The notes under the pieces are model-generated. The model did no database searches. It saw nothing but the letters and a program-made list of their open reading frames with translations, and had not been told where the DNA came from. From Chthoniobacterales bacterium (GTDB taxonomy: Bacteria > Verrucomicrobiota > Verrucomicrobiia > Chthoniobacterales > UBA10450), in NCBI GenBank assembly GCA_038258815.1, contig JBBSPM010000014.1, forward strand, positions 20,263 to 84,262: a DNA stretch of 64,000 nt, given 5' to 3'. A program made the position numbers and the translations under genes. This document shows positions 1 through 64,000 of the stretch, in pieces (the first letter of the stretch is position 1; each line of letters starts with the position of its first letter).

Positions 1-508
1 GAAAAACAAGCGAGTATCGCGCCGGGGCCGCAAAACTTTCCTTGAACATTCCATTGCCTGTCGTGCGGCCTTCCAGGCGCCACTCTTTGTAGAGGAGTGG
101 TTCGCCCGCTTGGTTCGTTTCGCCGTTGTGAATGTCGGCCGCGAATTTCGCGACCGCCGCAGGCAGCGCCAAAATCAATTCACCGCTCTGGCCCTCTTCC
201 GTCCGAAAGTTCAGGCGCCATGGCTTAGCTTCGGTCACCGCCGATAGCACATAACTGTCCGAGATACTAGCCAGCCCTTTGACCTGGTCTTCGGCCTCGG
301 GCCCATCGATCAGAAAAAGCTGCGCGGTGGGTGCGAACTCCATGGCTTTTATCTGCTTCAGCACGTCGCCGGTAAGAGGCTCGTCAGGCATGAGGCTGCG
401 CGTTCCCGGGTCCGCACAGCAGGCGCAGGCGCGTGTTTCCGTAGGAGCGGTGACGAGGAAGGCGGCGATCGCGATGAGCGAGTGGCAGCAGCGATTGGAA
501 AATTTCAT
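1..508 (-). CDS. hypothetical exported protein (partial, runs off window start)
   Basis: ATG at 508 on the minus strand opens MKFSNRCCHSLIAIAAFLVTAPTETRACACC... with a signal-peptide-like N-terminus. The frame stays open to position 1. It is absent from the ORF track because there is no stop in the window. Confidence 0.5.
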   Translation of the reverse strand, partial: MKFSNRCCHSLIAIAAFLVTAPTETRACACCADPGTRSLMPDEPLTGDVLKQIKAMEFAPTAQLFLIDGPEAEDQVKGLASISDSYVLSAVTEAKPWRLNFRTEEGQSGELILALPAAVAKFAADIHNGETNQAGEPLLYKEWRLEGRTTGNGMFKESFAAPARYSLVF

Positions 509-699
509 CCCGCTTCTTATCACTCGGGATAGCCGTGGGAGCGATCAAATTCCTCAGAATGCGGCCGGCGCGATCAACTCGAAAAGGCCGGCCCGTTCTG
601 CCGCCGTGGGGGCGATTCAAGTCGCGATTCGCGACCGACGCGAACATCGCGCCACGCTTAAGAAGATCGTGAGGGAGGAGGGCCCCCACTAGCGGAGAC

Positions 700-897
700 T
701 CAGCCCTCCGATGGAAGGAAGATTCGTTCGATCGTGGAATCGAACAATCGCGCGATCGAAAATGCGAGCGGCAGGCTGGGATCGTATTTTTCCACTTCGA
801 TGGCGTTGATGGTTTGGCGCGAGACGCCGAGACGGTTGGCCAGCTCGGCTTGCGACCAATCGCGCTCGGCGCGCAGGACTTTGAGGCGGTTTTTCAA
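700..897 (-). CDS. XRE/Cro-C1 family helix-turn-helix transcriptional regulator
   Basis: KNRLKVLRAERDWSQAELANRLGVSRQTINAIEVEKYDPSLPLAFSIARLF is a typical short XRE HTH. The likely TTG start at 897 overlaps the TGA of the upstream ORF (TTGA). Confidence 0.8.
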   Translation of the reverse strand: MKNRLKVLRAERDWSQAELANRLGVSRQTINAIEVEKYDPSLPLAFSIARLFDSTIERIFLPSEG

Positions 898-1262
898 CGG
901 TACCTCGCTTTCGCGATGATGACGCCAACGAAATAGAACAACCCGGCGAAGGGCCAAATGTGCCGGTAACTCCAATCGTCCATGGGCAGGCGCATGAAAC
1001 GCTGGAGCGAGCCGAGCCCGATCAGGAGCAAGACGAAACCGGAGAAACCGAAGGCGACGGCTTCCAGTTGAATGCGGCGCTGGAGTTCATCGAGACAACG
1101 CAACGTGGCGACCTCTTCGAAAATGAACCAAGCGAAGCAAAGAACAGCCGCGACGGTGGCGGTAATGCCGGCCGCGACTCCCCAATGCATCCTGGCCGCC
1201 CAGGAAACCGCGCCGTATGAGAAGGCGAAGGCGAGCGAGGAGATATAGAGACGTGTTTTCAT
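894..1262 (-). CDS. small integral membrane protein co-transcribed with the XRE regulator
   Basis: 122 aa with several hydrophobic helices. Its stop overlaps the regulator start. Confidence 0.6.
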   Translation of the reverse strand: MKTRLYISSLAFAFSYGAVSWAARMHWGVAAGITATVAAVLCFAWFIFEEVATLRCLDELQRRIQLEAVAFGFSGFVLLLIGLGSLQRFMRLPMDDWSYRHIWPFAGLFYFVGVIIAKARYR

Positions 1263-1371
1263 GGAAAATACTTTTAGCCACGCTCTTTTTGAAAGTCAAG
1301 CACGCTTTACATTTAGTAATGCAAAGCTGACATCTCCTGAGGGAGAGCGCCTACCGGAAAACGGCGATTGT

Positions 1372-1730
1372 TTAGATTTCAATCGTCTCGCCGACTTCCG
1401 GGAGGAGGAGTTCTTTTCCTCCGATGCCGAAGCAGTTGATGGCGGACTCACGATCAATCTTGATCGGCGGGAAGGTGTCGTAATGGACGCCGACGACCTT
1501 TTTCACGTTCACGAAGTCGGCCGCGCGGATGGCGTCGTCGATTCCCATGGTGAAGAAATCGCCGATTGGCAGGACGGCGAAACGCAGCTCGGTGGTCTCG
1601 CCGATTAACTTCATGTCTTGACGTTTATTTTTCCCGCGAACGGATTGGGAGAAATAAATGGATCGAAGAGGAGCGTCTTGCCGCCAGCTTCCACTGCGAA
1701 GCAGGCATGGCCGTAGTAGGTGAGCTTCAT
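1372..1730 (-). pseudogene. metal-dependent hydrolase (UPF0173 / MBL-fold) with internal deletion and frameshift
   Basis: The N-terminal 39 aa (MKLTYYGHACFAVEAGGKTLLFDPFISPNPFAGKINVKT*) is followed directly, in another frame, by the C-terminal 80 aa (MKLIGETTELRFAVLPIGDFFTMGIDDAIRAADF..VGVHYDTFPPIKID). The central part of about 100 aa, which carries the HxHxDH metal motif, is missing. Confidence 0.75.
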
Positions 1731-1740
1731 TAGAAGAATT

Positions 1741-1837
1741 AACCGCGGATTACGCGGATTTTTGAATCTCTTCATCCGCGCCATCCGCGCCATCCGCGCC
1801 ATCCGCGCCATCCGCGCCATCCGCGTAATCTGCGGTT
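1741..1837. repeat. 9-bp tandem repeat (CATCCGCGC x6, 1773-1826) bracketed by a 19-bp inverted repeat
   Basis: Arms are AACCGCGGATTACGCGGAT (1741-1759) and ATCCGCGTAATCTGCGGTT (1819-1837), with 1 mismatch. The repeat unit is itself the inverted core of the arm. Lies in the divergent intergenic region. Confidence 0.9.
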
Positions 1838-1901
1838 TAAAAAAGAAAATCGATTGCCGCTGGCGTGGTTCAACGGCTTAGTGGTGCGCGGACGTTCGCC
1901 C

Positions 1902-3152
1902 ATGAATATTCACGAATACCAAGCGAAAGAATTGCTCCAGAAATTTGGAGTGGCGACCCCTGCCGGGAAGGCGGTTCGAACCGCCGATGAAGCGGAAGCT
2001 GCCGCTCGTGAACTCGGCACGGAGGATTTGGTAATCAAGGCGCAAGTGCACGCGGGCGGACGCGGCAAGGGAACTTTTACGAACGGTTTCAAGGGCGGCG
2101 TGCATCTTTGCAAATCGCCGGCGGAGGCGCGCGAGATCGCGTCGAAGATGCTGGGGCAGACGCTGGTCACGCATCAAACCGGAGCCGCCGGACGGGTGGT
2201 GAATACGGTGCTGGTGGCGAAGTCGGTTGAGATCGAGCGCGAGATTTATTTCGCCATCCTGATGGATCGCGCGACGGGCGGGCCAATGATCGTGGCGAGC
2301 ACGGAAGGCGGAGTGGAGATCGAGGCGGTGGCGGAAAAATCGCCGGAGAAGATTTTGCGTGAGCCAGTGGATCGGCTGGCGGGATTGCAACCTTATCAGG
2401 CGCGGAAATTGGCCAAGCAGCTCGGGTTTACCTCCGCGCAGATCAAGCCGGCGGCGAAGTTGTTCGATGGGTTGTATCGCACTTTTCTGGCGCTCGATTG
2501 CTCGATGGTGGAAGTGAACCCGCTCGTCGTGACACGTGGAGGGACGCCCGCCGTGGCGTCCACTGAATCAGGGACGGGACAGCGCCCGTCCCTCCAGGAG
2601 CAAGGCGAAGTCCTGGCGCTGGACGCGAAGTTCAATTTCGACGACAACGCGCTTTATCGGCATCCGGAAGTCGCCGCGATGCGCGACACGGCAGAGGAAG
2701 ATCCACGCGAAGTGGAGGCCTCGAAATCCGGTCTGAACTACATCGGGCTCGATGGCAACATCGCCTGTCTCGTGAACGGCGCCGGTCTCGCGATGGCGAC
2801 GATGGACATCATTAAATTCTACGGTGGCAGTCCGGCGAACTTTCTCGATGTGGGCGGCGGCGCGACGGAGGAACAGGTGACGCAAGCCTTCAAGCTGCTC
2901 GTCTCGGATGAGAACGTGAAAGCGATCCTGGTAAACATTTTCGGCGGCATCATGAAGTGCGACGTGATCGCGCAAGGCATCGTGAATGCGGTCAAAGCCG
3001 TGCAGCTTCCCGTTCCACTGATCGTTAGGCTGGAAGGGACGAACGTGGATGCGGGCAAGAAAATCATCGCGGACTCGGGCTTACCCGTCACGACGGCCGA
3101 CGATCTCGGCGATGCCGCGCAAAAAGCGGTGAAGGCTGCGGAGGGGAAATGA
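1902..3152 (+). CDS. sucC: succinyl-CoA synthetase beta subunit
   Basis: [17 protein letters not shown]..., ATP-grasp and ligase-CoA regions, GGIMKCD. ATG 1902 is preferred over the ORF-track start at 1854. Carries an extra loop of about 20 aa (see the repeat at 2538). Confidence 0.97.
2538..2595. repeat. 58-nt compound palindrome embedded in frame in sucC
   Basis: GGAGGGACGCCcgccgtGGCGTCCactgaatcaGGGACGGGacagcgCCCGTCCCTCC: two stem-loops plus outer GGAGGGA/TCCCTCC arms. Confidence 0.7.
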
Positions 3153-3526
3153 AGATCACAGAGATCGCATTCACCGGGATTCCGGTAACGGACATGAAGC
3201 GCGCGCGCGAATTTTACGAAGGTGTGCTCGGGTTGCAGCCGGATCCGGAGATGACGAACGAGATGTGGCTGGAATACCCAATCGGTTCGGGAACGCTGGC
3301 CATCGCGTGCATCGGCGAGATGTGGAAACCGTCGGACCAAGGCACCAGCGCGGCGCTCGAGGTGGAGAATCTGGAGGAAGCGATCACGCGGCTCGAAGAG
3401 AAGAAGATCGCATTCCATAAGTTCGATTCACCGGTTTGCCGGATGGCGGCGATCCAGGACCCGGATGGGAACAAGCTCGTCATTCACAAACGGAAAACGG
3501 ACACAGAAAAGGGCACCGCCTCATGA
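3149..3526 (+). CDS. VOC (glyoxalase/bleomycin-resistance fold) family protein
   Basis: [29 protein letters not shown]...[10 protein letters not shown]. The start overlaps the sucC stop (ATGA). Confidence 0.85.
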
Positions 3527-3876
3527 TCAAAGAAGTCGCTTTCGTGGCCATTGCCGTGACCGACGTCGAGCGGGCGCGAAAATTTTATCAGGAGACGCTG
3601 GAGTTGAAACCAGGCATGAGCGCGATGGAAGGCGCTTGGGTGGAGTATGAACTCGGCGGAACGACGATCGGTGTCGGTTGTCATCCGGCTTGGCAACCTT
3701 CGCGTGATGGAACGTCCATCGCTTTTGAAGTGGACGATATTGACGATACGATTGCGAAGCTGAAGGAGCGCGGCGTGGAATTCGAGATGGAGAAGACCGA
3801 GACGCCGGTTTGCTGGATGGCGCAGTTTCGCGATCCGGATGGAAACAAGCTCCTCGTGCACAAACGAAAAAATTAA
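3523..3876 (+). CDS. VOC family protein, paralog of the preceding gene
   Basis: [28 protein letters not shown]...DPDGNKLLVH. ATGA overlap with the upstream VOC. Its stop abuts the sucD ATG. Confidence 0.85.
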   Translation: MIKEVAFVAIAVTDVERARKFYQETLELKPGMSAMEGAWVEYELGGTTIGVGCHPAWQPSRDGTSIAFEVDDIDDTIAKLKERGVEFEMEKTETPVCWMAQFRDPDGNKLLVHKRKN

Positions 3877-4758
3877 ATGGCTGTCCTCGTTGATAAGAAC
3901 ACGCGCCTGCTGGTGCAGGGTCTGACCGGAAAAACCGGCGGCTTCCATGCGAAGCAATGTATGGAGTACGGCACCAATGTGGTCGCAGGCGTGACGCCCG
4001 GCCGCGGTGGCGAGACTTTTGAAGGCAAGGTGCCGGTGTTCGACACGGTGGCCGAAGCGCGCAAGGAGACCGGCTGCGACGTGTCGGTTATTTTCGTGCC
4101 GGCAGCGGGTGCGGGGGATGCAATTCTTGAAGCGGTGGACGCTGGCGTGGAACTGGTCATTTGCATCACGGAAGGAATTCCGGTGATGGATATGATGCGG
4201 GTGAAGGCGCAGATGACTGGCAGGAAGAGCCGGCTCATCGGTCCCAATTGCCCGGGGATTATCACGCCGGGGCAATGCAAGATCGGCATCATGCCGGGCT
4301 ACATTCATAAGCCCGGCAACGTCGGCGTGATCTCGCGCTCGGGCACTTTGACCTATGAAGCGGTCTGGCAATTGACCTCGCGCGGCCACGGCCAATCCAC
4401 TTGCATCGGCATTGGCGGGGATCCGATTAATGGCATGTCACATCTCGATGCGGTGAAGCTTTTCAACGACGACCCCGAGACGCACGCGATGATTTTGATC
4501 GGCGAAATCGGTGGCAGCGCGGAAGAAGAAGCCGCGGAGTGGATTAAGGAAAATTGTAAGAAGCCGGTGGCGGCATTCATCGCGGGAGCGACGGCGCCTC
4601 CCGGCCGCCGGATGGGCCACGCGGGCGCGATCGTCTCCGGAGGGAAGGGGACGGCGGCGGGAAAGATCGAAGCACTGCAGGCAGCGGGCATCGCGGTAGC
4701 GGAAACGCCGGCCACGATGGCTGATACGTTGCTTCAACGGATGAAAGAGCGAGGGTAA
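3877..4758 (+). CDS. sucD: succinyl-CoA synthetase alpha subunit
   Basis: [24 protein letters not shown], phosphohistidine loop [14 protein letters not shown]. Confidence 0.97.
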
Positions 4759-4761
4759 GCC

Positions 4762-5889
4762 ATGGCGGTTACGACAAAAGGTTTGGAAGGCGTCGTCGCA
4801 AATTCCACGCGCTTGAGCGACGTGATTGGCGACAAAGGGCAGCTTATTTACAGCGGCTACGACATCAACGAGCTGGCCGGCAAGGTCACTTACAAAGAGG
4901 TCGTATTCCTGCTCTGGCGGGGGCATTTGCCCAATAGCGCCGAGCTGGCGGACTTTACGCAGAAGCTGCGGGAGGAACGCGAACTACCTGGCGGCGTAGT
5001 CGATTTCATCAAGAACACGCCGAAAACCGCGGACCCGATGGACGTGATGCGCACCGCCATCTCCATGCTTGGTCTTTACGATGACGAGATGAAGGAGGAG
5101 GCGACGCGCGAGATCAACGAGCGTCGCGCGCGCAGCATCACCGCGAAAATTGGCGTCATCGCCGCGTATTTTCATCGCGCGCGTCAGGGCAAATCATTGC
5201 CGCCCATCCGCATGGATCTGACCGAGGCCGAGCATTTTCTTTACCTGATTAACGGCGAGTCGCAGCCCAAGGAGGCGTCGGATACCCTCGACGTGGCTTT
5301 CGTGCTGCACGCCGATCACGGCATGAACGCGTCCACTTTCAGCGCGCGCGTCACCATTTCCACGCTGACGGATTTTTATTCCGCCATCACCTCCGCGATT
5401 GGCACGCTCAAGGGGCCGCTGCACGGCGGTGCCAATGAAGGCGTCATCCACATGCTGGAGGAAATCGGAAGCGAAGACAAAGTCGACGCCTATGTCGACC
5501 GCATGCTGGCCGAGAAAAAGAAGATCATGGGCATCGGCCATCGCGTTTACAAAACACTCGACCCGCGTGCCCCGCATTTGCGCGAGATGGCGGTGAAACT
5601 GAGCGACAAGCTGGGCGATCCGAAGTGGATCAAGATGTCCGAGCGCATTGCCGCGCGGATGAAGGAAAAGAAGGACCTGAACGCGAACGTCGATTTCTAT
5701 TCGGCGACGGTTTACTATTCGTTAGGGATTCCGACCGACCTCTTCACGCCGGTTTTCGCCATCGCGCGCTGCTCCGGCTGGTGCGCTCACGTGCTCGAGC
5801 AGTTGGAAGACAATCGTCTTTACCGCCCGCTCAGCGAATATGTGGGCGAGCCTGTCGGCAAGAAAGCGTTGCCGATCGATCAGCGCTAG
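4762..5889 (+). CDS. gltA: citrate synthase (375-aa type)
   Basis: LHADHGMNASTF, GPLHGGANE, GIGHRVYKTLDPRA. Confidence 0.93.
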   Translation: MAVTTKGLEGVVANSTRLSDVIGDKGQLIYSGYDINELAGKVTYKEVVFLLWRGHLPNSAELADFTQKLREERELPGGVVDFIKNTPKTADPMDVMRTAISMLGLYDDEMKEEATREINERRARSITAKIGVIAAYFHRARQGKSLPPIRMDLTEAEHFLYLINGESQPKEASDTLDVAFVLHADHGMNASTFSARVTISTLTDFYSAITSAIGTLKGPLHGGANEGVIHMLEEIGSEDKVDAYVDRMLAEKKKIMGIGHRVYKTLDPRAPHLREMAVKLSDKLGDPKWIKMSERIAARMKEKKDLNANVDFYSATVYYSLGIPTDLFTPVFAIARCSGWCAHVLEQLEDNRLYRPLSEYVGEPVGKKALPIDQR

Positions 5890-5937
5890 TTTGCGTCGTC
5901 ACTCGACGGGCCTGCCGGTCGGGCGTAGGTTTGTCCC

Positions 5938-6303
5938 ATGATTGGACGCGCCATCATATCCCTGTTGTGTGCCGGAACGCTACTGCTCGGCGGTAGCATT
6001 TCTGCCGTCGGCCAGGTCAAACAGTCCGCGGCGGATATCCAGAAGTTCGGTGTTTATCCGATCGCTTATCGGGAACTCATCACCCGCTGGCTGGAAGACC
6101 AGCTCATCGATCCCGCCAGCGCGATATTCGAGTGGCCCTCGGAGCCGAAGCGGGTCGTGATCAAAGGGAGAGACGACAAGACTTTTGCCGTCTGGCGGGT
6201 TGATTTCAAAATCAATTCCCGGAACAAGTTCGGGACCTACACGGGGAAGCAGGCTCGGCACGTTTACATTCGGAACGCCGAGGTGTTCACGCTTCCGCAA
6301 TAG
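5938..6303 (+). CDS. hypothetical exported protein
   Basis: 121 aa with a signal-peptide-like N-terminus (MIGRAIISLLCAGTLLLGGSISAVGQ). Confidence 0.6.
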   Translation: MIGRAIISLLCAGTLLLGGSISAVGQVKQSAADIQKFGVYPIAYRELITRWLEDQLIDPASAIFEWPSEPKRVVIKGRDDKTFAVWRVDFKINSRNKFGTYTGKQARHVYIRNAEVFTLPQ

Positions 6304-6411
6304 TTGCCCGTAAACGTCTGCCCGTTTGAATGCGTAGGGCTCGGTCGAGAGACACCGGTGCCTGCTCTCCGGTCAGGAGCGGCGCCTCCTCGGCGAAGCG
6401 GAAGTGATTCG

Positions 6412-7032
6412 TTAGGCGGAGCGGAGCAGTTGATCGAGGCCGTCCAGGCAGATCTGGGACCAGCTTTCCAATTGCTCGCGACGCGCGCGCAGTTCGTCCG
6501 GGGTCAGAAACGCCAGATTCGTAATCATGGCCTCGCGCTTCTGCACCTTCGGCTCCGCCAATTTGAAGATGTGGACGATCCCCAAATGCACGCGGCCCAC
6601 CTCGGTGGTGTCGTCGTTTAAGAGCGCCACGATGCGATCTTCGAAAGTGGTGTCGATTGTCAGTTCCTCATTTACCTCACGCTCGACGCCGACGCGGTAG
6701 GCCGTCTCGTCCCAAGCGAAGAGAGACTCATCGGTGTCATTCATGTGGCCGCCGATGCCGATTGAGCCCTTTGAGACAAGCCGCTGTTCGCCGGCTTTCT
6801 TCCCGCGGACGTAGTGCAAAACCGTGTCGCCATGAACGATCAACGCATAAGGGATGATCTGTTTATAGGACGGATCGTTTTCCGCTTCGCTCCGCGGCAT
6901 AAAGAAATTGTTCCCTCGCGAAAGCAGGGCTTCGAGATATTTCTCCGGTTCGAATTTCAAACCGTGAAAGCTGCCCAGCTCGTCAAAGAGACTGCGCCGC
7001 ACCACCAGGACGTTTTCTTCTGCAGCGGCCAT
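6412..7032 (-). CDS. Nudix-like phosphoesterase
   Basis: IIPYALIVHGDTVLHYVRGKKAGEQRL..GIGGH and a Nudix-box-like GVEREVNEEL. Confidence 0.6.
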   Translation of the reverse strand: MAAAEENVLVVRRSLFDELGSFHGLKFEPEKYLEALLSRGNNFFMPRSEAENDPSYKQIIPYALIVHGDTVLHYVRGKKAGEQRLVSKGSIGIGGHMNDTDESLFAWDETAYRVGVEREVNEELTIDTTFEDRIVALLNDDTTEVGRVHLGIVHIFKLAEPKVQKREAMITNLAFLTPDELRARREQLESWSQICLDGLDQLLRSA

Positions 7033-7048
7033 GGCGAACGTGTCCTCC

Positions 7049-7663
7049 TCAGAAAGAGTAGGTGACGCCGATTTGTGGGCCGAACAAATTCAGGCTCGGG
7101 TTCGGATCCGTCTGGCCAGCGTTTGAGAGATGCTGGTAAAGCGCGCCCACGCTCACTTTCACGTGGTTGTTCACTCTGTAGGAAACGCCAACTGCCGTCA
7201 GAATATTAAAAGTGAAATCCTGGCCCTGCGCGCCAAAAACGTCAGCATGGCTGTCGATCCATCCCAGCCCCACGCCGCCAGAGATGTAAGGCTGGAGCCG
7301 ACTGCCTGGCTGGACGAAATTGTAGCGGAAGCCAAGCGAGATGCCGTAGTAAAAGTTTTCCGGGCCGCGAAAGATCGGCTCCGCCATGGCGAGCGCGTAA
7401 ACTTGATTGTAACCACGCATCCAGCCCTGCTCGATCGTGCCCCAGCGCCAGCGCGCGGTGATGAACTGCGCGCCCACTTCGTAGCTGTTCGGATTCGCGA
7501 GCGAGCCCCACAGATACGAAGTCTCCGCCGCCAATTCGAAAGATGGCGCGTCCAGTTCGCTCGGATCGCGCAAACGCGAGCTGACCGCTTCGCCGCCCGC
7601 GTGCGCAAAAGGCGCAAGCGGAAAGAGCAGCAGGAACGCGATGAGAAAGCGGCGTCCGTTCAT
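7049..7663 (-). CDS. outer-membrane beta-barrel, PagL-like lipid A deacylase family
   Basis: Signal peptide, alternating beta-strand pattern, terminal F, and an HLSNAG motif resembling the PagL His/Ser catalytic HxSN. Confidence 0.65.
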   Translation of the reverse strand: MNGRRFLIAFLLLFPLAPFAHAGGEAVSSRLRDPSELDAPSFELAAETSYLWGSLANPNSYEVGAQFITARWRWGTIEQGWMRGYNQVYALAMAEPIFRGPENFYYGISLGFRYNFVQPGSRLQPYISGGVGLGWIDSHADVFGAQGQDFTFNILTAVGVSYRVNNHVKVSVGALYQHLSNAGQTDPNPSLNLFGPQIGVTYSF

Positions 7664-7732
7664 ATTCGGGCGCTACGATATGGCGGACGTGTGCGATTGC
7701 AATGCGACGGAGGCACTGTCAGGGTTTCGCCT

Positions 7733-8380
7733 ATGAACCTCCGGACCTTGCTGCTCTTGCCTCTCTTTTTCGCCATCGCCGCAAAGACCCCGGCGCTGGA
7801 GGCCGACACGAAAGCGCAGCAGCTCGCGAAGGAAGTCTGGATCGCGAGCGGCGGCGAGAATTGGTCCGGGGTAAAGCAGATCCGCTTCACCTTCATCGTG
7901 GAAGAAGGTGGCAAGGAATTGGCGCACGCGGAGCATGATTGGAACGTGGCTGCTGGCACCGACCGCGTGCAGTGGAAGGGGAAGGACGTGACGGTGAATG
8001 TGTATGTGCCCGGCTCCGACGAAGAGGCGAAAGCCGCCTACGCGCGCTGGGTGAACGATTCCTACTGGCTGCTCGCGCCGCTGAAGGTGCTGGATAAAGG
8101 CGTGACGCTGACCGCGGAAGGCCAGAAAGAAAGCGACGGCGTGATGTGCGAAACCTTGCGCCTGAGTTTTGCCAGCGTCGGGCTGACGCCGGGCGACCAA
8201 TATCTACTCTACATCGATCCACAGACCAAACTCGTTAGGGCCTGGGATTACGTGCCGAAACCCGAGAACGTCATGCACGGAACCTGGGATAAATACGAGC
8301 GATTTGGCGGCCTTACTCTCTCCACCGAGCACAATTTTGGTGGGAAAGTGATCCGCTTCGCGAACATCGAAGTTCGGTAA
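7733..8380 (+). CDS. hypothetical exported protein
   Basis: Internal ATG at 7733 gives MNLRTLLLLPLFFAIAAKTPALE. The upstream 200 codons of the ORF-track entry are antisense to the PagL-like gene. Confidence 0.7.
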   Translation: MNLRTLLLLPLFFAIAAKTPALEADTKAQQLAKEVWIASGGENWSGVKQIRFTFIVEEGGKELAHAEHDWNVAAGTDRVQWKGKDVTVNVYVPGSDEEAKAAYARWVNDSYWLLAPLKVLDKGVTLTAEGQKESDGVMCETLRLSFASVGLTPGDQYLLYIDPQTKLVRAWDYVPKPENVMHGTWDKYERFGGLTLSTEHNFGGKVIRFANIEVR

Positions 8381-8399
8381 AGCACTCATGCCGGCAGCT

Positions 8400-8486
8400 C
8401 TGGGGGGCGCACGCTTGCGGCACGGTGCCATGGCATCATTGTGTTACCCATGTCCTGGCACCGTGCCGCAAGCGTGCGCTCCCCAG
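8400..8486. repeat. extragenic palindrome (31-bp arms, 25-nt loop)
   Basis: CTGGGGGGCGCACGCTTGCGGCACGGTGCCA (8400-8430) pairs with TGGCACCGTGCCGCAAGCGTGCGCTCCCCAG (8456-8486), 1 mismatch. Confidence 0.9.
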
Positions 8487-8551
8487 AAGTGCCCGCCCCT
8501 CGAACAACGCGATGCGGCTGGAAGTGGTAGCACGCGCGAATTGTTCCTTAG

Positions 8552-8869
8552 ATGAAGAACGAGCACGCCCCAGCGAAGAAGAAATCCAACAAGAAGGATG
8601 TGGTTTCGCCCTTCCGAAATAAGCTTTGGGAGTTGTTCCGGGATTTGGCCAAGGGCATGGATGGCGCCGATGTGGTGATGGCGTTGAAGCAGGCCGGCGA
8701 GGAGGTCTGGGCCGTGGGAATCGATGGCACCTACAGCGATATGCCGTTGAGAGATCAGGCGCAGGAGCCGCTCGGCAATGCTTTCGATATCGCCTGGCTC
8801 ACGGTGGTTTGCATCAAGTTGAAGGAGTTTCAGCAGGGGAAAAAGCCGAAGGTTCGGATTCGCGCCTGA
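8552..8869 (+). CDS. hypothetical protein
   Basis: 105-aa ORF with a lysine-rich N-terminus. No recognisable motif. Confidence 0.45.
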   Translation: MKNEHAPAKKKSNKKDVVSPFRNKLWELFRDLAKGMDGADVVMALKQAGEEVWAVGIDGTYSDMPLRDQAQEPLGNAFDIAWLTVVCIKLKEFQQGKKPKVRIRA

Positions 8870-8937
8870 CGGGCGCCTGTAGTCACGTCACTGTGTGGAC
8901 GGGCAATGGAAAACGCCTCTGCGACAGCGTGAGGCGG

Positions 8938-9609
8938 CTACACTGGCTGCTGTAGCTCGCGCATGAGGAAGCGGAGGCGGTGGTATTGATCCTCGTGGTT
9001 CTCGCCGCCAGTTTCGATCACGGCGAAGGGTTGTAACACTTCGGCCGGCGGGAAGGGATCGCCGGGATTCGGGAAACAGGCGGTGGCGGTGCGACGGATC
9101 CAGATTTCGTCGATCCGCGGGAGCTGAGCGGGCGAAGCGGGTGGCGTATCGACTGAGCGACCGAGGGATTCGACGCCGGATGCGGGGTGGCCGTGGCGAT
9201 CTCGCGGCGGCTGCACCACGCAGACGCCGAGCGTTCCTTTGATGGCATTGACGACGAAGGTGCTGAGGAGCTCGGACTCGATGGTTTCCGTGACCACGAG
9301 GAGCGATTCGCCGGCGGCGACGACGGCTTCCATGAGCGGCAGCCAACTTGCGACGGGCTGTTGCGCGGCTTGATCGCATAGCACAACGCGGCAGTGCCGG
9401 AGCCGAACGCCCCATGGGATGTCCCAGGAAGTGGCGGTGGTATCGCGGAGGAAGTGCGGAGAAATGGCGCCGCCGAGGAGGAGACCGCGTCCTTGGACGA
9501 GACGGGACTCGAAGGTATCGGCGGCGCGGCACCAGATGTAGCGATCGTCGGCGACGATGCGGCGGGCGTTCGCGAGGTGAGCGAGGAGGTCTGGTGGGCG
9601 ATCGTTCAT
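8938..9609 (-). CDS. stand-alone GroEL apical/intermediate-domain-like protein
   Basis: By-eye alignment to GroEL residues ~190-410. [13 protein letters not shown] matches [65 protein letters not shown] matches [75 protein letters not shown] matches [25 protein letters not shown]. There is no equatorial ATPase domain. Confidence 0.6.
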   Translation of the reverse strand: [223 protein letters not shown]

Positions 9610-9742
9610 AGCAGGTACCAGGGTGATCAGGAAACGCGCTAGGGGCAAGCTAGGCGTGACTTCCGCTGACGGACATGGCGCCTCTTCGAGAGGCCAGATT
9701 GATTCAGCGTCTTGGCCGACCAGTGCCGAAAGCGGTGTTCGG

Positions 9743-10594
9743 TTAGCGGACGCGCAGCAGGCAATGATTCAATTTGCCGCTGATTTCCCAGACGTAATAC
9801 AGGGACGATCCCCCGCTCCCGTAGATATAAGTCTCGTCGGTGCCCGAATGTGAGATCCCTTTCTCTTTCCGGACATTTCGACGCCAGGCGCCATTAATCG
9901 AGACATCGAACGTCGTGACATCGTTGTCGTGTATCTTGATCCACACGCCTCCTCCCGGCATCGTAACGTAATAGTTTTGATCTAAAGGAATATGATGGTC
10001 GGTCCCGGCGGCGCGCTCTTCTTCGAGCTTTTTGCGTTTGTTTGCGGCGCGGATACTTTCTGTCTGGGCGGCTTGTTCGCGGGGTAGTTGATCTTGAGCT
10101 TGACGATCGCGCTCCAACCGTGCTACGAGGCTGGATTTGTCGGTGTTGTGCTGAGGTGCGGTCGTTCGCGGAGTGGACGGCAGCGATGCCACGACGGGCG
10201 CTTTGTTCCACGGGACGAATTGCGCTGGACTCGGCAACGCATGGCTACGAGTGCCTGAATTAGCTTTTCTAGAGACAGTAGTTGCTGCGAGCGGTTCGTG
10301 ATTTTGCCGCATCGCGAAAATAAAGACCACGGTCAAGAAGCTCACCACCCCCGCCGCGAGAAGGATTGGCTTCCACGTCTCCAGGGGCGGCATCGTCGTA
10401 TCGGGATGAAGCATTCCTGCAGTGGAATCGTACTTTAGTAGAGGGAAGATCTCGTCGATGGTCCGCCAGGAAGGGTTAGCGGTCAGCTTGCAAGGATGGT
10501 GGGGGTCGATCTGGCCAGCGTGAAAGAGTTCCGCAACCTGCTCGCGTGTCAGCGGCGTGTCGCAGCCTTTCAGCAAGACATCGTATAAAATCAT
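9743..10594 (-). CDS. membrane protein with N-terminal GYF_2-like domain
   Basis: N-terminus LTREQVAELFHAGQIDPHHPCKLTANPSWRTIDEIFPLL resembles GYF_2/DUF4339. One TM helix, a low-complexity linker and a C-terminal globular part. Confidence 0.55.
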   Translation of the reverse strand: MILYDVLLKGCDTPLTREQVAELFHAGQIDPHHPCKLTANPSWRTIDEIFPLLKYDSTAGMLHPDTTMPPLETWKPILLAAGVVSFLTVVFIFAMRQNHEPLAATTVSRKANSGTRSHALPSPAQFVPWNKAPVVASLPSTPRTTAPQHNTDKSSLVARLERDRQAQDQLPREQAAQTESIRAANKRKKLEEERAAGTDHHIPLDQNYYVTMPGGGVWIKIHDNDVTTFDVSINGAWRRNVRKEKGISHSGTDETYIYGSGGSSLYYVWEISGKLNHCLLRVR

Positions 10595-10641
10595 ACTCTG
10601 TGCAGAGCAAACCGAGTGCCGTTCTGCGAAGTCGATGAGCT

Positions 10642-11229
10642 GTGCATCGACGGCATTTCGTGGATCGGAGCAGGCGTCCGATGGTGGGAGAATGGATGCG
10701 TTTTACGGCCGGGAAAGGGCCGACCGATCTGACCTGCGCGCAAAACGCGGTGTATTTGAATCCCGCACTGAAAGGCACGGGCTCAAAGGCGGTGAAAGGA
10801 AAGAAGGCGGGGCGATTTGGATTTCGCTCCGTCGTGCTCCTGGCTGGACTGTTGGTCCTGCCAACGGTGGCGTTGTCGCGATTGCCTTTTGAACTCTGGA
10901 TGGAAGTAGGCGGCGCTGCGTTCCTAAGCGGAGTGGCCATTCTGGTCAATGCTTCTGACAAGAAGAGGGCTCGCGCGTGCGAGTGGCGGATATCGGAGGC
11001 GACGCTGCATTTGCTGGAGCTTGCGGGTGGCTGGCCGGGAGCCTTTCTGGCGCATCGAGCGCTACCTCATAAATGCTCGAAGATGAGTTACCAGTTGATC
11101 TTCTGGATCATCGTGGCGCTGCATGAATTAGTCGCTTTGGATCTTTGCGAGATTGGGCGTTTGCTCGGGCGGTGTTGGCGGCGGTGCAGGCTGGACTCGT
11201 GGAATTTGGAGGACCATGATCGGTCATGA
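10642..11229 (+). CDS. DUF1294 family membrane protein (start uncertain: 10642/10681/10696)
   Basis: WRISEATLHLLELAGGWPGAFLAHRALPHKCSKMSYQLIFWIIV matches the DUF1294 core. Confidence 0.7.
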   Translation: MHRRHFVDRSRRPMVGEWMRFTAGKGPTDLTCAQNAVYLNPALKGTGSKAVKGKKAGRFGFRSVVLLAGLLVLPTVALSRLPFELWMEVGGAAFLSGVAILVNASDKKRARACEWRISEATLHLLELAGGWPGAFLAHRALPHKCSKMSYQLIFWIIVALHELVALDLCEIGRLLGRCWRRCRLDSWNLEDHDRS

Positions 11230-11741
11230 AAACACGCATGATCGTAGTGACGTTGATGGCGTTGATCTTATCAGGCGGACGGATTGTCGCTGCCGGTGAA
11301 GAAGCGACGGAAAAACTGTTAAAGTCCGAGAGCTTGGGTGGGTTGCGGCTCGACCTCCTGGAGAAGGAAGTGATTAAGCTCTTGGGCGAGCCGGCCAAAC
11401 GCGGCGAGGTTACGCTGCAGGAGGCTGACGGCAATTACGTGCAGGATTGGGATTTTCCCGAGAAGGGAATCGAAATCTCGATGAGCGCGGGCGAGACGAA
11501 GACCGGGCCGAAGAAGATCTTTAGCTTCACGGCCTCGGTGCCTTGTAAGCTGGCAACGAAAGCGGGGATCACGATCGGCAGCGCGGAGAGCGCGGTGCGG
11601 GAGGCGTATGCTGGGCAGGTGGATCGGGACACGCCGGCCAGTCCGGAGAGCTTTATCGTGGGTTCGATCTACGGTGGGATCATCTTCAATCTTGAGGACG
11701 GGAAGGTGAGCCGAATTTTCTTCGGCGCGGCGGCGGAATAG
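11226..11741 (+). CDS. hypothetical exported protein
   Basis: ATGA overlap with the DUF1294 gene. Signal peptide MKTRMIVVTLMALILSGGRIVAA. Confidence 0.65.
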   Translation: MKTRMIVVTLMALILSGGRIVAAGEEATEKLLKSESLGGLRLDLLEKEVIKLLGEPAKRGEVTLQEADGNYVQDWDFPEKGIEISMSAGETKTGPKKIFSFTASVPCKLATKAGITIGSAESAVREAYAGQVDRDTPASPESFIVGSIYGGIIFNLEDGKVSRIFFGAAAE

Positions 11742-12138
11742 CCGTGGGCACAGCGGGAATGGAGAGGGGCACCTGCGCGATTGCTACGAGAGCAGAGGCG
11801 GGCGACAGTGCGCGCATTATGGGAAACAGCCAAGGCAGAGATAATGTGAAGAAGCGTGCGCAGCGGCGGAAAAAGCATGATCGCCTTGCGCTGGCGGCAA
11901 AGGCAGCAAGCGCGCTAAAGCCAAGCCAGCGAAGAAGGCTGAGAAGTAACCCGACCGCAGCGGAGCGCTAAAGGGCGTGCCGCTTTCATTTGCACGTCCC
12001 ATCGACTCGGCGACGTGCCCCGATGCCCCAAGCCGGAACGATGCAGTTGGGGAAGTGATTTTCAGATACTTTTGGTGCCTCAAGCGGCGCAAGAGGCCAC
12101 GGCCTGCAGGCTTGGTGGAGCGATCAGTTTTTCGAGGA

Positions 12139-12499
12139 TTAGGCGCCACCAAGCTCGCGCTTCGTCGGTTTGAACGGCGAGATGCAAACCGAAGGAGCTG
12201 CTGACTTGATGGACAATTTAGTGACGCATATGGGACATGAAATTGTCTCGCTCACTCCGGGGTGGCGGGACGGCTTGGCGCCCTCTGCGAGCGCGATGGT
12301 GGACAGGTCGAGCGTGCGCGCCGCCTCCGCTGGAGTGGCGGGGGTTTGCGGTTTACCGCCGTTGCCGCTGGCGCTGTCGGCGTTAGTGCTTTTGGCTCCG
12401 CAACCGGCGAGGAAGAACAGTGCGTCGGCGGTCAAGACCGCCGCCGAGATTCCGCGGAGAGAGGATAACTGTTCGACGCGATGAGTTTTCGGAGGACAT
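12139..12499 (-). pseudogene. putative lipoprotein with apparent frameshift between n-region and lipobox
   Basis: ATG 12499 gives MSSENSSRRTVILS.. in one frame. The adjacent frame continues ..LRGISAAVLTADALFFLAGCGAKS (lipobox LAGC) to the stop at 12139. The frames change near the CCTCTCTCC run at about 12455-12465. Confidence 0.35.
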
Positions 12500-12532
12500 C
12501 CCGCCGGCGTTAGCGGACGACGTAACGCGCGA

Positions 12533-13033
12533 CTAGCTTTGTCGTCGAGCGAAAGAGTCGGTCGTTTTGTCCTCGCAAATATCGCGAGCGACTCCCCGCG
12601 CTTCTTCCTCAAGCGAGCCGATGCTGAAGTCGGCGGAGGTGTTGCGGTCGGAGAGATATTCCTTAACGAAGGAATCGAGGCCGCCACTGCGTTCGCATTG
12701 CGCCACATGGACAAGGCAATGGACGAGCAGGGTGCGATCCTGCCAGGAGCTGGCGCGGATCACGATTCCATGGCCCACGGCGATGCCTTGAGAGGCTTCG
12801 GTGATGATGTGGGACCGTCGCGCGGCGTCGGCCAGTTCGTCGTCTTCCGGCATGGGGATGCGATCGACCACCAGCACCCGAACGCGCTCGATTTCCTGAA
12901 CGCCGGCGCGTTCGGCATCCTGTGCCTGCGCGGGGCTAAGAGGAGAGCCGAACTTGAGGATCAAGTCTTCCTGCGATTTCGCCCAGGCCAATGCCCGGGG
13001 GACCAAAAGGTCAAATTTGTCGTCGTCTATCAT
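12533..13033 (-). CDS. hypothetical protein with degenerate metallopeptidase-like HxxxH (LLVHCLVHVAQCE)
   Basis: 166-aa ORF with good GC3. The motif resembles HExxHxxQ of DUF4157-type domains, but Glu is replaced by Cys. Confidence 0.55.
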   Translation of the reverse strand: MIDDDKFDLLVPRALAWAKSQEDLILKFGSPLSPAQAQDAERAGVQEIERVRVLVVDRIPMPEDDELADAARRSHIITEASQGIAVGHGIVIRASSWQDRTLLVHCLVHVAQCERSGGLDSFVKEYLSDRNTSADFSIGSLEEEARGVARDICEDKTTDSFARRQS

Positions 13034-13206
13034 GGGGTTCGTGCGGGGAAGGTGCTCCTCGTATTAGCAAGGAGCGTGCAAAAAGCGGAAACAGATGCTT
13101 TTTATTGTAATTCGTCTGCCGCGTGGTTTTTGGAGGCATAAAGCGGGCACGCCGTTTCCCGATTGACGGATGCCAGGACGCGCAACCATCATCCGCGCAA
13201 CCCCCT

Positions 13207-13785
13207 ATGAAACATCCATCGCTTCCAATTCATTTTGCCTTTTTACTCGTGGGCGCCTCATTCCTTCCCGGCTCCTCAGTTTCCGCTGCAGAACCGACGG
13301 TCGCTTTCACCTTCCAAGGCGTGGACTACTTCCAGCGCTGGTCGCAGCAGGAGCAGCACGAATTCACGCCCGCAAAACAGGAGGACTTGGAGAAATGGAC
13401 CGACATGATCACAGTGAACGGCTATCCGAGTGTGACCGATGGGGACGCTTTGGCGGCCACGGCGAATGGCATTCTGGAGAATTACAAGAATCATGGGGCG
13501 AACGTGCTGAACACTAATTCCACCCCGCGAACGCCCGAACGCCCGGCAGAGCATTTGATCGCCGTGGTTTTCGGGCGGCCGGAATTCATCGAAGTGGCCT
13601 TCGCGCGTCTTCGCATGCGGGATGGAACCGGTCACTCGATCGTCTATTCCCACCGCATGTACGGCGAAAAGATCGGCGACAAAATGAACGAGTGGCTGAA
13701 GGCGCACGGCAAGGAGACCGAAGACGCGCTGATGAAATGGGATTCGGCGCCATCGCCGCGATCGATCAGCGGGAAGGCGCCTTAG
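13207..13785 (+). CDS. hypothetical exported protein
   Basis: ATG 13207 gives MKHPSLPIHFAFLLVGASFLPGSSVSAAEP. Confidence 0.7.
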   Translation: MKHPSLPIHFAFLLVGASFLPGSSVSAAEPTVAFTFQGVDYFQRWSQQEQHEFTPAKQEDLEKWTDMITVNGYPSVTDGDALAATANGILENYKNHGANVLNTNSTPRTPERPAEHLIAVVFGRPEFIEVAFARLRMRDGTGHSIVYSHRMYGEKIGDKMNEWLKAHGKETEDALMKWDSAPSPRSISGKAP

Positions 13786-13829
13786 AGCGGGTCATGCCCT
13801 TTGGTTAGCTGCCGGCCGGCAGAGAACGC

Positions 13830-13960
13830 CGTAGCACAGGCGTCCCGCCTGTGGGGACAGCGGGCATCTTGCCCGGTGTTTCTCTCGTCGGCTTTGTCGA
13901 TGCTTTTGCTTCACCGGGCGAGACGCCCGCTGTCTCCACAGGCAAGATGCCTGTGCTACG
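13830..13960. repeat. inverted dimer of a 49-nt double-hairpin element
   Basis: Left arm 13830-13878, right arm 13912-13960. The stems (CACAGGC/GCCTGTG and CAGCGGGC/GCCCGGTG) are conserved, while the two 5-nt loops differ between copies (GTCCC+ATCTT versus ATCTT+GTCTC). Confidence 0.9.
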
Positions 13961-14028
13961 TAGCCTTCGGCCCGGCGAAAAAGTGCATGACACCATCTAG
14001 TCTAGACTCGTTAGCCTGCAGATTTCGT

Positions 14029-14553
14029 CTAACGACTCGACTCCAACTGGCTGCGCTGCGCCGGGGTGAGCCATTGCGCCGCCTTTGTCGGATCGACGCG
14101 GTAGAATGCGTTCAGCTTCGTCGCTTGTTCGGGCGTCAGCGCGAGCCGGGCGAGCGGAGTGCCTTCGAGCTGTTTCTTTTGATCGCTCGCCGGTGCGGGA
14201 CGGTAGGAACGGTCGAGCGGCGCGCCTTCTTTCAAGCCGAGTGCGGTCTGCGCCGATTGCGCGCCCGCCGGGAAGTGGATGCGATCGGCCACGCCCGCGG
14301 CCTTCGCCTGGCGGACGAGATCTGAAAGCGAAATACTGGCCGGCAAATAATCGACCACCGTGACTTCGTGGCCATCCAGGAAGCCGGCTTCAGTCCGGAC
14401 CACGCCGTCGATCTGACCGAGCTTCATTTCGCCTGTCCAAAAGCAATACTGGGAAAACGCGACGCGTTGCGTGGCGTTCTTCGATTCAGCGGAAGGTTTT
14501 TCGGCAGCGAGAACGGTCGTTGCCAGCACGAGGGAGAGAAGGATTGTTTTCAT
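14029..14553 (-). CDS. exported protein with MsrA (PMSR)-like N-terminal domain
   Basis: VAFSQYCFWTGEMKLGQIDGVVRTEAGFLDGHEVTVVDYLPASISLSDLV follows the MsrA pattern GCFWxxE..GV..T..G...E.V.V.YDP..IS...L but lacks the middle segment. Confidence 0.45.
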   Translation of the reverse strand: MKTILLSLVLATTVLAAEKPSAESKNATQRVAFSQYCFWTGEMKLGQIDGVVRTEAGFLDGHEVTVVDYLPASISLSDLVRQAKAAGVADRIHFPAGAQSAQTALGLKEGAPLDRSYRPAPASDQKKQLEGTPLARLALTPEQATKLNAFYRVDPTKAAQWLTPAQRSQLESSR

Positions 14554-14672
14554 AGACGTTCGAAGACGTGCGAACGCCGACATCCGGCGTCGTGGTTTAT
14601 GAGAGCACCCGGACGCGCTATTTATTCCGGCGGTCGCTGAACTGCCGCGCAGCGCGCAAATATTCGAGAGGC

Positions 14673-15167
14673 TTAGAGGCCCTTAATGCTCTTCACGATC
14701 TCTCCGACTTCTTCGGAGTGCTTGGCTTCGTCTGCGGTCGAGACCCAATAGGTGATGACGACCACTTTATCTTTCATCGTCACGAAGGTGATGCTGACCG
14801 CAGTCGGGCCGTCCTGATCCTTACCTTGGAAAAGCATCTCTTCGGCATCGAAGCCGCCGAGTTTGAATTTGTTCTCCTTCTTCGAAGATTGGTCCAATTC
14901 CACCTGGTGGTCCTTCAGCATGGCGAAGGTGTCTTCGATCTCGGCGTTCATGCCTTTCTCACTCGAGACGGCGACGACGGCCATGTAGATCGCGTCGTCA
15001 TCACTCTGTCCGGAGACGCCGTTATCGATCTCTTCGGTCTGCCAGGAATCGGGGAACGTGATCGACGCGATGGCCGCGTCTTCGTCCGGTACTTTCATCG
15101 TTTTCGCGGAAGCGGAAACGGTGCTGAGGGTTGCGATGAGCAGGAACGAGAGGAGGTGTTTGAACAT
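14673..15167 (-). CDS. hypothetical exported protein
   Basis: 164 aa with signal peptide MFKHLLSFLLIATLSTVSASA. Confidence 0.7.
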   Translation of the reverse strand: MFKHLLSFLLIATLSTVSASAKTMKVPDEDAAIASITFPDSWQTEEIDNGVSGQSDDDAIYMAVVAVSSEKGMNAEIEDTFAMLKDHQVELDQSSKKENKFKLGGFDAEEMLFQGKDQDGPTAVSITFVTMKDKVVVITYWVSTADEAKHSEEVGEIVKSIKGL

Positions 15168-15294
15168 AGATGGAGACTGGATACCGGGCCTTGTATCCAG
15201 CCGGAATTACTGCGCAACTGATATTCTTACAGTTGCGCGTGGAAAGAGGGTGATCCCGCAAACGCGAGCCACCGAGCCGGTATTTGTCGGCTAA

Positions 15295-15615
15295 CTACGG
15301 AGCCGCCAGCGCCTCGTCCACCGTCGGGTAGAGGTGGAAATATTGATCGAGGCGCGCGCTTTGCAGGATGGTGCGGACCGTTTCCTGAGCATCGGCGAGG
15401 CAGAAATCCCCGCCCTCGTGTTCCAGGCTTTGCATCGCGCCGATCAGCACCGCGAGACCTGAGCTATCGATGTATGGAACCTTCGCCAAATCGATCACGA
15501 GGCGCTTCGGCTTGTGATCGATCAGCTCGCGCAAGGAAGCGCGCAACTCGGGTGAGACGTGGAGATCGATCGCCCCCTCGGGCGCGAAGACTTTTTGCGA
15601 ATCGGTTTTTGGCAT
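15295..15615 (-). CDS. STAS-domain anti-sigma-factor antagonist
   Basis: LVIDLAKVPYIDSSGLAVLIGAMQSL is SpoIIAA-like. Confidence 0.85.
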   Translation of the reverse strand: MPKTDSQKVFAPEGAIDLHVSPELRASLRELIDHKPKRLVIDLAKVPYIDSSGLAVLIGAMQSLEHEGGDFCLADAQETVRTILQSARLDQYFHLYPTVDEALAAP

Positions 15616-15750
15616 TTCGTCAGAGATTGAGCACTTATCATGTCCATGGCGGTGCGGGCGGTCAATGGTCTTACTTGGCTGTTTCTCGGAATTTGGTGTT
15701 CGTCGCTAGAGCCGCCTGGCTTTTGCTCGCAGGTTAGCACTAGTTCTTCA

Positions 15751-16512
15751 CTACTCTTCTGGCGTTCCTTTCAGCGCCTCGTCCACGGCCGATGGAAAAA
15801 TGCTGGTGACCTCGCCCTCTAATCGCAGCGTGACGCACTCGACGTGATCGTGCTCGGTCTTGCCGCGATTGATGATGAGATACGGCGCTCCGCGTTCCGC
15901 CGCGAGGAGTGGAAACGACGCCGCTGGGTAAACGGAAAGGGTGGAGCCGAGCGCGATCACGAGATCGGCTCGCATCGCGGCGTGAGTGGCGCGTCCGAGT
16001 TCCTTCGGATCAAGCGTTTGCCCGAAACTGATCGTGGCCGGTTTTAGGAAACCGCCGCATCCGCAGAGAGGCGGTCGTCGGTGCTGCCGGAAGAACTCGA
16101 AATGCGGCTCGGGATCGGTGCGTTCATGGCAGCTCTGGCATTCGATCAGCGCATTGGTGCCATGAATTTCGACCAGCAATTCTTCGCTGGTGCCGGCGAG
16201 ACGATGGAGGCCATCGATGTTTTGCGTGAGCACGGCGGTAACTTTTCCGGCGCGCTCCAGCCTAACGATTGCATCGTGGACGGCGTTTGGCCGGGCCTCG
16301 CGGAAGGCGTCGTGTCCTTCCAGTTTATAATCCCAATGCTCCAGCCGGGCCGCTTCCGAGGTCATGAAATCCTGGAAGTAAACTGGCTGTCGCTTCTTCC
16401 AGACACCGTTCGGTCCCCGGAAATCTGGGATGCCGCTGCCAGTGGAAATGCCCGCGCCAGTGAAGATGAGCGCGCGTTGCGAAGCGCGCAGGTAGTCGGC
16501 AAGATCAGGCAT
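15751..16512 (-). CDS. cobB: NAD-dependent protein deacylase (sirtuin)
   Basis: GAGISTGSGIPDFRGPNGVW, QNIDGLH, zinc ribbon CQSC...CGCGG. ATG 16512; the upstream 210 codons of the ORF-track entry overlap the CPBP gene. Confidence 0.9.
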   Translation of the reverse strand: MPDLADYLRASQRALIFTGAGISTGSGIPDFRGPNGVWKKRQPVYFQDFMTSEAARLEHWDYKLEGHDAFREARPNAVHDAIVRLERAGKVTAVLTQNIDGLHRLAGTSEELLVEIHGTNALIECQSCHERTDPEPHFEFFRQHRRPPLCGCGGFLKPATISFGQTLDPKELGRATHAAMRADLVIALGSTLSVYPAASFPLLAAERGAPYLIINRGKTEHDHVECVTLRLEGEVTSIFPSAVDEALKGTPEE

Positions 16513-16526
16513 TCCCGGACGACATT

Positions 16527-17189
16527 TTATGAGAACAGCTTCGGCAGAATGTTGGCGACAAAGTCGACCAGAAAATGGCCGACCATGTTCGAGACCAGAT
16601 CGCGCCGCCAGAGATAAAACAAGGCCAGGATGCCGCCGAGCACGAGAGCAATGAGGATGTTCGCCCAGCCGCCAGTCCAGTGCCCGACACCAAAAATAAC
16701 GAGCGGCACGGCAGCCGCCAGCCAGCCGGGCAAGCCGAGCGCCTGCAAGCGCTCCATCGCGTAGCCGCGGTAACAAATTTCTTCGACTACACCCGCACGC
16801 GTCACGATCAGACTCAGGAGCCACAGCGGAAGTCGATCGAGTGTCTTTCCGTTCTCGCCACCGTTGTATCCGGTCAGCGTGACCAGAACTCCCGCCACGA
16901 GCAGGCAGATCACGGCGGTGACAAGACCCCACCAGATCGAACGCCACCAACGCGCGGCGCCCAGCCCGATCGAGCGGAGTGGCAAACCTTCGCAGCGCAC
17001 GATGAAGAGGATGGCGGCAGCGACCAGCCACATCCCGGCTTCCCGCGCCAAGACCGCGGGCATGCTCGTAGCCGACCAAAAGCTGAGGACCAGTCGTCGC
17101 ACCAGCAGCATCCCGAAAAGCGAGAGGAACAAGCCGAACCACGTTGCCGCGGAACGCTTGAAAGGAGGATTATCAGCACTCGTTGCCAT
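16527..17189 (-). CDS. CPBP family intramembrane glutamic endopeptidase
   Basis: EEICYRGY, FGVGHW and GHFLVD motifs; multi-TM. Confidence 0.85.
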   Translation of the reverse strand: MATSADNPPFKRSAATWFGLFLSLFGMLLVRRLVLSFWSATSMPAVLAREAGMWLVAAAILFIVRCEGLPLRSIGLGAARWWRSIWWGLVTAVICLLVAGVLVTLTGYNGGENGKTLDRLPLWLLSLIVTRAGVVEEICYRGYAMERLQALGLPGWLAAAVPLVIFGVGHWTGGWANILIALVLGGILALFYLWRRDLVSNMVGHFLVDFVANILPKLFS

Positions 17190-17225
17190 AGTGAGATTAA
17201 GATGCAGCGGCGGGCGTGTTTGGAT

Positions 17226-18320
17226 TCATGGCGTCACGATTTCTGCATACGATTTTGGGTTGGTCGCACCTTCTGTGATCAGGACCAGAACACGTGTTTT
17301 TTCGTTTACGCGGAGTGCGGCTCGATTGTTCTCGCGCTCAACGCCAGTCAAAAGCTCCAGCAAACCAGCGAGCCCCGCTGCGCCGGTTTCGCCGGCGATC
17401 ACGCTGGCATCGCCTAACAAACGCATTGCCTCGCGCGCGCGATCGTCATCCACCGCGATGAATGCGTCGACGCCCTGCGAGACAATCGGCCACGCCACCA
17501 CCGACGCGCGGCCGCAGTTCAAACCCGCCATGATCGAATCATGCGGGCCGGGCACGTTGACGATCTCGCCGGCTTCCATCGCCGCGAGCATGCAGGCGGC
17601 GCGTAGCGGTTCCACATTCACAATCGCCGGCTGCGGATCTCTCTTCGTTAGGCGGTAATGCTGCACCACCGCCGCCGCGAGCGCGCCGACCCCAGTTTGC
17701 ACGGCCACCAGATCCGGTCCGCGTTCGTTTCGCCGTCCGAGTTCATCATCAATCTCCCAAAAAATGGTTGAGTAGCCTTCCATGACCCAGCGCGGCACTT
17801 CTTCGTAGCCCGGCCACGAGGTATCGGAGATGACGAGACAATGCTCACTGGCATCCTGCGCGGCGCGCGTGACCGCTTCATCGTAAGTGCCGTCGACGAC
17901 CTCGACCTTCGCGCCTTCGCCAGCGATGGCATCGATCCGAGCTTGGGCGGTGTGCGCGGGCACGTAGATGCGTGCGGCCATTCCTAATCGAAGCGCCAGG
18001 TGCGCCACTGCGCGGCCGTGATTCCCATCGGTGGCGGTGACGAGCGCGGTCGGGCGAGGCAATGAAGCAGCGCGCGTCTCCAAGACTCGATGAATGGCCC
18101 AGGACGCGCCGAGAATTTTGAATGCGGGAAGACCGAGCCGTTGTGATTCCATTTTCAAGAGGACGCTGCCGACGCCGAGGACGCGCGCGATTTCTGGAGC
18201 GTCGAGTAGTGGCGTGGGCGCGTAGCCTTCGAGCGTTTGATGGAAGGCGAGCGGAGCGCGGTTGTGCGAACCGGATGGAGCGCTTTCGCGTCGCGCATGG
18301 TAGTAAATCCGTGCCGTCAT
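17226..18320 (-). CDS. diaminopropionate ammonia-lyase-like PLP enzyme
   Basis: LLKMESQRLGLPAFKILGASWAI (PLP lysine), fold-type II pattern, 364 aa. Confidence 0.75.
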   Translation of the reverse strand: MTARIYYHARRESAPSGSHNRAPLAFHQTLEGYAPTPLLDAPEIARVLGVGSVLLKMESQRLGLPAFKILGASWAIHRVLETRAASLPRPTALVTATDGNHGRAVAHLALRLGMAARIYVPAHTAQARIDAIAGEGAKVEVVDGTYDEAVTRAAQDASEHCLVISDTSWPGYEEVPRWVMEGYSTIFWEIDDELGRRNERGPDLVAVQTGVGALAAAVVQHYRLTKRDPQPAIVNVEPLRAACMLAAMEAGEIVNVPGPHDSIMAGLNCGRASVVAWPIVSQGVDAFIAVDDDRAREAMRLLGDASVIAGETGAAGLAGLLELLTGVERENNRAALRVNEKTRVLVLITEGATNPKSYAEIVTP

Positions 18321-18382
18321 TGCTCGCCGTTCATCGCGCCGGACAGGTTACCACTGTCGGCAAGCGTCCGTCGTTATCCTCC

Positions 18383-19150
18383 GTGTCGGTTGACCGCTTA
18401 ACGCTTCTCCGCGAGAACCTGATTGTGAACCTCGAAACGATCATCCCTGTGTTGGCGGTGAGTGGCACGCTGCTCCTGGTGGTCACGAGTTTGCTCAATT
18501 TCTCGGTCTTTGTGAGGCAGCTCCGCGCGGGTCGCGAGCAATTGGAAACGACGCGTCGGTTGCTCGAGAGCGCGCGGCAGGGTCCGGAAATTCAGCTCGT
18601 GCAGCGGGCGATGCTGGAGACGTCGGATCATCTCGAACTGCTCGTGCAGCGACCTTATCTGCGGCCGTATTTTTACGAGAACAAGGCCTGGCGGGAAGGC
18701 GACCAAGCCAGCACCGACGAAGTGAAGGCAATGGCCGAGTTATTTCTGGATAATCTGGCCTCCGCCATTATTCACTCAGCCGCGTTTCCGCAATATCCGA
18801 TCCGCGGCGTGGAACAGCACATCCGCTTCCATTTGCGGAATAGTCCCGCGCTACGCGATTTCTTAATGGATGCGTTCGATCGTTTTCCCCTCGCGGGGTT
18901 GGCGCTGCTTTCGTTGAAGAACGAGAGCAAAGGACAGATCGAGGAAGACTTGCGGCAACTGATCTCCGTGGCCGGTCTCGATGCCGCCGAGCGCGAACGC
19001 CGTGAGCGGCTTCTGCATCATCTGCAAACCACCGCGAAAACGGAGGCACTGGAGCTGGCGAAGTACAGCTACGATCGTGCGCAAATCAACGCGCTCGCGA
19101 AGTGCAGTGGGGTAGGGACATCGCGCTGCGATGTCCGGGACGCGTTGTAG
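18383..19150 (+). CDS. membrane-anchored hypothetical protein (GTG start 18383 or 18425)
   Basis: One N-terminal TM helix (IIPVLAVSGTLLLVVTSLLNFSVF) followed by a helical domain. The last 12 codons (GVGTSRCDVRDAL*) are encoded by the left REP copy. Confidence 0.55.
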   Translation: MSVDRLTLLRENLIVNLETIIPVLAVSGTLLLVVTSLLNFSVFVRQLRAGREQLETTRRLLESARQGPEIQLVQRAMLETSDHLELLVQRPYLRPYFYENKAWREGDQASTDEVKAMAELFLDNLASAIIHSAAFPQYPIRGVEQHIRFHLRNSPALRDFLMDAFDRFPLAGLALLSLKNESKGQIEEDLRQLISVAGLDAAERERRERLLHHLQTTAKTEALELAKYSYDRAQINALAKCSGVGTSRCDVRDAL

Positions 19151-19697
19151 GCTTTGGAGAGTATGGAACGATCCTCCCGCGTGTACCCCGACGAACCTCG
19201 CATTCCGGTTCCGCCACGGAAGACTTTGCCGCACCAGGCTCCGTGGTGGGTTGATCCAGCAAAGGAGATATATTTCATCACGATTTGCTGCCGGAAACGG
19301 GGGGTGAACCAACTCGCGATTCCCGAGATTGCAGAACCACTGCTCGGGACGATTAAGCATCGGAACGAGCGCGGTGATTGGTATGTCTATCTGGCGATGC
19401 TTATGCCTGATCACGCGCATTTGCTGGTTTCTTTCCCGCAGCAGACGCGGCTCCAAATCACGGTGAGCAAATGGAAGGAAAGGACCGCGAAGCAGTTGAA
19501 GATCAGTTGGCAGCGCGATTTCTTTGAGCACCGGTTGCGAAGGGAGGAAAGTTACCGGGAGAAAGCGGATTACCTCATGGCCAATCCTGTCCGTGCGGGC
19601 TTGGTGAAGAGCGCGGAAGAGTGGCCGTTTTGCTTTATCGCTGATCGACAGGCGGGGTAGGGACATCGCGCTGCGATGTCCGAGACGCGTGGTGCGC
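19109..19697 (+). mobile_element. REPtron 1: RAYT-type Y1 transposase flanked by two direct copies of a 44-nt hairpin repeat
   Basis: GGGGTAGGGACATCGCGCTGCGATGTCCG... occurs at 19109-19152 and 19654-19697. The first 29 nt are identical, with 4 mismatches after. Stem GGACATCGC/GCGATGTCC. Confidence 0.8.
19154..19660 (+). CDS. REP-associated tyrosine transposase (IS200/IS605-like Y1, RAYT)
   Basis: HUH motif in LAMLMPDHAHLLV. Catalytic Tyr region EKADYLMANPVRAGL. The stop TAG lies inside the right repeat. Confidence 0.85.
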   Translation: MESMERSSRVYPDEPRIPVPPRKTLPHQAPWWVDPAKEIYFITICCRKRGVNQLAIPEIAEPLLGTIKHRNERGDWYVYLAMLMPDHAHLLVSFPQQTRLQITVSKWKERTAKQLKISWQRDFFEHRLRREESYREKADYLMANPVRAGLVKSAEEWPFCFIADRQAG

Positions 19698-19805
19698 AGG
19701 AAGCTGGTCCGAGAGATCGGAAAGGAGTCCTCGCCACCTGGACGGCGCAGCGCGCCGTCCCTACCCGGCAATCGGCAATCGCGGTCGATTGGCGTATCGT
19801 CCCGG

Positions 19806-20678
19806 ATGGATGGGAAAATTCTTTGGCGCGCCACTCGTTCGTTCTCCCTTCCTGCCAGTGTGGTTCCAGTTCTGCTTGGAACCGTTCTGGCGGCGCGCGG
19901 TTTCGCTGGCGGCGTGCCTCGCTTTGATCTTCCGCTCTTCGCCATCGTCTTGTTAGGCGCGATGCTGGCTCACGTGGGCGCCAACGTGCTGAACGACTAT
20001 TTCGATTTTGTGAAGGGCGTTGACACCCGGCCCGAGCACGGGAGCGGCGTGCTCACGCGCGGCGAAATGGCGCCCCGCCAGGTGCTGACCTTTGCGCTGA
20101 TTCTTTTCGCGGGCGCTGCGTTGTGCGGCTTGTTCTTGCTGCGCGCGAACGCTCGCGTGGTGGTTCCGCTGGCGCTCCTCGGGTTCGGCACCGCGGTGTT
20201 GTATCCGGCTTGGCTGAAGCGCTACGGGCTGGGCGATGTTCTGATTGTGATCGCGTTTGGCCTCGGCCTCACTCTGGGCGCCTACGCCGTGCAGGCGGGT
20301 GAACTTTCGGCTGCACAAGGAGTCCGCGTGGCCCTTTATTCCCTCCCGATCTGCCTTCTCGTGGACGCGATTCTGCACGCGAACAATCTGCGCGATGCGC
20401 CAGACGATCGCGCGGCGCATGTCCGCACTCTGGCCACGATGCTTTCGACGAGCGCGGCCAGAGGATTGCAACGCATCCTTCTTTTCGGCCCACTGGTGTT
20501 CGTGGTCGTAGCAGTGGCCTTTCGTTTTCTCCCGCTTTGGAGTTTGGCTACGTTCGCTGCGTTGCCTCTGCTTTTACGAGCTGACCGCACCGGGAGCGTG
20601 GAAGGAACTGCGCAAACGCACCTTGTCTTCGGCGTTCTCTACACGGCCGCGTTCTTGTTTCGCCCGGTATTCCTTTAG
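19806..20678 (+). CDS. menA: UbiA-family prenyltransferase, MenA-like
   Basis: MDGKILWRATRSFSLPASVVPVLLG..., NVLNDYFDFVKGVD; multi-TM. Confidence 0.8.
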   Translation: MDGKILWRATRSFSLPASVVPVLLGTVLAARGFAGGVPRFDLPLFAIVLLGAMLAHVGANVLNDYFDFVKGVDTRPEHGSGVLTRGEMAPRQVLTFALILFAGAALCGLFLLRANARVVVPLALLGFGTAVLYPAWLKRYGLGDVLIVIAFGLGLTLGAYAVQAGELSAAQGVRVALYSLPICLLVDAILHANNLRDAPDDRAAHVRTLATMLSTSAARGLQRILLFGPLVFVVVAVAFRFLPLWSLATFAALPLLLRADRTGSVEGTAQTHLVFGVLYTAAFLFRPVFL

Positions 20679-20724
20679 CGCGTCGTCGCGGGTGGACGCG
20701 GCTTTATTGTTCCTTCAACTTTGC

Positions 20725-21567
<843 letters not shown>

Positions 21568-21681
21568 CGAAGAAGACTGAATTTATCGTCTGATGAGCGT
21601 TGGCGCGAATGGAGCCGGCCCGCCCTCGGGCCGAAGACCTTTTACCGCGCAAACTTCGGCGCGAGGGCGCGCCGGCTCCAG

Positions 21682-22506
21682 TTACTCGACCGCGCGAACG
21701 ATGTAAGTGCCGGCTTGTTTATCGGCGTCCAATTTCAGCAGTCCGCGCTTTTGCGCTTCGAGCAACAACTCGTTAAACGCGCGGAAACCGTGCGCGCGTT
21801 CGTTAAACCCGGGATTGCGCCGCTTGATCGTCTGCTTGATCAGCGATCCGCGAATTTCGTAATCCTCCCCGCGTTCCGCGCGGAGCGCGTCGAGCGTCTG
21901 GCTCACCATCTCGAGCGCGCGATCAGGGGAGGGACCCTCGCTCGGCGGTTCGCTCTGAGCTTCGCTTGCCGCAGGGGCGGGCGTCGTTTTGGCGGAAGCG
22001 CGGCGTCCTCTTGCGGGCGGCCGTTCCACCCGAACGAGGTCGTCGTAATAGAGGAATTCATCGCAGTTATTGATGAAGAGATCGGAGGTCGATTTCTTCA
22101 CGCCCATGCCCACCACCGTCTTGTCGTTCTCGCGCAACTTGCTCACGAGCGGAGAGAAATCGGAATCGCCGCTGATGATGACGAAGGTATCGACGTGGCT
22201 CTTGGTATAACAAAGATCGAGCGCGTCCACGACCATTCGGATGTCGGCTGAATTTTTGCCCGATTGGCGCACGTGCGGGATCTCGATCAACTCGAAGGCC
22301 GCTTCGTGGAGGCCGCGTTTGAAATCCTTATAACGATCGAAATCGCAGTAAGCTTTCTTCACCACGATGTGGCCTTTGAGCAAAAGGCGCTCGAGCACTT
22401 TACGAATATCGAAGGCGGGAAACCGCGCCTCGCGCGCGCCGATCGCGATATTTTCCAAATCGAGGAAGACAGCCATGGTGGCATCGGCTTCGTGTGGGGT
22501 GGACAT
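21682..22506 (-). CDS. NYN (LabA-like) domain protein with C-terminal OST-HTH/LOTUS domain
   Basis: MAVFLDLENIAIGA..IISGDSDFSPLV, plus a C-terminal LIKQTIKRRNPGFNERAHGFRAFNELLLEAQKRGLL. Confidence 0.85.
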   Translation of the reverse strand: MSTPHEADATMAVFLDLENIAIGAREARFPAFDIRKVLERLLLKGHIVVKKAYCDFDRYKDFKRGLHEAAFELIEIPHVRQSGKNSADIRMVVDALDLCYTKSHVDTFVIISGDSDFSPLVSKLRENDKTVVGMGVKKSTSDLFINNCDEFLYYDDLVRVERPPARGRRASAKTTPAPAASEAQSEPPSEGPSPDRALEMVSQTLDALRAERGEDYEIRGSLIKQTIKRRNPGFNERAHGFRAFNELLLEAQKRGLLKLDADKQAGTYIVRAVE

Positions 22507-22593
22507 GGTGGGAAGCTAGCCTTATCCACCGCAGCGGACAGCGGAAAAGGTTTGCCCGCGCGCGGCCCGGCGTCGCATGCCATCTTGCGCCCC

Positions 22594-23094
22594 ATGAAAG
22601 TCCTCGAAACCGAACGCTTGAGTCTGCGCTGGCTCACTCCCGACGACGCCCCTTTTTTTCTCGAGCTCATGAACGATCCGGCGTTTATCCGGAATGTGGC
22701 GGATCGCGGCCTGCGGACGGTGGAGGATGCGACGCGTTACATGGGGGAGAAAGTGTTTCCGAGTTACGAGAAGTTCGGCTTCGGTATGAATGTGGCGGAA
22801 CTGAAAACGGAGGGCAGGCTCATCGGCTCGTGCGGCCTCTTAAAGCGCGAGACGATGGAGCACGTCGACATCGGCTACGCCTTTCTCCCCGCCTATTGTG
22901 GCCAGGGTTTTGCCTATGAAGCCGCCGCCGCCGTGATGCGTTACGGGCGCGAAGTCCTGAAAATCCCGAAGATCGTTGGCATGACTTCGCCCTCGAACGA
23001 GAGCTCGATGCGCCTCCTGGAGAAACTGGGCCTGCGCTTCGAGCGCATGATCCAGATGGAAGGCTATGAGGGAGAGAGCAAGCTCTTCGCGTAG
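22594..23094 (+). CDS. GNAT family N-acetyltransferase (RimJ/RimL-like)
   Basis: LETERLSLRWLTPDDAPFFLELMNDP..., CGQGFAYEAAAAV. Confidence 0.85.
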   Translation: MKVLETERLSLRWLTPDDAPFFLELMNDPAFIRNVADRGLRTVEDATRYMGEKVFPSYEKFGFGMNVAELKTEGRLIGSCGLLKRETMEHVDIGYAFLPAYCGQGFAYEAAAAVMRYGREVLKIPKIVGMTSPSNESSMRLLEKLGLRFERMIQMEGYEGESKLFA

Positions 23095-23099
23095 GGCAA

Positions 23100-23158
23100 G
23101 GAGTGACGGCTTCCGAGCCGTCGCGTCTCAAACTTGGCGGCTCGGAAGCCGCCACTCC
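23100..23158. repeat. extragenic palindrome (21-bp arms, 17-nt loop)
   Basis: GGAGTGACGGCTTCCGAGCCG pairs with CGGCTCGGAAGCCGCCACTCC, 1 mismatch. Lies directly after the GNAT stop. Confidence 0.85.
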
Positions 23159-23193
23159 TTGGCATGGACCGTGCGATTTGTTAAAGCCACGAC

Positions 23194-23673
23194 ATGCGCA
23201 AAATAAATACACGCGACGCCGCCGATTACGATTGGGCGTCGCCTAAGGGCAAGTTTCGCGGTTCGAGCAAGAATCTTTCGGAAGAGCTGGGTCGCGAGCC
23301 AGCCTCGACCGACCTGATGAAACGGCATCCGTTCGATGTGGAATTGACCCGCATTCCCGCCGGCGCAACGCCGTGTCCGTATCATTCACATGCGGCGCAA
23401 TGGGAATTTTATCACGTCCAGTCGGGCAAGGGCGCAGTGCGTCACAAGGACGGCACCACTGCGATCGAAGCCGGCGACGCCTTCCTCTTCCCACCGGACG
23501 AACCGCATCAGCTCATCAACGACAGTGAAGAGGATCTCCTTATCTTCGTCATCGCGGACAACCCGATCGGCGAATCGTGTTACTACCCGGATAGCAAGAA
23601 ATGGCTGGTGCGTTCGCCGGAGCGCCGGCTTCTGCGCGGTGACGCGCTGGATTATTTCGATGGCGAAGAGTGA
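23194..23673 (+). CDS. cupin domain protein
   Basis: PYHSHAAQWEFYHVQSGKG...GDAFLFPPDEPHQLIN. Confidence 0.8.
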   Translation: MRKINTRDAADYDWASPKGKFRGSSKNLSEELGREPASTDLMKRHPFDVELTRIPAGATPCPYHSHAAQWEFYHVQSGKGAVRHKDGTTAIEAGDAFLFPPDEPHQLINDSEEDLLIFVIADNPIGESCYYPDSKKWLVRSPERRLLRGDALDYFDGEE

Positions 23674-24250
23674 TCCGAAGCCGCTCTTTTTCGCGACTCC
23701 GAAAGACTTTCGCGCCTGGCTGCGCGTGAATCACCGGAGCGCGGTCGAGCAGTGGGTGGGATTTTATCGCAAGGACTCCGGGCGGCCGAGCATCACTTGG
23801 CCCGAATCGGTGGATGAAGCCCTCTGTATCGGCTGGATCGATGGGGTGCGAAAAAGCGTCGATGCCTCGAGCTACATGGTTCGTTTCACACCGCGCAAAG
23901 CGACGAGCACTTGGAGCGCGGTGAACATCGCGCGCGTGGCCGAGCTGACCCGAGCGAAGCGGATGCGGCCCGCGGGATTGAAGGCATTCGAACAGCGCAC
24001 GGAAGCGAAGTCTGGCATCTACGCCTACGAACAACGTCAGCACGCGGCGCTGAAGCCCGCTGCGGAAAAGATTTTTCGCACCGACGCGGCAGCGTGGGAT
24101 TTCTTCCAAGCGCAGCCGGCCGGATATCGGAAGACGGCAACGTGGTGGGTCGTGAGCGCAAAGCGCGAAGAGACGCGCACGAAACGTCTCGCCACGCTGA
24201 TGCAGGATTCAAAAGCGGGAGCCAGGCTCAAACAACTGCGGCGGGAGTAA
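23660..24250 (+). CDS. YdeI/OmpD-associated family protein
   Basis: MAKSDPKPLFFATPKDFRAWLRVNH..VGFYRK...WIDGVRKS. Overlaps the cupin gene by 14 nt. Confidence 0.75.
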   Translation: MAKSDPKPLFFATPKDFRAWLRVNHRSAVEQWVGFYRKDSGRPSITWPESVDEALCIGWIDGVRKSVDASSYMVRFTPRKATSTWSAVNIARVAELTRAKRMRPAGLKAFEQRTEAKSGIYAYEQRQHAALKPAAEKIFRTDAAAWDFFQAQPAGYRKTATWWVVSAKREETRTKRLATLMQDSKAGARLKQLRRE

Positions 24251-24333
24251 TAAGGCCCCCGAGGCGTCGCTGGTGGCGGTATTCCGCAATTCCATTGGTT
24301 GACGTCCGCCGCACATCCTGCAAGCCTGCGCGC

Positions 24334-24618
24334 ATGAGAACCTTCCCCAAACTCCTGCTCGCCCTCATCCTCGCGGTCACGCCGATGATGTTGGCTCCGA
24401 ATGCGCAAGCGCAAAGCCTCTCGATCTCGATCGGAGATCGCCCGTATTACAATCGTGGCCCTTCGTATCATGACGGCGGCTACGAATATTATTGGGTCGG
24501 CGGCCACCGTGGGAGGCATGGCCGTTGGACGCGCGGGCATTATGTGCGGCGCACCACGCCATTGCGCCAGCTCCACCGCGAGCATAAAAAACTGCACCGC
24601 GCCATCTTCGGCCGGTAA
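24334..24618 (+). CDS. small exported Gly/Tyr/Arg-rich protein
   Basis: MRTFPKLLLALILAVTPMMLAPNAQAQ signal peptide; 94 aa. Confidence 0.55.
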   Translation: MRTFPKLLLALILAVTPMMLAPNAQAQSLSISIGDRPYYNRGPSYHDGGYEYYWVGGHRGRHGRWTRGHYVRRTTPLRQLHREHKKLHRAIFGR

Positions 24619-24656
24619 ACGTCCTTCGAGCAGAATCTCGATCTTCTTCTAATCAC

Positions 24657-24693
24657 AAAACCCCAAGCGCACACGCGCTTGGGGTTTTTGTTT
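24657..24693 (+). terminator. Rho-independent terminator
   Basis: AAAACCCCAAGCGC-acac-GCGCTTGGGGTTTTTGTTT. Confidence 0.7.
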
Positions 24694-24796
24694 ATCGGAA
24701 GCGGGTGCTCGTCAGGTGCGGCGCGCGTTTACGCCGACGGCCCATGCTGTTAGCCTCTGGCGCAATGTGGACTCATTTCCGCGCGTGCCGCGCCGC

Positions 24797-25204
24797 ATGA
24801 AGAAAACAAACAACAAGCGGAATGCCGACCGGATCCTTTGGATCGAGGCGATCGGATTTATTTTTCTGATCGTGCTCTCGTGGTTGGATGAACTGCTGGG
24901 TCTGCCTTACCTGCTCTTCGGCGGGGCGCACGAAATGGTCTGGCGCGAGAGTGCGATCGAGACGATCAGCATCGCCCTCGTCTGGCTCACCGTGGATATC
25001 TCCACCAGAAAAATCCTGCGCCGTTTCAAATACCTGGAGGATTTGCTGACCATGTGCGCGTGGTGCCGGAAACTCGAGCACGGCGGAGAATGGCTCTCGC
25101 TCGAAGATTACTGCAGCAAGGAACTCGACGTGGATATCTCGCATGGGATGTGCCCGCAATGCGGCCGGCAATTAATGGGAAAATCGGCGGACGAGAAGGC
25201 GTAG
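24797..25204 (+). CDS. membrane protein with C-terminal Cys-rich module
   Basis: Two TM helices, then MCAWCRKLEHGGEWLSLEDYCSKELDVDISHGMCPQCG. Confidence 0.6.
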   Translation: MKKTNNKRNADRILWIEAIGFIFLIVLSWLDELLGLPYLLFGGAHEMVWRESAIETISIALVWLTVDISTRKILRRFKYLEDLLTMCAWCRKLEHGGEWLSLEDYCSKELDVDISHGMCPQCGRQLMGKSADEKA

Positions 25205-25241
25205 GCTGTGCGGCGACCACGGCATCATTTCGCTCCGAAAC

Positions 25242-25280
25242 AAAAAACCCCAGGCACGAGTGCCTGGGGTTTTCGTTTTT
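25242..25280. terminator. bidirectional Rho-independent terminator
   Basis: AAAAAACCCCAGGCA-cgag-TGCCTGGGGTTTTCGTTTTT between convergent genes. Confidence 0.75.
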
Positions 25281-25294
25281 ATCGGGAGAGATGC

Positions 25295-25771
25295 TTACGC
25301 TTTCGGCGGCATCAGAACTTTGTCGATCACGTGGACCACGCCGTTCGAGGCTTTGACGTCGGCCTTCACGACCTTGGCGTCATTCACCATCACGGTGTCG
25401 CCCTTGACCTTGATGTCGAGTTCCGCGCCGTTGGCAGTCGGAGCCATCATCGTCTTCACGTCCTTGGCCATCACTTCGCCCTTCATCACGTGGTAGGCGA
25501 GGATCTTGCCGAGCTTCTCTTTGTTCTCTGGCTTGAGCAGATTTTCCACCGTGCCTTTTGGCAATGCGGCAAAGGCTTCATCCGTCGGAGCGAAGACCGT
25601 GTAAGGTCCTTTTTCTTCGAGCATCTCGGTTTTGCCGGCAGCGTCGAGCGCAGCCACGAGGGTCTTAAAGGTGCCGGTGCTTTTCGCAGTCTCGACAATG
25701 TTCTTGTCGGCGGCGGGAGCGGTAACGGCGAGCGCCAGAAGCGCAGTGCATACTAATGTGAGTTTCTTCAT
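25295..25771 (-). CDS. fasciclin (FAS1) domain protein
   Basis: Signal peptide, then [13 protein letters not shown] and [13 protein letters not shown]. Confidence 0.9.
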
Positions 25772-25922
25772 GTTTTTTTTTTTCTAAGCACAAGAGCCTG
25801 ATTAACGAGCGCCTTGTGTGCTGGGTATTACGCAGACCTTTCCTTGGCAGATGCATTTCCTTTCCCAACTCCCTCGCCATTCCACTTGCCCGCGGGGCGG
25901 CGCTCGCTCCTATTGAACGCGC

Positions 25923-26675
25923 ATGAGCGAGCTGAAGCTGGGCGTTAATATCGACCACGTGGCCACCCTGCGGCAGGCGCGTTACGCCAGCATGCCGGAG
26001 TCGAAGAATGCTGAGCCCGATCCGATCACGGTGGCCAGCATTTGCGAGCGCGCCGGCGCGTCTGGAATCACCGCGCATCTGCGGGCCGATCGGCGGCATA
26101 TGCAGGATCGGGATCTCGAAAGATTGCGCGAGAACATCATGACGAAGCTCAATCTCGAGATGGGCAACACGCCGGAGATCGTCGATTTTGCCTTGCGCAT
26201 CGTGCCGGATGAAGTCTGTCTCGTGCCCGAGAAACGCGAGGAAATCACCACGGAAGGCGGGCTCGACTTGATCGCCCATCGCAAGGCGCTCGCCTCCACC
26301 GTGAAGCGTTTGCAGGCGTCTGGCATCCGAGTCAGCATGTTCATCGATCCGATTCGCGAACAGATCGACGCGGCTGCCGAGCTAGGCGTGGAGATCGTGG
26401 AACTGCATACCGGAAAACTGGCCAACGCCTTTACCGAAAAAGTGGAAACGCAGGAGCTGGCGCGCCTCACGGAGGCCGCCATCCGCGCGGCGAATTTCAA
26501 GCTGCAGGTCAACGCCGGGCACGGCATCAACTACCGAAATATCGCGCTCATTCACAAAATTCCGAAACTGCGCGAGCTGAACATCGGACACTCCATCGTC
26601 GCCCGCGCCCTCTTCGTCGGCTTCGATGCGGCAGTACGCGAGATGCTGGCTGCGATGGAGAATTACAAGGGATGA
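25923..26675 (+). CDS. pdxJ: pyridoxine 5'-phosphate synthase
   Basis: LGVNIDHVATLRQAR, ITAHLRADRRH, NAGHGINY. Confidence 0.97.
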   Translation: MSELKLGVNIDHVATLRQARYASMPESKNAEPDPITVASICERAGASGITAHLRADRRHMQDRDLERLRENIMTKLNLEMGNTPEIVDFALRIVPDEVCLVPEKREEITTEGGLDLIAHRKALASTVKRLQASGIRVSMFIDPIREQIDAAAELGVEIVELHTGKLANAFTEKVETQELARLTEAAIRAANFKLQVNAGHGINYRNIALIHKIPKLRELNIGHSIVARALFVGFDAAVREMLAAMENYKG

Positions 26676-26722
26676 ATTCACCCAGAAGCCATCTCATAAC
26701 AACCAAGCTCCTCGCGAAAGAC

Positions 26723-26791
26723 GCTGTAGCCGCCCCGCTGCGTCGGGGCGTTGCCCGCAGAGACACGGCGACGCAGCGCCGTGGCTACAGC
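26723..26791. repeat. extragenic palindrome built from two 7-bp-stem hairpins in inverted orientation
   Basis: GCTGTAGCCGCCCCGCTGCGTCG (26723-26745) pairs with CGACGCAGCGCCGTGGCTACAGC (26769-26791). Inner hairpins are CGCCCCG/CGGGGCG and CACGGCG/CGCCGTG. Confidence 0.85.
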
Positions 26792-26844
26792 GGCTCCGTA
26801 TTCATGGGTAGGACGAGAGAACCAGCAATGCGGGCACGCCGGTC

Positions 26845-27225
26845 ATGAGCGTCCTCGGGATCGGCGTGGATATCGTGGAAACGCAGCGGATCGAGCATTC
26901 GCTGGAGCGTTTCGGTGAACGCTTTCTTCACCGCGTTTTTACCGAGGGCGAGATCGCCTATTGCCAATCGATGAAATACCCCGCGCGCCATTTTGCCGCT
27001 CGCTTCGCCGCGAAGGAAGCCGTCTCAAAGGCCTTCAGCACCGGCATTGGAAAAGCGATGGGCTGGAGGGATATCGACGTGCACCGCCACGAGGGCGGAC
27101 AGCCGCACGTCGTGCTCGAAGGCGGGGCCAAAGAACTCGCCGCGGCGCGCGGTGTTGCCAAAGTTTGGATTACGCTCAGCCATACCGATCATCACGCGGT
27201 CGCGATGATTGTGCTGGAAAAATAG
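26845..27225 (+). CDS. acpS: holo-[acyl-carrier-protein] synthase
   Basis: MSVLGIGVDIVETQRI...FAAKEAVSKA. Confidence 0.95.
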   Translation: MSVLGIGVDIVETQRIEHSLERFGERFLHRVFTEGEIAYCQSMKYPARHFAARFAAKEAVSKAFSTGIGKAMGWRDIDVHRHEGGQPHVVLEGGAKELAAARGVAKVWITLSHTDHHAVAMIVLEK

Positions 27226-27415
27226 CCGACAAAGCAGGCGCGCCGCCGCGCCCGCCAGACCCCCAGGCAGTCCCAAACCACCGGCCAGAGCGAGCAAGCT
27301 CACCGTCGTTGGCTCCGGCACCGCGAGAAAACCGCGAGGGAAAATCCGCCGCGAGGTCTCGCGCGAGGTCGGGATTTAGCTTCTTCTCGCGGCAAATGTT
27401 GATTACTGAAAAGCC

Positions 27416-28141
27416 ATGCCGAGCGCGGTTCGCCCTCACATCCGCCGCGACTGGCCCGGCTTCCGCCAGCGCGGCCTCGAAGTCACGCGCCTCGAAGGAT
27501 TCAGCGATGCCGTCTTCGGGTTCGCGCTCACTCTTCTCGTGGTCGCGCTCGATGTGCCGAAGAATTTCGAAGATCTCGTCGCGACTATGCGCGGTTTTCC
27601 GTCGTTCGCCGTTTGTTTTCTCCTGCTCGCGCTCATTTGGAATGCGCACTACCAATTCTGCCGCCGCTATGGTCTCGATGATGGCATGACGCGCTTTCTC
27701 ACCTGCGTCTTGCTCTTCCTCGTCCTCTTCTACGTGTATCCGTTGAAGTTTCTCTTTAACCTCAGTGTCAACCAGATGGTCTTTGGTGTGCCAGCCGATG
27801 CCCTTCACCTGAAGGTGGCGCAGATTTCCACCCTTCTCGTTATTTACGGATTCGGCTTTGCCGCCGTCTATCTCGCGCTTTTTTTTCTTTATCTGCACGC
27901 CTGGCGCCTGCGCGACGCTCTGGAGTTGACCGCTCTCGAAAAAGCCGACACCCGCCATCAACTCGTCAAGATGCTCCTCTTTGTCGCGCTTGGTTTGATC
28001 GCGGCTGCGCTCTCCTCCAGCCGGCGCACGCTTTCCTGGGGCGGCCTGCCTTACCTGCTCATTTTTCCCATCATGCGCTCGCATGCGTTCATCCATCGCC
28101 GTCGGCGAGCGCCCCTGCTCAGAGACGCGTCGCCTCGTTAG
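27416..28141 (+). CDS. TMEM175/DUF1211 family K+ channel-like membrane protein
   Basis: RLEGFSDAVFGFALTLLV signature; six hydrophobic helices. Confidence 0.8.
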   Translation: MPSAVRPHIRRDWPGFRQRGLEVTRLEGFSDAVFGFALTLLVVALDVPKNFEDLVATMRGFPSFAVCFLLLALIWNAHYQFCRRYGLDDGMTRFLTCVLLFLVLFYVYPLKFLFNLSVNQMVFGVPADALHLKVAQISTLLVIYGFGFAAVYLALFFLYLHAWRLRDALELTALEKADTRHQLVKMLLFVALGLIAAALSSSRRTLSWGGLPYLLIFPIMRSHAFIHRRRRAPLLRDASPR

Positions 28142-28194
28142 GCGCGGGCGCGGTTGCGTCGCGCGACCTGCTCCCTCAAATATCAGCCAGCCCC

Positions 28195-29808
28195 ATGCCC
28201 AAAACTTTCTTTATCACCACCGCGATCGATTACACCAACGGCGCCCCGCACATCGGCCACGCCTACGAGAAAGTGCTGGCCGATGTCATCGCCCGCTATC
28301 ATCGGCTGAAGGGCGAGAAGGTGTTCTATCTCACCGGCGTCGATCAACACGGCCAGAAGGTCCAGCAATCGGCCGAGAAAGCCGGCGTCCCGCCGCAGCA
28401 ATTCGTCGATGAGATCACCGTGAAATTCATTGCCCTCTGGGAGAAACTCGACGTCCGCTACGATCGCTGGGCCGCCACCACCGATCCGATCCACCAGACC
28501 TGCGTCCAGCGAATCCTGCAGCGTCTCTACGACGAAAAGCAGATCTACAAAGACAAACAGGACGGCTACTACAGCATCCGCCAGGAACAATTCCTGACCG
28601 ACAAAGAGCGCGGCCCTGATGGCGAATTCGGGCCCGAGTGGGGCCAGGTCGAGCATCGCGAAGAAGAGAATTACTACTTCAAAATCGAGCAGCACAAACA
28701 GTGGCTCCTTGATTATCTCAAATCGTCCGATCACCAGGATTGCGTCACCCCGGATTTTCGTCAGAAGGAGCTCATTAACGCCGTCGAAAAACTCAGCGGC
28801 GACCTTTGCATCTCGCGCCCGAAAAAGCGCCTCAGTTGGGGCATCGAGTTGCCCTTCGATCCCGACTTCGTCACCTACGTCTGGTTCGACGCCCTCACGA
28901 ATTACATCAGCTTCATCGACTACGACCCCGCCGCGAAAGATTTCGCCGACCAGCCCGTCGAGTTCCGCGAGAAATGGCCCGGCCTGCACATCATCGGCAA
29001 AGACATCCTCATCCCCGCGCACGGCATCTATTGGCCCATCATGCTCCACGCCCTCGGTTTCCCCGACGAGCAAATGCCGAAGTTCCTCGTCCACGGCTGG
29101 TGGAACATCAGCGGCGCCAAGATGAGTAAATCGTTAGGCAACGTCATCGACCCCGATCAATTAGCCGCCAAATACGGCGCGGAAGCGCTCCGGTATTATT
29201 TAATGAGCGATATTGCGACGGGGAAGGATTCGGATTTTTCAGAGGAACGGCTGGTCGAGGGATTCAATAGCAGTCTAGCGAATAATTTGGGCAATCTATT
29301 GAATCGGACGCTGAGCATGCTGGCGAGATACCGGGATCGTAAACTCGTGAAAGCCTCAGGAACTTTCACCGCGCCGTCGAGCGAACCAAACCACCCAGAC
29401 CTGGATGTTGCCGAGGATGTTAGAAGGCATCTTCGCCTGCACGAAGCTGTCGCGTATTCCGCCGTCAGCGATTGGCTGATGTTTTCAGTAACAATCGCCT
29501 CTGGGATGAACTTCTATATTGAGGTTGCTGCGCCGTGGAAAATGGCAAAAGACCCGGCGCAGGTCGGGCAACTGGACTCACTGCTCTACGTTCTTGCCGA
29601 AGCCCTCCGCATCATCGCCATCCTGATCTCGCCCGTCCTCCCGAAAGCCGCGCACGGTATTTTCGATCAGCTCAATTGGAAGATGGAATTGAGCGGGAAA
29701 GAAGAGCGCTTCGCGCTCGCCGACGCGGAATGGGGGAGGCTGCCCGATGGCCACGTCGTCGGCCAACCGACGCCGCTTTTCCCGCGCATCGAAGCGCCGG
29801 AGACGTAG
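28195..29808 (+). CDS. metG: methionyl-tRNA synthetase
   Basis: NGAPHIGHAYE (HIGH), KMSKSLGN, anticodon-binding helical domain. Confidence 0.97.
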   Translation: MPKTFFITTAIDYTNGAPHIGHAYEKVLADVIARYHRLKGEKVFYLTGVDQHGQKVQQSAEKAGVPPQQFVDEITVKFIALWEKLDVRYDRWAATTDPIHQTCVQRILQRLYDEKQIYKDKQDGYYSIRQEQFLTDKERGPDGEFGPEWGQVEHREEENYYFKIEQHKQWLLDYLKSSDHQDCVTPDFRQKELINAVEKLSGDLCISRPKKRLSWGIELPFDPDFVTYVWFDALTNYISFIDYDPAAKDFADQPVEFREKWPGLHIIGKDILIPAHGIYWPIMLHALGFPDEQMPKFLVHGWWNISGAKMSKSLGNVIDPDQLAAKYGAEALRYYLMSDIATGKDSDFSEERLVEGFNSSLANNLGNLLNRTLSMLARYRDRKLVKASGTFTAPSSEPNHPDLDVAEDVRRHLRLHEAVAYSAVSDWLMFSVTIASGMNFYIEVAAPWKMAKDPAQVGQLDSLLYVLAEALRIIAILISPVLPKAAHGIFDQLNWKMELSGKEERFALADAEWGRLPDGHVVGQPTPLFPRIEAPET

Positions 29809-29830
29809 ACCGCCTGGCAGGCGAGGACAT

Positions 29831-30534
29831 CCCTCGTTCCCAAACTCCGTTTGGGAACGCAAGAGGCTCCGGAAACTCCGTTTCCTCTCCTCAAACCTGC
29901 GGCCAAGGATCACACCGCAACGCCGGCGCACTCCCCGCCAGCCACTCATGCGCCGACGAGTAACGCCAATGCTCCGGCGCCGTCACCAGTCCGCGCTTCA
30001 CCGAATTGTTATGCAAATACTCCAGCTTCTGCAGCATCACGGCATCGCTCCGGATCGATCGCGGATGCACCCCTTCCTGCCAGACCTGATGCGTGCTGGC
30101 CGTCTTGTGCCGAGCGCGGAAGTATTCCAACTGTCGGAGCAGCCAATCGCGCCCTTCGCTCGGCAACTGCGCCAGCAGCTCACGCGCAGTGAACTTCTTC
30201 AAGTCGCCGATCGTGCTGGCCAGGTTCGGCCCGGCCATGATCGCGTGAAAATGATTGCCTAGAATGACCCACCCATAAACGCGGAGCGCCTTCTTCTCGC
30301 GAGAGCACGCCAGCGATTGCACGAGGATGTCGCAACAGGCGCCGCTCGTAAAAATGGGGAGCCACTCCACCACGGTCGCGGTGATGAAGTGCGGCAGGTC
30401 CGGGTCATTGATCCGATAGCGGCTCCGCATCTTCGCTCAGATTCGGGAAACAGAGTTGGAAAGCCCGGCCTCGCCTGCGGCTGCATTACGGCCAAAGCAA
30501 GTCCGTTCCCAAAGGGACTTTGGGAACGAGGGGG
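29831..30534 (-). mobile_element. REPtron 2: second RAYT-type transposase flanked by inverted copies of a different hairpin
   Basis: CCCTCGTTCCCAAActccgTTTGGGAACG at 29831-29859, and its inverted counterpart CGTTCCCAAAgggacTTTGGGAACGAGGGGG at 30504-30534. 10-bp stems, 5-nt loops. Confidence 0.8.
29891..30430 (-). CDS. REP-associated tyrosine transposase (IS200-like Y1, RAYT)
   Basis: HUH motif in WVILGNHFHAIM. Tyr region QKLEYLHNNSVKRGL. Confidence 0.85.
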   Translation of the reverse strand: MRSRYRINDPDLPHFITATVVEWLPIFTSGACCDILVQSLACSREKKALRVYGWVILGNHFHAIMAGPNLASTIGDLKKFTARELLAQLPSEGRDWLLRQLEYFRARHKTASTHQVWQEGVHPRSIRSDAVMLQKLEYLHNNSVKRGLVTAPEHWRYSSAHEWLAGSAPALRCDPWPQV

Positions 30535-30709
30535 ATTAGCGCTCGCCGACGCCGCGCAGGGCACTTTGATCAATTCACGGCCATCGGTTCTTAAATAAGG
30601 TAGCGCAGAAGGAGGCCACGAACGCAGGACAACGCCACGACCGGATGAGACGGGTCCAAGCCAGAGTAGCGGCTACCGTGACACGCGGAGCCGTCGCTGC
30701 AGCGCATGG

Positions 30710-31090
30710 CTAGGCCGTTGGTTGTCTGGCGAAATAACGCACCTTCGGAAGGTCTTTGAAGTGCTCGTCCTGCGTCCAGAGAGTTGCTTCGTGGCGCATC
30801 GCCGTCGCGTAAATGATGCTGTCTGCCAGCGGCAGTGGATGGCGCGCAGCCTCCAGTGCCAACGCACCGTCGAGGTCGATAAGTTGGCCGCCCTGCATCA
30901 TGCTGGCGACTTGGAGCGCGTCATCCTCGCCGCGCTTTCGAAGAACCTTCTTGAAGACCTCGTAAATGGAAATGACCGGCACGAAAAGGTTCTCGGCGTC
31001 CTCAATGGCGGAGGCGAACAACGGGGCGCGGTCGCTGTCCGTGAAGTATTCGAGCCAGCCGGATGAATCGACGACGTTGGCTGCGCTCAC
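30710..31090 (-). CDS. vapC: type II toxin VapC (PIN domain)
   Basis: VVDSSGWLEYF...SIIYATAMRHEATLWTQDEHF. Overlaps the antitoxin stop by 4 nt. Confidence 0.9.
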   Translation of the reverse strand: MSAANVVDSSGWLEYFTDSDRAPLFASAIEDAENLFVPVISIYEVFKKVLRKRGEDDALQVASMMQGGQLIDLDGALALEAARHPLPLADSIIYATAMRHEATLWTQDEHFKDLPKVRYFARQPTA

Positions 31091-31293
31091 AAACGGTCAT
31101 CCTCCCGTTCGATACTTGTGTCCATGCCACGGAGGAAGCCGCGCATCTGCTGAATCGGGCGAACGGGAATGAATTCTACTCTGTCGGCGTAGCGCAAAAC
31201 ACGGAGTTTCTCGCCTGCCGTGAGATGCAGAGCCTCGCGAATGGCCTGAGGAATGACGACTTGAAATTTGGGTGAAAGGGTGACGGTATCCAT
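31087..31293 (-). CDS. vapB: AbrB/MazE/SpoVT-type antitoxin VapB
   Basis: MDTVTLSPKFQVVIPQAIREALHLTAGEKLRV. Confidence 0.85.
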   Translation of the reverse strand: MDTVTLSPKFQVVIPQAIREALHLTAGEKLRVLRYADRVEFIPVRPIQQMRGFLRGMDTSIEREDDRL

Positions 31294-31295
31294 AT

Positions 31296-31309
31296 CGATG
31301 CATGCATCG
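31296..31309. promoter_or_regulatory. perfect 14-nt palindrome at the vapB start, candidate operator
   Basis: CGATGCATGCATCG lies immediately upstream of, and abuts, the vapB ATG (31293). Confidence 0.35.
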
Positions 31310-31588
31310 TAGGACGATTCCCCCATCGATACAAGCGTGCGAATCGGCCTGCTTGGGCGCCACCGCAGCACGGTGGCGCGAGAACTGAAGCGCCACGCCG
31401 CGCCCTACGACGGCTAGTATCGCGCGCGGCGGGCGCAGCCCGGCGTTATCGGTCGCGGCGCAACAGCCAGTTTCAAGCCGGACCGATGCCGTTGGAAAGA
31501 CGTAGCGCGCGCCGCCTCCGCCATTGTTTCGGAGCTTCGTCATTTTCCTTCGGCCACTGGTTCTGAGGAGGAACCGACGCGCTTGGGT

Positions 31589-32152
31589 TTAGGCGGCGCG
31601 TTGGTGCTCAAGCTGAGCGGTGAAACTGCCGGCCGCCTTGAGCGAGGCGCTATGTCGGGCGAGTTCCATTTCGAAGGCCGGGCCGGGCGGACATTCGGGA
31701 CACCAGTGACGGCTGGTGCTGGCCAGTCGTTGCCGGAAACTGCAGTTGGGACAGAGGAATATTTCGGTTCTTGTGGTGCGCGGCCTCAAATTTTCTCTCC
31801 TGGCTGGGCGGTGTGGTCCCGCAGGCTGCCCATGGGGTGCGAGGTGTCGAGTTGGCCGAAGTTTACCCTCCATTTTTCCAGGATAGTGGAGGAGCGTGTG
31901 GGCGGCGAGGATGCGAGAGGTGGGAAGGGCAGGGGCGCGGCGGCGAGAAAGACACGACCGGCTTGGGTGATGCGATCGATGATGGTGAAGGAATTCTTCG
32001 TGCTGTCGCGCGGGGTGGCTTCGAGGAAGCCTGCGTTCGACATGAGCTGCACTTGTTTTTCGGCAGTAGGCGCCGCGGATTTCGAGCGCCGGGTGCGGTG
32101 TGCCATCCGTCCGAAGCAACAATCCGCGGGCGTAAGTCAGATTAATATTCAT
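31589..32152 (-). pseudogene. decayed gene of unknown function with C-terminal CxxC-x13-CxxC zinc ribbon
   Basis: The GC3-rich reading frame switches twice. It starts in frame A (MNINLTYARGLLLRTDGTPHPALEIRGAY). It moves to frame B (..MSNAGFLEATPRDSTKNSFTIIDRITQAGRVFLAAAP..TSHPMGSLRDHTAQPGEKI*). It returns to frame A (..EIFLCPNCSFRQRLASTSRHWCPEC..). Confidence 0.3.
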
Positions 32153-32318
32153 TTTTCCCTTTCATCCCCGAGGGCGATGCGGATCGGCCCTACCACTGCG
32201 CTCACCTTGTCGCCTACGCCGTAAGGTAACACGGTTGAGAGCGCTCCCTAACGATATCGCAGTTTATTATTCTCGGCCGGGCGCGCGGGAGAGCTTTCGT
32301 TAGGGAAATAACTGAAGC

Positions 32319-33487
32319 ATGCGACAGGTGAAGGTGATGATGCATAAATTCCTCGCGGCCAACCGGCTGGATCTGGTCGAGCGCTGCCGGTTAAAGGTGG
32401 CCCGGCGACCTGCGCGCGGAACCTCCGATAAGGAATTAAACTTCGGCATAAGCTACTTTCTGGACCAACTGATCGAGACGCTGCAATTGGAAGAAATGAG
32501 CGCCGATTCGGATCGAAGCCGCGCCATCTCCGGGCGCTCAGGCGGCCAGAAACCGGAGCACTCGGATATGGGCGTCGGCGCTAGCAGACATGGCTGGGAG
32601 TTATCGCAGCGGGGCTTCACGGTGGATCAGGTGGTCCACGATTACGGCGATCTCTGCCAGGCCGTGACCGAACTTGCGATCGAGCGGGGGATTCGTTTCA
32701 CGACGGAGGAATTCCGGACCCTGAATCGCTGCCTGGATAACGTGATCGCGGACGCGGTGACGGAGTTCATGTATCACCGGGATTTCGCCGCAGCGGATCG
32801 GGAAGCCGACGCAGTGAACCACCGGCTGGGGGCGTTCGCGCATGAATTGCGGAACCTGCTCAATTCCGCGGGTCTCGCCCTCATTGCGATCCGGGACGGA
32901 CATGTGGGCATCAAGGGCGCGACGGGGGCGGTGCTGGACCGGAGCCTGGTGGAATGCGCCAGTTGATTGATCACTCGCTTTCTGATGTGCGCCTGACGGC
33001 GGGAATGCCGCTGCGGCATCAGGTATTCTCACTTTCGAGCTTTATCGAAGAGGTGAAGCTTTCCGCTGCGCTCGAGGCCGCGGTGGTAGGGTGCCCGTTC
33101 ACCGTCTCGCGCGTGGATGAATCTCTCGCGGTGGATGGCGACCGCGCGCTGCTTTCCTCCGCGGTGGGCAACCTTTTGCAAAATGCGTTTAAATTCACCG
33201 AGCCGCGGACGGCCGTAAGCCTGACCGCGTACGCAGCGGGCGATCGGATTCTGATTGCGGTGGAAGACCATTGCGGCGGTCTGTTGCCCAGCGAAGCGGA
33301 AACGATGTTTCTTCCCTTTACCCAGAGCGGTGAAAACAGGACCGGCCTCGGCCTGGGACTCTCCATCTCCCGGCGCAGCGTGGAGGCCCATAAAGGGACG
33401 CTGATGGTGCGGGATATTCCGGGCTCGGGCTGCGTCTTCACGATCGATCTGCCGCGGCACCAACTCGCCGTCCCGTCGCTCAACTAG
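32319..33487 (+). pseudogene. sensor histidine kinase split by a single frameshift near 32950
   Basis: ORF1 ends ..FAHELRNLLNSAGLALIAIRDGHVGIKGATGAVLDRSLVECAS*. ORF2 starts MRQLIDHSLSDVRL.. and carries the HATPase_c N/G boxes (GNLLQNAFKF, GLGLGLSI). The junction reads as continuous LDRSLV(G)MRQLID if one G is added in GTGGAATG. Confidence 0.8.
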
Positions 33488-33516
33488 CGACGCCCGCGCG
33501 GCAATACGTTGCCGGT

Positions 33517-35322
33517 CTACTGGGCTGGGAAATCGATGCTGCTCGGCGATCCGATCTCGCCGGCGAGGGCGAGGATGACGTCGGTTTTGGAGATGCTGCC
33601 GAGGAGGCCCATGGGCTCGGAACTTTGCACCACGGGTAGGCGGTTGCCGTCGTGGCCGCGAAACTGTTCCAGCGCTTCGCGGAGTGTGAACTCCGGATGC
33701 ACGATGGGGAAGGGGGTGCGGAGGAGGTCACCGGCGATGACCACTTTGGCCAGCTCGGGGACGTTGAGATAATTTTTGATGTCGTGCAGGGAGACGGCGC
33801 CGATGAAGCGCTGGCCTTCCGTGACGTAGAGATAATTGAAGCGGGTGGCGATGAAGGTCTCGGCGATCTCGGCAAAGGGGGCGCGAGTGGAGACGGCGAG
33901 CGGAGCGGCTTTCATCAAGTCGCGCACGTGCAGCTCGGTGAGTTGGCGGCGGTAATCGCCTGCGCCTTTGCGCCGGAGCGCTTCGGCGTAGATGGAGTGC
34001 TTCTCGATTCCCGCGGAAGTGTAATAGGCCACGACGGAGGCGAGCATGAGTGGGAGGATGATTTGGTAATCGAGGGTCAACTCGAAGATCATTATGATGG
34101 CCATGAGCGGAGCGTGCGTGGCGGCGGCGAGGAAGGCGCCCATGCCGACGAGGGCGAAGGCGGCGGGGTCGACGGCGAAGTGGAAGCCTTGCAGCCCATT
34201 ACCGAAGAGGAAGCCAAGGCTGGCGCCGATGAAGAGTGTGGGCGTGAAGACACCGCCGACCGCGCCGGAGCCGAAAGTGGCGGAGGTGGCGACGACCTTG
34301 AAGACAAGGATGACGGCCAGGGTTTGCCAGACCCATTCGCCGCGCAGGATGGAGTTCACCGCGCTGTAACCGTTCCCGCAGACTTCCGGATGGAATACGG
34401 CGAGCGTGCCCACGATTAAACCGCCGAGACACATCTTGAGGTAAACCGGCAGGCGGAGACGACCGGCGGCGCGTTCGCTGGCGCGCAGGAGGCGGATGAA
34501 CCAGGGCGCGATCAGCCCGGCCGCGATCCCGAGAAACAGATAGGGGACGATCTCCCAGTTCCCGTGCATGCGGAACGGCGGGATGCGGTAAAGCGGATCG
34601 CCGCCGCTGAAGGCGCGCACGGTGAGCGTGGCGATGACGGAGGACAAGACGAGCGGCCCGAAGATTTCCATCGCGACGGAGCCGAGCACGATCTCGGCGA
34701 CGAAAAGCGCGCCGGCGATCGGCGCGTTATAAGCGGAGGCAATGCCGGCTGCGGCGCCGCATCCGACCAGCAAACGCAGCCGCGGGATGGACCACTTCCG
34801 CCATCGGCCCGCGAGGGAGGCGAGCAGGGAGGAGAGTTGCACGAGCGGACCTTCCCGCCCGATGGAGCCGCCGGAGGCGATCGTGAAAAGGGCGGACGCG
34901 CATTTCACGAGGCTGCGCGTGGCGGAGATTTTGCCGTCGCCGAGCACGACGGCCTCCATGTAATCGGTGGTGGTGGTTTGGCTGCGCCAACGTCCGCCTA
35001 ACCACATGATTAAGCCCGCCGCGAGACCGCCGGCCGCCGGCGTGATGACGCGCGCCGTGGGCGAAAGATGGCTAAAGCTTTCGACCAGCCCTGGGCCGCC
35101 GCTGCCTGTGATGAGCTTGTGCACGACGCCGGTCACATATCGGAACGCGATCGAGGAGAGTGCGCCAGCGCAGCCGATCAAGCCGGCCCAGACCAAGGTG
35201 ATCTGAAGATCGGTCGGGCGCACACGCTCGCTCACCCAGACGAGCAGCTTCAGGCGGCGCAGGGTGCCGACGGCGGTGACGAGGGCTGGCGTCGGTTTTT
35301 CCTTCGTAGCGGCCACTGCCAT
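33517..35322 (-). CDS. ClC family chloride channel/antiporter with two C-terminal CBS domains
   Basis: GGSIGREGP, GAVGGVFTP, 10+ TM helices, CBS pair at the C-terminus. Confidence 0.95.
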   Translation of the reverse strand: MAVAATKEKPTPALVTAVGTLRRLKLLVWVSERVRPTDLQITLVWAGLIGCAGALSSIAFRYVTGVVHKLITGSGGPGLVESFSHLSPTARVITPAAGGLAAGLIMWLGGRWRSQTTTTDYMEAVVLGDGKISATRSLVKCASALFTIASGGSIGREGPLVQLSSLLASLAGRWRKWSIPRLRLLVGCGAAAGIASAYNAPIAGALFVAEIVLGSVAMEIFGPLVLSSVIATLTVRAFSGGDPLYRIPPFRMHGNWEIVPYLFLGIAAGLIAPWFIRLLRASERAAGRLRLPVYLKMCLGGLIVGTLAVFHPEVCGNGYSAVNSILRGEWVWQTLAVILVFKVVATSATFGSGAVGGVFTPTLFIGASLGFLFGNGLQGFHFAVDPAAFALVGMGAFLAAATHAPLMAIIMIFELTLDYQIILPLMLASVVAYYTSAGIEKHSIYAEALRRKGAGDYRRQLTELHVRDLMKAAPLAVSTRAPFAEIAETFIATRFNYLYVTEGQRFIGAVSLHDIKNYLNVPELAKVVIAGDLLRTPFPIVHPEFTLREALEQFRGHDGNRLPVVQSSEPMGLLGSISKTDVILALAGEIGSPSSIDFPAQ

Positions 35323-35440
35323 GCAATCAGCGGGGCGATGCGGGCGCGGTCAAGCTGGCGACTCTGGCGCTGGTGGCGCGGCGCACGCGAGGTGTTATAA
35401 ACGATGGATTGGCAACCGGTCGGAGTCTGTTGATGATGGA

Positions 35441-35971
35441 ATGATGAACGATCCGTCCGTCACCTTGCCGCTTCGCTCGCTGGCCGAAATTCTGCGAAGC
35501 GATTTCGGCGTTAGCGAAGATTACCGGTACGGGCCGAAATGGGTGGAACCACGTGACGCGGTCGAGGTCGATGGCGCGGTCTTGAAGTGGTATGCGCTGG
35601 CCTCGGCGGAGTTGCCGGTGCCGGACGCGATCGAGCAGGTGGCGCGCACGTTTTTGACGCAGACGAAGCTCGAAGCGAAGGGGCTCGGTTTTGTGATCTT
35701 GCACCGCTGCGGGCCGGATTTCTATTTTCTCATCGTCAGCACCTGGCGGGGGAATAACGAGGTCTGGGAATCGGTGTATTACAAGGATGGCGACGCGATG
35801 GGGGACTTCGCGCTCTGGCCGCGCGAGGGTGCGCACAAGCCGACCTTCTGCGTGTGGGAACTCGCCGCGGTCTGCCACGAGGTGAAGGCGTGGGGGCGCT
35901 TTCTCACGTCTGCGCGCGACGAAGCCGCTGCGCAAGCATGGGCGCGCGATCGCTACGAAGGCGCGGCGTGA
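35441..35971 (+). CDS. hypothetical protein
   Basis: 176 aa from ATG 35441 (MMNDPSVTLPL...); good GC3. Confidence 0.6.
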   Translation: MMNDPSVTLPLRSLAEILRSDFGVSEDYRYGPKWVEPRDAVEVDGAVLKWYALASAELPVPDAIEQVARTFLTQTKLEAKGLGFVILHRCGPDFYFLIVSTWRGNNEVWESVYYKDGDAMGDFALWPREGAHKPTFCVWELAAVCHEVKAWGRFLTSARDEAAAQAWARDRYEGAA

Positions 35972-35993
35972 GGCGTCACCGCGGTGAGGCAAA

Positions 35994-36446
35994 TCACTCC
36001 TGATCGGGGATCTCGGCTTCGACCAATTTCTCCAGTAAGACGAGCGATTCCTGCCAGCCGAGATAGCACATCTCGACCGGGATGACGGACGGAAGGCCTT
36101 CCTGGGTGATGCTCACTTCCGTGCCGCAGAGCACTTCCTTGAGTGAGACGGTGACCTGTATCTCGCCGGGCAGATTTTCGTCGTCGAACTTGTCGTTATA
36201 CCGAATGAGCACGTGCGGCTTCAACTCGAGATAGGTGCCGCCAAAGGAGTGGCTCTTCCCGGTGGTGAAGTTGGTGAACGACATCTTGTGCGTGCCGCCG
36301 ACTTTCGCGTCCATCTGGTGGACTTTTCCGGTGAAGCCATTTGGCGGCAACCATTTCACCATCGCGTCGGGATCGAGGAAGGCGCGATAGACTCTCTCCG
36401 GGGTGGAGCGGAGGACACGGTGAAGGCGGACGGTGTTGGTGGTCAT
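35994..36446 (-). CDS. SRPBCC / Aha1-domain (AHSA1) family protein
   Basis: TVRLHRVLRSTPERVYRAFLDPDAMVKWLPPNGFTG..GGTYLELKP. Confidence 0.85.
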   Translation of the reverse strand: MTTNTVRLHRVLRSTPERVYRAFLDPDAMVKWLPPNGFTGKVHQMDAKVGGTHKMSFTNFTTGKSHSFGGTYLELKPHVLIRYNDKFDDENLPGEIQVTVSLKEVLCGTEVSITQEGLPSVIPVEMCYLGWQESLVLLEKLVEAEIPDQE

Positions 36447-36544
36447 ATGGATTTCAGATTTCTGGTTCCAACACGGCGACGAATCAAGAAATCGATTTCG
36501 GACATTTGATTGACACGGAGATTCACTTCTGAGAAGCACGAGCC

Positions 36545-36715
36545 ATGAAACTCGCACGTCGCACCCTCGGCATCAGCACACTCGGGATCATCCTGATCAT
36601 CCTTTTGATCCTCGCCCTCGGCGGCGGCGCATGGGGTGGCGGTGGGATGTATTACGGCCCGGGCGGGTTGCTGGTCTTGATTCTGATCATCCTGCTGGTG
36701 ATGGGCAAACTCTAG
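36545..36715 (+). CDS. DUF3309-like small membrane protein (56 aa, below the ORF-track cutoff)
   Basis: MKLARRTLGISTLGIILIILLILALGGGAWGGGGMYYGPGGLLVLILIILLVMGKL: two TM helices around a Gly-rich loop. Confidence 0.7.
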   Translation: MKLARRTLGISTLGIILIILLILALGGGAWGGGGMYYGPGGLLVLILIILLVMGKL

Positions 36716-36782
36716 CCAGCGCGCAGGCGGAGGCATCGTTAGACCGCGACCGCGCGGTTGCGCACGGGTAATCTTTTCGCCA

Positions 36783-37661
36783 ATGAGCGACGCGTCGTCT
36801 CCGGCGAATGCATTGTCCGAAGGAATTGCGGAACGCGTGCTGGCGCGGCTGGGACTTTCGCGACGCCCCGAGCCTACGCTGGAAGGGCTGGGCGCGCTTT
36901 ACGGCGGGTGGTGTCAGGCCGTGCCGTTCGATAATGTCCGCAAGTTGATCCATGCGCGCGCGGGTCTCGATGAACCCTTCCCCGGCGGCACGGCGGCGGA
37001 TTTCTTCGCGGCTTGGTTGAAGCACGGGACGGGTGGCACGTGCTGGGCGGGCGCGGGTGCATTCCACGCGCTGCTCTCCTCGTTAGGCTTCGATGCCGAA
37101 CGGGGGATCGGGACGATGCTGGTCACGCCGGAGTTGCCGCCGAATCACGGCACCGTGCGCGTCCGGTTTGATGATGCGTATTATCTGGTGGATTGCTCGA
37201 ATCTTCACGGCGAGCCACTCCCACTTCACCATGGTGCCGAGACCAGAGTGACGCATCCTGCCTGGGGTGTGCGGTGCGCTCAGCGCGCGGGGCACTGGTA
37301 TGTGCACTGGCGTCCGCTGCAGCAAGTGGGCGGGCTCGACTGTCGCCTGGAGAGCTTTGGCGCGTCGCAGCAAGAGTATTTGCAGCGCTACGAGAAAACG
37401 CGCACCTGGAGTCCGTTTAACTATCAGGTCACCGCGCGCCTGAATCGCGGCGATCGCGTCACCGGCCTGGCCTTCGGTCAAGCCGTCACTCTTGCATCCG
37501 ATGGCACCGCGCAGGAACGACCCGTCACTCACGAAGAACGCCTGCGCGTGCTCATCGATGAGATCGGAGTGAGCGAAGAAATGGCGAGCCAACTTCCTGA
37601 GGACACGCCCACGCCGCCTCCGCCTTGGTCGCGGGCTGCGAAGGACGGCAGCGCATCCTAG
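36783..37661 (+). CDS. arylamine N-acetyltransferase family protein
   Basis: LGALYGGWCQAVPFDNVRK; HGTGGTCWAGAGAF (catalytic Cys context). Confidence 0.75.
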   Translation: MSDASSPANALSEGIAERVLARLGLSRRPEPTLEGLGALYGGWCQAVPFDNVRKLIHARAGLDEPFPGGTAADFFAAWLKHGTGGTCWAGAGAFHALLSSLGFDAERGIGTMLVTPELPPNHGTVRVRFDDAYYLVDCSNLHGEPLPLHHGAETRVTHPAWGVRCAQRAGHWYVHWRPLQQVGGLDCRLESFGASQQEYLQRYEKTRTWSPFNYQVTARLNRGDRVTGLAFGQAVTLASDGTAQERPVTHEERLRVLIDEIGVSEEMASQLPEDTPTPPPPWSRAAKDGSAS

Positions 37662-37696
37662 TGGCAACAAGCTCGCGGCTGTCCACGCCGGAAGAA

Positions 37697-38491
37697 CTAA
37701 GGTGTGAAGACCGCCGGCTCGCTCGTATAGAGCGCTGGATTCTGTTGAAAGAAGCGCTCCAACTCCGCGTATAACTTCGGACGCGCCTGCCGCAGCGCAT
37801 GCGGGCGTTCGAAAAACGCCTCCGTCGCCACCGCGAAAAACTCCGCCGGATTGGTCGCGCCATAGCCGTCCAGTAGCGTCGCGATGCCCGTCTCGTCCGA
37901 TGCCCGCAAGCTGGCAAATTCGATCCGCATCACCTCCGCCCAAGAACGCCGATCCTCGCGCGAGCTGAGCACCGGCGCGCCGTCCGCCGCGAAATCCTCA
38001 AAGTCGAGCTGATGCGCGAATTCATGGAGCACCAGATTCTTCCCGTCTGAAGGATCGAGCGCGCCGCCACGCGCGGCATCCCACGCCAGCACGAGAGAGC
38101 CCATCCGCTGCCCGGTCTCGCCCAGGCGCGCCTCGCGTCCCTCCTGCCAGATGTCACCGCTCACCGGCTGGCTTTGATCCACCACGAACCCGGAGGGATA
38201 AACCAGGATCGTGAGGAGGCGAGGATAATAATCCGTCTTCCGATGCAACAGGAGCAGGCAGGCCTGCGTGGCGATCGTCACCCGCATTTCCTCCGTCAAT
38301 TCCAGACCCGCACAGCCCTCAAATCGCTTCTCGGCCAGAAACACCTGCACCTGCCCGAGCAACTCCTCTTTGTCCGATTCCGCGAGTCGGGCAAAGAACG
38401 GCAGGTTCCGCGCGATGATGGCGCGCCACTCCTCCGGCACCGCCTGCGCGCGCAGACTCTTCCGTCGGCGTTCTTTCAAGAGATGGAACAT
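37697..38491 (-). CDS. mtfA: M90 zinc peptidase, MtfA-like
   Basis: MFHLLKERRRKS..., HEFAHQLD, NPAEFFAVATEAFFE. Confidence 0.85.
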   Translation of the reverse strand: MFHLLKERRRKSLRAQAVPEEWRAIIARNLPFFARLAESDKEELLGQVQVFLAEKRFEGCAGLELTEEMRVTIATQACLLLLHRKTDYYPRLLTILVYPSGFVVDQSQPVSGDIWQEGREARLGETGQRMGSLVLAWDAARGGALDPSDGKNLVLHEFAHQLDFEDFAADGAPVLSSREDRRSWAEVMRIEFASLRASDETGIATLLDGYGATNPAEFFAVATEAFFERPHALRQARPKLYAELERFFQQNPALYTSEPAVFTP

Positions 38492-38639
38492 GGAGAGCGA
38501 GTTTACCAGCGCGTCGCACTCGCCCCAAACAATTCTTCTGGCGAAGCGCGGAACGACGGGTTCGATCTCAGGCTTTCGCGCCAACTTCCGCTCCCGGTCT
38601 GGATTGACCCGCCCGTGGATCGGGTGTGGAGTTGGCCCG

Positions 38640-39110
38640 ATGAGAACGAACCGAATTATTGGGATGACAATGGCGCTCTGGCTGGCCGCAGCCTCGGCCG
38701 TTTGCGCTCAGGGGAATGGTCATTTGGGGAGATGGCACCTGCTCGGGGCGAAATCGCTATTCGCCGAGGGGATGGGACGGGAATCCACCCTCATCTACGA
38801 ACTGGCTGGCGATAAGGTGAAACTCACGATCGACGGCGTGGATCAGAACGCGACCGAGAACCGGGGCGTGTGGGTGGGAAAGTTCGACGGGAAGTTTTAC
38901 CCGGTGAAAGGCAACCTGCTTTTTGACGCGATGAGCCTCGAGGCCTCGAATGATCGGATGAACAAGGTCGCGGTCCGGAGAGGCGAGCGGGTTTTGTGGA
39001 CCGGAAAAAGCGCCGTCTCGCGCAACGGCAAAACCCTGATGATCACCGTGAGCGGCAAGAATCCCGCCGGAAAGAAATTCAAGAGTAAAGCGGTTTACAA
39101 GCGACCGTAG
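38640..39110 (+). CDS. hypothetical exported protein
   Basis: MRTNRIIGMTMALWLAAASAVCAQ signal peptide; beta-rich. Confidence 0.65.
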   Translation: MRTNRIIGMTMALWLAAASAVCAQGNGHLGRWHLLGAKSLFAEGMGRESTLIYELAGDKVKLTIDGVDQNATENRGVWVGKFDGKFYPVKGNLLFDAMSLEASNDRMNKVAVRRGERVLWTGKSAVSRNGKTLMITVSGKNPAGKKFKSKAVYKRP

Positions 39111-39219
39111 CCGGAGACTTAAGCCGGCCCGACAGAAAGCCGCCAGACTGCTCAAACATCGTCCTGACGAGACTTGCTGCCTTCGACGCGAGGAGCTGCT
39201 GACGCCAAAGAGATAAGGC

Positions 39220-40974
39220 CTAGGGTCGCGCGGCGGTGATCAGGTCCACGTGGTCCTGATATTCCGGTTTGGCTTTGACGGCGGATTCCGCGAGAGGGCG
39301 GGCGGCTTCGGGCTGGCCGGTCTCGGAGGCGAAGACGGCGGCGCGCCAGTTGCGGTCGGCGGCGTCGGGGGCGCTGGGCTGGAAGACGGAGAGGGAGATC
39401 TGGAGGAGCAGTTTGGCGGGGACTTTTCTCCAATCGAGCGGCGCGGTGCCGAAGGGGAGACGGAAGGTGATCTCGGAGTCGTTGGCTTTGGCGGCGCCGG
39501 TGTATTTGATACCTCCGATTTCGACCGGGGCGCGGAAGTGGCCGGCGTTCAGGTCGGCGATGAGCTGCTCTTTCCAGGTGATGAGCCATTCCATTTTTTT
39601 GCGCTCATTGGCCTGTGCTTCGGCGAGAGAGGGTTCGGTGACCTGGGCGCCATTAATGGTTTCGAGCGCGGTGGGGAATTCGTAGAGCGTGACCTTACCC
39701 CGGGCGTCGGCCAGGGCTTTCTCCCAGGCGGGCGATTCGGCGGCGAGGAGTTGCTGGCGTTTTGCTTCCTCGGCTTTTTTCTCGGTGGCGGCTTTGGCGA
39801 CGGCCTGTTTTTTTGCTTCGCGTTCGCGCTCCACGGCGGCGTCGCGGGGCGTGGAACTGGGGACTTGAGTCGGAGCAACGGTGGATTTCGGGGAAGGGGA
39901 CGACGGGACGATATCGGCGGACGCGGCCGGCTGTGCGCGCTGGAAGTAGACGACGCCTGCAATGGCGGCTGCCACCGCGAACAGGCCCAAGGTGATGAAG
40001 AGAAGGGGGCGGGCTTTTGCCCCGCTGGCGGGTTCGAGTTCGCCGCCGGCAGCGGCGCTTTCCAAGTCATGGATGAGATCGGCGTAGGAGGCGAAGCGTT
40101 GGCCAGGCTCGGGCGCGATCATCTGCATGATGATGCGCGCGGTGGGGCGGGAGATTTCGGGGTTAATGCTGCGGAGGTCGGGCGGATGGCTTTTCAGTTT
40201 CCGCAATTCGCTGGCGGAGGTGGTCTCACCTTCGATCGGCGGCTGGCCGGCGAGGGCGTGGAAGAGGGTGGCGCCGAGGCTGTAGATATCGCTGCGGAAA
40301 TCTTCGGGCTCGTTGTTCAATCGCTCGGGCGCGACGTAGTAGGGCGTGCCCCAGATTTCCCGCGCGGTTTCTGCATGCTGGCCGGCGGTGACGGCGAGCC
40401 CGAAGTCGCCGATCTTCGCCGTTTCGGCGTTGGCGAAGAGGATGTTGGCCGGTTTCACATCGCGGTGAACGAGGCCTTTTTCGTGCGCGGCTTGCAAACC
40501 TTTCGCGACCTGGATGCCGGCGCGGAGGACATCAGCCTCGGGAACGCGCGGGTGCTGGGCCATGAGGTCGTCGAGGCTGCCGTGCTCGACCAATTCCATC
40601 ACGAGGTAGATTTGATCGTGGGCGTGGCCGGTGGAGTAAACCTGAATGACGTGGGGGTGATTAACGGCGGCGGTGAGGCGGGCTTCCTGTTCGAGACGGG
40701 CGGCTTCCTCGGGATTCGCGCTGAGTTCTTTGCGCAAAAGTTTGAGGGCAACGAAGCGATCGAGCCGGGTATCGCGTGCTTTGTAAACGGAACCCATGCC
40801 GCCAACACCGAGGGTTTCGACGAGGAGAAAGTGATCGAAGGATTTCTGGGCACGGAGTTTCTCGCCGCACTTCGGACAGACGACGGTGGCGAGCGGTTCA
40901 GCCGCCGACGTGTCAACGAGGGTGCCGCAGGCGGGGCAGACTTGAGGCGGCGCGTCGTCGGGCATCGGGGTCAC
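39220..40974 (-). CDS. Hanks-type Ser/Thr protein kinase with N-terminal zinc ribbon, TM helix and C-terminal extracytoplasmic domain
   Basis: CPACG..CPKCG, GVGGMGSVYKA, HRDVKPANIL, DFGLA, APE. Confidence 0.92.
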   Translation of the reverse strand: MTPMPDDAPPQVCPACGTLVDTSAAEPLATVVCPKCGEKLRAQKSFDHFLLVETLGVGGMGSVYKARDTRLDRFVALKLLRKELSANPEEAARLEQEARLTAAVNHPHVIQVYSTGHAHDQIYLVMELVEHGSLDDLMAQHPRVPEADVLRAGIQVAKGLQAAHEKGLVHRDVKPANILFANAETAKIGDFGLAVTAGQHAETAREIWGTPYYVAPERLNNEPEDFRSDIYSLGATLFHALAGQPPIEGETTSASELRKLKSHPPDLRSINPEISRPTARIIMQMIAPEPGQRFASYADLIHDLESAAAGGELEPASGAKARPLLFITLGLFAVAAAIAGVVYFQRAQPAASADIVPSSPSPKSTVAPTQVPSSTPRDAAVEREREAKKQAVAKAATEKKAEEAKRQQLLAAESPAWEKALADARGKVTLYEFPTALETINGAQVTEPSLAEAQANERKKMEWLITWKEQLIADLNAGHFRAPVEIGGIKYTGAAKANDSEITFRLPFGTAPLDWRKVPAKLLLQISLSVFQPSAPDAADRNWRAAVFASETGQPEAARPLAESAVKAKPEYQDHVDLITAARP

Positions 40975-41113
40975 GGTAGCACCCGCAATTTTTGTGGGAA
41001 AGCGGAACGCGCGGGCGGGGCGAAAATTTTGTCATGATCGAGCGCGAAGTGAACACGGAGGGCGCTGGGTTGCGCGGGTTGCGGCTGGACCGCTTTCGTT
41101 AATTCCTACCGGC

Positions 41114-43747
41114 TCACTCTTCCCGCAGGAGTTTGGATGGATCGACGGCCAGCGCGCGCAGGGCTGGAAGAGCGGACGCCGCAAGGCCCAGCAGCGCCAT
41201 CGTGAGGACCGCGCCGAGCACGACCACTGGATCGCGCGTGTTTGCCTGATAGACGATCTGGCCGAGAAGTCGGCTGGCGAAGACGCATAGGAGCAGGCCC
41301 GCGAACGACCCGATTCCGAGCAGCACGATCGGCTTCCCCACCGCTGTGCCGACCACATGTTTTGTGCGCGCACCCAAGGCCACGCGGATACCGATCTCCT
41401 TCATCCGGCGGCTCACGTTGTAGGCTGCCATGCCGAAGATGCCCGTCACGGCCAGCATCGCCGCCAGCAGGCCCATGACTCCGAGCCCGGTGGCCGCCGC
41501 GTAGGACGGGAAGAGCGCTCCCGCCATCGCGTCGGGCCAGCTCTGCACCGTGATTGACGCAGCATCGGGCGCGAAGCCACCTAGAGTGTGTTCGAGCGCT
41601 GCCGCCATCTCATTCTGCGCCCGGTGCGACCGCACCACGAAAATCATGTTGGACTGCTCGTTTTGCGCCAACGGCAGATAGAAAGCCGGCAGTGGCGACT
41701 CGCCGATTTCATTATACTTGCCGTCCTCAATGACGCCCACCACTTCCCGCAAATGCTCCAAGACGATGAAGTGTTGTCCGAGCGCTGGTGTGTTGCCCCA
41801 CATCTTTCGCGCGAAGGCTACGTTAACTACTGCCACATACGGCGTCTCGGCGGTGTCATGCGGTGAAACATCGCGCCCACTCAGAAGCCGGGTGCTGGCA
41901 GCCTCAAAGTATCCGGGGGAAATCGTTAGCCCATACGGCTCCAGCACAGAATTGTTCAGGGTGAAGTCTGTCGTCTCGGGAGGGAAAACCGGAATACCCC
42001 GCAACCCGCCAGTGAAGGGCAGTTTGCTCACCGTCCCCGCCGCCGTCACGCCAGGGATGTTCCGCACCGTCTCGATCATCGCCTCCTTTTTTTCCAGCGG
42101 CACCTCGCCTTCTCCGCTCAGGTCGATCTCGGCCACGATTGCGCCCTTTGGCTGGAATCCCAGCGGAGCCTGCAGCATGCGCACCATCCCGCGGACCGCC
42201 ACGAATGACGCGATGACCAGGAGCGTGCAGATGGCAATTTGAGCGCTGACCAAGAGGTCGCGCAGCGAAAACCGGCGCAGGGGCGTGGTGTCAACCGGTC
42301 CGCTCTTCATCGCCTGCAACGGACTACTCTGCCAGACCTGCCGCGCCGGGATCATCCCGAAGAGCAGCCCGCTGATGAGGCTTAAGGTTAGAGCGGCTAG
42401 GTAGACAAGCGTATCGACACTGACTGCTACATGGCCATAGGGCGACGGCCACCGATTTAGCGCACCTAGCAGTAGGCTTGCGGTCACCAGCGCCGCAGCC
42501 CCTCCCAGTAACGACAACACCATCGCCTCGGTCATCAATTGCCGCATCAGCCGCCACCGGCTCGCTCCCAGGGCGACACGAAGCGCCAGTTCGCGGCTGC
42601 GATCAGCCGCGCGCGCCGCAAACAGGCTGGCCAGATTCGCGCACGCGGCCACTAGCACGAGCAGAGCGAGTCCGGTCACACCATATAGAAACCCGCGAAT
42701 GACGTCGCCGGTATCCGCGTAGAGTCCCGGACGGACCAGCCGCAGCGGGACTCCGGTGTCTGTCTTTGGATACTCCTTCGCCAACTGTGCTGCGATGGCA
42801 CTCAGGTCTTCCGCAGCCTGCTCGGGGGTTACGCCCGGTTTGGGCCGGCCAAGCACCGTCAAAGGTATGCCCTTTCGGTCCTGCAGATACTCCGCGCTGA
42901 AGCCATTCGCGACGGGTATCCAGTAATCTGGCCAGACAAATCGCTCCGTGCCGTGGAAAAGCGCCGGTGCCACGCCCACCACGGTGAAAGGATATTTTCC
43001 CAGCCGCACCTTGGTCCCGACGACGCCGGGATCGGCGTTAAATACGGTTCGCCAAAGACTATCGCTCAGCACCATATAGGGTGCGGAGTTCGGCCCGCGA
43101 TCGTCCGCCGAATGGATCAGTCGGCCTAGCTGCGGCTGCACTCCCAAGAAATCGAAATAGTCGCCGGTGACCGAATAACCCGAGACACTTTTTGCCGTGT
43201 CACCCCAGCGCAGTCTCCCGCCCGAATATCCGTAGAAGCCGGCCAAGGCGTTAAAGGTAGTGTTTCGCTGCCGGTAGTCCTCGAACGCAGGATATGAGGT
43301 CGTAAGTGCTTTAAAGCTCCTCCACGGCTGGAGACGAATCTGGTAGAGGTTGTGCGGGTCGCTCACCTCGAGAGGGCGCAGCAGGACCGCATTCACTACT
43401 CCAAAGACGACCACGTTTGCCCCGATGCCCAGCGCCAGGGTGAGGGTGGCTACGACCGTGAACACGGGGGATTTCCACAGCCCGCGCAGCGCGTAACGAA
43501 CATCCATGAACAAGTCTTCCAGGAACGGCACGCCCTCCTCGGCGCGATAGTCTTGTCGCATCGCTTCAACCGGTCCGAATGCGATGCCGGCCTGTCGCCG
43601 AGCCTCTGCGGGCGTCATGCCGGCGCGGATGTTTTCTTCCGTTTGGGCGGTCAGATGCGCTTCCATTTCTTCCCGGAGGCGCTCGCCGCCGCGTCGCCTG
43701 GTGACGAAGTTTCGCAAGCGGGTGGCGAAACGATGGAGCGGTCTCAA
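41114..43747 (-). CDS. ADOP-family duplicated FtsX/MacB-like permease
   Basis: Leader ..LREEMEAHLTAQTEENIRAGMTPAEARRQA.., DVRYALRGLWKSPVFT, and two FtsX modules. TTG start at 43747 overlaps the padR TGA (TTGA). Confidence 0.9.
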   Translation of the reverse strand: MRPLHRFATRLRNFVTRRRGGERLREEMEAHLTAQTEENIRAGMTPAEARRQAGIAFGPVEAMRQDYRAEEGVPFLEDLFMDVRYALRGLWKSPVFTVVATLTLALGIGANVVVFGVVNAVLLRPLEVSDPHNLYQIRLQPWRSFKALTTSYPAFEDYRQRNTTFNALAGFYGYSGGRLRWGDTAKSVSGYSVTGDYFDFLGVQPQLGRLIHSADDRGPNSAPYMVLSDSLWRTVFNADPGVVGTKVRLGKYPFTVVGVAPALFHGTERFVWPDYWIPVANGFSAEYLQDRKGIPLTVLGRPKPGVTPEQAAEDLSAIAAQLAKEYPKTDTGVPLRLVRPGLYADTGDVIRGFLYGVTGLALLVLVAACANLASLFAARAADRSRELALRVALGASRWRLMRQLMTEAMVLSLLGGAAALVTASLLLGALNRWPSPYGHVAVSVDTLVYLAALTLSLISGLLFGMIPARQVWQSSPLQAMKSGPVDTTPLRRFSLRDLLVSAQIAICTLLVIASFVAVRGMVRMLQAPLGFQPKGAIVAEIDLSGEGEVPLEKKEAMIETVRNIPGVTAAGTVSKLPFTGGLRGIPVFPPETTDFTLNNSVLEPYGLTISPGYFEAASTRLLSGRDVSPHDTAETPYVAVVNVAFARKMWGNTPALGQHFIVLEHLREVVGVIEDGKYNEIGESPLPAFYLPLAQNEQSNMIFVVRSHRAQNEMAAALEHTLGGFAPDAASITVQSWPDAMAGALFPSYAAATGLGVMGLLAAMLAVTGIFGMAAYNVSRRMKEIGIRVALGARTKHVVGTAVGKPIVLLGIGSFAGLLLCVFASRLLGQIVYQANTRDPVVVLGAVLTMALLGLAASALPALRALAVDPSKLLREE

Positions 43748-44091
43748 GCCAGTTCCTCGGCTGTCACCTCGAAGAAGCGCGCGATGATCGTCGCTCGCTT
43801 TTCCCAGGCGCGCTTCTCGGTGCCCAGGAGTTTGCGGCCCGGAGGCGTCAGCCGATAGAAGCGCGCTCGGCGGTTGTTTTCGGATGGGGCCCATTCCGAT
43901 TCGACCGCACCTTCCTGTTCCAGCCGGAGCAGGACCGGGTAAAGCGTGCCCTGATTCACCGAAAGGAGATCGCCGCTGATCTGCTCAATGCGTCGGGCGA
44001 TCCCATAACCGTGCAGCGGTCCCAACACATCGAGTGTCTTCAGGACCATCAGGGCCAAGGTTCCTTGTTGGACATCTTTGTTCGGTTTCAT
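43744..44091 (-). CDS. PadR family transcriptional regulator
   Basis: GTLALMVLKTLDVLGPLHGYGIARRIEQISGDLLSVNQGTLYPVLLRLEQEG. Confidence 0.9.
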   Translation of the reverse strand: MKPNKDVQQGTLALMVLKTLDVLGPLHGYGIARRIEQISGDLLSVNQGTLYPVLLRLEQEGAVESEWAPSENNRRARFYRLTPPGRKLLGTEKRAWEKRATIIARFFEVTAEELA

Positions 44092-44444
44092 TGGCTTACC
44101 CACAGGAGAGTGTCTTGTTTCCATTGGGAAAGCAACAGGTAATCGCGATCACGTCGGCGATTGCCCTTTCCGGCCGCCGCACGTAGGAAGGCCCAGACGC
44201 GCAGGTAGCTTCGTCCAGGATTAGCCGGCGGAGCAGGCGAGCGCCCCGTTACAGGGCCTTGAGCTTGTCGCAGCGGCTCGGAGCGCCAAACGCGGAATTC
44301 CTCATCGCCCTGGTCGCCGCGCTGGACGACCGCGCGAAGCCGCCCGACCTCGACCGCTTTCCCGAATGGCGCGACCAGCCACCCGTCTCGTCGACGCCTC
44401 TTGGCCTGATTGAATTCGATCACAGGCGCCGCGGTCGCCCCCGA

Positions 44445-44858
44445 CTACGGGATCGGCACTTCTATTGCCTTCAACCCAGGCACATCCTGAAAGTCCTTCG
44501 CGTTCGCTGTCAGGAGCGTGAACCCGCGCTGGACGGCCTGAGCGGCGAGCCAGAGATCCTGGATGCGGAAGTCCGCGCCGCGACCGGCGAGTTCCAGCTT
44601 GGCGGCGAGGTCGCCGAAGACTTCGGCGGTTTCGCCGGTGATTCGGAGCAGCGGCTTGCGGCGCAGGCGGCGGAGCATGGCTGCGGCCCGTTGCTTTTTG
44701 CGCGCGTCCGTCATCAGCCCGATCCCAAAACGCAGTTCGGCGATGTTAACGGGTGAGAGATAGACAGCGTGCTGCTGGGTGATGGCGTGGATATCCGCGG
44801 CGCCAAATCGGCCGCGTTCGACGGCAATCCAAAGGTTCGTATCGATCAGGAACCCCAT
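44445..44858 (-). CDS. vapC: type II toxin VapC (PIN domain)
   Basis: MGFLIDTNLWIAVERG...DLWLAAQAVQRGFTLLTANAKDF. Confidence 0.9.
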   Translation of the reverse strand: MGFLIDTNLWIAVERGRFGAADIHAITQQHAVYLSPVNIAELRFGIGLMTDARKKQRAAAMLRRLRRKPLLRITGETAEVFGDLAAKLELAGRGADFRIQDLWLAAQAVQRGFTLLTANAKDFQDVPGLKAIEVPIP

Positions 44859-45118
44859 GGATTTCGCAGGTCGCGAAGCGTTTCCCCGGCCCGTTTTCCG
44901 CGGGCGACCGCGCCGGCGAGCGCATCCGCCGTCTCATCGTCGAGCGTGCGGAAGAGGTCGCCAAAAACTTCCAACGCGGTCTGCGCTGCCGGTTCCGGGA
45001 CGAGCCGGGCGACGGGCTTGTGATTGCGCGTAAGGATGATTTCCTCCTGCCCCGTTTCCACGCGGTCCATGACAGCACTGAAGTTGCGGGCGACCTCGGT
45101 AACATTGAGCGTCTTCAT
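44846..45118 (-). CDS. Phd/YefM-type antitoxin
   Basis: MKTLNVTEVARNFSAVMDRVETGQEEIILTRNHKPVARLVP. Overlaps vapC by 13 nt. Confidence 0.8.
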   Translation of the reverse strand: MKTLNVTEVARNFSAVMDRVETGQEEIILTRNHKPVARLVPEPAAQTALEVFGDLFRTLDDETADALAGAVARGKRAGETLRDLRNPWGS

Positions 45119-45564
45119 TTGCAGGAACGTATCAGATGCCATCTGATGAGCAATGGATTTCGCGCGCTGAGTGGACCCGGAGGAGCGACCAGGCACATTC
45201 TTTCCGGTGGTGTCGCGCCCATCTACATCGGTGAGGTGCCGGGGTTGCCCGGCGAGAGCGGCAAGCCCCTGGCCGCGTCGCGTGCGGTCTGCGGATCGCG
45301 CGAGTGGATGCGCGCGCCTTTTCCGCACCGAGCATGAGACACACGCGAGGGCGAGGTTTTTTAACCGGCAATATTCGCAGCGATGCTTTGCGCGCGCTTC
45401 ACCGCCACCCCAGCGCGGTCTTCCGCTCGAAAATCCGTAGGAGGCGGCGAGGGAGCTATTCGCCGAGGTGGCAGAGTTCACGGCAGAGCCTCGCCTTCGT
45501 TGTTTAATCACTCGGGCGCGACATAATGCAGCGTGCATTGGATTTGGAGGTGTGACGTTTCTTT

Positions 45565-46467
45565 ATGATTGAGCGCGAAGTGTTGGCGGGAAGTGCGGGG
45601 CAGCGGCTGGATCGGTTTCTGGCGCTGGAGCTGCCGGATTTTTCGCGCTCGCGTTTGCAGGCGTTGATCACGGACGGGTGCGTGAAGTTAAACGGTGCGG
45701 TGCCGCGGACGCGGGAACTGGTGAAGGTGGGCGATGTGGTGCAACTGGAGGTGCCGGCGCTGGAGAAAATAGAGGCGGCGCCGGAGGAGATCGCGTTCCC
45801 GATTCTCTTCGAGGACGAGGATTTGATCGTGATCGATAAGCCGGCCGGATTGGTGGTGCATCCCGGCGCGGGGAATGAGGACGGGACGCTGGTGAATGCG
45901 CTGCTGCACCATTGCCAGACGCTTTCGGGGATTGGCGGGAAAGAGCGGCCGGGGATCGTGCATCGGCTGGATAAGGAGACGAGCGGTTGTCTGGTCGTGG
46001 CGAAGAACGACACGGCGCATCGGGAGCTTTCGAAGCAGTTTGCCGCGCGGACGTTGAAGAAAATCTACCTCGCGCTGGTGGCGGGGCAATTGAAGAAAGC
46101 GTCCGGCACGATCGATGCGCCGATCGCGCGGCATCCGGTGCATCGGCAGCGAATGAGTGTTTCGCGCACCTCGCGCGGGCGTTCCGCGATGACGGAATAC
46201 CGCGTGGTGCGCGCCGGACTCGAAATGAGCTTGGTGGAGTGCGCGCTGCACAGCGGCAGGACGCATCAGATCCGCGTGCATCTGCATCACCTGGGGAATC
46301 CGGTGCTGGGGGACAAGCTCTATGCGGCGAAGGCAGCGAAGGGGTTTCCGCGGCAGATGTTGCATGCCTGGCGGCTGGGCTTTACGCATCCGCGGAGCGG
46401 GGAGTGGAAGGAGTTCGAGGCGCCGTTGCCGGAGGATTTTGCGCAAGCATTGGCGAAGCTGGCGTAG
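45565..46467 (+). CDS. rluD: RluA-family 23S rRNA pseudouridine synthase
   Basis: S4-like N-terminus, HRLDKETSGCLVVAKN, HQIRVH. Confidence 0.92.
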   Translation: MIEREVLAGSAGQRLDRFLALELPDFSRSRLQALITDGCVKLNGAVPRTRELVKVGDVVQLEVPALEKIEAAPEEIAFPILFEDEDLIVIDKPAGLVVHPGAGNEDGTLVNALLHHCQTLSGIGGKERPGIVHRLDKETSGCLVVAKNDTAHRELSKQFAARTLKKIYLALVAGQLKKASGTIDAPIARHPVHRQRMSVSRTSRGRSAMTEYRVVRAGLEMSLVECALHSGRTHQIRVHLHHLGNPVLGDKLYAAKAAKGFPRQMLHAWRLGFTHPRSGEWKEFEAPLPEDFAQALAKLA

Positions 46468-46656
46468 CCGTTGGACCGGCGGAAGGCGCCGCCGGACATC
46501 ATTATTTTTGTTCTATTCAAATTTTTTTGCATCCGCTGCTGTTTGCCGCTCGTATGCCTCCCAACGAGCCGCAAGTTCGTTCTCCCGAATTCGTCACGCG
46601 CGTGACGGCGGGGGAACAGATGAGCGTGTCAGAAACCAGAAAAGTTCCCTAACCAA

Positions 46657-47358
46657 ATGATCAAAAACAAATTCATCCTGACTCTCGCTGCGGGTCTCTG
46701 CTTCCTTGGGTTGCAAGAAGTCCGTGCGAACCATATCGATTTCACCCAAGATGGCGCATTTACGCAGACTGGCCCTGGTAGCCAGTCGGTGATGGGTGCC
46801 GCAACTAACATCCTCGGCGCTGCTCGTTTTGTCACCGTCGCGGGCCTGAATGCCGCGGCGTCTTCGACCGCTGCCGGTCCTCTCACGTTCATGTCCGGCG
46901 CCAGCGGTGGTTCTTTGACGCTCGGCTACGGGACGCTCTACGGCGGTGGTGCTTATAGTGCGAACTACATCAACCCAGGGACGAATAATTGGGACTCGAT
47001 TCGCGTCAGTCTGGGTAGTGTGACCGCGGGAGCGACCGGCTTGGTGGGACTGTCGGTGCAAGATAGCACCGGAGCGACCTTCACTTTCGCCTCGCAAGCT
47101 CTGACCGGTGCAGGAAATTACATTTTCTTGCACAGCGCCGCTCCGGGAATCAATTTCCTGGCGATCACCGGCACGCAGTTGACGCTTTCTGGCGTGAGTG
47201 CAAACGCCACAGTCAATTTTGTGGTCGGTAACGGTCCTGCCGCAGGCCCTGGTGGCATCACGCGTTTCACGGCCGTTCCGGAGCCTGGCACGGTCGCTCT
47301 CAGTGTGATCGGCGGGCTCGGAATGCTCGGGCTCCTTCGCCGTCGTCGGTTGTCCTAA
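46657..47358 (+). CDS. PEP-CTERM sorting-domain exported protein
   Basis: Signal peptide plus C-terminal VPEPGTVALSVIGGLGMLGLLRRRRLS. Confidence 0.85.
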   Translation: MIKNKFILTLAAGLCFLGLQEVRANHIDFTQDGAFTQTGPGSQSVMGAATNILGAARFVTVAGLNAAASSTAAGPLTFMSGASGGSLTLGYGTLYGGGAYSANYINPGTNNWDSIRVSLGSVTAGATGLVGLSVQDSTGATFTFASQALTGAGNYIFLHSAAPGINFLAITGTQLTLSGVSANATVNFVVGNGPAAGPGGITRFTAVPEPGTVALSVIGGLGMLGLLRRRRLS

Positions 47359-47383
47359 CGATAAAGTTAGTTGGTTTTGCTGC

Positions 47384-47420
47384 GGGGCGATCTGGGAACA
47401 GATCGCCCCGTTTGCGTTTC
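47384..47420 (+). terminator. Rho-independent terminator
   Basis: GGGGCGATCTG-ggaa-CAGATCGCCCCGTTTGCGTTT. Confidence 0.65.
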
Positions 47421-47463
47421 GGGCAGAAGCGTTGCGCGCCAAAGGCTGGCGCTGGACGATCGG

Positions 47464-48792
47464 TTAGGCGGCTATGGCCTCGGAGGAATCTTCTTTCGGC
47501 ATGAGGAAGGCCAACGCGGCGACCACCGGTGGGAGCATGATAATGCCGCGCAGCCAAAGCTCCGAGTGCCACGGGAGAAGGAAGAGGCGCTCGTTCCAGA
47601 AGAGGAAATAAGCGAAAATCGTGACGGAGAGAACCTGCCAGGGTTGCGCGCGGCGCCAGGCGGCGAAGGGAAGAATCCAGGTGAGATACCATGGATGCAG
47701 CACCGGCGAGAGGATGATCGCTGTGGCCAGCACCCAAAGCATTCCGCGTTTCCAATTGCGAAAGAACAGAAGCGAGACGGCGCCGACGGAGATGAGGATG
47801 ACGACGTTGTAGTGGTAATTTTTCTGGCGCGGATTGGGCCAGACGGTTTCTTCGATGATCCACCAGAAGAGATCGTTCAGGCGGGTGACGGAAGCGAAGC
47901 TGCGGAGCGAATCCCAGATGGGAATCTGCGGCCAGCCGTAGATGAGGCTGAGGGCGCCGGGAATGGCGAGGGCCAGAGCGAGCGCGAAGGCGCGCCGGCG
48001 CAGGGCGAAGGCGCAGAGGGGCAGGAGGAGGATGGGGATGAGCTTGATCGAGATGGCAATGCCGAAGAGCGCGGAGGCGGCGAGGGCAAGGAGCCATTTC
48101 GTGCGCGAGGCGGTGGCGGCTTCGAAGCGCGTGAGCAGCACGACGCCGCCGACCATGGGCAGGACCATGAGGCTGTCGAAGTGCGCGGAACCGGCGAAGC
48201 AGTAAACGACGAGCGGATTCCACGCGTACCAGGCAGCGTTGGCGTAACGAGAAGCTGCGGGCAAAAGAAGCAGGAGAAGGCCGGCGGTGGCGAGGTCGGC
48301 GGCGGCGAAGAGAAGTTTGTAGAGAAGAGGGCTTTCCGAGATCGGGCTGAGCGCGGCGAAGATCAGTTCGGCGCCGGGCGGATAGATCGCCTGCGAGTTG
48401 CGGTGATTGATCTTGTACCAATTCGGGAACTGATCGCGCACGCCGGCGAGCGCTTCGTCATCCGGCGCTTGCACGTAGGGATTGAAACCGGCGTGCTGGA
48501 TTTTTCCTTCCCATTGATAGCGCCAGAAGTCGTCGCCGGGTTCGATCGGAAGCGCGATGAGCCGTAATGTGACCGCGATGCCCCAAAAGAGAACCGCTTG
48601 TTTGCGGCGCGAAATCCATGCGGGAAAATTTGAGACCGCGAGGAGGAACGCGAACCCACAGAGCAGAGCACAGCCGACAAAGCGGACGGGCATTTCCGCC
48701 AATGTCCAATCGTCGTAAAGATTGAGCGCGGCGCAGAGCGCCAGCTCCAGCGCTAGATAAACGAAGAAGCGGACGAGCTGCACAATGCGCAT
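47464..48792 (-). CDS. polytopic membrane glycosyltransferase-like protein (GT87/DUF2029-like)
   Basis: About 12 TM helices, with an early DDFWRYQWEGK loop typical of polyprenyl-phosphate-sugar dependent transferases. ATG 48792 is preferred. Confidence 0.65.
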   Translation of the reverse strand: MRIVQLVRFFVYLALELALCAALNLYDDWTLAEMPVRFVGCALLCGFAFLLAVSNFPAWISRRKQAVLFWGIAVTLRLIALPIEPGDDFWRYQWEGKIQHAGFNPYVQAPDDEALAGVRDQFPNWYKINHRNSQAIYPPGAELIFAALSPISESPLLYKLLFAAADLATAGLLLLLLPAASRYANAAWYAWNPLVVYCFAGSAHFDSLMVLPMVGGVVLLTRFEAATASRTKWLLALAASALFGIAISIKLIPILLLPLCAFALRRRAFALALALAIPGALSLIYGWPQIPIWDSLRSFASVTRLNDLFWWIIEETVWPNPRQKNYHYNVVILISVGAVSLLFFRNWKRGMLWVLATAIILSPVLHPWYLTWILPFAAWRRAQPWQVLSVTIFAYFLFWNERLFLLPWHSELWLRGIIMLPPVVAALAFLMPKEDSSEAIAA

Positions 48793-48806
48793 GGACGATG
48801 CAGCGC

Positions 48807-51446
48807 CTATCCGACTTCCGGGGCGACTTCGCTGACAGCAGGCGCGACCGGCGTGGCACCGGCGCGTCCGATCCATTGCAGGCCAGCGCGATATGCCGCG
48901 AGATCGACGAGCTCCGCGACGCGTCGCTTCAAGAGGCGGGCGCGGAAGGCAAGAAAGCCCAGAAAGACGACGTAGGCGGTCATAATAGCAAGGTCAGCCC
49001 GGCCAGTGTTGAGCACATGATATGTGAGCAGGGTCAGCATCACGAGATTGATAATCACGGTCGTGGTGACGAAGCGATGGCGCAGCGCCACGCGGGTAAG
49101 GCATTTCGGGCCGCCGTGGTATTCGGTGACGGTCTGCAACGCGATGCTCCACCAGAAGTTCCCGTAAATCTGGATGTCCCACTCGTTCCAACCGGTGTCG
49201 GTGGAATAACGCCAACCCTCCTCATCCAAGAGCCCGAGGATGGAGGTGAGAAGTTGATGACGCTCCTTGCCTTCCTCGCTCCAGTAACTGCGGCGCGTAA
49301 GAGTGCCGCGAAGATCGGCGGTGGGAGGGAGGAGTTCGTGAGTGGAGATGACGGAACGCGGGGTGCGCTTGAACTGCAGCCAGGTGAAATAGCGGGACCA
49401 ACCGCGCACGAGCGGTTGCGAAAAGGCCAGCGCCATCACCAGTAAACGCGCCGGGATAGTATCGAACTTCGGCTCGATCCGCGCCCGTAACATGTAGGAA
49501 AGCGCGACGCAGAGCGTGCCGCCAAACATGAGATACGGCACGATGCGCACTTCCGGCACGAAGATGCCGATCCCGGACAGGAAGACGGTGAGCGCGAACC
49601 ATTCCACGCTGCTTAGGTAGTTGGCGATTTCGGATTGCGGGGTGGGGTAGATGGACTGGAAGAAGCCTTCTCCGAAGACGCCGTGGTAGACGATGGGCCG
49701 ATTGATAAACCAACTGAAACGCGGCGTGCCGTAAATCTGGCCCCGCCATTTCGCGCTTCCGGTAGGACCGAAAAAGATCAAGTGTTTGAAGCGCAGGAGC
49801 GATTCCGCTTCGCCATACCCTTCCTGCTGTTTGCGAAAGGCGGTGAGGGTGAAACGTCGGTAATGCCAGACGATGGCAGTGGGGCTAAAGGCGATTTGGT
49901 GGCCGGCCTGCTGGATGCGCCAACAGAAGTCCACGTCGTCTCCGGCTTTGTGATATTCGACATCGAAACCGCCTACGTTTTCGAAGGCCCAGCGATACCA
50001 GGCCATGTTACATCCGGGGATGTGTTCCGCGATGGTGTCGGTGAGAAGAACGTGGCTCGGGCCGCCTGGCGCGGCTGCGACGCAGGCTTGGACCCAATTC
50101 TGCGCCGGGGGCGAAATGTTTGGCCCGCCCACTCCGGCGTAGTCGCCGCTGCGCAGTGTGCCGATGAGGTAACGCAGCCAATCTTTGTCCGCCATGCAGT
50201 CGGAATCGGTGTAGGCAAACACTTCGCCGCGCGCGGCTGCGGCCCCGGTGTTGCGCGCGTAACTGAGGCCGTGATTGGTTTGGTGCAGGTAGCGAATTTG
50301 CGGAAAGCGCGCCGCGATCTCCGCGGTGTTATCGGTGGAGCCGTCGTCCACCAGGATGACTTCGTAGGCGGGATACTCGATCCGCCCTAACGAGTCGAGA
50401 CACGCTTCGAGGGTCTTGGCGCCATTGTAGGAACAGACGATGACGGAGACGAATGGTGGATCGACCAAGGCGGGGTGGGGGAACTCCGAGTTGTTCTGTC
50501 CGAGCTTGTCGTGCAGGTGGTGGAAGACCTTCTTTGGTTCACGGTCGCGAGTGACGAGGCCGAAAGCCCAATCGGTGATTTCCTGCCCACCGGTGAACCA
50601 TTCATCCGTCCACGCGAAAAATATCGTCCCGGCCAGACCGCAGCGCGCCACGCTTTCCACGTGCCAGCCGAGCATTTCCGCCTGCTCGTCTTCGGAGTGG
50701 CGGATGGTGTCCATGCCGAATTCGCCGAGGATCAGGGGGCGATCTTCGGCGAGGTTTTGCAGCCGCAAGAGGTAGCGCTCAAACTCATCCTGGTGGTGCA
50801 GGTAAACATTGAAGCAGAGGAAATCGACGTTCTGCGGGAGGAGGAATTCTGTCGGCGGAAAACTCGCGTAGGAGAAAAGGACGTTAGGGTTGGCCGCGCG
50901 CGCGACACGGATGAGATGCTCGAGAAACTCGGTGACACGCCGAACGCCCAGCCAGCGCACCATGGTGCTGGAGATTTCGTTGCCGACGAGATAACCGAAG
51001 ATGGCGGGATGGCCAGCGTGCTCGGCGACGGCGCTGCGGACTGATTCCACGATCTCATTGCGCGCTTTTTTTTCGCGCAAAAATTCGACGTGTTTGGCCC
51101 ACGGTAAAGTGATGAGAACTCGCATCCCGCCAGCGGCGCAGCGATCGAGAAACCACAACGGTGGAGAATGATAAATGCGCAGGACGTTGATGCCGAGGAC
51201 GCGCATTTGAGCGAGATCGCGGTCGAGTTGTTCCGGTGGGCCGAGGTAATATCCGGCGGCGTCCGGCCGGAATGGTCCGTAGGTGACGCCCTTGACATAG
51301 AATTTCTCGGTACCTTCGAAGAAGAACTTGGCCACGGCGCTGACGCGCCCCAGCGACGGGGGACTCACAGCCGGTTTCCTAGTGCAAGCGCCGGATGGAC
51401 GCAAAGGTTTTGCATTTGCGGGGTTACGCCGATTTATCCCGCGCAC
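48807..51446 (-). CDS. fusion protein: clan GH-A-like glycoside hydrolase + GT2 glycosyltransferase + C-terminal multi-TM domain (start uncertain)
   Basis: N-terminus FYVKGVTYGP..GYLVGNE..LILGEFG (acid/base and nucleophile Glu pattern). The central part, VSVIVCSYNGAKTLEACLDS..VILVDDGSTDNT..YTDSDC..GCNMAW..GDDVDFCWR, is GT2. It then has 6+ TM helices. Confidence 0.85.
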   Translation of the reverse strand: MRGINRRNPANAKPLRPSGACTRKPAVSPPSLGRVSAVAKFFFEGTEKFYVKGVTYGPFRPDAAGYYLGPPEQLDRDLAQMRVLGINVLRIYHSPPLWFLDRCAAGGMRVLITLPWAKHVEFLREKKARNEIVESVRSAVAEHAGHPAIFGYLVGNEISSTMVRWLGVRRVTEFLEHLIRVARAANPNVLFSYASFPPTEFLLPQNVDFLCFNVYLHHQDEFERYLLRLQNLAEDRPLILGEFGMDTIRHSEDEQAEMLGWHVESVARCGLAGTIFFAWTDEWFTGGQEITDWAFGLVTRDREPKKVFHHLHDKLGQNNSEFPHPALVDPPFVSVIVCSYNGAKTLEACLDSLGRIEYPAYEVILVDDGSTDNTAEIAARFPQIRYLHQTNHGLSYARNTGAAAARGEVFAYTDSDCMADKDWLRYLIGTLRSGDYAGVGGPNISPPAQNWVQACVAAAPGGPSHVLLTDTIAEHIPGCNMAWYRWAFENVGGFDVEYHKAGDDVDFCWRIQQAGHQIAFSPTAIVWHYRRFTLTAFRKQQEGYGEAESLLRFKHLIFFGPTGSAKWRGQIYGTPRFSWFINRPIVYHGVFGEGFFQSIYPTPQSEIANYLSSVEWFALTVFLSGIGIFVPEVRIVPYLMFGGTLCVALSYMLRARIEPKFDTIPARLLVMALAFSQPLVRGWSRYFTWLQFKRTPRSVISTHELLPPTADLRGTLTRRSYWSEEGKERHQLLTSILGLLDEEGWRYSTDTGWNEWDIQIYGNFWWSIALQTVTEYHGGPKCLTRVALRHRFVTTTVIINLVMLTLLTYHVLNTGRADLAIMTAYVVFLGFLAFRARLLKRRVAELVDLAAYRAGLQWIGRAGATPVAPAVSEVAPEVG

Positions 51447-52723
51447 GCCACTGCGATCGCTGCCGAGACGACTTCTCCGGTGCGCGCGAGGTCGCTGGAG
51501 GTATGCGCTGTGGAGAGGAAGCCGGTCTCAAATTGGGAAGGAGCGAAGTAAATTCCGTGATCCAGACAGTAGCGAAAGAAACGCGCGAAGGCTGCGCGAT
51601 CACTGTGTTTTGCGGAGGCGAGGTCTGTTATTGGGCCAGCCGCGAAGAAGAGGCAAAACATGGAGCCGATGCGGTGAAATGTAAGTGGCTGGCTCGTTAG
51701 GCGCATCGTTTCTCGGGTCGCGTCTTCGAGTTGGGCTCCCAATTTTTCCAGCGCACTCCAGCCATCGATTCGCTCAAGTTCGCGCAACTGGGCAAGGCCG
51801 GCGGCCATGGCGAGGGGATTGCCGGAGAGCGTGCCGGCCTGATAGACCGGGCCGTCGGGCGAAAGGTGATCCATGATTTCGGCCCGCCCTCCGAATGCGC
51901 CCACCGGGAGCCCGCCGCCAATCACTTTCCCGAGCGCGGTGAGGTCCGGGCGGACTCCGTAAATTTCCTGAGCGCCGCCGCGTGCGACGCGGAAGCCAGT
52001 CATGACTTCGTCGAAGATGAGGAGGGCACCGTGGCGCGTGCATTCGTCGCGCAGTTGTTGCAGGAAATTCTCTTTTGGGAGGTAAAGACCGGCGTTGGCT
52101 GGGATGGGCTCCAGAATGATGGCAGCGATCGATTTCGCATTTTCGCGGAACGCAGCGCGAACGGCTTCGATGTCGTTAAACGGGAGTGAGATCGTAAGTT
52201 CAGCGAACGCTGCGGGAACGCCCGCGCTGTCTGGGCGGCCGTGCGTCAATGCACCGCTGCCGGCATTCACTAACAAAGAGTCGACATGGCCGTGATAGCA
52301 GCCTTCGAATTTGATGATTTTGTCGCGCCCAGTGAACCCACGCGCGAGGCGAACGCACGACATCGTGGCTTCGGTGCCGCTGTTTACCATGCGCACCTTC
52401 TCGATCGAGGGCACCCAGCGGCAGAGCAGTTCTGCCATGTCCACTTCCAAGGGATTTGGGATTCCGAAACTCACACCGCGGGCGGCGGCCGCTTGAACGG
52501 CGTCTACGACAACTCTCGGGGCGTGGCCCAAAATCGCCGGCCCCCAAGTGCCGACGTAATCAATGTATTCGTTGCCGTCGACGTCCCAGATTCTCGCGCC
52601 GGCCGCGCGCTCGACGAAGAATGGCTCGCGCTCGAGACCACGGAAGGCGCGGACCGGGGAATTTACGCCGCCCGGGATGGAGCGCTGGGCGGCGGCGAAG
52701 AACGCGGAAGAGCGGGTGGGCAT
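51434..52723 (-). CDS. hemL: glutamate-1-semialdehyde 2,1-aminomutase
   Basis: IPGGVNSPVRAF, FDEVMTGFR, LGKVIGGGLPVGAFGG. Confidence 0.96.
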   Translation of the reverse strand: MPTRSSAFFAAAQRSIPGGVNSPVRAFRGLEREPFFVERAAGARIWDVDGNEYIDYVGTWGPAILGHAPRVVVDAVQAAAARGVSFGIPNPLEVDMAELLCRWVPSIEKVRMVNSGTEATMSCVRLARGFTGRDKIIKFEGCYHGHVDSLLVNAGSGALTHGRPDSAGVPAAFAELTISLPFNDIEAVRAAFRENAKSIAAIILEPIPANAGLYLPKENFLQQLRDECTRHGALLIFDEVMTGFRVARGGAQEIYGVRPDLTALGKVIGGGLPVGAFGGRAEIMDHLSPDGPVYQAGTLSGNPLAMAAGLAQLRELERIDGWSALEKLGAQLEDATRETMRLTSQPLTFHRIGSMFCLFFAAGPITDLASAKHSDRAAFARFFRYCLDHGIYFAPSQFETGFLSTAHTSSDLARTGEVVSAAIAVACAG

Positions 52724-52845
52724 CGGAGTTCGGAAGCGTGCAATGTCCAACCCGCCTTCGCAAGGCTACGGCGGGCAGGCGTTTCAATAAAGAGTGGGTG
52801 CGTTGACAGTTTCTCGCGTCGCCCATACGCTCCGGTCGCGCAAAG

Positions 52846-52917
52846 GGCGGGGTAGCCAAGTGGTAAGGTCGGGGTCTGCAAAACCTCTATTCGCGGGTTC
52901 GATTCCCGCCCCCGCCT
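52846..52917 (+). tRNA. tRNA-Cys (GCA)
   Basis: Acceptor GGCGGGG/CCCCGCC, anticodon stem GGGGT/ACCTC with loop CTGCAAA, T-arm GCGGG-TTCGATT-CCCGC. No encoded CCA. Confidence 0.93.
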
Positions 52918-52946
52918 CGCACGCACCGCGCCGGTTTGGAAGACAT

Positions 52947-53552
52947 ATGAAGGCTCGAGCGAATCCTGCCTACGCAATTTTCCGGAAGCGCCTCGCCGCG
53001 CAAAGGGATCTTCTTCGCCCGTGGAAAGGTGCGGGCTATCGGGTGACGACACTCGATTATCCGCAGCCGGCGAGCATTCTGTCGGGCGAGGGGAGCTTCC
53101 GCTATGGGGGCCGCTGGAATGCGCCGGGCTCTTTTCGCGCGGTTTATGGGAGCACCGTCGATGCGGTGGCGGTGGCCGAGTCCCGCGCTAATGCGGAATA
53201 CGCGAGGATGCCTTATCCATTGCCGACGCCGCGTTTGCTGGTCACGATCGAATTTGATTTGAGGGACGTGCTCGATCTTTCGGAAGAGGGTGCGGCGGCT
53301 CGGCTTGGTCTGGATTGGGACGAGCTTGCGCGCGAAGACTGGCGGCAACGGCAGGCGACCGACTACGAGAGCGAAACACAAGCGATCGGTCGGGCTCTTT
53401 TTGATTCTGGCGCGAATGCTCTCCTGGCTCCATCAGCGCGGGTGCCGGACGGGATCAACATTGTTTACTTTCCGGAAAATCGCTGGAGAGAAGGGGAGGC
53501 GCGGGTTTGCGAACCCGAGGCGCTTGGGCGAATCCGTGGCCGTGGAGAATAA
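52947..53552 (+). CDS. RES-domain toxin
   Basis: GGRWNAPGSFRAVYGS..AVAE...LLAPSARVPDGINIVYF (R/E/S residues in the expected order). Confidence 0.88.
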   Translation: MKARANPAYAIFRKRLAAQRDLLRPWKGAGYRVTTLDYPQPASILSGEGSFRYGGRWNAPGSFRAVYGSTVDAVAVAESRANAEYARMPYPLPTPRLLVTIEFDLRDVLDLSEEGAAARLGLDWDELAREDWRQRQATDYESETQAIGRALFDSGANALLAPSARVPDGINIVYFPENRWREGEARVCEPEALGRIRGRGE

Positions 53553-53610
53553 TGCATATTTGCATGTAAAAGAGCTTGTAAATGTGCTTGGAGGGTGACA
53601 CCATGATGGT

Positions 53611-54024
53611 GTGAAAACGAAGAAACACAATACTCGCGAGCGTGCTACCCCTCGGGTTAAGGAAGCTACGGCTCTTTATGGGACGGCCTTTGAAACGTCT
53701 CCGGTCTTGGGCTTGCTCGAGATGGCAGAAAAATTCGGGCTCCGCCAGGAAACGCTGAGCCGCATGACAGGGTTTTCTCTGCGGGCGGTCGCAGGCTGGG
53801 CGAGCGGAAAGCAGCCATCAGCGCCCGTGCAACGCGCACTGACGGAGATGGATCGTTTACTCGACGCACTGGGCCGGCTCATGAAACCGAAGGAAGTCGG
53901 GCGTTGGTTGAAGGAGCCCAATCCGGCTTTTGATGGTTCCACTCCGGTGCAGGTGATCGAGCGCGGGCAGACGGATCGTATCTGGCGGATGCTCTATTTT
54001 GTGGAATCCGGCGAGCCCGGTTAG
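53611..54024 (+). CDS. Xre-type antitoxin with DUF2384-like toxin-binding domain (GTG start)
   Basis: HTH region FGLRQETLSRMTGFSLRAVAGWASGK plus WLKEPNPAFDGSTPVQVIERGQTDRIWRML. Confidence 0.8.
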   Translation: MKTKKHNTRERATPRVKEATALYGTAFETSPVLGLLEMAEKFGLRQETLSRMTGFSLRAVAGWASGKQPSAPVQRALTEMDRLLDALGRLMKPKEVGRWLKEPNPAFDGSTPVQVIERGQTDRIWRMLYFVESGEPG

Positions 54025-54084
54025 AGCGAAACCCGGAGCCGTTCGCACGGCCTCGTGGCTCGTCTCTTGCTCGGGTGGACTGAG

Positions 54085-54975
54085 ATGCGACGCGCCATTT
54101 TTGCCCTTTTCGTTCTGCACGGCCTCTGCTCATTGGCACTGGGGAAATTGTCACCCCTCACGGTCAAAGACGTTAGCCTGATGCTGCGCAGCGGCTATGC
54201 GGTGGCGGCGATCGAGAAAGACCTGGCGGCACGGCATTTCCTGGGACCGATCGATGCACTGGGTGAGAAACAGCTCACGCAAGCTGGAGCCACTGGCGCG
54301 CTCATCACCGATTTAAAGAGCACGCGATATGCCGTGCCGGCGGAAGAGGTTTTGGCCGCGCAGCAGGAGATGGAAGCGAGAGCACTTCGGAGTGCGGCCA
54401 TCGCGGAAGAAGCAAAAAAGACGGACAAAGCCTATCTGGAACAGGTGGCCCGCAGCCGCGCCGAAGCATCGGTGCCCGTCGTCAGTGGAAATATCGTCGC
54501 AAGCACGGTGAAAGGCGATTTGGTCACTTCTCAAAACGGAACTTTACACGCTTACGACGATCAGGCGCTGGAGCGCAAAAAGCTGATCTGTCTCTACTTC
54601 TCTGCGAAATGGTGTGGACCCTGTCGGAAATTTACCCCGGATTTGGTCGCCTACTACAATCGCGTCGTCGCGGTGCATCCAGAATTTGAAATTGTCTTCG
54701 TGAGCAATGATCGCTCCGCGCCTGCGATGGAGGCTTACATGCGGGAGATGCAGATGCCGTGGCCAGCGGTGAAGTTTGAGAAGATCGCCGCGCATGAAGA
54801 TTTGCAGCAATACGCTGGGAACGGGATTCCGTGCCTGGTCGTGATCGACGCGCGAGGGAAAGTCGTTTCTCACAGCTACGATGGGGAAAACTATCGCGGG
54901 CCGCAGGCCGTGCTCGGGGATCTGGACAAAATCTTCGCCAGCAATGCCCCAGCGGCCGTTGCCCAAACTCGTTAG
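54085..54975 (+). CDS. exported thioredoxin-like (TlpA/nucleoredoxin-like) protein
   Basis: Signal peptide; LYFSAKWCGPCRKFTP. Confidence 0.8.
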   Translation: MRRAIFALFVLHGLCSLALGKLSPLTVKDVSLMLRSGYAVAAIEKDLAARHFLGPIDALGEKQLTQAGATGALITDLKSTRYAVPAEEVLAAQQEMEARALRSAAIAEEAKKTDKAYLEQVARSRAEASVPVVSGNIVASTVKGDLVTSQNGTLHAYDDQALERKKLICLYFSAKWCGPCRKFTPDLVAYYNRVVAVHPEFEIVFVSNDRSAPAMEAYMREMQMPWPAVKFEKIAAHEDLQQYAGNGIPCLVVIDARGKVVSHSYDGENYRGPQAVLGDLDKIFASNAPAAVAQTR

Positions 54976-54981
54976 GCGGTT

Positions 54982-56868
54982 TTAGCCGCGCGCGGCAGCG
55001 CTGGCTAGTTTCTCCAGCTCGCCCCAGCGCGCATAGAGAGAGGCCACCTTCTTGCGCGCGGCTCCGAGTTCGGCCTCGACGGTCGTCCACTCCTCTTTTG
55101 GGCGTAGAAAAAGTTCGGGATCCGCGAATACGGTCTCCAGCCGTGACGCTTCCTGCTCCGCTGCCAGAATGTCGGCCTCGATTGTTTCCAGTTCGCGCGC
55201 CTCCTTGTATTTCAGTTTCCGCGGCTTCGGCGCTGCCGTGGTTGAAGTCTGACCGCCCTTCGCGGCCAACGTTTCCGGAGCCGGCGTGGCGCGCATTTCC
55301 AGATAGCGATCGTAATTCCCGACGTGATATCGCACCGAGCCATCCTCTTCGAAGGCGAGAATGGAAGTGCAGACGCGATTCAAAAAATAGCGGTCGTGAC
55401 TAACGACCAGAACGCAGCCGCCGAAGGCGACGAGCGCTTCCTCGAGCAGACGCAGAGTGCCCAAATCGAGGTCGTTGGTCGGCTCGTCGAGCATGAGAAC
55501 GTTGCCGCCGCGCTTGAGGATTTTCGCGAGCAGCACGCGGCTGCGCTCTCCGCCACTCAACTGCGCGATGCGGGTGTTGATGCGATCTTCGCTAAAGAGG
55601 AACCGCCGCAAATATCCACGCAGCGTGATCGTTTCTTCGCCAAGTTTTACGGCCTCGCTGCCGTCACTCACTTCGTCCCAAACCGTCTTCTCTTCGTCTA
55701 GCAGCATGCGGTTTTGATCGACGTAATTGATCTCGGTGCGTGCGCCGATTTCCACTTCGCCGTGCGCCGGTTCGAGCTGACCGAGCATCAGCTTGAGCAA
55801 AGAAGATTTCCCGAGGCCGTTGCGTCCGACAATGCCGAGACGTTCGCGGTGTTGCAGTTGCAAGCTGAGGTTGCGGAACAACGTCCGGCCGGCCATGTCC
55901 AGCGTTACGTCGCGCAGCTCTATCACGCGATTCGCGAGCTTCGGCGCGGGCGGGATAATGAGATCGACATCGAGCTCGGGTTCGGGCGCTTCCTGCGCTG
56001 CCAGCTCGAAGTAACGATCAATCCGATCGACCGATTTCGTGCGCCGCGCACGCGGCCCGCGTCGCACCCACTCCAACTCACGTTTCAGGAATTTTTGTCG
56101 CTTCTTTTCCTGCATTTCCTCGACCGACAGGCGTTGCGCGCGCGCGAGGAGATAGTCGGTGTAGGTGCCTTCGTAATTTGCGAACTGACCGCGCGAGAGT
56201 TCCACAATGCGAGTCGCGACGCGATCGAGAAAATAGCGATCGTGGGTGACGAAGAGGCAGGTGCCGTTGTAGCGTGCGAGAAAATCCTCCAACCACTCGA
56301 TTGAGCCGGTATCGAGATGGTTGGTCGGCTCGTCCAGAAGGAGAAAATCGGGGCGGGGGAGAAGTGCGCGGCAAAGCGCGACGCGCCTCTTTTCACCGCC
56401 AGAAAGCGTGCCGACGATGCGCTCTTCCTCCGGCGCGTGCAGATTGGTGATGAGCGACTTGATCCGATGCTCCAGGCTCCATCCGTCCGCGTGCTGGATC
56501 TGCTCGAGCAGCAAGCCGCTCTGCGCGCTCTCCGGCGGCGTATTTTCGTATTCATCGAGGAGATCGAGAATGCGCTGAGCGCCGCTCATGATGTTTTCGT
56601 GGACGGTGCGTTCGTCATCGAGGTCGAACACCTGCGGCATGTAGCCGCTCACCAAATCACGCCGCAACGCGACATCGCCCGAGTCCGGTTGCGTGGCGCC
56701 GGAGGCGATTTGCAGGAAAGTGGACTTTCCCGACCCGTTGCGACCCACGAGGCCGACGCGCTCGCCTTCCAGGATCGTGAGGGTGGCGCCGTCGAGCACG
56801 GTCTGCGTCCCATGACGGACGACGAGATTGTTAACACTGGCGACTGCGATTTTGACGGCCTCGGACAT
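54982..56868 (-). CDS. ABC-F family ATPase (Uup-like)
   Basis: Two Walker A motifs (GRNGSGKS, GRNGLGKS), two LSGGE signatures, C-terminal coiled coil. Confidence 0.93.
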   Translation of the reverse strand: MSEAVKIAVASVNNLVVRHGTQTVLDGATLTILEGERVGLVGRNGSGKSTFLQIASGATQPDSGDVALRRDLVSGYMPQVFDLDDERTVHENIMSGAQRILDLLDEYENTPPESAQSGLLLEQIQHADGWSLEHRIKSLITNLHAPEEERIVGTLSGGEKRRVALCRALLPRPDFLLLDEPTNHLDTGSIEWLEDFLARYNGTCLFVTHDRYFLDRVATRIVELSRGQFANYEGTYTDYLLARAQRLSVEEMQEKKRQKFLKRELEWVRRGPRARRTKSVDRIDRYFELAAQEAPEPELDVDLIIPPAPKLANRVIELRDVTLDMAGRTLFRNLSLQLQHRERLGIVGRNGLGKSSLLKLMLGQLEPAHGEVEIGARTEINYVDQNRMLLDEEKTVWDEVSDGSEAVKLGEETITLRGYLRRFLFSEDRINTRIAQLSGGERSRVLLAKILKRGGNVLMLDEPTNDLDLGTLRLLEEALVAFGGCVLVVSHDRYFLNRVCTSILAFEEDGSVRYHVGNYDRYLEMRATPAPETLAAKGGQTSTTAAPKPRKLKYKEARELETIEADILAAEQEASRLETVFADPELFLRPKEEWTTVEAELGAARKKVASLYARWGELEKLASAAARG

Positions 56869-56884
56869 AAAAGAGTCTTGTCTG

Positions 56885-58411
56885 CTAATCCGACACCGCG
56901 TGGCCGTTTCCTTCGTCGAAATATTCGGTCGCGCCCACTTTCGAGACGCGCAGATATTGCCGCCAATTCCCCGTGGTCGCGTCTTCGGTGGTTTTGGAAG
57001 TGGTCGCTGCAGTCTCGGAAAATGCTTCGGTGAGGACTCTGCCATCGAGGTGATGTTCCGTCTTTAAACCGAGGAGGTGCATGATCGAAGCCGCCACATC
57101 GAGATTACTCGAAGGCAAATCGCTCTCCGTTCCTGTTCGAAAATCTGGACCCGCGGCGATGAAGAGATTGTGCACGTCGAACGGACTGAGCGTGCCGTGT
57201 GTCCCCTTCGCATCGCCTTTCCCATTCGCATCGATCATCCCGGCGGTATCGTAAGCATTACGCCGATCGCTCCAGCGGAAAGCCATGACCACATCCGGAC
57301 CTCCCGGTTTGTCCAAATGCACGCGGGCGAGCGGAAACGTGCCCTCAACCGCAACGCGCGAAAAAATTACGCCGGTAAAGTCTCGCGTTTGCAGCCAGTG
57401 GATGAGACCCGCATTCGTTTCTGCGTTGTGATCTTCGATGTAGAAGAAAATCGATCCGCCGTTGCCGATCACACGGATGGCTCCCGGTTTCTCCTCTTTT
57501 CGATCGGCTTCGATAACGGGAAAACCATCCGCCACGAGGAGGCCGGCTAAGTTTAGTGAACGCGCGATCGTCGAGAAGCCGTGGTCGGAGGCGACGAGCA
57601 CATCGGTTTGGCTGCGGACACCTTTTTCCTCCAAAGCCTTCAGCACCATGGCCAGGTTAGCGTCCGTCGATTTGATCGCGGCCAGCGCCTTTTCGCTCCC
57701 CGGAGCATCCGCGTGTTCGGAGCGATCTGGATCGCCCATCCAGAGCACCGAGAATTCGGGCACGCCTTCTTTCCAGAGCACCTCCGTGAGCGCCCGCGTG
57801 GTCCACCGATCCTGCGCGACACTGGGCAACTCCTCCGTCTGTGGATAACGACCAAGCGTTTTCTCGATTTTCGCCTGCGCGGAAGTCGGCAGCGCAACGC
57901 CCTCAACGAGCGTGACCGAGTTTCCTTTTCGGTTGCCGTTTTTCCGGTCGAACAAAAGCGGCGCGCTTTTCGTCCCCGCCACGGCCGTTGTTCCACCGCG
58001 TGCTTGCACCAGTTCAGCGATCGTCGGCACGGCGAAAAATCTTCCGCCGCTCAATTTATCCGCCGCGCGCACCATTTCTCCACCGTCCATGCGCGCTGGC
58101 TTATCCTTGGATATCCCCGGCAAATATTCGTAGTTCCCAATCGGCCCGCTGCGACCCGGGAAAACGCCTGTCGCCAGCGCAGCCGCATTCACAGTTGTAA
58201 GGGTCGGATAAACCGAATGGTGATTACGAAAGGTCACCCCGCCTCGAGCGAGCTTCCAGAGAGCGGGCGCATTCTTCTCCGTCGCAAAATCGGGTCGCAT
58301 GCCGTCCCACACGACTAGGACCACATGCGCAGCTTTTCCGCGCGCCGGTTCCGCGTTCACTGAAGCGGCACCAGCAAGCAGCGCGCAGAGAGCGAAGCGC
58401 GCGATAATCAT
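56885..58411 (-). CDS. alkaline-phosphatase-superfamily nucleotide pyrophosphatase/phosphodiesterase
   Basis: VVLVVWDGMRPDF; YPTLTTVNAAALATG; ASDHGF. Confidence 0.85.
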   Translation of the reverse strand: MIIARFALCALLAGAASVNAEPARGKAAHVVLVVWDGMRPDFATEKNAPALWKLARGGVTFRNHHSVYPTLTTVNAAALATGVFPGRSGPIGNYEYLPGISKDKPARMDGGEMVRAADKLSGGRFFAVPTIAELVQARGGTTAVAGTKSAPLLFDRKNGNRKGNSVTLVEGVALPTSAQAKIEKTLGRYPQTEELPSVAQDRWTTRALTEVLWKEGVPEFSVLWMGDPDRSEHADAPGSEKALAAIKSTDANLAMVLKALEEKGVRSQTDVLVASDHGFSTIARSLNLAGLLVADGFPVIEADRKEEKPGAIRVIGNGGSIFFYIEDHNAETNAGLIHWLQTRDFTGVIFSRVAVEGTFPLARVHLDKPGGPDVVMAFRWSDRRNAYDTAGMIDANGKGDAKGTHGTLSPFDVHNLFIAAGPDFRTGTESDLPSSNLDVAASIMHLLGLKTEHHLDGRVLTEAFSETAATTSKTTEDATTGNWRQYLRVSKVGATEYFDEGNGHAVSD

Positions 58412-58422
58412 GCGCTCACGAA

Positions 58423-59754
58423 TCAGTTGCCGCTCGTCGCTGTCGGCACGGTGCCCGCTTTGATCACCGTCATCTCTTGCGGTCGTAAATGCGCTTTAAT
58501 CGCTGCGTTCACTTCGGCCAAGGTGAGCGCCTGCACGCGTTTCGGATATTCATCGAGCCAGTTCACGCTGTAGCCGCGGTGGATGGCGTTGAGCAGCGCG
58601 CTCGCCATCCCGTCGGTGGTGGCGAGGCCGACCTTGAACGTCCCGATCAGATTCGTCTTCACTCGCTCCAACTCCGCCGCCGTCACGCCGTCTTTGTACC
58701 AGGCATCGAGCTGTTTTTGCGTGGACGCCATTCCTTTTTCGAGCAGATCAGGCGCAAAATTTGCCGAGATGCGCCACTCACCGTCAGTGAATGCGTCATT
58801 CGCCATGCCGGCGCCAATTCCGTAGGTCAGGCCTTCCTTGTCCCGCACATTTGCCATCAGGCGTCCGGTGAATCCCGAGCCCAGAACGGCAGTTCCCACG
58901 CGCAGCGCCAGCGCATCCTGGTCCGAGTAACGCAGGTGATCCGCCTGGCCCATCACCAATGTGACGTTCGGCTTGTCCGCCATTTGGATGGTTTGCGCGC
59001 GAGTCTTTGGCACCGGTTCCGCTCGCGGGAGATTGCGCGCGGGCTTGCCACCAGTCCAACCCTCAAATCCTTTCGCCAACTCGCGCTTCAGCTCCTCCAG
59101 ATCGAAGTCGCCCACGACCACAAAGGTGGATTGCGCGGGACCGTAGTAGTTCGTGTGAAACGTCTTCACATCGGCGAGGTCCGCCTTCTCGATCGCGGCC
59201 ATGAATTCCTTCACCGGCGGCGCATAGTTCGGGTGGCCCGGGAGGAAAATCGCTTCGGCAAACGCCTGGTTGGCGCGATAACTCGTGCTTTCCTGCGCGC
59301 GCCGCAGATCGCCAATGAGCTGCTTCTTTAATTTCGCGAATTCTTCCTCCGCAAAAGCGGGCGTACGAATTTGCTCGGCCAGGAGTCCGATCACCGTGGC
59401 GAGATCTTTCCGCAGACATTTTCCTCGGAACTCCGCCATCACTCCGTCGACCGAGAAATCGATCGTGGCCCCGATTTCATCGAGTTTCTGCGCGATGGCG
59501 AATTTGTCCTGCTTCGTCGTTCCCTTATCGAGCATCTCACCCACGAGGGTGGGAATCGCGACGTTATTCTTCGGTGCGAAACAATCGCCCGCCGGGAGCG
59601 AACCGCGGAAGGTTACGACCTCGTGCACGTCGGTTTTGCAGGCGACGAGGTCGAAGCCTCCAATTTGCGAGCGGTTCACTTTGGCGGCGATTTGAGCGGA
59701 CGCGGAGCCCGCCAGCGCGACGAGGAGGAGAGCGGAAAAGGAAATGGATTTCAT
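58423..59754 (-). CDS. M16 family peptidase, non-catalytic-type subunit
   Basis: Signal peptide and M16 N/C domains, but no HxxEH. Confidence 0.85.
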   Translation of the reverse strand: MKSISFSALLLVALAGSASAQIAAKVNRSQIGGFDLVACKTDVHEVVTFRGSLPAGDCFAPKNNVAIPTLVGEMLDKGTTKQDKFAIAQKLDEIGATIDFSVDGVMAEFRGKCLRKDLATVIGLLAEQIRTPAFAEEEFAKLKKQLIGDLRRAQESTSYRANQAFAEAIFLPGHPNYAPPVKEFMAAIEKADLADVKTFHTNYYGPAQSTFVVVGDFDLEELKRELAKGFEGWTGGKPARNLPRAEPVPKTRAQTIQMADKPNVTLVMGQADHLRYSDQDALALRVGTAVLGSGFTGRLMANVRDKEGLTYGIGAGMANDAFTDGEWRISANFAPDLLEKGMASTQKQLDAWYKDGVTAAELERVKTNLIGTFKVGLATTDGMASALLNAIHRGYSVNWLDEYPKRVQALTLAEVNAAIKAHLRPQEMTVIKAGTVPTATSGN

Positions 59755-59781
59755 GCTTTTGATCAGGTGAATTTCGGATCC

Positions 59782-61233
59782 TTAAGGAATTGGTGGGACC
59801 GGGATAGGGGATGGTGAAGGTGACGCTTCTGGTTCGTCCTTCTCCGCGCTCGGCGCGGCACTGGCCGGCGGGGCCGTCGTATTCGGGATGAACCAACCAG
59901 TCGTCCGCTGGTTCTCCACCAGATATTTATTGGCAACGCGTTTCACGTCCTCCGGTTTCACATTTTTCAGCGCGCCGTCCGCGTTGACGTAAAGCGTCCA
60001 ATCACCCGCGGCGATGAACTCGTTCAGCTTGCTCGCGATCGCGAAAGAGCCATCCCGCGCATAGGAAGAAGCAGCCACCATTCGCGCGACCGCCGCCGAC
60101 ACTTCAGCAGCAGTGACGCCTTCCTTTTTCACCCGTTCCAGCTCGTCCAGCAGGATCTTCTCCACCTGCTCATGCGTGCTTCCGGGAGCAAGACTGGCGT
60201 AGAGAAGGTAGAGCGAGGGGTCGTGGAAAAATCCCACATCTCCCGTCACATCGGTGGTGAGATTCTTGTCGGTTAACGCGCGATAGCCGCGGCTATTTTT
60301 TCCGACCGTGAGGATGACGTCGAGCACGCGCAAGGCGGCCTGGTCTTTATCAACGGCCGCGGGAATTTTGTGCGCGATCGCCAGCACGCCCAGCTCTCCG
60401 GCGCGCTTCAAGGTCACGCGGCGCGGTCCGGTCTGTTCCGGCTCTTGGGTGTAAACGGTCGGGATCGGCTTCGGCGCTTTCGGGATGGAGCCGTAGTTTT
60501 TCTTGATCAACTCGAGCGCCTTCGCGGGATCAAAATCGCCGATGACGGAGACCGTGGCGTTGTCTGGCCAGTAAAAGGTATTGTAAAATTCCTGGAGCTT
60601 TTCGATCGGCACTTTCTCGATGTCGCTCCGCCATCCGATCGTGGAATGATGATAGGGATGGGCGAGAAAAGCGGACGCGTAGATTTCCTTTTCCAGGGCC
60701 TGGGTGGGATCGTTTTCGCCGATCTCAAACTCGTTTCGCACCACCGTCATCTCCGGCTTCCGATCCTCTTCGCGCAGCCAGAGATTCCGCATCCGGTCGG
60801 CTTCGATCGCCATGTAACTGTCCAGATTTTCGCTTCCGATGTTGGCGTAGTAATTGGTCCGATCGAGCCAGGTGGTGGCGTTGTAGATACCGCCGACACG
60901 CTCCAGCAACTGATCGACGCTCGTGCCCTTTTCGCGATTGAACTTCGGCGTGCCCTTGAACATCAAATGCTCCAGCAAATGCGTCGCGCCCGTGGTGCCG
61001 GTCACTTCATTCCGAGAGCCCACCCGATAGGTGACCATGAACGTCAGCGTCGGACTCGAATGTTCCTCTAGGAGCAAAACCTGGAGGCCGTTCTTGTCCA
61101 AAGTGTATTCCGAGATCGGCCCCACCGTTTTCACAAACGTAAATCCGGGAACCTTGGCCGGCGGCGCAGGCTCCGCGGCAACCGCGGGAGTGATAGCAAC
61201 GAGAGAGGCAAGCAGGAGAAGTCGAACTTTCAT
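59782..61233 (-). CDS. M16 family zinc peptidase
   Basis: GATHLLEHLMFKGT (HxxEH). ATG 61233 gives MKVRLLLLASLVAITPAVA. Confidence 0.9.
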   Translation of the reverse strand: MKVRLLLLASLVAITPAVAAEPAPPAKVPGFTFVKTVGPISEYTLDKNGLQVLLLEEHSSPTLTFMVTYRVGSRNEVTGTTGATHLLEHLMFKGTPKFNREKGTSVDQLLERVGGIYNATTWLDRTNYYANIGSENLDSYMAIEADRMRNLWLREEDRKPEMTVVRNEFEIGENDPTQALEKEIYASAFLAHPYHHSTIGWRSDIEKVPIEKLQEFYNTFYWPDNATVSVIGDFDPAKALELIKKNYGSIPKAPKPIPTVYTQEPEQTGPRRVTLKRAGELGVLAIAHKIPAAVDKDQAALRVLDVILTVGKNSRGYRALTDKNLTTDVTGDVGFFHDPSLYLLYASLAPGSTHEQVEKILLDELERVKKEGVTAAEVSAAVARMVAASSYARDGSFAIASKLNEFIAAGDWTLYVNADGALKNVKPEDVKRVANKYLVENQRTTGWFIPNTTAPPASAAPSAEKDEPEASPSPSPIPVPPIP

Positions 61234-61364
61234 GATTGAGAACCCTAAGGGAGGCTGGGAGAGGGTGATTGTCCATCGCGAAGAGTGAGGCACATAAGCC
61301 TTGGGCTGTGCGTGGTCGGCGGCCAGAAGGGCGCGCTGGCTCGGCTTTTGCTCATCGCTTGGGC

Positions 61365-62669
61365 ATGCCCCCAATCCGATGGCTGTTTGTCACCCTGTCT
61401 GTCCTTGTCACCGCAGCCGAGGCGGCTCCTGTGGCTGAAAATCCGCCCATCGCCAACGAACAGACCTGGATCGTAAACGAGATCGTTCGCGATTTGGCAG
61501 AAGTGATCTTCTTCGGGTCCAAACCCGAGGCTCCGTCCGATCAATTGCGAGTCCATCTGGCGAACATAGCATCCAGATCGCCAACGTTTCGGATTTCGAT
61601 CGAAGCGCCGTCCCTGCACCTGGAGCGCAGCTTCGAATTGAAGCACCACATCTGGTCGGCCGAGACCTACGCACCGATCGCGGCGGAGATGCTCGCCAAC
61701 CTAAAGAGCGGTGATAGCAAACGGCAACCGCCCGATCCAGCCCTCCTAAAAGCTCTGACCGATGGCAAGACGACCACGATTATTCGAAATAGCCGGCGTG
61801 TTTCAGATCAGTTAGCGGAGCGTCCGCTCGATCCCGATTTGCATGAGCAGGCCGCGTTGCTCATCGGAGCGCTGGCACTGCGTGAGGCAACCGGCGATTT
61901 TGCCGACACACGCGGATTGCTTTGCCGAATGGCCACACACCTGAGCCTGGCGCGTGCGCTGCGTCCGGCGGAAGGGGACGCGGGCCGATTGGCGCGCATC
62001 ATTACCCTGTGCCTGGTGGATCGAGAAGCCGAAGCACTGGAAGTGATAAAAGCCCTCGGACCAGAACAATCTCGATGGGCGAACGCGCTCAAACTCCGCG
62101 CCACCAGTGATTGGCGCAGTTTGAAGAATCCAGAGAAGTCCAGCGCACTCGAACAGATGGAGCTGTTCCGCGCTTTACGAGTGACGGGATTGGATAGTCG
62201 CGCGCTTTCCTTGCTGAAAGAAATTGGCGCACGCAGTGAGCCGGAGTGGAGCCGGGTGGCAATCGGAGGGCATTTCTCCGTCCAGGAAGGCCACGCCTTT
62301 GCCTCGGCCAGCGTCCCCTTGGAGATCATAGCGACGGTGGCAGACTGGGGAGCCTTCACGACTGCGGAGCTGAAAGATGAGCAAATCGTGGAGGTCCTGA
62401 ATCGACCGGCGACACGGTGCGTAAGCCGGACGATCGAGGGTCGAGCGCAGCTGGAAGTTTTAGGATGGGGGCAGCTTGCCGCCTTTCATCAACGCCAGCT
62501 CGCACAAGCGATCGAGAAAACCTTCTCATTCCTAGACGCACAACTGGGCGTTCCGGAAGACGCGCATGCCTTTAGGAAACAGATCGCCAAACAATCAGAG
62601 CGAATGCATCTCCTTTTTGGAGCGACATTCTGTTTGGCGAGTGAGGCCGCTCCTATGATCCGCTTTTGA
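61365..62669 (+). CDS. hypothetical exported protein
   Basis: ATG 61365 gives MPPIRWLFVTLSVLVTAAEA; 434 aa, helical-repeat-like. Confidence 0.6.
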   Translation: MPPIRWLFVTLSVLVTAAEAAPVAENPPIANEQTWIVNEIVRDLAEVIFFGSKPEAPSDQLRVHLANIASRSPTFRISIEAPSLHLERSFELKHHIWSAETYAPIAAEMLANLKSGDSKRQPPDPALLKALTDGKTTTIIRNSRRVSDQLAERPLDPDLHEQAALLIGALALREATGDFADTRGLLCRMATHLSLARALRPAEGDAGRLARIITLCLVDREAEALEVIKALGPEQSRWANALKLRATSDWRSLKNPEKSSALEQMELFRALRVTGLDSRALSLLKEIGARSEPEWSRVAIGGHFSVQEGHAFASASVPLEIIATVADWGAFTTAELKDEQIVEVLNRPATRCVSRTIEGRAQLEVLGWGQLAAFHQRQLAQAIEKTFSFLDAQLGVPEDAHAFRKQIAKQSERMHLLFGATFCLASEAAPMIRF

Positions 62670-62906
62670 TCGAGCGGCGATATCCCACATCGCGTCGAGG
62701 TGAAAATCCTTGAGCACCCCCGCTGCGGCCGAAGCCTGCGCCGCCGTGAATCCAGCACCAAACTTCGCAGCGACAGACGCGCGGACGACCGTCCAATCAT
62801 ACGGGGCAAGCGCGGCCTCCGCCGCTTCCGGAAACATCTTGTTCTCCACCAGATATTTCCCGAGCGCGATAAAGTGGTCTGGCTCCAGCGCACAGAATGG
62901 ACGCAT
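62595..62906 (-). CDS. hypothetical small protein (3' end overlaps the convergent gene by 75 nt)
   Basis: MRPFCALEPDHFIALGKYLVENKMFPEAAEAALAPYDW...; moderate GC3. Confidence 0.35.
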   Translation of the reverse strand: MRPFCALEPDHFIALGKYLVENKMFPEAAEAALAPYDWTVVRASVAAKFGAGFTAAQASAAAGVLKDFHLDAMWDIAARSKADHRSGLTRQTECRSKKEMHSL

Positions 62907-63177
62907 CGCGGCACTCAAAGCCAATGCGCGCGGTTTCCGCTTACCGCACCAGGATACTCTTCTTCCTCGGCCACCTCGAGATGCGCCCTGCAGCCCAGGC
63001 GCAATCATGAAATCCCCCGCTAAATCATGAAGAGGCTAACTGGTGCCTCACCCAGAATGCGTCGTGTAGCAGGTTAGGAGATTGAGCTGTGCTACCAGTG
63101 GCTTCCGACGCCCGCGGTCGCACTCGCGCCGGTCCACGGGTCCGGACGCATTGGAACCGCCTACTCCACACCACCTC

Positions 63178-63849
63178 TCAGCTAATCGTGAAGCCCGGGT
63201 GGGTGGCGAAGGCATTATCGATCACAACATTCGCGCGTTGACGAGCGGCTTCGCGCAAAGCCGGAGTTGATCGGCGTCCATCGGCGTAAAACCACCAAAG
63301 GTAGAGCGCGCCAAACATCCACGCGCCCTGGTAATCCCAGGTCGAATCCGCCCCACTCTTGCCCGCGCCGAAAACGGAGCCGGTCGGGAAATTTGCATTG
63401 TGCGGTTTGCCACCACGATGGCGGGATTCATGCACCAACGTCTCCGCCCGCCCCGCGCAGTCCTTCTTGTAGAAGAATCCGAGATAAACTTCGTGCCGGC
63501 TGCCGATGCTAGCGGCGATCGCGGAACCGTCGCCGCACTTTGCGCGCAGGTCGTCGATTTGTTCGCGAACGTAACGTCGGCCCCAGTGCAGGATGTTGTT
63601 GCTCCAATCCTCGTTGTTGTAGTCGTCCGCGGAGTAATTCAGCAGCCACATTCCGTTCAAGGTCCGCGCGACGGGTAGGTCGGTATTGCAGGGATCTTCA
63701 TAGCCGAAGCCGTCGTCCCAATAAGCGTTTTTGAAGCCGTGCGCGGCCCAGGCCCAGTCGACGAAAGGTTGATCGCAGCTGCGAGGGCCGTACAGATTAT
63801 CACCGGAAGCGTCTTTGTTAGGGATCGTCGGAACAGTGCAGGTGGCCAT
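63178..63849 (-). CDS. hypothetical protein with HExxH motif (LVHESRH), putative metallopeptidase
   Basis: ATG 63849 gives MATCTVPTIPNK...; 223 aa, Trp/Tyr-rich, no obvious signal peptide. Confidence 0.55.
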   Translation of the reverse strand: MATCTVPTIPNKDASGDNLYGPRSCDQPFVDWAWAAHGFKNAYWDDGFGYEDPCNTDLPVARTLNGMWLLNYSADDYNNEDWSNNILHWGRRYVREQIDDLRAKCGDGSAIAASIGSRHEVYLGFFYKKDCAGRAETLVHESRHRGGKPHNANFPTGSVFGAGKSGADSTWDYQGAWMFGALYLWWFYADGRRSTPALREAARQRANVVIDNAFATHPGFTIS

Positions 63850-64000
63850 AGGATTTATTTGTCTGTGCGGGGTCCGGATTCGTCGTCGTTTTCTGCGCAG
63901 GGGTCCTCGCCGGAGAAATCCGGCGGCGCCGGCGCGGCCCGGTGTCTGGTTTTGCACAATTGCCGCTCGGGATTCTTGATCTGCGGCACCTCGCGCACAT

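Follow-up and report, generated by a model that had tools for sequence, protein, structure and literature searches.

The DNA analysed here (the window, 64,000 nucleotides in length) belongs to a Chthoniobacterales (Verrucomicrobiota) metagenome-assembled genome and harbors the octamer TCGTTAGG, usually followed by C. By exact search we recovered 15 copies (11 on the plus and 4 on the minus strand), in complete agreement with the number and coordinates listed in an earlier note made on the same sequence. Within protein-coding genes the word is accommodated in several readings. In the sense orientation and spelled aTC-GTT-AGG (Ile-Val-Arg), it lies inside sucC (1854-3152, plus strand; copy at 3022..3029, +) and a sirtuin/CobB gene (15751-16512, minus strand; copy at 16261..16268, -), while a hypothetical gene (7130/7733-8380, plus strand) carries it in sense as cTC-GTT-AGG (Leu-Val-Arg; 8232..8239, +). 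The tripeptide Ser-Leu-Gly is encoded, again in sense, by TCG-TTA-GGg in the citrate synthase gene (4762-5889, plus strand; 5719..5726, +; TTA being a rare codon) and in a large glycosyltransferase gene (48807-51446, minus strand; 50386..50393, -), and by TCG-TTA-GGc in an N-acetyltransferase gene (36783-37661, plus strand; 37080..37087, +) and in metG (28195-29808, plus strand; 29131..29138, +), where it forms part of the KMSKSLGN motif. In each of 8 related genomes this codon of metG carries the word in identical spelling, while the flanking synonymous sites vary. Antisense copies were found in the genes of a PLP-dependent enzyme (17226-18320, minus strand; 17645..17652, +) and a class-III aminotransferase (51434-52750, minus strand; 51694..51701, +), both of which read C-CTA-ACG-A (Leu-Thr) on the gene strand.

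At gene ends, the word provides the TAG stop codons of a TMEM175-like channel gene (27416-28141, plus strand; stop at 28139-28141, copy at 28135..28142, +) and of a thioredoxin-like gene (54055-54975, plus strand; stop at 54973-54975, copy at 54969..54976, +), and overlaps the TAA stops of two unannotated genes (6412-7032, minus strand; stop at 6412-6414 on the minus strand, copy at 6409..6416, +; and 46657-47358, plus strand; stop at 47356-47358, copy at 47354..47361, -). Our gene calls thereby reproduced the four stop codons named in the earlier note (TAG at 28139 and 54973, TAA at 47356 and 6412), and its codon readings (Ser-Leu-Gly in metG, N-acetyltransferase and citrate synthase; Ile-Val-Arg in sucC and sirtuin) were equally correct. 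The two intergenic copies (32247..32254, -; 32297..32304, +) constitute the left and right arms of the sole close inverted pair, with 42 nt between the arms, and the hairpin they could form does not exceed shuffled sequence in stability (z = 0.44).

The word and its distribution

The abundance of TCGTTAGG in the window was contrasted with several backgrounds. Dinucleotide-preserving shuffles gave an expectation of 1.0 copies (largest count 4; 0 of 100 shuffles reached 15), Markov models of order 1, 3 and 4 predicted 0.88, 0.70 and 2.0 copies, and the resampling of synonymous codons in the predicted genes yielded a mean of 2.8 (maximum 5), a figure that includes the two intergenic copies left unaltered by the procedure. 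All these nulls fall far below 15. The earlier note was right to take the whole octamer as a genuine signal at the level of DNA; the over-representation stands (15 copies versus about 1 expected), while its magnitude is about 15-20-fold instead of the 9-fold originally put forward. Among all octamers of the window, TCGTTAGG ranked first for over-representation against every background tried. The hexamer GTTAGG occurs 24 times and is directly preceded by TC in 15 cases, C or G follows 14 of the 15 copies, and the flanks are unrelated, so that the word is not part of a longer repeat (all as the earlier note had it). Single-mismatch variants are rare in the window.

When the window was pooled with 8 related loci, 114 copies were obtained versus 2.64 expected, with all eight positions sharply defined and C as the ninth base in 91 of the 114, a preference that holds in every frame class. 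In practice, the working form is the 9-mer TCGTTAGGC, with G as a minor ninth base; past position +9 the flanks of the pooled copies hold no information (<=0.2 bits per position). TCGTTAGG differs from its complement CCTAACGA and has no palindromic core.

TCGTTAGG is the top octamer in 8 related species-representative genomes (L001-L006, L008 and L010; 2.8-11.9 copies per 10 kb), whose MetG proteins share 64-75% identity with that of the window. In nearly all other loci (80 Verrucomicrobiota and two outgroup loci were sampled) it is at chance level or absent, the exceptions being low counts in L007, L011, L024 and L025 and 3 copies in L060; the sampled sister lineages (Terrimicrobiaceae and most Chthoniobacter loci) and other Verrucomicrobia loci lacked it. 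A further 27 unrelated soil metagenome contigs were enriched, with up to 18 copies per 10 kb, and the densest of them (L202) was confirmed as Chthoniobacterales. The signal recurs in independent assemblies from different studies. Its density is 0.23 copies per kb for the window and 0.3-1.8 per kb for the relatives and the metagenome contigs, and across the clade the excess over chance is 15- to 80-fold. Among close relatives the density differs about 10-fold or more (about 1 copy per 10 kb at the lowest and 18 at the highest), and no dialect variants were found among the loci sampled. Soil Chthoniobacterales of one subclade carry TCGTTAGG/TCGTTAGGC as a genomic watermark specific to their lineage. 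The octamer was previously unknown in this lineage, as the earlier note had stated, and no tag of this kind, comparable to the DNA-uptake tags of Neisseria and Haemophilus or to HIP1 of cyanobacteria, seems to be on record for the phylum Verrucomicrobiota.

Reading frames, placement and orientation

All four open reading frames are used by TCGTTAGG, with sense and antisense copies in about equal proportion, and the two frames that contain a stop are confined to gene ends; six frame and strand classes are occupied in all. Because all open frames and both strands are used, and because the synonymous-codon null fails, the signal acts on DNA and not on protein or RNA. Its imprint on coding sequences is deep: Ser-Leu-Gly is spelled with TCGTTAGG in 32 of 61 and 43 of 64 instances (52-67%, versus about 1% expected), and Pro-Asn-Asp/Glu with CCTAACGA in 26 of 27 and 54 of 60 (90-96%, versus about 6%), while none of these tripeptides is spelled in this manner in the outgroup. 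Together with the codon readings given above, this bears out the proposed accommodation of the word by rare codons. The tripeptide Pro-Asn-Asp/Glu is itself 3-5 times commoner in the clade than in the outgroup, and amino acids were altered to make the word (for example, FVDE to FVRE in L006 and DPDA to DPNE in the metG of L001).

Around 90% of the copies are situated in genes, and with 10.5% of them intergenic (versus about 12% non-coding DNA) there is no enrichment in intergenic DNA. About 5% of stop codons come from TCGTTAGG (11 of 204, versus ~0.1 expected). This excess at gene ends surpasses the 43-fold excess of the whole genome by a factor of only about two; it does not bear out the uptake reading that the earlier note had drawn from it, and agrees better with a word set down at any position that tolerates it than with a role in termination. 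Nor does the inverted pair hint at an uptake sequence, as had been suggested, since the pooled unbiased set contains 1 close pair versus 4.2 expected under random placement. Pairs at convergent gene ends exist and were found only through a pair-targeted search. The spacing of the sites is indistinguishable from random (gap CV 0.98, Kolmogorov-Smirnov p = 0.25), without deserts or clusters.

In 27 independent contigs (181 copies) the orientation of TCGTTAGG was unrelated to the G-rich strand (63:79) and was not over-dispersed among contigs (chi-square 22.3 on 27 df, where 52-66 would be expected at 70-75% polarity), by which a polarity of 65-70% or more is excluded. Within contigs the word thus points either way at random, with no relation to GC skew, and therefore a Chi- or KOPS-type role, to which the earlier note had likened the word, is unlikely. 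The 11:4 strand bias that it had pointed out lies within chance (binomial p = 0.12). The GC skew of the window is positive.

Between genomes of about 78% nucleotide identity, 72 of 120 aligned TCGTTAGG sites (60%) were conserved, three times the level of other octamers (20.6%). In the pooled set, single-mismatch variants showed no overall enrichment (118 versus 104 expected). Some near-cognate words were depleted, for example TCGTTCGG (5 versus 19 expected), a further mark of directional pressure towards the word.

A proposed self-recognition tag and competing explanations

A sequence-specific, orientation-independent force on DNA writes and keeps TCGTTAGG wherever the genome tolerates the word, be it in the choice between synonymous codons, at variable residues of proteins, in stop codons or in spacers. 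As our best reading we give a probability of roughly 40% to TCGTTAGG being a transformation-linked self-recognition tag upheld by molecular drive, of the kind represented by DUS (Neisseriaceae), USS (Pasteurellaceae) and HIP1 (cyanobacteria). DNA uptake remains the closest analogy at hand, as in the earlier note, though on grounds other than those given there. The force would most likely be molecular drive fuelled by natural transformation: fragments bearing the word would be preferred, be it by a DNA receptor at the surface or in the periplasm or during an early step of processing or recombination. TCGTTAGG-bearing alleles would then displace word-free ones (as with DUS, USS and, on recent evidence, HIP1), and the word would thus label the DNA of close relatives. 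To our knowledge, natural competence has so far been undescribed in Verrucomicrobiota, and competence, pilin or methyltransferase genes were not seen among the 39 window genes scanned, which both weigh against the tag reading.

Like DUS and USS, TCGTTAGG is a short, asymmetric and sharp word (up to about 1 per kb), common to related species and absent from neighbouring lineages, that occupies both strands equally without replication-strand polarity (63:79 here), lies mostly in genes and in permissive frames, avoids stop-containing frames save at gene ends, and reshapes codon choice and even peptide content. The same frame behaviour of DUS and USS has been explained by uptake-driven drive (bioRxiv 10.1101/2025.10.24.684340). 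Unlike them, TCGTTAGG has 8-9 bp (versus 9-12 bp), belongs to a different phylum, in which competence is not known and any receptor would be putative (ComP or the predicted ComN in the DUS/USS systems), and lacks terminator, intergenic or inverted-pair enrichment (10.5% intergenic; 1 pair versus 4.2), whereas predicted terminators are the location of about half of the DUS and USS (bioRxiv 10.1101/2025.10.24.684340). These missing classical hallmarks of uptake (enrichment in terminators and intergenic DNA, abundant inverted-repeat pairs) speak against the tag, and so does the behaviour of its one-mismatch variants. One-off USS are several-fold enriched in Haemophilus, unlike those of TCGTTAGG. 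Moreover, in very large populations weak selection for another function could give a similar saturation.

HIP1 (GCGATCGC) is likewise an octamer, and the 15-80-fold excess and 0.2-1.8 copies per kb of TCGTTAGG, its presence in and between genes and in all frames, the failure of codon usage as an explanation, its lineage-wide occurrence and the conservation of orthologous sites above background are HIP1-like. HIP1 has a reported periodicity of 10-90 kb; the pieces analysed here span 20-64 kb. In contrast to TCGTTAGG, which is asymmetric, HIP1 is palindromic, with a methylated core (GATC/CGATCG) and known cognate orphan methyltransferases. It shows 15-300-fold enrichment and conservation across genomes (PMC5861425), its range being set at no less than 16-fold enrichment and 0.2 per kb or more (PMC5861425), values that TCGTTAGG attains, and it raises natural transformation up to 100-fold (bioRxiv 10.1101/2024.09.10.611283).

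More tentatively, TCGTTAGG may give Verrucomicrobiota their first self-recognition sequence of the uptake type, which would also be the first with an asymmetric word outside Proteobacteria, and Udaeobacter-related Chthoniobacterales, which count among the most abundant uncultured bacteria of soil, may be transformable. We know of only three lineages with hyper-abundant self-marking words (Neisseriaceae, Pasteurellaceae and cyanobacteria), each of which has been informative on transformation, recombination and species barriers. If the tag reading is true, these abundant uncultured bacteria would be naturally transformable and exchange DNA mainly with close relatives, under a tag strong enough to reshape the codon usage and proteome of the clade; such a case, the fourth of its kind, independent of the others, asymmetric and set in a dominant uncultured soil group, would make gene exchange in soil accessible to testing and guide DNA design for the future genetic manipulation of these organisms. 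TCGTTAGG would also be a simple marker by which contigs of the clade could be binned and foreign DNA in it spotted, and offers a natural experiment on the extent to which pressure at the DNA level can outweigh codon usage and the sequence of proteins (one tripeptide is spelled with the word in up to 96% of instances).

Foremost among the alternatives, and in our view unlikely, is a biased repair linked to methylation, through which a motif-specific methyltransferase and a mismatch-nicking (Vsr-like) or conversion activity would repair near-cognate heteroduplexes towards TCGTTAGGC, the word accumulating as a mutational by-product without function of its own. It would account for the depletion of near-cognate core variants in the pooled set (TCGTTCGG, 5 versus 19 expected; TCGNTAGG, 3 versus 11; TCATTAGG, 0 versus 1.7) and for a build-up independent of orientation and reading frame. 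However, very-short-patch repair is known to change word frequency by only about 2-fold, far below the 40-80-fold excess observed, and contiguous, non-palindromic methyltransferase sites of 8-9 bp are unusual. The three-fold conservation of orthologous sites also argues against it, an equal pattern in HIP1 having been read by Xu et al. as selection and not replenishment (PMC5861425). A process of this type was the classical HIP1 hypothesis (PMC4390886), which we count in its favour.

Still less likely, the word could be the site of an abundant chromosome-organising or segregation protein, under selection that would be weak per site and yet effective in very large soil populations. A sharp word of 8-9 bp, conserved between genomes, is what a protein site would resemble, and a nucleoid-structure role has been proposed for HIP1 (PMC5861425), a precedent counted here. 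Nevertheless, the placement of TCGTTAGG, indistinguishable from random, speaks against such a role, its density spread of about 10-fold or more among close relatives would be odd for essential architecture, and near-saturation of every synonymous opportunity is needed by no known nucleoid protein.

We give little credence to a non-polar Chi-like signal that would attenuate a helicase-nuclease of RecBCD/AddAB type and mark self DNA, polarity being absent since breaks in slow-growing soil cells would be mostly two-ended. All characterised Chi are co-oriented with replication (in E. coli the leading strand carries about 75% of them), while TCGTTAGG lacks replication-strand polarity, and its 40-80-fold enrichment, saturation of synonymous sites and bending of protein sequences exceed any known Chi. 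What it has in common with Chi is length and asymmetry, as a non-palindromic octamer, and a window density (1 per 4.3 kb) close to that of E. coli Chi. Phages are known to mimic host Chi, and one low-GC viral contig (L085), which may or may not be such a case, carries 23 dispersed TCGTTAG versus 2 expected, a word that, however, lacks the final G.

A KOPS-type or architecture-imparting polar octamer steering FtsK towards the terminus is largely refuted by the 27 contigs without polarity, such octamers having the length of TCGTTAGG and, unlike it, a strong skew towards the terminus. The 11:4 split in a window of positive GC skew and a 70:44 split in the syntenic loci would fit it, but the latter loci share orthologous sites and are not independent, the high-density relatives split about evenly (8:8, 11:8 and 11:9), and the canonical GGGNAGGG is skewed 20:6 in the syntenic set, so that the KOPS role appears taken. 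Equally close to nil is the likelihood of chance, codon usage, a protein motif or a dispersed-repeat or mobile-element remnant, for which nothing speaks beyond Ser-Leu-Gly being a common tripeptide, and which is refuted by the failure of the shuffle, Markov and synonymous-codon nulls, by the six frame and strand classes, the uninformative flanks and the independent assemblies, a dispersed repeat of REP/MITE type being rejected by core-only conservation (<=0.2 bits past +9) and by the location of ~90% of the copies in genes.

Abundance and distribution of the octamer

An exact search of the window recovered all 15 copies of TCGTTAGG (11 plus, 4 minus) where an earlier note had counted them, while shuffles that keep dinucleotides held 1.0 ± 1.0 copies (maximum 4). 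The k-mer statistics proposed in that note, run here on the window, ranked TCGTTAGG first among all octamers under Markov backgrounds of orders 1, 3 and 4 (0.88, 0.70 and 2.0 copies expected, respectively). Orders 1-4 were used for the ranking in place of the maximal order, which was dropped because it masked the signal, the sub-words being enriched as well. Each single-mismatch variant occurs 0-5 times in the window, the base preceding the octamer is G in none of the 15 copies, and the one directly after it (+9) is C or G in 14, in line with the preference reported before. The hexamer GTTAGG was found 24 times, with TC directly before it in 15 cases, and the sequences around the copies bear no likeness to each other, both as the note had held.

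By domain searches, the genes that host the copies are housekeeping genes unrelated to one another (sucC, citrate synthase, sirtuin, PLP-dependent enzyme, TMEM175-like channel, metG, N-acetyltransferase, glycosyltransferase, aminotransferase and thioredoxin-like protein). Resampling of synonymous codons in the predicted genes (called with a crude, purpose-written, simple codon log-odds caller) left a mean of 2.8 copies, including 2 intergenic ones held fixed, and thus the word is not demanded by the proteins. The closest named relatives of the window's MetG (<=76% identity) belong to Chthoniobacterales (Spartobacteria) metagenome-assembled genomes of the Verrucomicrobiota; the window also carries an ADOP-family permease and other genes typical of soil bacteria.

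The comparison sample comprised 80 loci of at most 21 kb each, a single genome being taken for every species in which MetG aligned; the loci are thus 20 kb samples of genomes rather than whole genomes. In the eight closest carriers (L001-L006, L008, L010) TCGTTAGG led all octamers in over-representation, each locus holding 5-20 copies (2.8-11.9 per 10 kb) against 0.1-0.3 expected; pooled with the window, these loci hold 114 copies versus 2.64 expected, a 43-fold excess. Further relatives (L007, L011, L024, L025) carry it at 1-2.5 per 10 kb, and no copies were found in the Terrimicrobiaceae, most Chthoniobacter and nearly all other Verrucomicrobiota loci of the 80-locus scan. A metagenome scan queried with a convergent pair of the 9-mer matched 120 contigs, of which 27 (at least 3 kb, 216 kb in total) contained another 181 copies, with densities reaching 18 per 10 kb; assignment of these contigs to the clade is by motif content, with independent confirmation for one only. 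In the densest contig (L202) the encoded permease has named homologues in Chthoniobacterales. The octamer is a property of a clade and not of the window alone. A distant Verrucomicrobiota locus (L060, MetG 52% identical) has three copies in 12 kb versus 0.1 expected (at 2982, 8534 and 9674, on a single strand and with unrelated flanks), and may mark another lineage that carries the word or be due to chance.

Reading frames, conservation and protein change

Among the 114 copies of the pooled, unbiased set, 37 are read as TCG-TTA-GG (Ser-Leu-Gly), 25 as antisense CCT-AAC-GA (Pro-Asn-Asp/Glu), 17 as antisense C-CTA-ACG-A (Leu-Thr) and 13 as xTC-GTT-AGG (x-Val-Arg), while 10 overlap stop codons and 12 are intergenic (10.5%, with non-coding DNA making up ~12%). 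Since sense and antisense copy numbers are similar, TCGTTAGG is not a peptide or RNA motif; it is a signal at the DNA level. In each frame class C follows the octamer as ninth base, and the effective unit is thus TCGTTAGGC.

Where proteins permit the word, it is largely taken up: Ser-Leu-Gly is written as TCGTTAGG in 32/61 cases in the relatives and 43/64 in metagenome contigs (~1% expected from codon usage), and Pro-Asn-Asp/Glu as the complement CCTAACGA in 26/27 and 54/60 (~6% expected), with 0 in the outgroup for both. As a tripeptide, Pro-Asn-Asp/Glu is also 3-5 times more common than in the outgroup. In the codon alignment of metG, the Ser-Leu-Gly of KMSKSLGN is TCG-TTA-GGN in 8 clade genomes while adjacent synonymous sites vary, and amino-acid changes create the word in L006 (FVDE to FVRE) and L001 (DPDA/DPNA to DPNE). 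The pressure toward the word is strong. Conservation of the motif in related genomes, a check suggested earlier, bore this out, as 72 of 120 sites (60%) were kept between genomes at ~78% DNA identity, versus 20.6% of other octamers. In the pooled set, single-mismatch variants are overall at expectation (118 vs 104), with fewer than expected for core positions 3, 4 and 6 (e.g., TCGTTCGG, 5 vs 19 expected) and slightly more for positions 1, 2, 5 and 8.

Orientation, spacing and gene ends

The 11:4 strand bias of the window, which had been likened to Chi or KOPS, is not significant (p = 0.12), and the syntenic loci owe part of their 70:44 orientation excess to the orthologous sites they have in common. 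Across 27 independent contigs, the proposed comparison with GC skew revealed no correlation (63:79 versus the G-rich strand, p = 0.21), and the orientation split within contigs was at coin-flip level (chi-square 22.3 on 27 df, with about 41, 52 and 66 expected under 65%, 70% and 75% polarity), a test for which replication direction need not be known. The canonical KOPS consensus GGGNAGGG favours one strand, by 9:2 in the window and by 20:6 once the syntenic loci are added, in agreement with the positive GC skew of the window; the plus strand is thus probably the leading one, and a canonical polar octamer exists apart from TCGTTAGG. In the metagenome contigs, GGGNAGGG orientation was dropped as a stand-in for the direction of replication because its copies (8:6) were too few. 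Gaps between copies of TCGTTAGG are approximately exponential (CV 0.98, Kolmogorov-Smirnov p = 0.25), and a search for motif deserts, as possible marks of foreign DNA, found none that were significant. With 1 close pair vs 4.2 expected, such pairs are scarce if anything, and the inverted pair singled out in the window, its only one, folds no more stably than shuffled sequence. Across these pieces of at most 64 kb, TCGTTAGG is not polar, periodic or paired. The E. coli Chi core CTGGTGG was considered as a second, Chi-like signal (27 copies in the window vs ~5 expected) and rejected, since a 14:13 strand split and mostly in-frame CTG-GTG-G placement indicate a codon or peptide effect.

All four stop codons linked to the octamer by the earlier note were reproduced by the gene calls and domain searches. 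The claimed enrichment at gene ends held in part: the word supplies the stop codon in 11/204 genes versus ~0.1 expected, but this excess is only ~2 times its general enrichment, and agrees better with freedom in the choice of amino acids at C-termini than with a role as terminator. Convergent-gene pairs in which both arms give TAG stops exist, although they were ascertained by searching for pairs. Among the genes called in the window, TAG is the stop used most often (31 TAG, 22 TGA, 18 TAA; TAG share 44% versus ~22% in relatives and outgroup), and only 2 of the 31 lie within the octamer.

Candidate roles and related words elsewhere

A sharp, asymmetric 8-9-mer that is clade-specific, independent of orientation and frame, near saturation at permissive sites and able to alter protein sequence presents the five-part pattern of known genomic self-tags, which favours a transformation-linked recognition word. 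We infer, with a probability of roughly 0.4, that TCGTTAGG may be such a word, which molecular drive tied to natural transformation would maintain. The DUS and USS tags build up through uptake bias and recombination under the same frame constraints (bioRxiv 10.1101/2025.10.24.684340) as TCGTTAGG, yet they are associated with terminators and inverted pairs, and the octamer has neither. The cyanobacterial HIP1, a palindrome unlike TCGTTAGG, is enriched 15-300-fold and conserved between genomes (PMC5861425), raises natural transformation up to 100-fold (bioRxiv 10.1101/2024.09.10.611283) and co-varies in abundance with proteins that the authors of that study tie to DNA uptake (bioRxiv 10.64898/2026.06.24.733823). 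Production of the word by methylation-linked biased repair appears unlikely, a site for an architectural protein somewhat more so, and a non-polar Chi-like self marker is the least probable of these three. A KOPS-type polar octamer, given the coin-flip orientations, and a repeat remnant, a codon or peptide effect or chance are effectively excluded. Full-text literature searches for TCGTTAGG or its complement retrieved no paper, those on uptake sequences in Verrucomicrobia or Udaeobacter yielded no relevant work, and a 2025 survey presents such sequences as traits of the Neisseriaceae and Pasteurellaceae; we rate the octamer as a self-tag-like word in a phylum new for such tags.

The idea that a hyper-abundant octamer of its own is present in every lineage of Verrucomicrobiota was rejected, as the strongest alternatives (in L073, L076, L077, L058, L044 and L063) are tandem or longer repeats. 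These include (G/A)CACAGAGG units in inverted blocks that recur about every 3 kb (L076, 8752-19756), heptad AAAGCGG arrays in at least 4 intergenic blocks (L073, 3802-10111) and a 12-nt tandem repeat of TCGACTCA plus 4 nt (L077, 9-220). Dispersed octamers with unrelated flanks (p ~1e-8 to 1e-9, borderline after multiple testing) occur in L078 (Chthoniobacter sp., ACGGACAA, 7 copies), L070 (Luteolibacter, CTATCAGA, 6 copies) and L065 (CCTGACAA, 8 copies, differing from CCTAACGA at two purine positions). TCGTAG was rejected as a dialect, being mildly (2-3-fold) enriched nearly everywhere.

Among viral contigs, most matches were at chance level, and no clearly host-like phage was found. L085 (IMG/VR_UViG_3300017971_001044, 39% GC, 15 kb) has 23 copies of the heptamer TCGTTAG versus 2 expected (15 plus, 8 minus; dispersed, with unrelated flanks) and 121 of GTTAG versus ~32; all long ORFs except one lie on the minus strand. 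Two other IMG/VR viral contigs (L158, 1392-1500; L098, 11093-11168) contain arrays of 3-4 palindromes (T)CGTTAGGAAAAATCCTAACG(A) at ~10 nt spacing that look like operator or iteron sites, with no dispersed copies elsewhere in either. A 12-nt-spaced pair of the 9-mer was present in 25 metagenome contigs, mostly of high GC (0.68-0.75; L186, L195, L199-L201, L206, L207, L213 and ~17 others, e.g., L199, 1942-1971). About 20 of the 25 have in common a ~46-50 nt near-perfect hairpin, gATGATGGG-TCGTTAGGCACAC-N5-GTGTGCCTAACGA-CCCATCATc, and no dispersed 9-mer copies were found in them; here the 9-mer sits inside a longer palindrome, REP-like or terminator-like, that belongs to another lineage. Within the window, tRNA-Cys (52846-52918) is directly followed by a gene for a RES-domain toxin (53043-53552, Pfam PF08808), probably a small toxin-antitoxin module inserted beside the tRNA.

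Follow-up and report, generated by a model that had tools for sequence, protein, structure and literature searches.

A REPIN-like palindromic repeat lying in frame within the sucC gene of a Chthoniobacterales genome

How did a palindromic DNA element come to lie in the middle of sucC, a gene of central metabolism, and what becomes of the protein that is read through it? The question is raised by a 64,000-nucleotide stretch of DNA (hereafter the window) from the genome G000, a MAG composed of 196 contigs with 94.6% completeness, 5.1% contamination and a G+C content of 60%.

The sucC gene and its palindrome

The sucC gene is located on the plus strand of the window at 1902..3152, with its ATG at 1902 and its stop codon ending at 3152; in the list of open reading frames it comprises 416 codons plus stop, and it encodes the beta subunit of ADP-forming succinate-CoA ligase. 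Its identity was indicated by two Pfam domains (ATP-grasp_2 at residues 2-210 and Ligase_CoA at residues 290-410), by full-length matches to SCS beta chains in the PDB (E values 1e-131 to 1e-116), by the fold described below, and by sucD, which is found in the same operon at 3877-4758. It is the single sucC match in G000, and both flanks of the insert described here are contiguous on one 85.7-kb contig.

The initial annotation had reported a 58-nt palindrome at 2538-2595, and we found it there as described, with its outer arms and two small hairpins. The 58-mer is real, but it omits a terminal T and A, and the conserved element is 60 nt long (2537..2596). Through the inverted-repeat search, it was recognised as a REPIN-like inverted doublet of REP units with the ends TGGAGGGAC...GTCCCTCCA, which are shared by 26 doublets in the genome. 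Its two arms are 25 nt each, 80% complementary and 10 nt apart, and the whole sequence reads TGGAGGGACGCCCGCCGTGGCGTCC-ACTGAATCAG-GGACGGGACAGCGCCCGTCCCTCCA. The left unit, TGGAGGGACGCCCGCCGTGGCGTCC (2537..2561, plus strand), is composed of the tail TGGAG (2537-2541) and a 7-bp stem (2542-2548/2555-2561) closing the 6-nt loop CGCCGT (2549-2554). A 10-nt spacer, ACTGAATCAG (2562..2571), contains a TGA in another frame and is followed by the right unit in inverted orientation (2572..2596, minus strand), with its stem at 2572-2578/2585-2591, its loop at 2579-2584 and its tail at 2592-2596. Each arm thus holds a perfect small hairpin, that of the left arm with the 7-bp stem given above and that of the right arm with a stem extending to 9 bp (2570-2578/2585-2593). 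Since the right unit is a GGG/CCC stem variant, the doublet in sucC is a heterodimer. The 96-nt stretch around the element folds with -47.8 kcal/mol (z = -2.8), and only one of 200 shuffled sequences was as stable. Neither a terminator-like nor a promoter-like site was found at its position.

Eight other units in the genome match the left arm exactly, and two other copies match the right arm, which points to a recent insertion in sucC. The DNA that is missing in relatives amounts to a net 63 nt, or 21 codons (R212-Q232; 2535..2597, plus strand), and is open in the sucC frame without any stop codon. The in-frame insertion was therefore rightly called, though its extent had been put at about 20 codons and equated with the palindrome; the 63 nt consist of the 60-nt element and three junction bases (CG...G) that the element does not account for. 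The residues EQ beside the insert are native, and correspond to D/N-Q/K in relatives.

It had also been supposed that the element is one of the repeats littering the window. This was not the case, as the family has only one copy within the 64 kb: no further copy was detected in the window at up to three mismatches, either with the whole element or with either half. Upstream of sucC (window 1743-1836), a 9-nt unit, CATCCGCGC, is repeated in about 5.5 tandem copies at about 1773-1825. Inverted copies of CCGCGGATTACGCGGA / TCCGCGTAATCTGCGG stand on either side of this array, and the copy on the left scores as a terminator-like hairpin.

Empty sites in related genomes

We searched 40 related genomes for sucC and found the gene in 37. 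Close relatives have a sucC that lacks 63 nt, or one whose match breaks in two at residues 213/233. In the DNA alignment with eight genomes of the same genus, a single 63-nt gap was found with conserved sucC sequence on both sides, and one of these eight genomes encodes a SucC that is 97% identical. At the insertion site the relatives read VVT-(D/N)(Q/K)GEV. The alignment of orthologues thus agrees with the expectation that relatives lack the loop, the eight genomes of the genus differing from G000 by exactly 63 nt.

The same was found at greater distance. Among the 120 best homologues in a collection of 5.8 billion proteins, the insert is present only in the window's own protein, and the nearest homologue, 95% identical outside the gap, is without it. 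The alignment with human SUCLA2 (6g4q_B) shows a gap of 21 residues at the same place, and none of the solved SucC structures contains an insert there. The insertion in sucC was seen in one assembly only, the G000 MAG. Two other SucC proteins from soil metagenomes, P0099 and P0120, contain a different insert of eight residues (PSTSLRTG and PSTALRTG) between residues 41 and 42, in the ATP-grasp domain, which may derive from another repeat family.

Position of the insert in the SucC structure

An AlphaFold model of SucC was built with an alignment of 38 sequences. Its mean pLDDT was 89.1, and only residues 215-233 fall below 50. Compared with the solved SCS beta chains, the model gave TM scores of 0.85-0.88 (normalised to the target). 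In the model, the insert is located between the strand 202-211 and the strands 237-239 and 242-245, at the tip of a beta-hairpin in the ATP-grasp domain. It lies 6 and 9 residues from N206 and D241, which are on the two strands of the hairpin and are invariant in the 38 orthologues. These residues we take to correspond to Asn199 and Asp213 of E. coli, which bind Mg2+-nucleotide; a literature search on E. coli Asn199/Asp213 as Mg2+ ligands returned nothing.

The model thus predicts that the fold of SucC is kept and that the insert alone is disordered. The surface loop proposed at first sight fits this mapping, in which the insert is peripheral, sits at the hairpin tip and is the sole segment of low confidence. 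We might attribute the tolerance of the insert to its being in frame, free of stops in that frame and placed at a surface turn.

The repeat family in the genome

When the whole genome was searched with the sucC element, 33 matches were obtained, from which pattern searches resolved 26 doublets on 23 contigs. The predicted further copies therefore exist: 25 beyond the one in sucC, two of which flank a RAYT gene. The 26 doublets are 58-105 nt long, all start with TGGAGGGAC and end with GTCCCTCCA, and have spacers of 8-55 nt, so that the palindrome in sucC is not a product of chance. Only the two 25-nt arms are conserved across the family. Each arm is one unit composed of a 5-nt tail and a 7-bp stem with a 6-nt loop, and 52 of 57 units are arranged in inverted doublets.

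The stem is well supported by pairing and covariation. Over 20 distinct units, 99.3% of the cells of the stem are paired, which was reached by none of 500 shuffles, and controls in which the stem was slid gave 33-55%. The pairs 11:20 and 12:19 show GC/AU/CG and CG/GC. Most doublets join two different stem variants; the long hairpin is thereby weaker and the two short ones are favoured.

The family therefore displays several features of REPs and REPINs, namely a short covarying stem-loop, dispersed inverted doublets, and members flanking a RAYT gene. It departs from them in location, because at least 11 of the 26 copies are within conserved coding sequence and not extragenic. The tetranucleotides GTAG and CGTC are absent from the unit end; the unit starts with TGGAG, and a G before TGG occurs in only 9 of 52 family units. 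Inspection of the sucC junctions and of the sequence flanking all 26 copies revealed neither a target-site duplication nor a conserved target, and the four bases outside the element ends are not conserved. Of the features of a MITE, the family thus shows terminal inverted repeats, but no target-site duplication was found among the 26 copies.

The arms are free of stops in all six frames, and so are 16 of the 26 copies over their whole length, which is in part a by-product of the G+C content; some copies contain stops in frames other than that of their host. Of 24 other genomes in the genus, 10 contain members of the family (1-9 matches per genome), and members also occur in one further genus of the order; among the genomes searched the family is most numerous in G000. 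This genome is rich in repeats in general. About 100 families of 18-mers occur at least eight times, many of them palindromic hairpins, and abundant palindromes include CGGCCCGAGGGCGGGCCG (97 copies) and CGGCGGTCATAGACCGCC (53 copies).

The cognate RAYT

The genome contains 23 Y1_Tnp matches, of which only one is flanked by family units (within 700 nt). This RAYT gene is at 16028-16423 of contig C62 (minus strand of locus L142, about 1526-1975), between the doublets at 15947-16026 and 16481-16585. Its frame is broken near the N-terminus by one internal TGA or frameshift, with ...PVIVFL read in one frame and TVCTKDRKPIL...MPDHVHLF...YVLQNPVRAGL in another. The break could be that of a pseudogene or a consensus error of the MAG. 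In a related genome, G001, the counterpart at the same locus beside icd (isocitrate dehydrogenase) is an intact ORF of 191 aa, 67% identical and likewise flanked by doublets. Both are matched by the NCBIfam model NF047646 'REP-associated tyrosine transposase' (cut-off 80 bits), the ORF of G001 with 96.7 bits and the copy of G000 with 86.2.

Given one family-flanked RAYT and its intact, flanked counterpart, we consider the family a REPIN with a cognate RAYT, and propose that it may be mobilised by this enzyme; as the copy in G000 looks frameshifted, current mobility in this genome is doubtful. Close counterparts of the RAYT (at least 58% identity) were found in G001, G000 and G032 only, and the genomes G016, G019 and G023 have copies of the repeat without one. 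The presence of RAYT and REPIN is patchy and the assemblies are incomplete, so nothing firm follows from this distribution.

Other host genes of the family

Around each copy, the longest frame that crosses the element without a stop was compared with Pfam. Within conserved genes, one frame continues through the element in at least ten other copies; in all of these but NuoJ, Pfam domains lie on both sides of the element or span it. In MetH the element is in the linker from the homocysteine to the pterin domain, in MutL in the linker ahead of the C-terminal domain, and in phosphoglucomutase (PGM) between domains I and II. It lies inside the class II core of LysS, in the AAA lid of RarA/MgsA, in the Mur ligase middle domain of a MurC-MurB fusion, inside the domain of an FAD-dependent oxidoreductase, and inside DUF1730 of QueG. 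In UvrA (a frame of 1979 aa) it comes right after the Walker A motif, and in NuoJ it encodes the C-terminal tail. A beta-lactamase-like protein is a probable further host. The copies near dxr and moaC are upstream of the gene or at its N-terminus.

Compared with five relatives, lysS and rarA showed clean empty sites, and the net gain was 15 residues in queG and 13 residues in murC-murB. In MetH, UvrA and PGM the element stands in place of a loop or linker that is native and variable. Replacement of native loop residues, and not simple addition, was found in PGM, UvrA, QueG and MurC-MurB, which is unlike plain cut-and-paste transposition. For PGM, we rejected an old, decayed insertion common to the genus, because a loop of equal length is present in orthologues throughout the order; this loop is native, and the element displaced about 16 native codons in G000. 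The host frame is kept in every case, with a net change divisible by three, even though the element lengths themselves are not.

How often the family falls inside genes was estimated by a rough proxy, in which a site counts when an open frame of 300 or more codons runs across it and extends for 40 or more codons to either side. By this proxy, 50-57% of the sites of the sucC-element family are spanned, against 60% of random 60-nt windows, 0-30% for most other abundant repeat families of G000, and 39% and 58% for two others, which suggests that the family is little depleted from genes. By the same rough measure, copies of the families CAAGTTGGAAACTTGCGC and GGCGTTTTCCAAAACGCC frequently lie within long open frames as well.

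Several of the host loci have features of their own. Locus L143 has a copy in lysS (C17:30866-30959) and a second one (31591-31685) 50 nt beyond the stop codon of lysS; each is the reverse complement of the other, and this extends to the spacers of 44-45 nt. This inverted pair brackets the last third of lysS and may reflect a local duplication or a potential substrate for inversion. The 1979-codon UvrA frame (C36:35834-41770, L054) encodes UvrA in doubled form, as does Oter_2709 of Opitutus terrae (1995 aa), and MurC and MurB are fused in a frame of 911 codons (C38:13587-16319, L055); both arrangements are also found in relatives. At the metH site in G019 (L166) and the uvrA site in G023 (L187), where G000 carries a REP doublet, there are unrelated inserts of about 30-37 residues, so that these protein sites seem to be hit repeatedly by different elements.

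The host genes also bear on whether the insert in sucC could be an artefact, such as a mis-join through the repeat, or else a rare variant of sucC in the population. The fragmentation of the MAG into 196 contigs, its 5.1% contamination, and the lack of the insert in every other public protein (among the 120 best homologues) would fit such an origin. Against it, the flanks form a contiguous sucC on an 85.7-kb contig, and a mis-join seldom yields an exact frame together with complete element ends. Moreover, family members in frame were found in lysS, mutL and ftsK of independent MAGs: in G023, a shorter copy occupies the same site of lysS and a second one lies in the linker of mutL, and in G001 a copy is found inside ftsK. 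Since these genomes were assembled separately, the behaviour of the family is not an artefact of one assembly, and we consider an artefact at sucC very improbable.

Origin and fate of the insert

The original proposal that a palindromic element landed in frame in sucC is upheld by the empty sites, the 25 other copies and the open frame; relatives lack the loop and the element has other copies in the genome, both of which support an insertion. The explanation that in our judgement is very probably right is that a REPIN was copied into sucC and is read through as a passenger loop of 21 residues. A non-autonomous REPIN of one RAYT (HUH/Y1) family would have been copied into the gene after the lineage split from its closest sequenced relatives, adding 63 nt at the tip of a beta-hairpin without a stop in the sucC frame. 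The ribosome would read through it and produce a SucC with an extra surface loop, rich in Gly/Thr/Pro/Ser and probably disordered. Most likely this loop would have no function and would be tolerated as a passenger, neutral or slightly harmful. Other conserved genes may have been hit in the same way, with selection leaving only those copies that are in frame in loops, linkers and tails. As the frame is kept across about 11 independent host genes, we infer that the loop is translated; it would then be disordered, and SucC would presumably retain its activity.

Could the insert instead be useful to the cell? In an adaptive gain, the peptide, or the hairpin in RNA or DNA, would have been recruited for regulation, as a binding or modification site, or as a translational pause between the ATP-grasp subdomains. 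It is true that the only sucC of the genome carries the insert and that it lies between two invariant residues of the active-site region. The reading frames of the intragenic copies are also uneven: in 12 such copies the left arm is read as GGTxAVxS in eight, as EGRxPS in three and as the Arg/Trp-rich WRDxRRR in one, a slight hint of selection on the peptide. This bias, however, would arise just as well if copies in the Arg/Trp-rich frame were purged. Among close relatives, only this one genome has the insert, the same repeat is present in about a dozen unrelated proteins, and the loop is predicted to be disordered. Its arms are identical to those of other copies, which shows it to be young and without sign of host-specific change. 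An adaptive role thus appears to have little probability. Least probable is that the insert is missing from the mature protein by ribosome bypass, by RNA processing or because this sucC allele is inactive: the mRNA hairpin is very stable (-47.8 kcal/mol), and translational bypass of GC-rich mobile inserts occurs in yeast mitochondria and in phage T4 gene 60, but skipped inserts need neither frame nor freedom from stops and yet about 11 hosts keep both, other frames of some copies do contain stops, neither a take-off/landing codon pair nor intron-like features were seen, and the remainder of sucC is fully conserved.

A wider idea is that this family, and perhaps several others in the REP-rich genomes of Chthoniobacterales, have become adapted to living inside genes. 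The arms, free of stops in every frame, encode small peptides rich in Gly/Pro/Ser/Thr; by the rough proxy, long open frames span the copies nearly as often as random positions, and a native loop is replaced at several sites. We regard such adaptation as unlikely; if true, these repeats would keep supplying core enzymes with new or exchanged surface loops, and would enter genes by a route other than simple transposition.

Comparison with known systems

Neither the insertion in sucC nor the family reveals a new kind of system, and palindromic repeats in frame inside genes are already in print, for Rickettsia (RPEs) and for Opitutus terrae (PMC3733652). What sucC offers is a clean and datable case of selfish palindromic DNA in the gene of a central-metabolism enzyme, in an uncultured soil lineage, where the repeat family, its cognate transposase and about a dozen host genes can be compared side by side. 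It is a natural experiment on where conserved enzymes tolerate 20-30 extra residues and on how REP doublets enter genes.

A close precedent is that of Di Nocera et al. (2013), who described intragenic REPs in several species, the verrucomicrobium Opitutus terrae having the highest number, with more than 70 cases (PMC3733652). Those REPs are tagged by GTAG or CGTC, are mostly inverted dimers, and when intragenic the dimers encode 20-30 residues; an end variant GTGG was reported for one REP family (PMC3733652). Hosts in Opitutus terrae include both uvrA genes (one encoding a UvrA of 1995 aa), dxr, a subunit of NADH dehydrogenase and FAD-binding proteins; repair genes are in excess among the intragenic cases, and REPs also flank RAYT genes (PMC3733652). 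Among the hosts of intragenic REPs listed in that paper, sucC, lysS, metH and mutL do not appear (PMC3733652). The family reported here resembles these REPs in its hairpin units, inverted dimers, intragenic copies and flanking of a RAYT, and in the UvrA host, 1979 aa here and 1995 aa in Opitutus terrae. It differs in lacking the GTAG/CGTC tag, in its host order, Chthoniobacterales, and in the sequence of the unit and of the encoded peptides, which are GGTxAVxS/EGRAPSRP/DATAGVPP here, whereas the REPs of that paper give GTGVPPV, VAGVADPG and VGPALAAG.

The RPEs of Rickettsia (Ogata et al. 2000) are presented in PMC10969869 and PMC3733652 as selfish palindromes found in frame in many unrelated housekeeping genes. 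By the account in PMC10969869, ORFs contain close to half of the copies, and the inserts are regarded as compatible with the folding of the protein; RPE-1 has a length of about 150 bp, encodes a conserved peptide of about 45-50 residues, is described there as having no known transposase, and belongs to obligate intracellular alphaproteobacteria. Like the RPEs, the present family is in frame in unrelated genes and is missing from orthologues (sucC, lysS, rarA, queG, murC-murB). Going by the description in that account, it is set apart from them by its length of 58-105 nt, its variable spacer, its cognate RAYT and its occurrence in a free-living soil lineage.

REPINs and RAYTs are known from Pseudomonas fluorescens and E. 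coli (Bertels and Rainey 2011, PMC3337134; Nunvar et al. 2010, PMC2817692). With classical REPINs the family shares the arrangement of two inverted REPs with a spacer, a flanked single-copy RAYT and covarying stem variants. Classical REPINs, however, occur in hundreds of copies and nearly always outside genes, whereas the present family comprises 26 copies, of which about half are intragenic, and has a RAYT that looks frameshifted in this genome.
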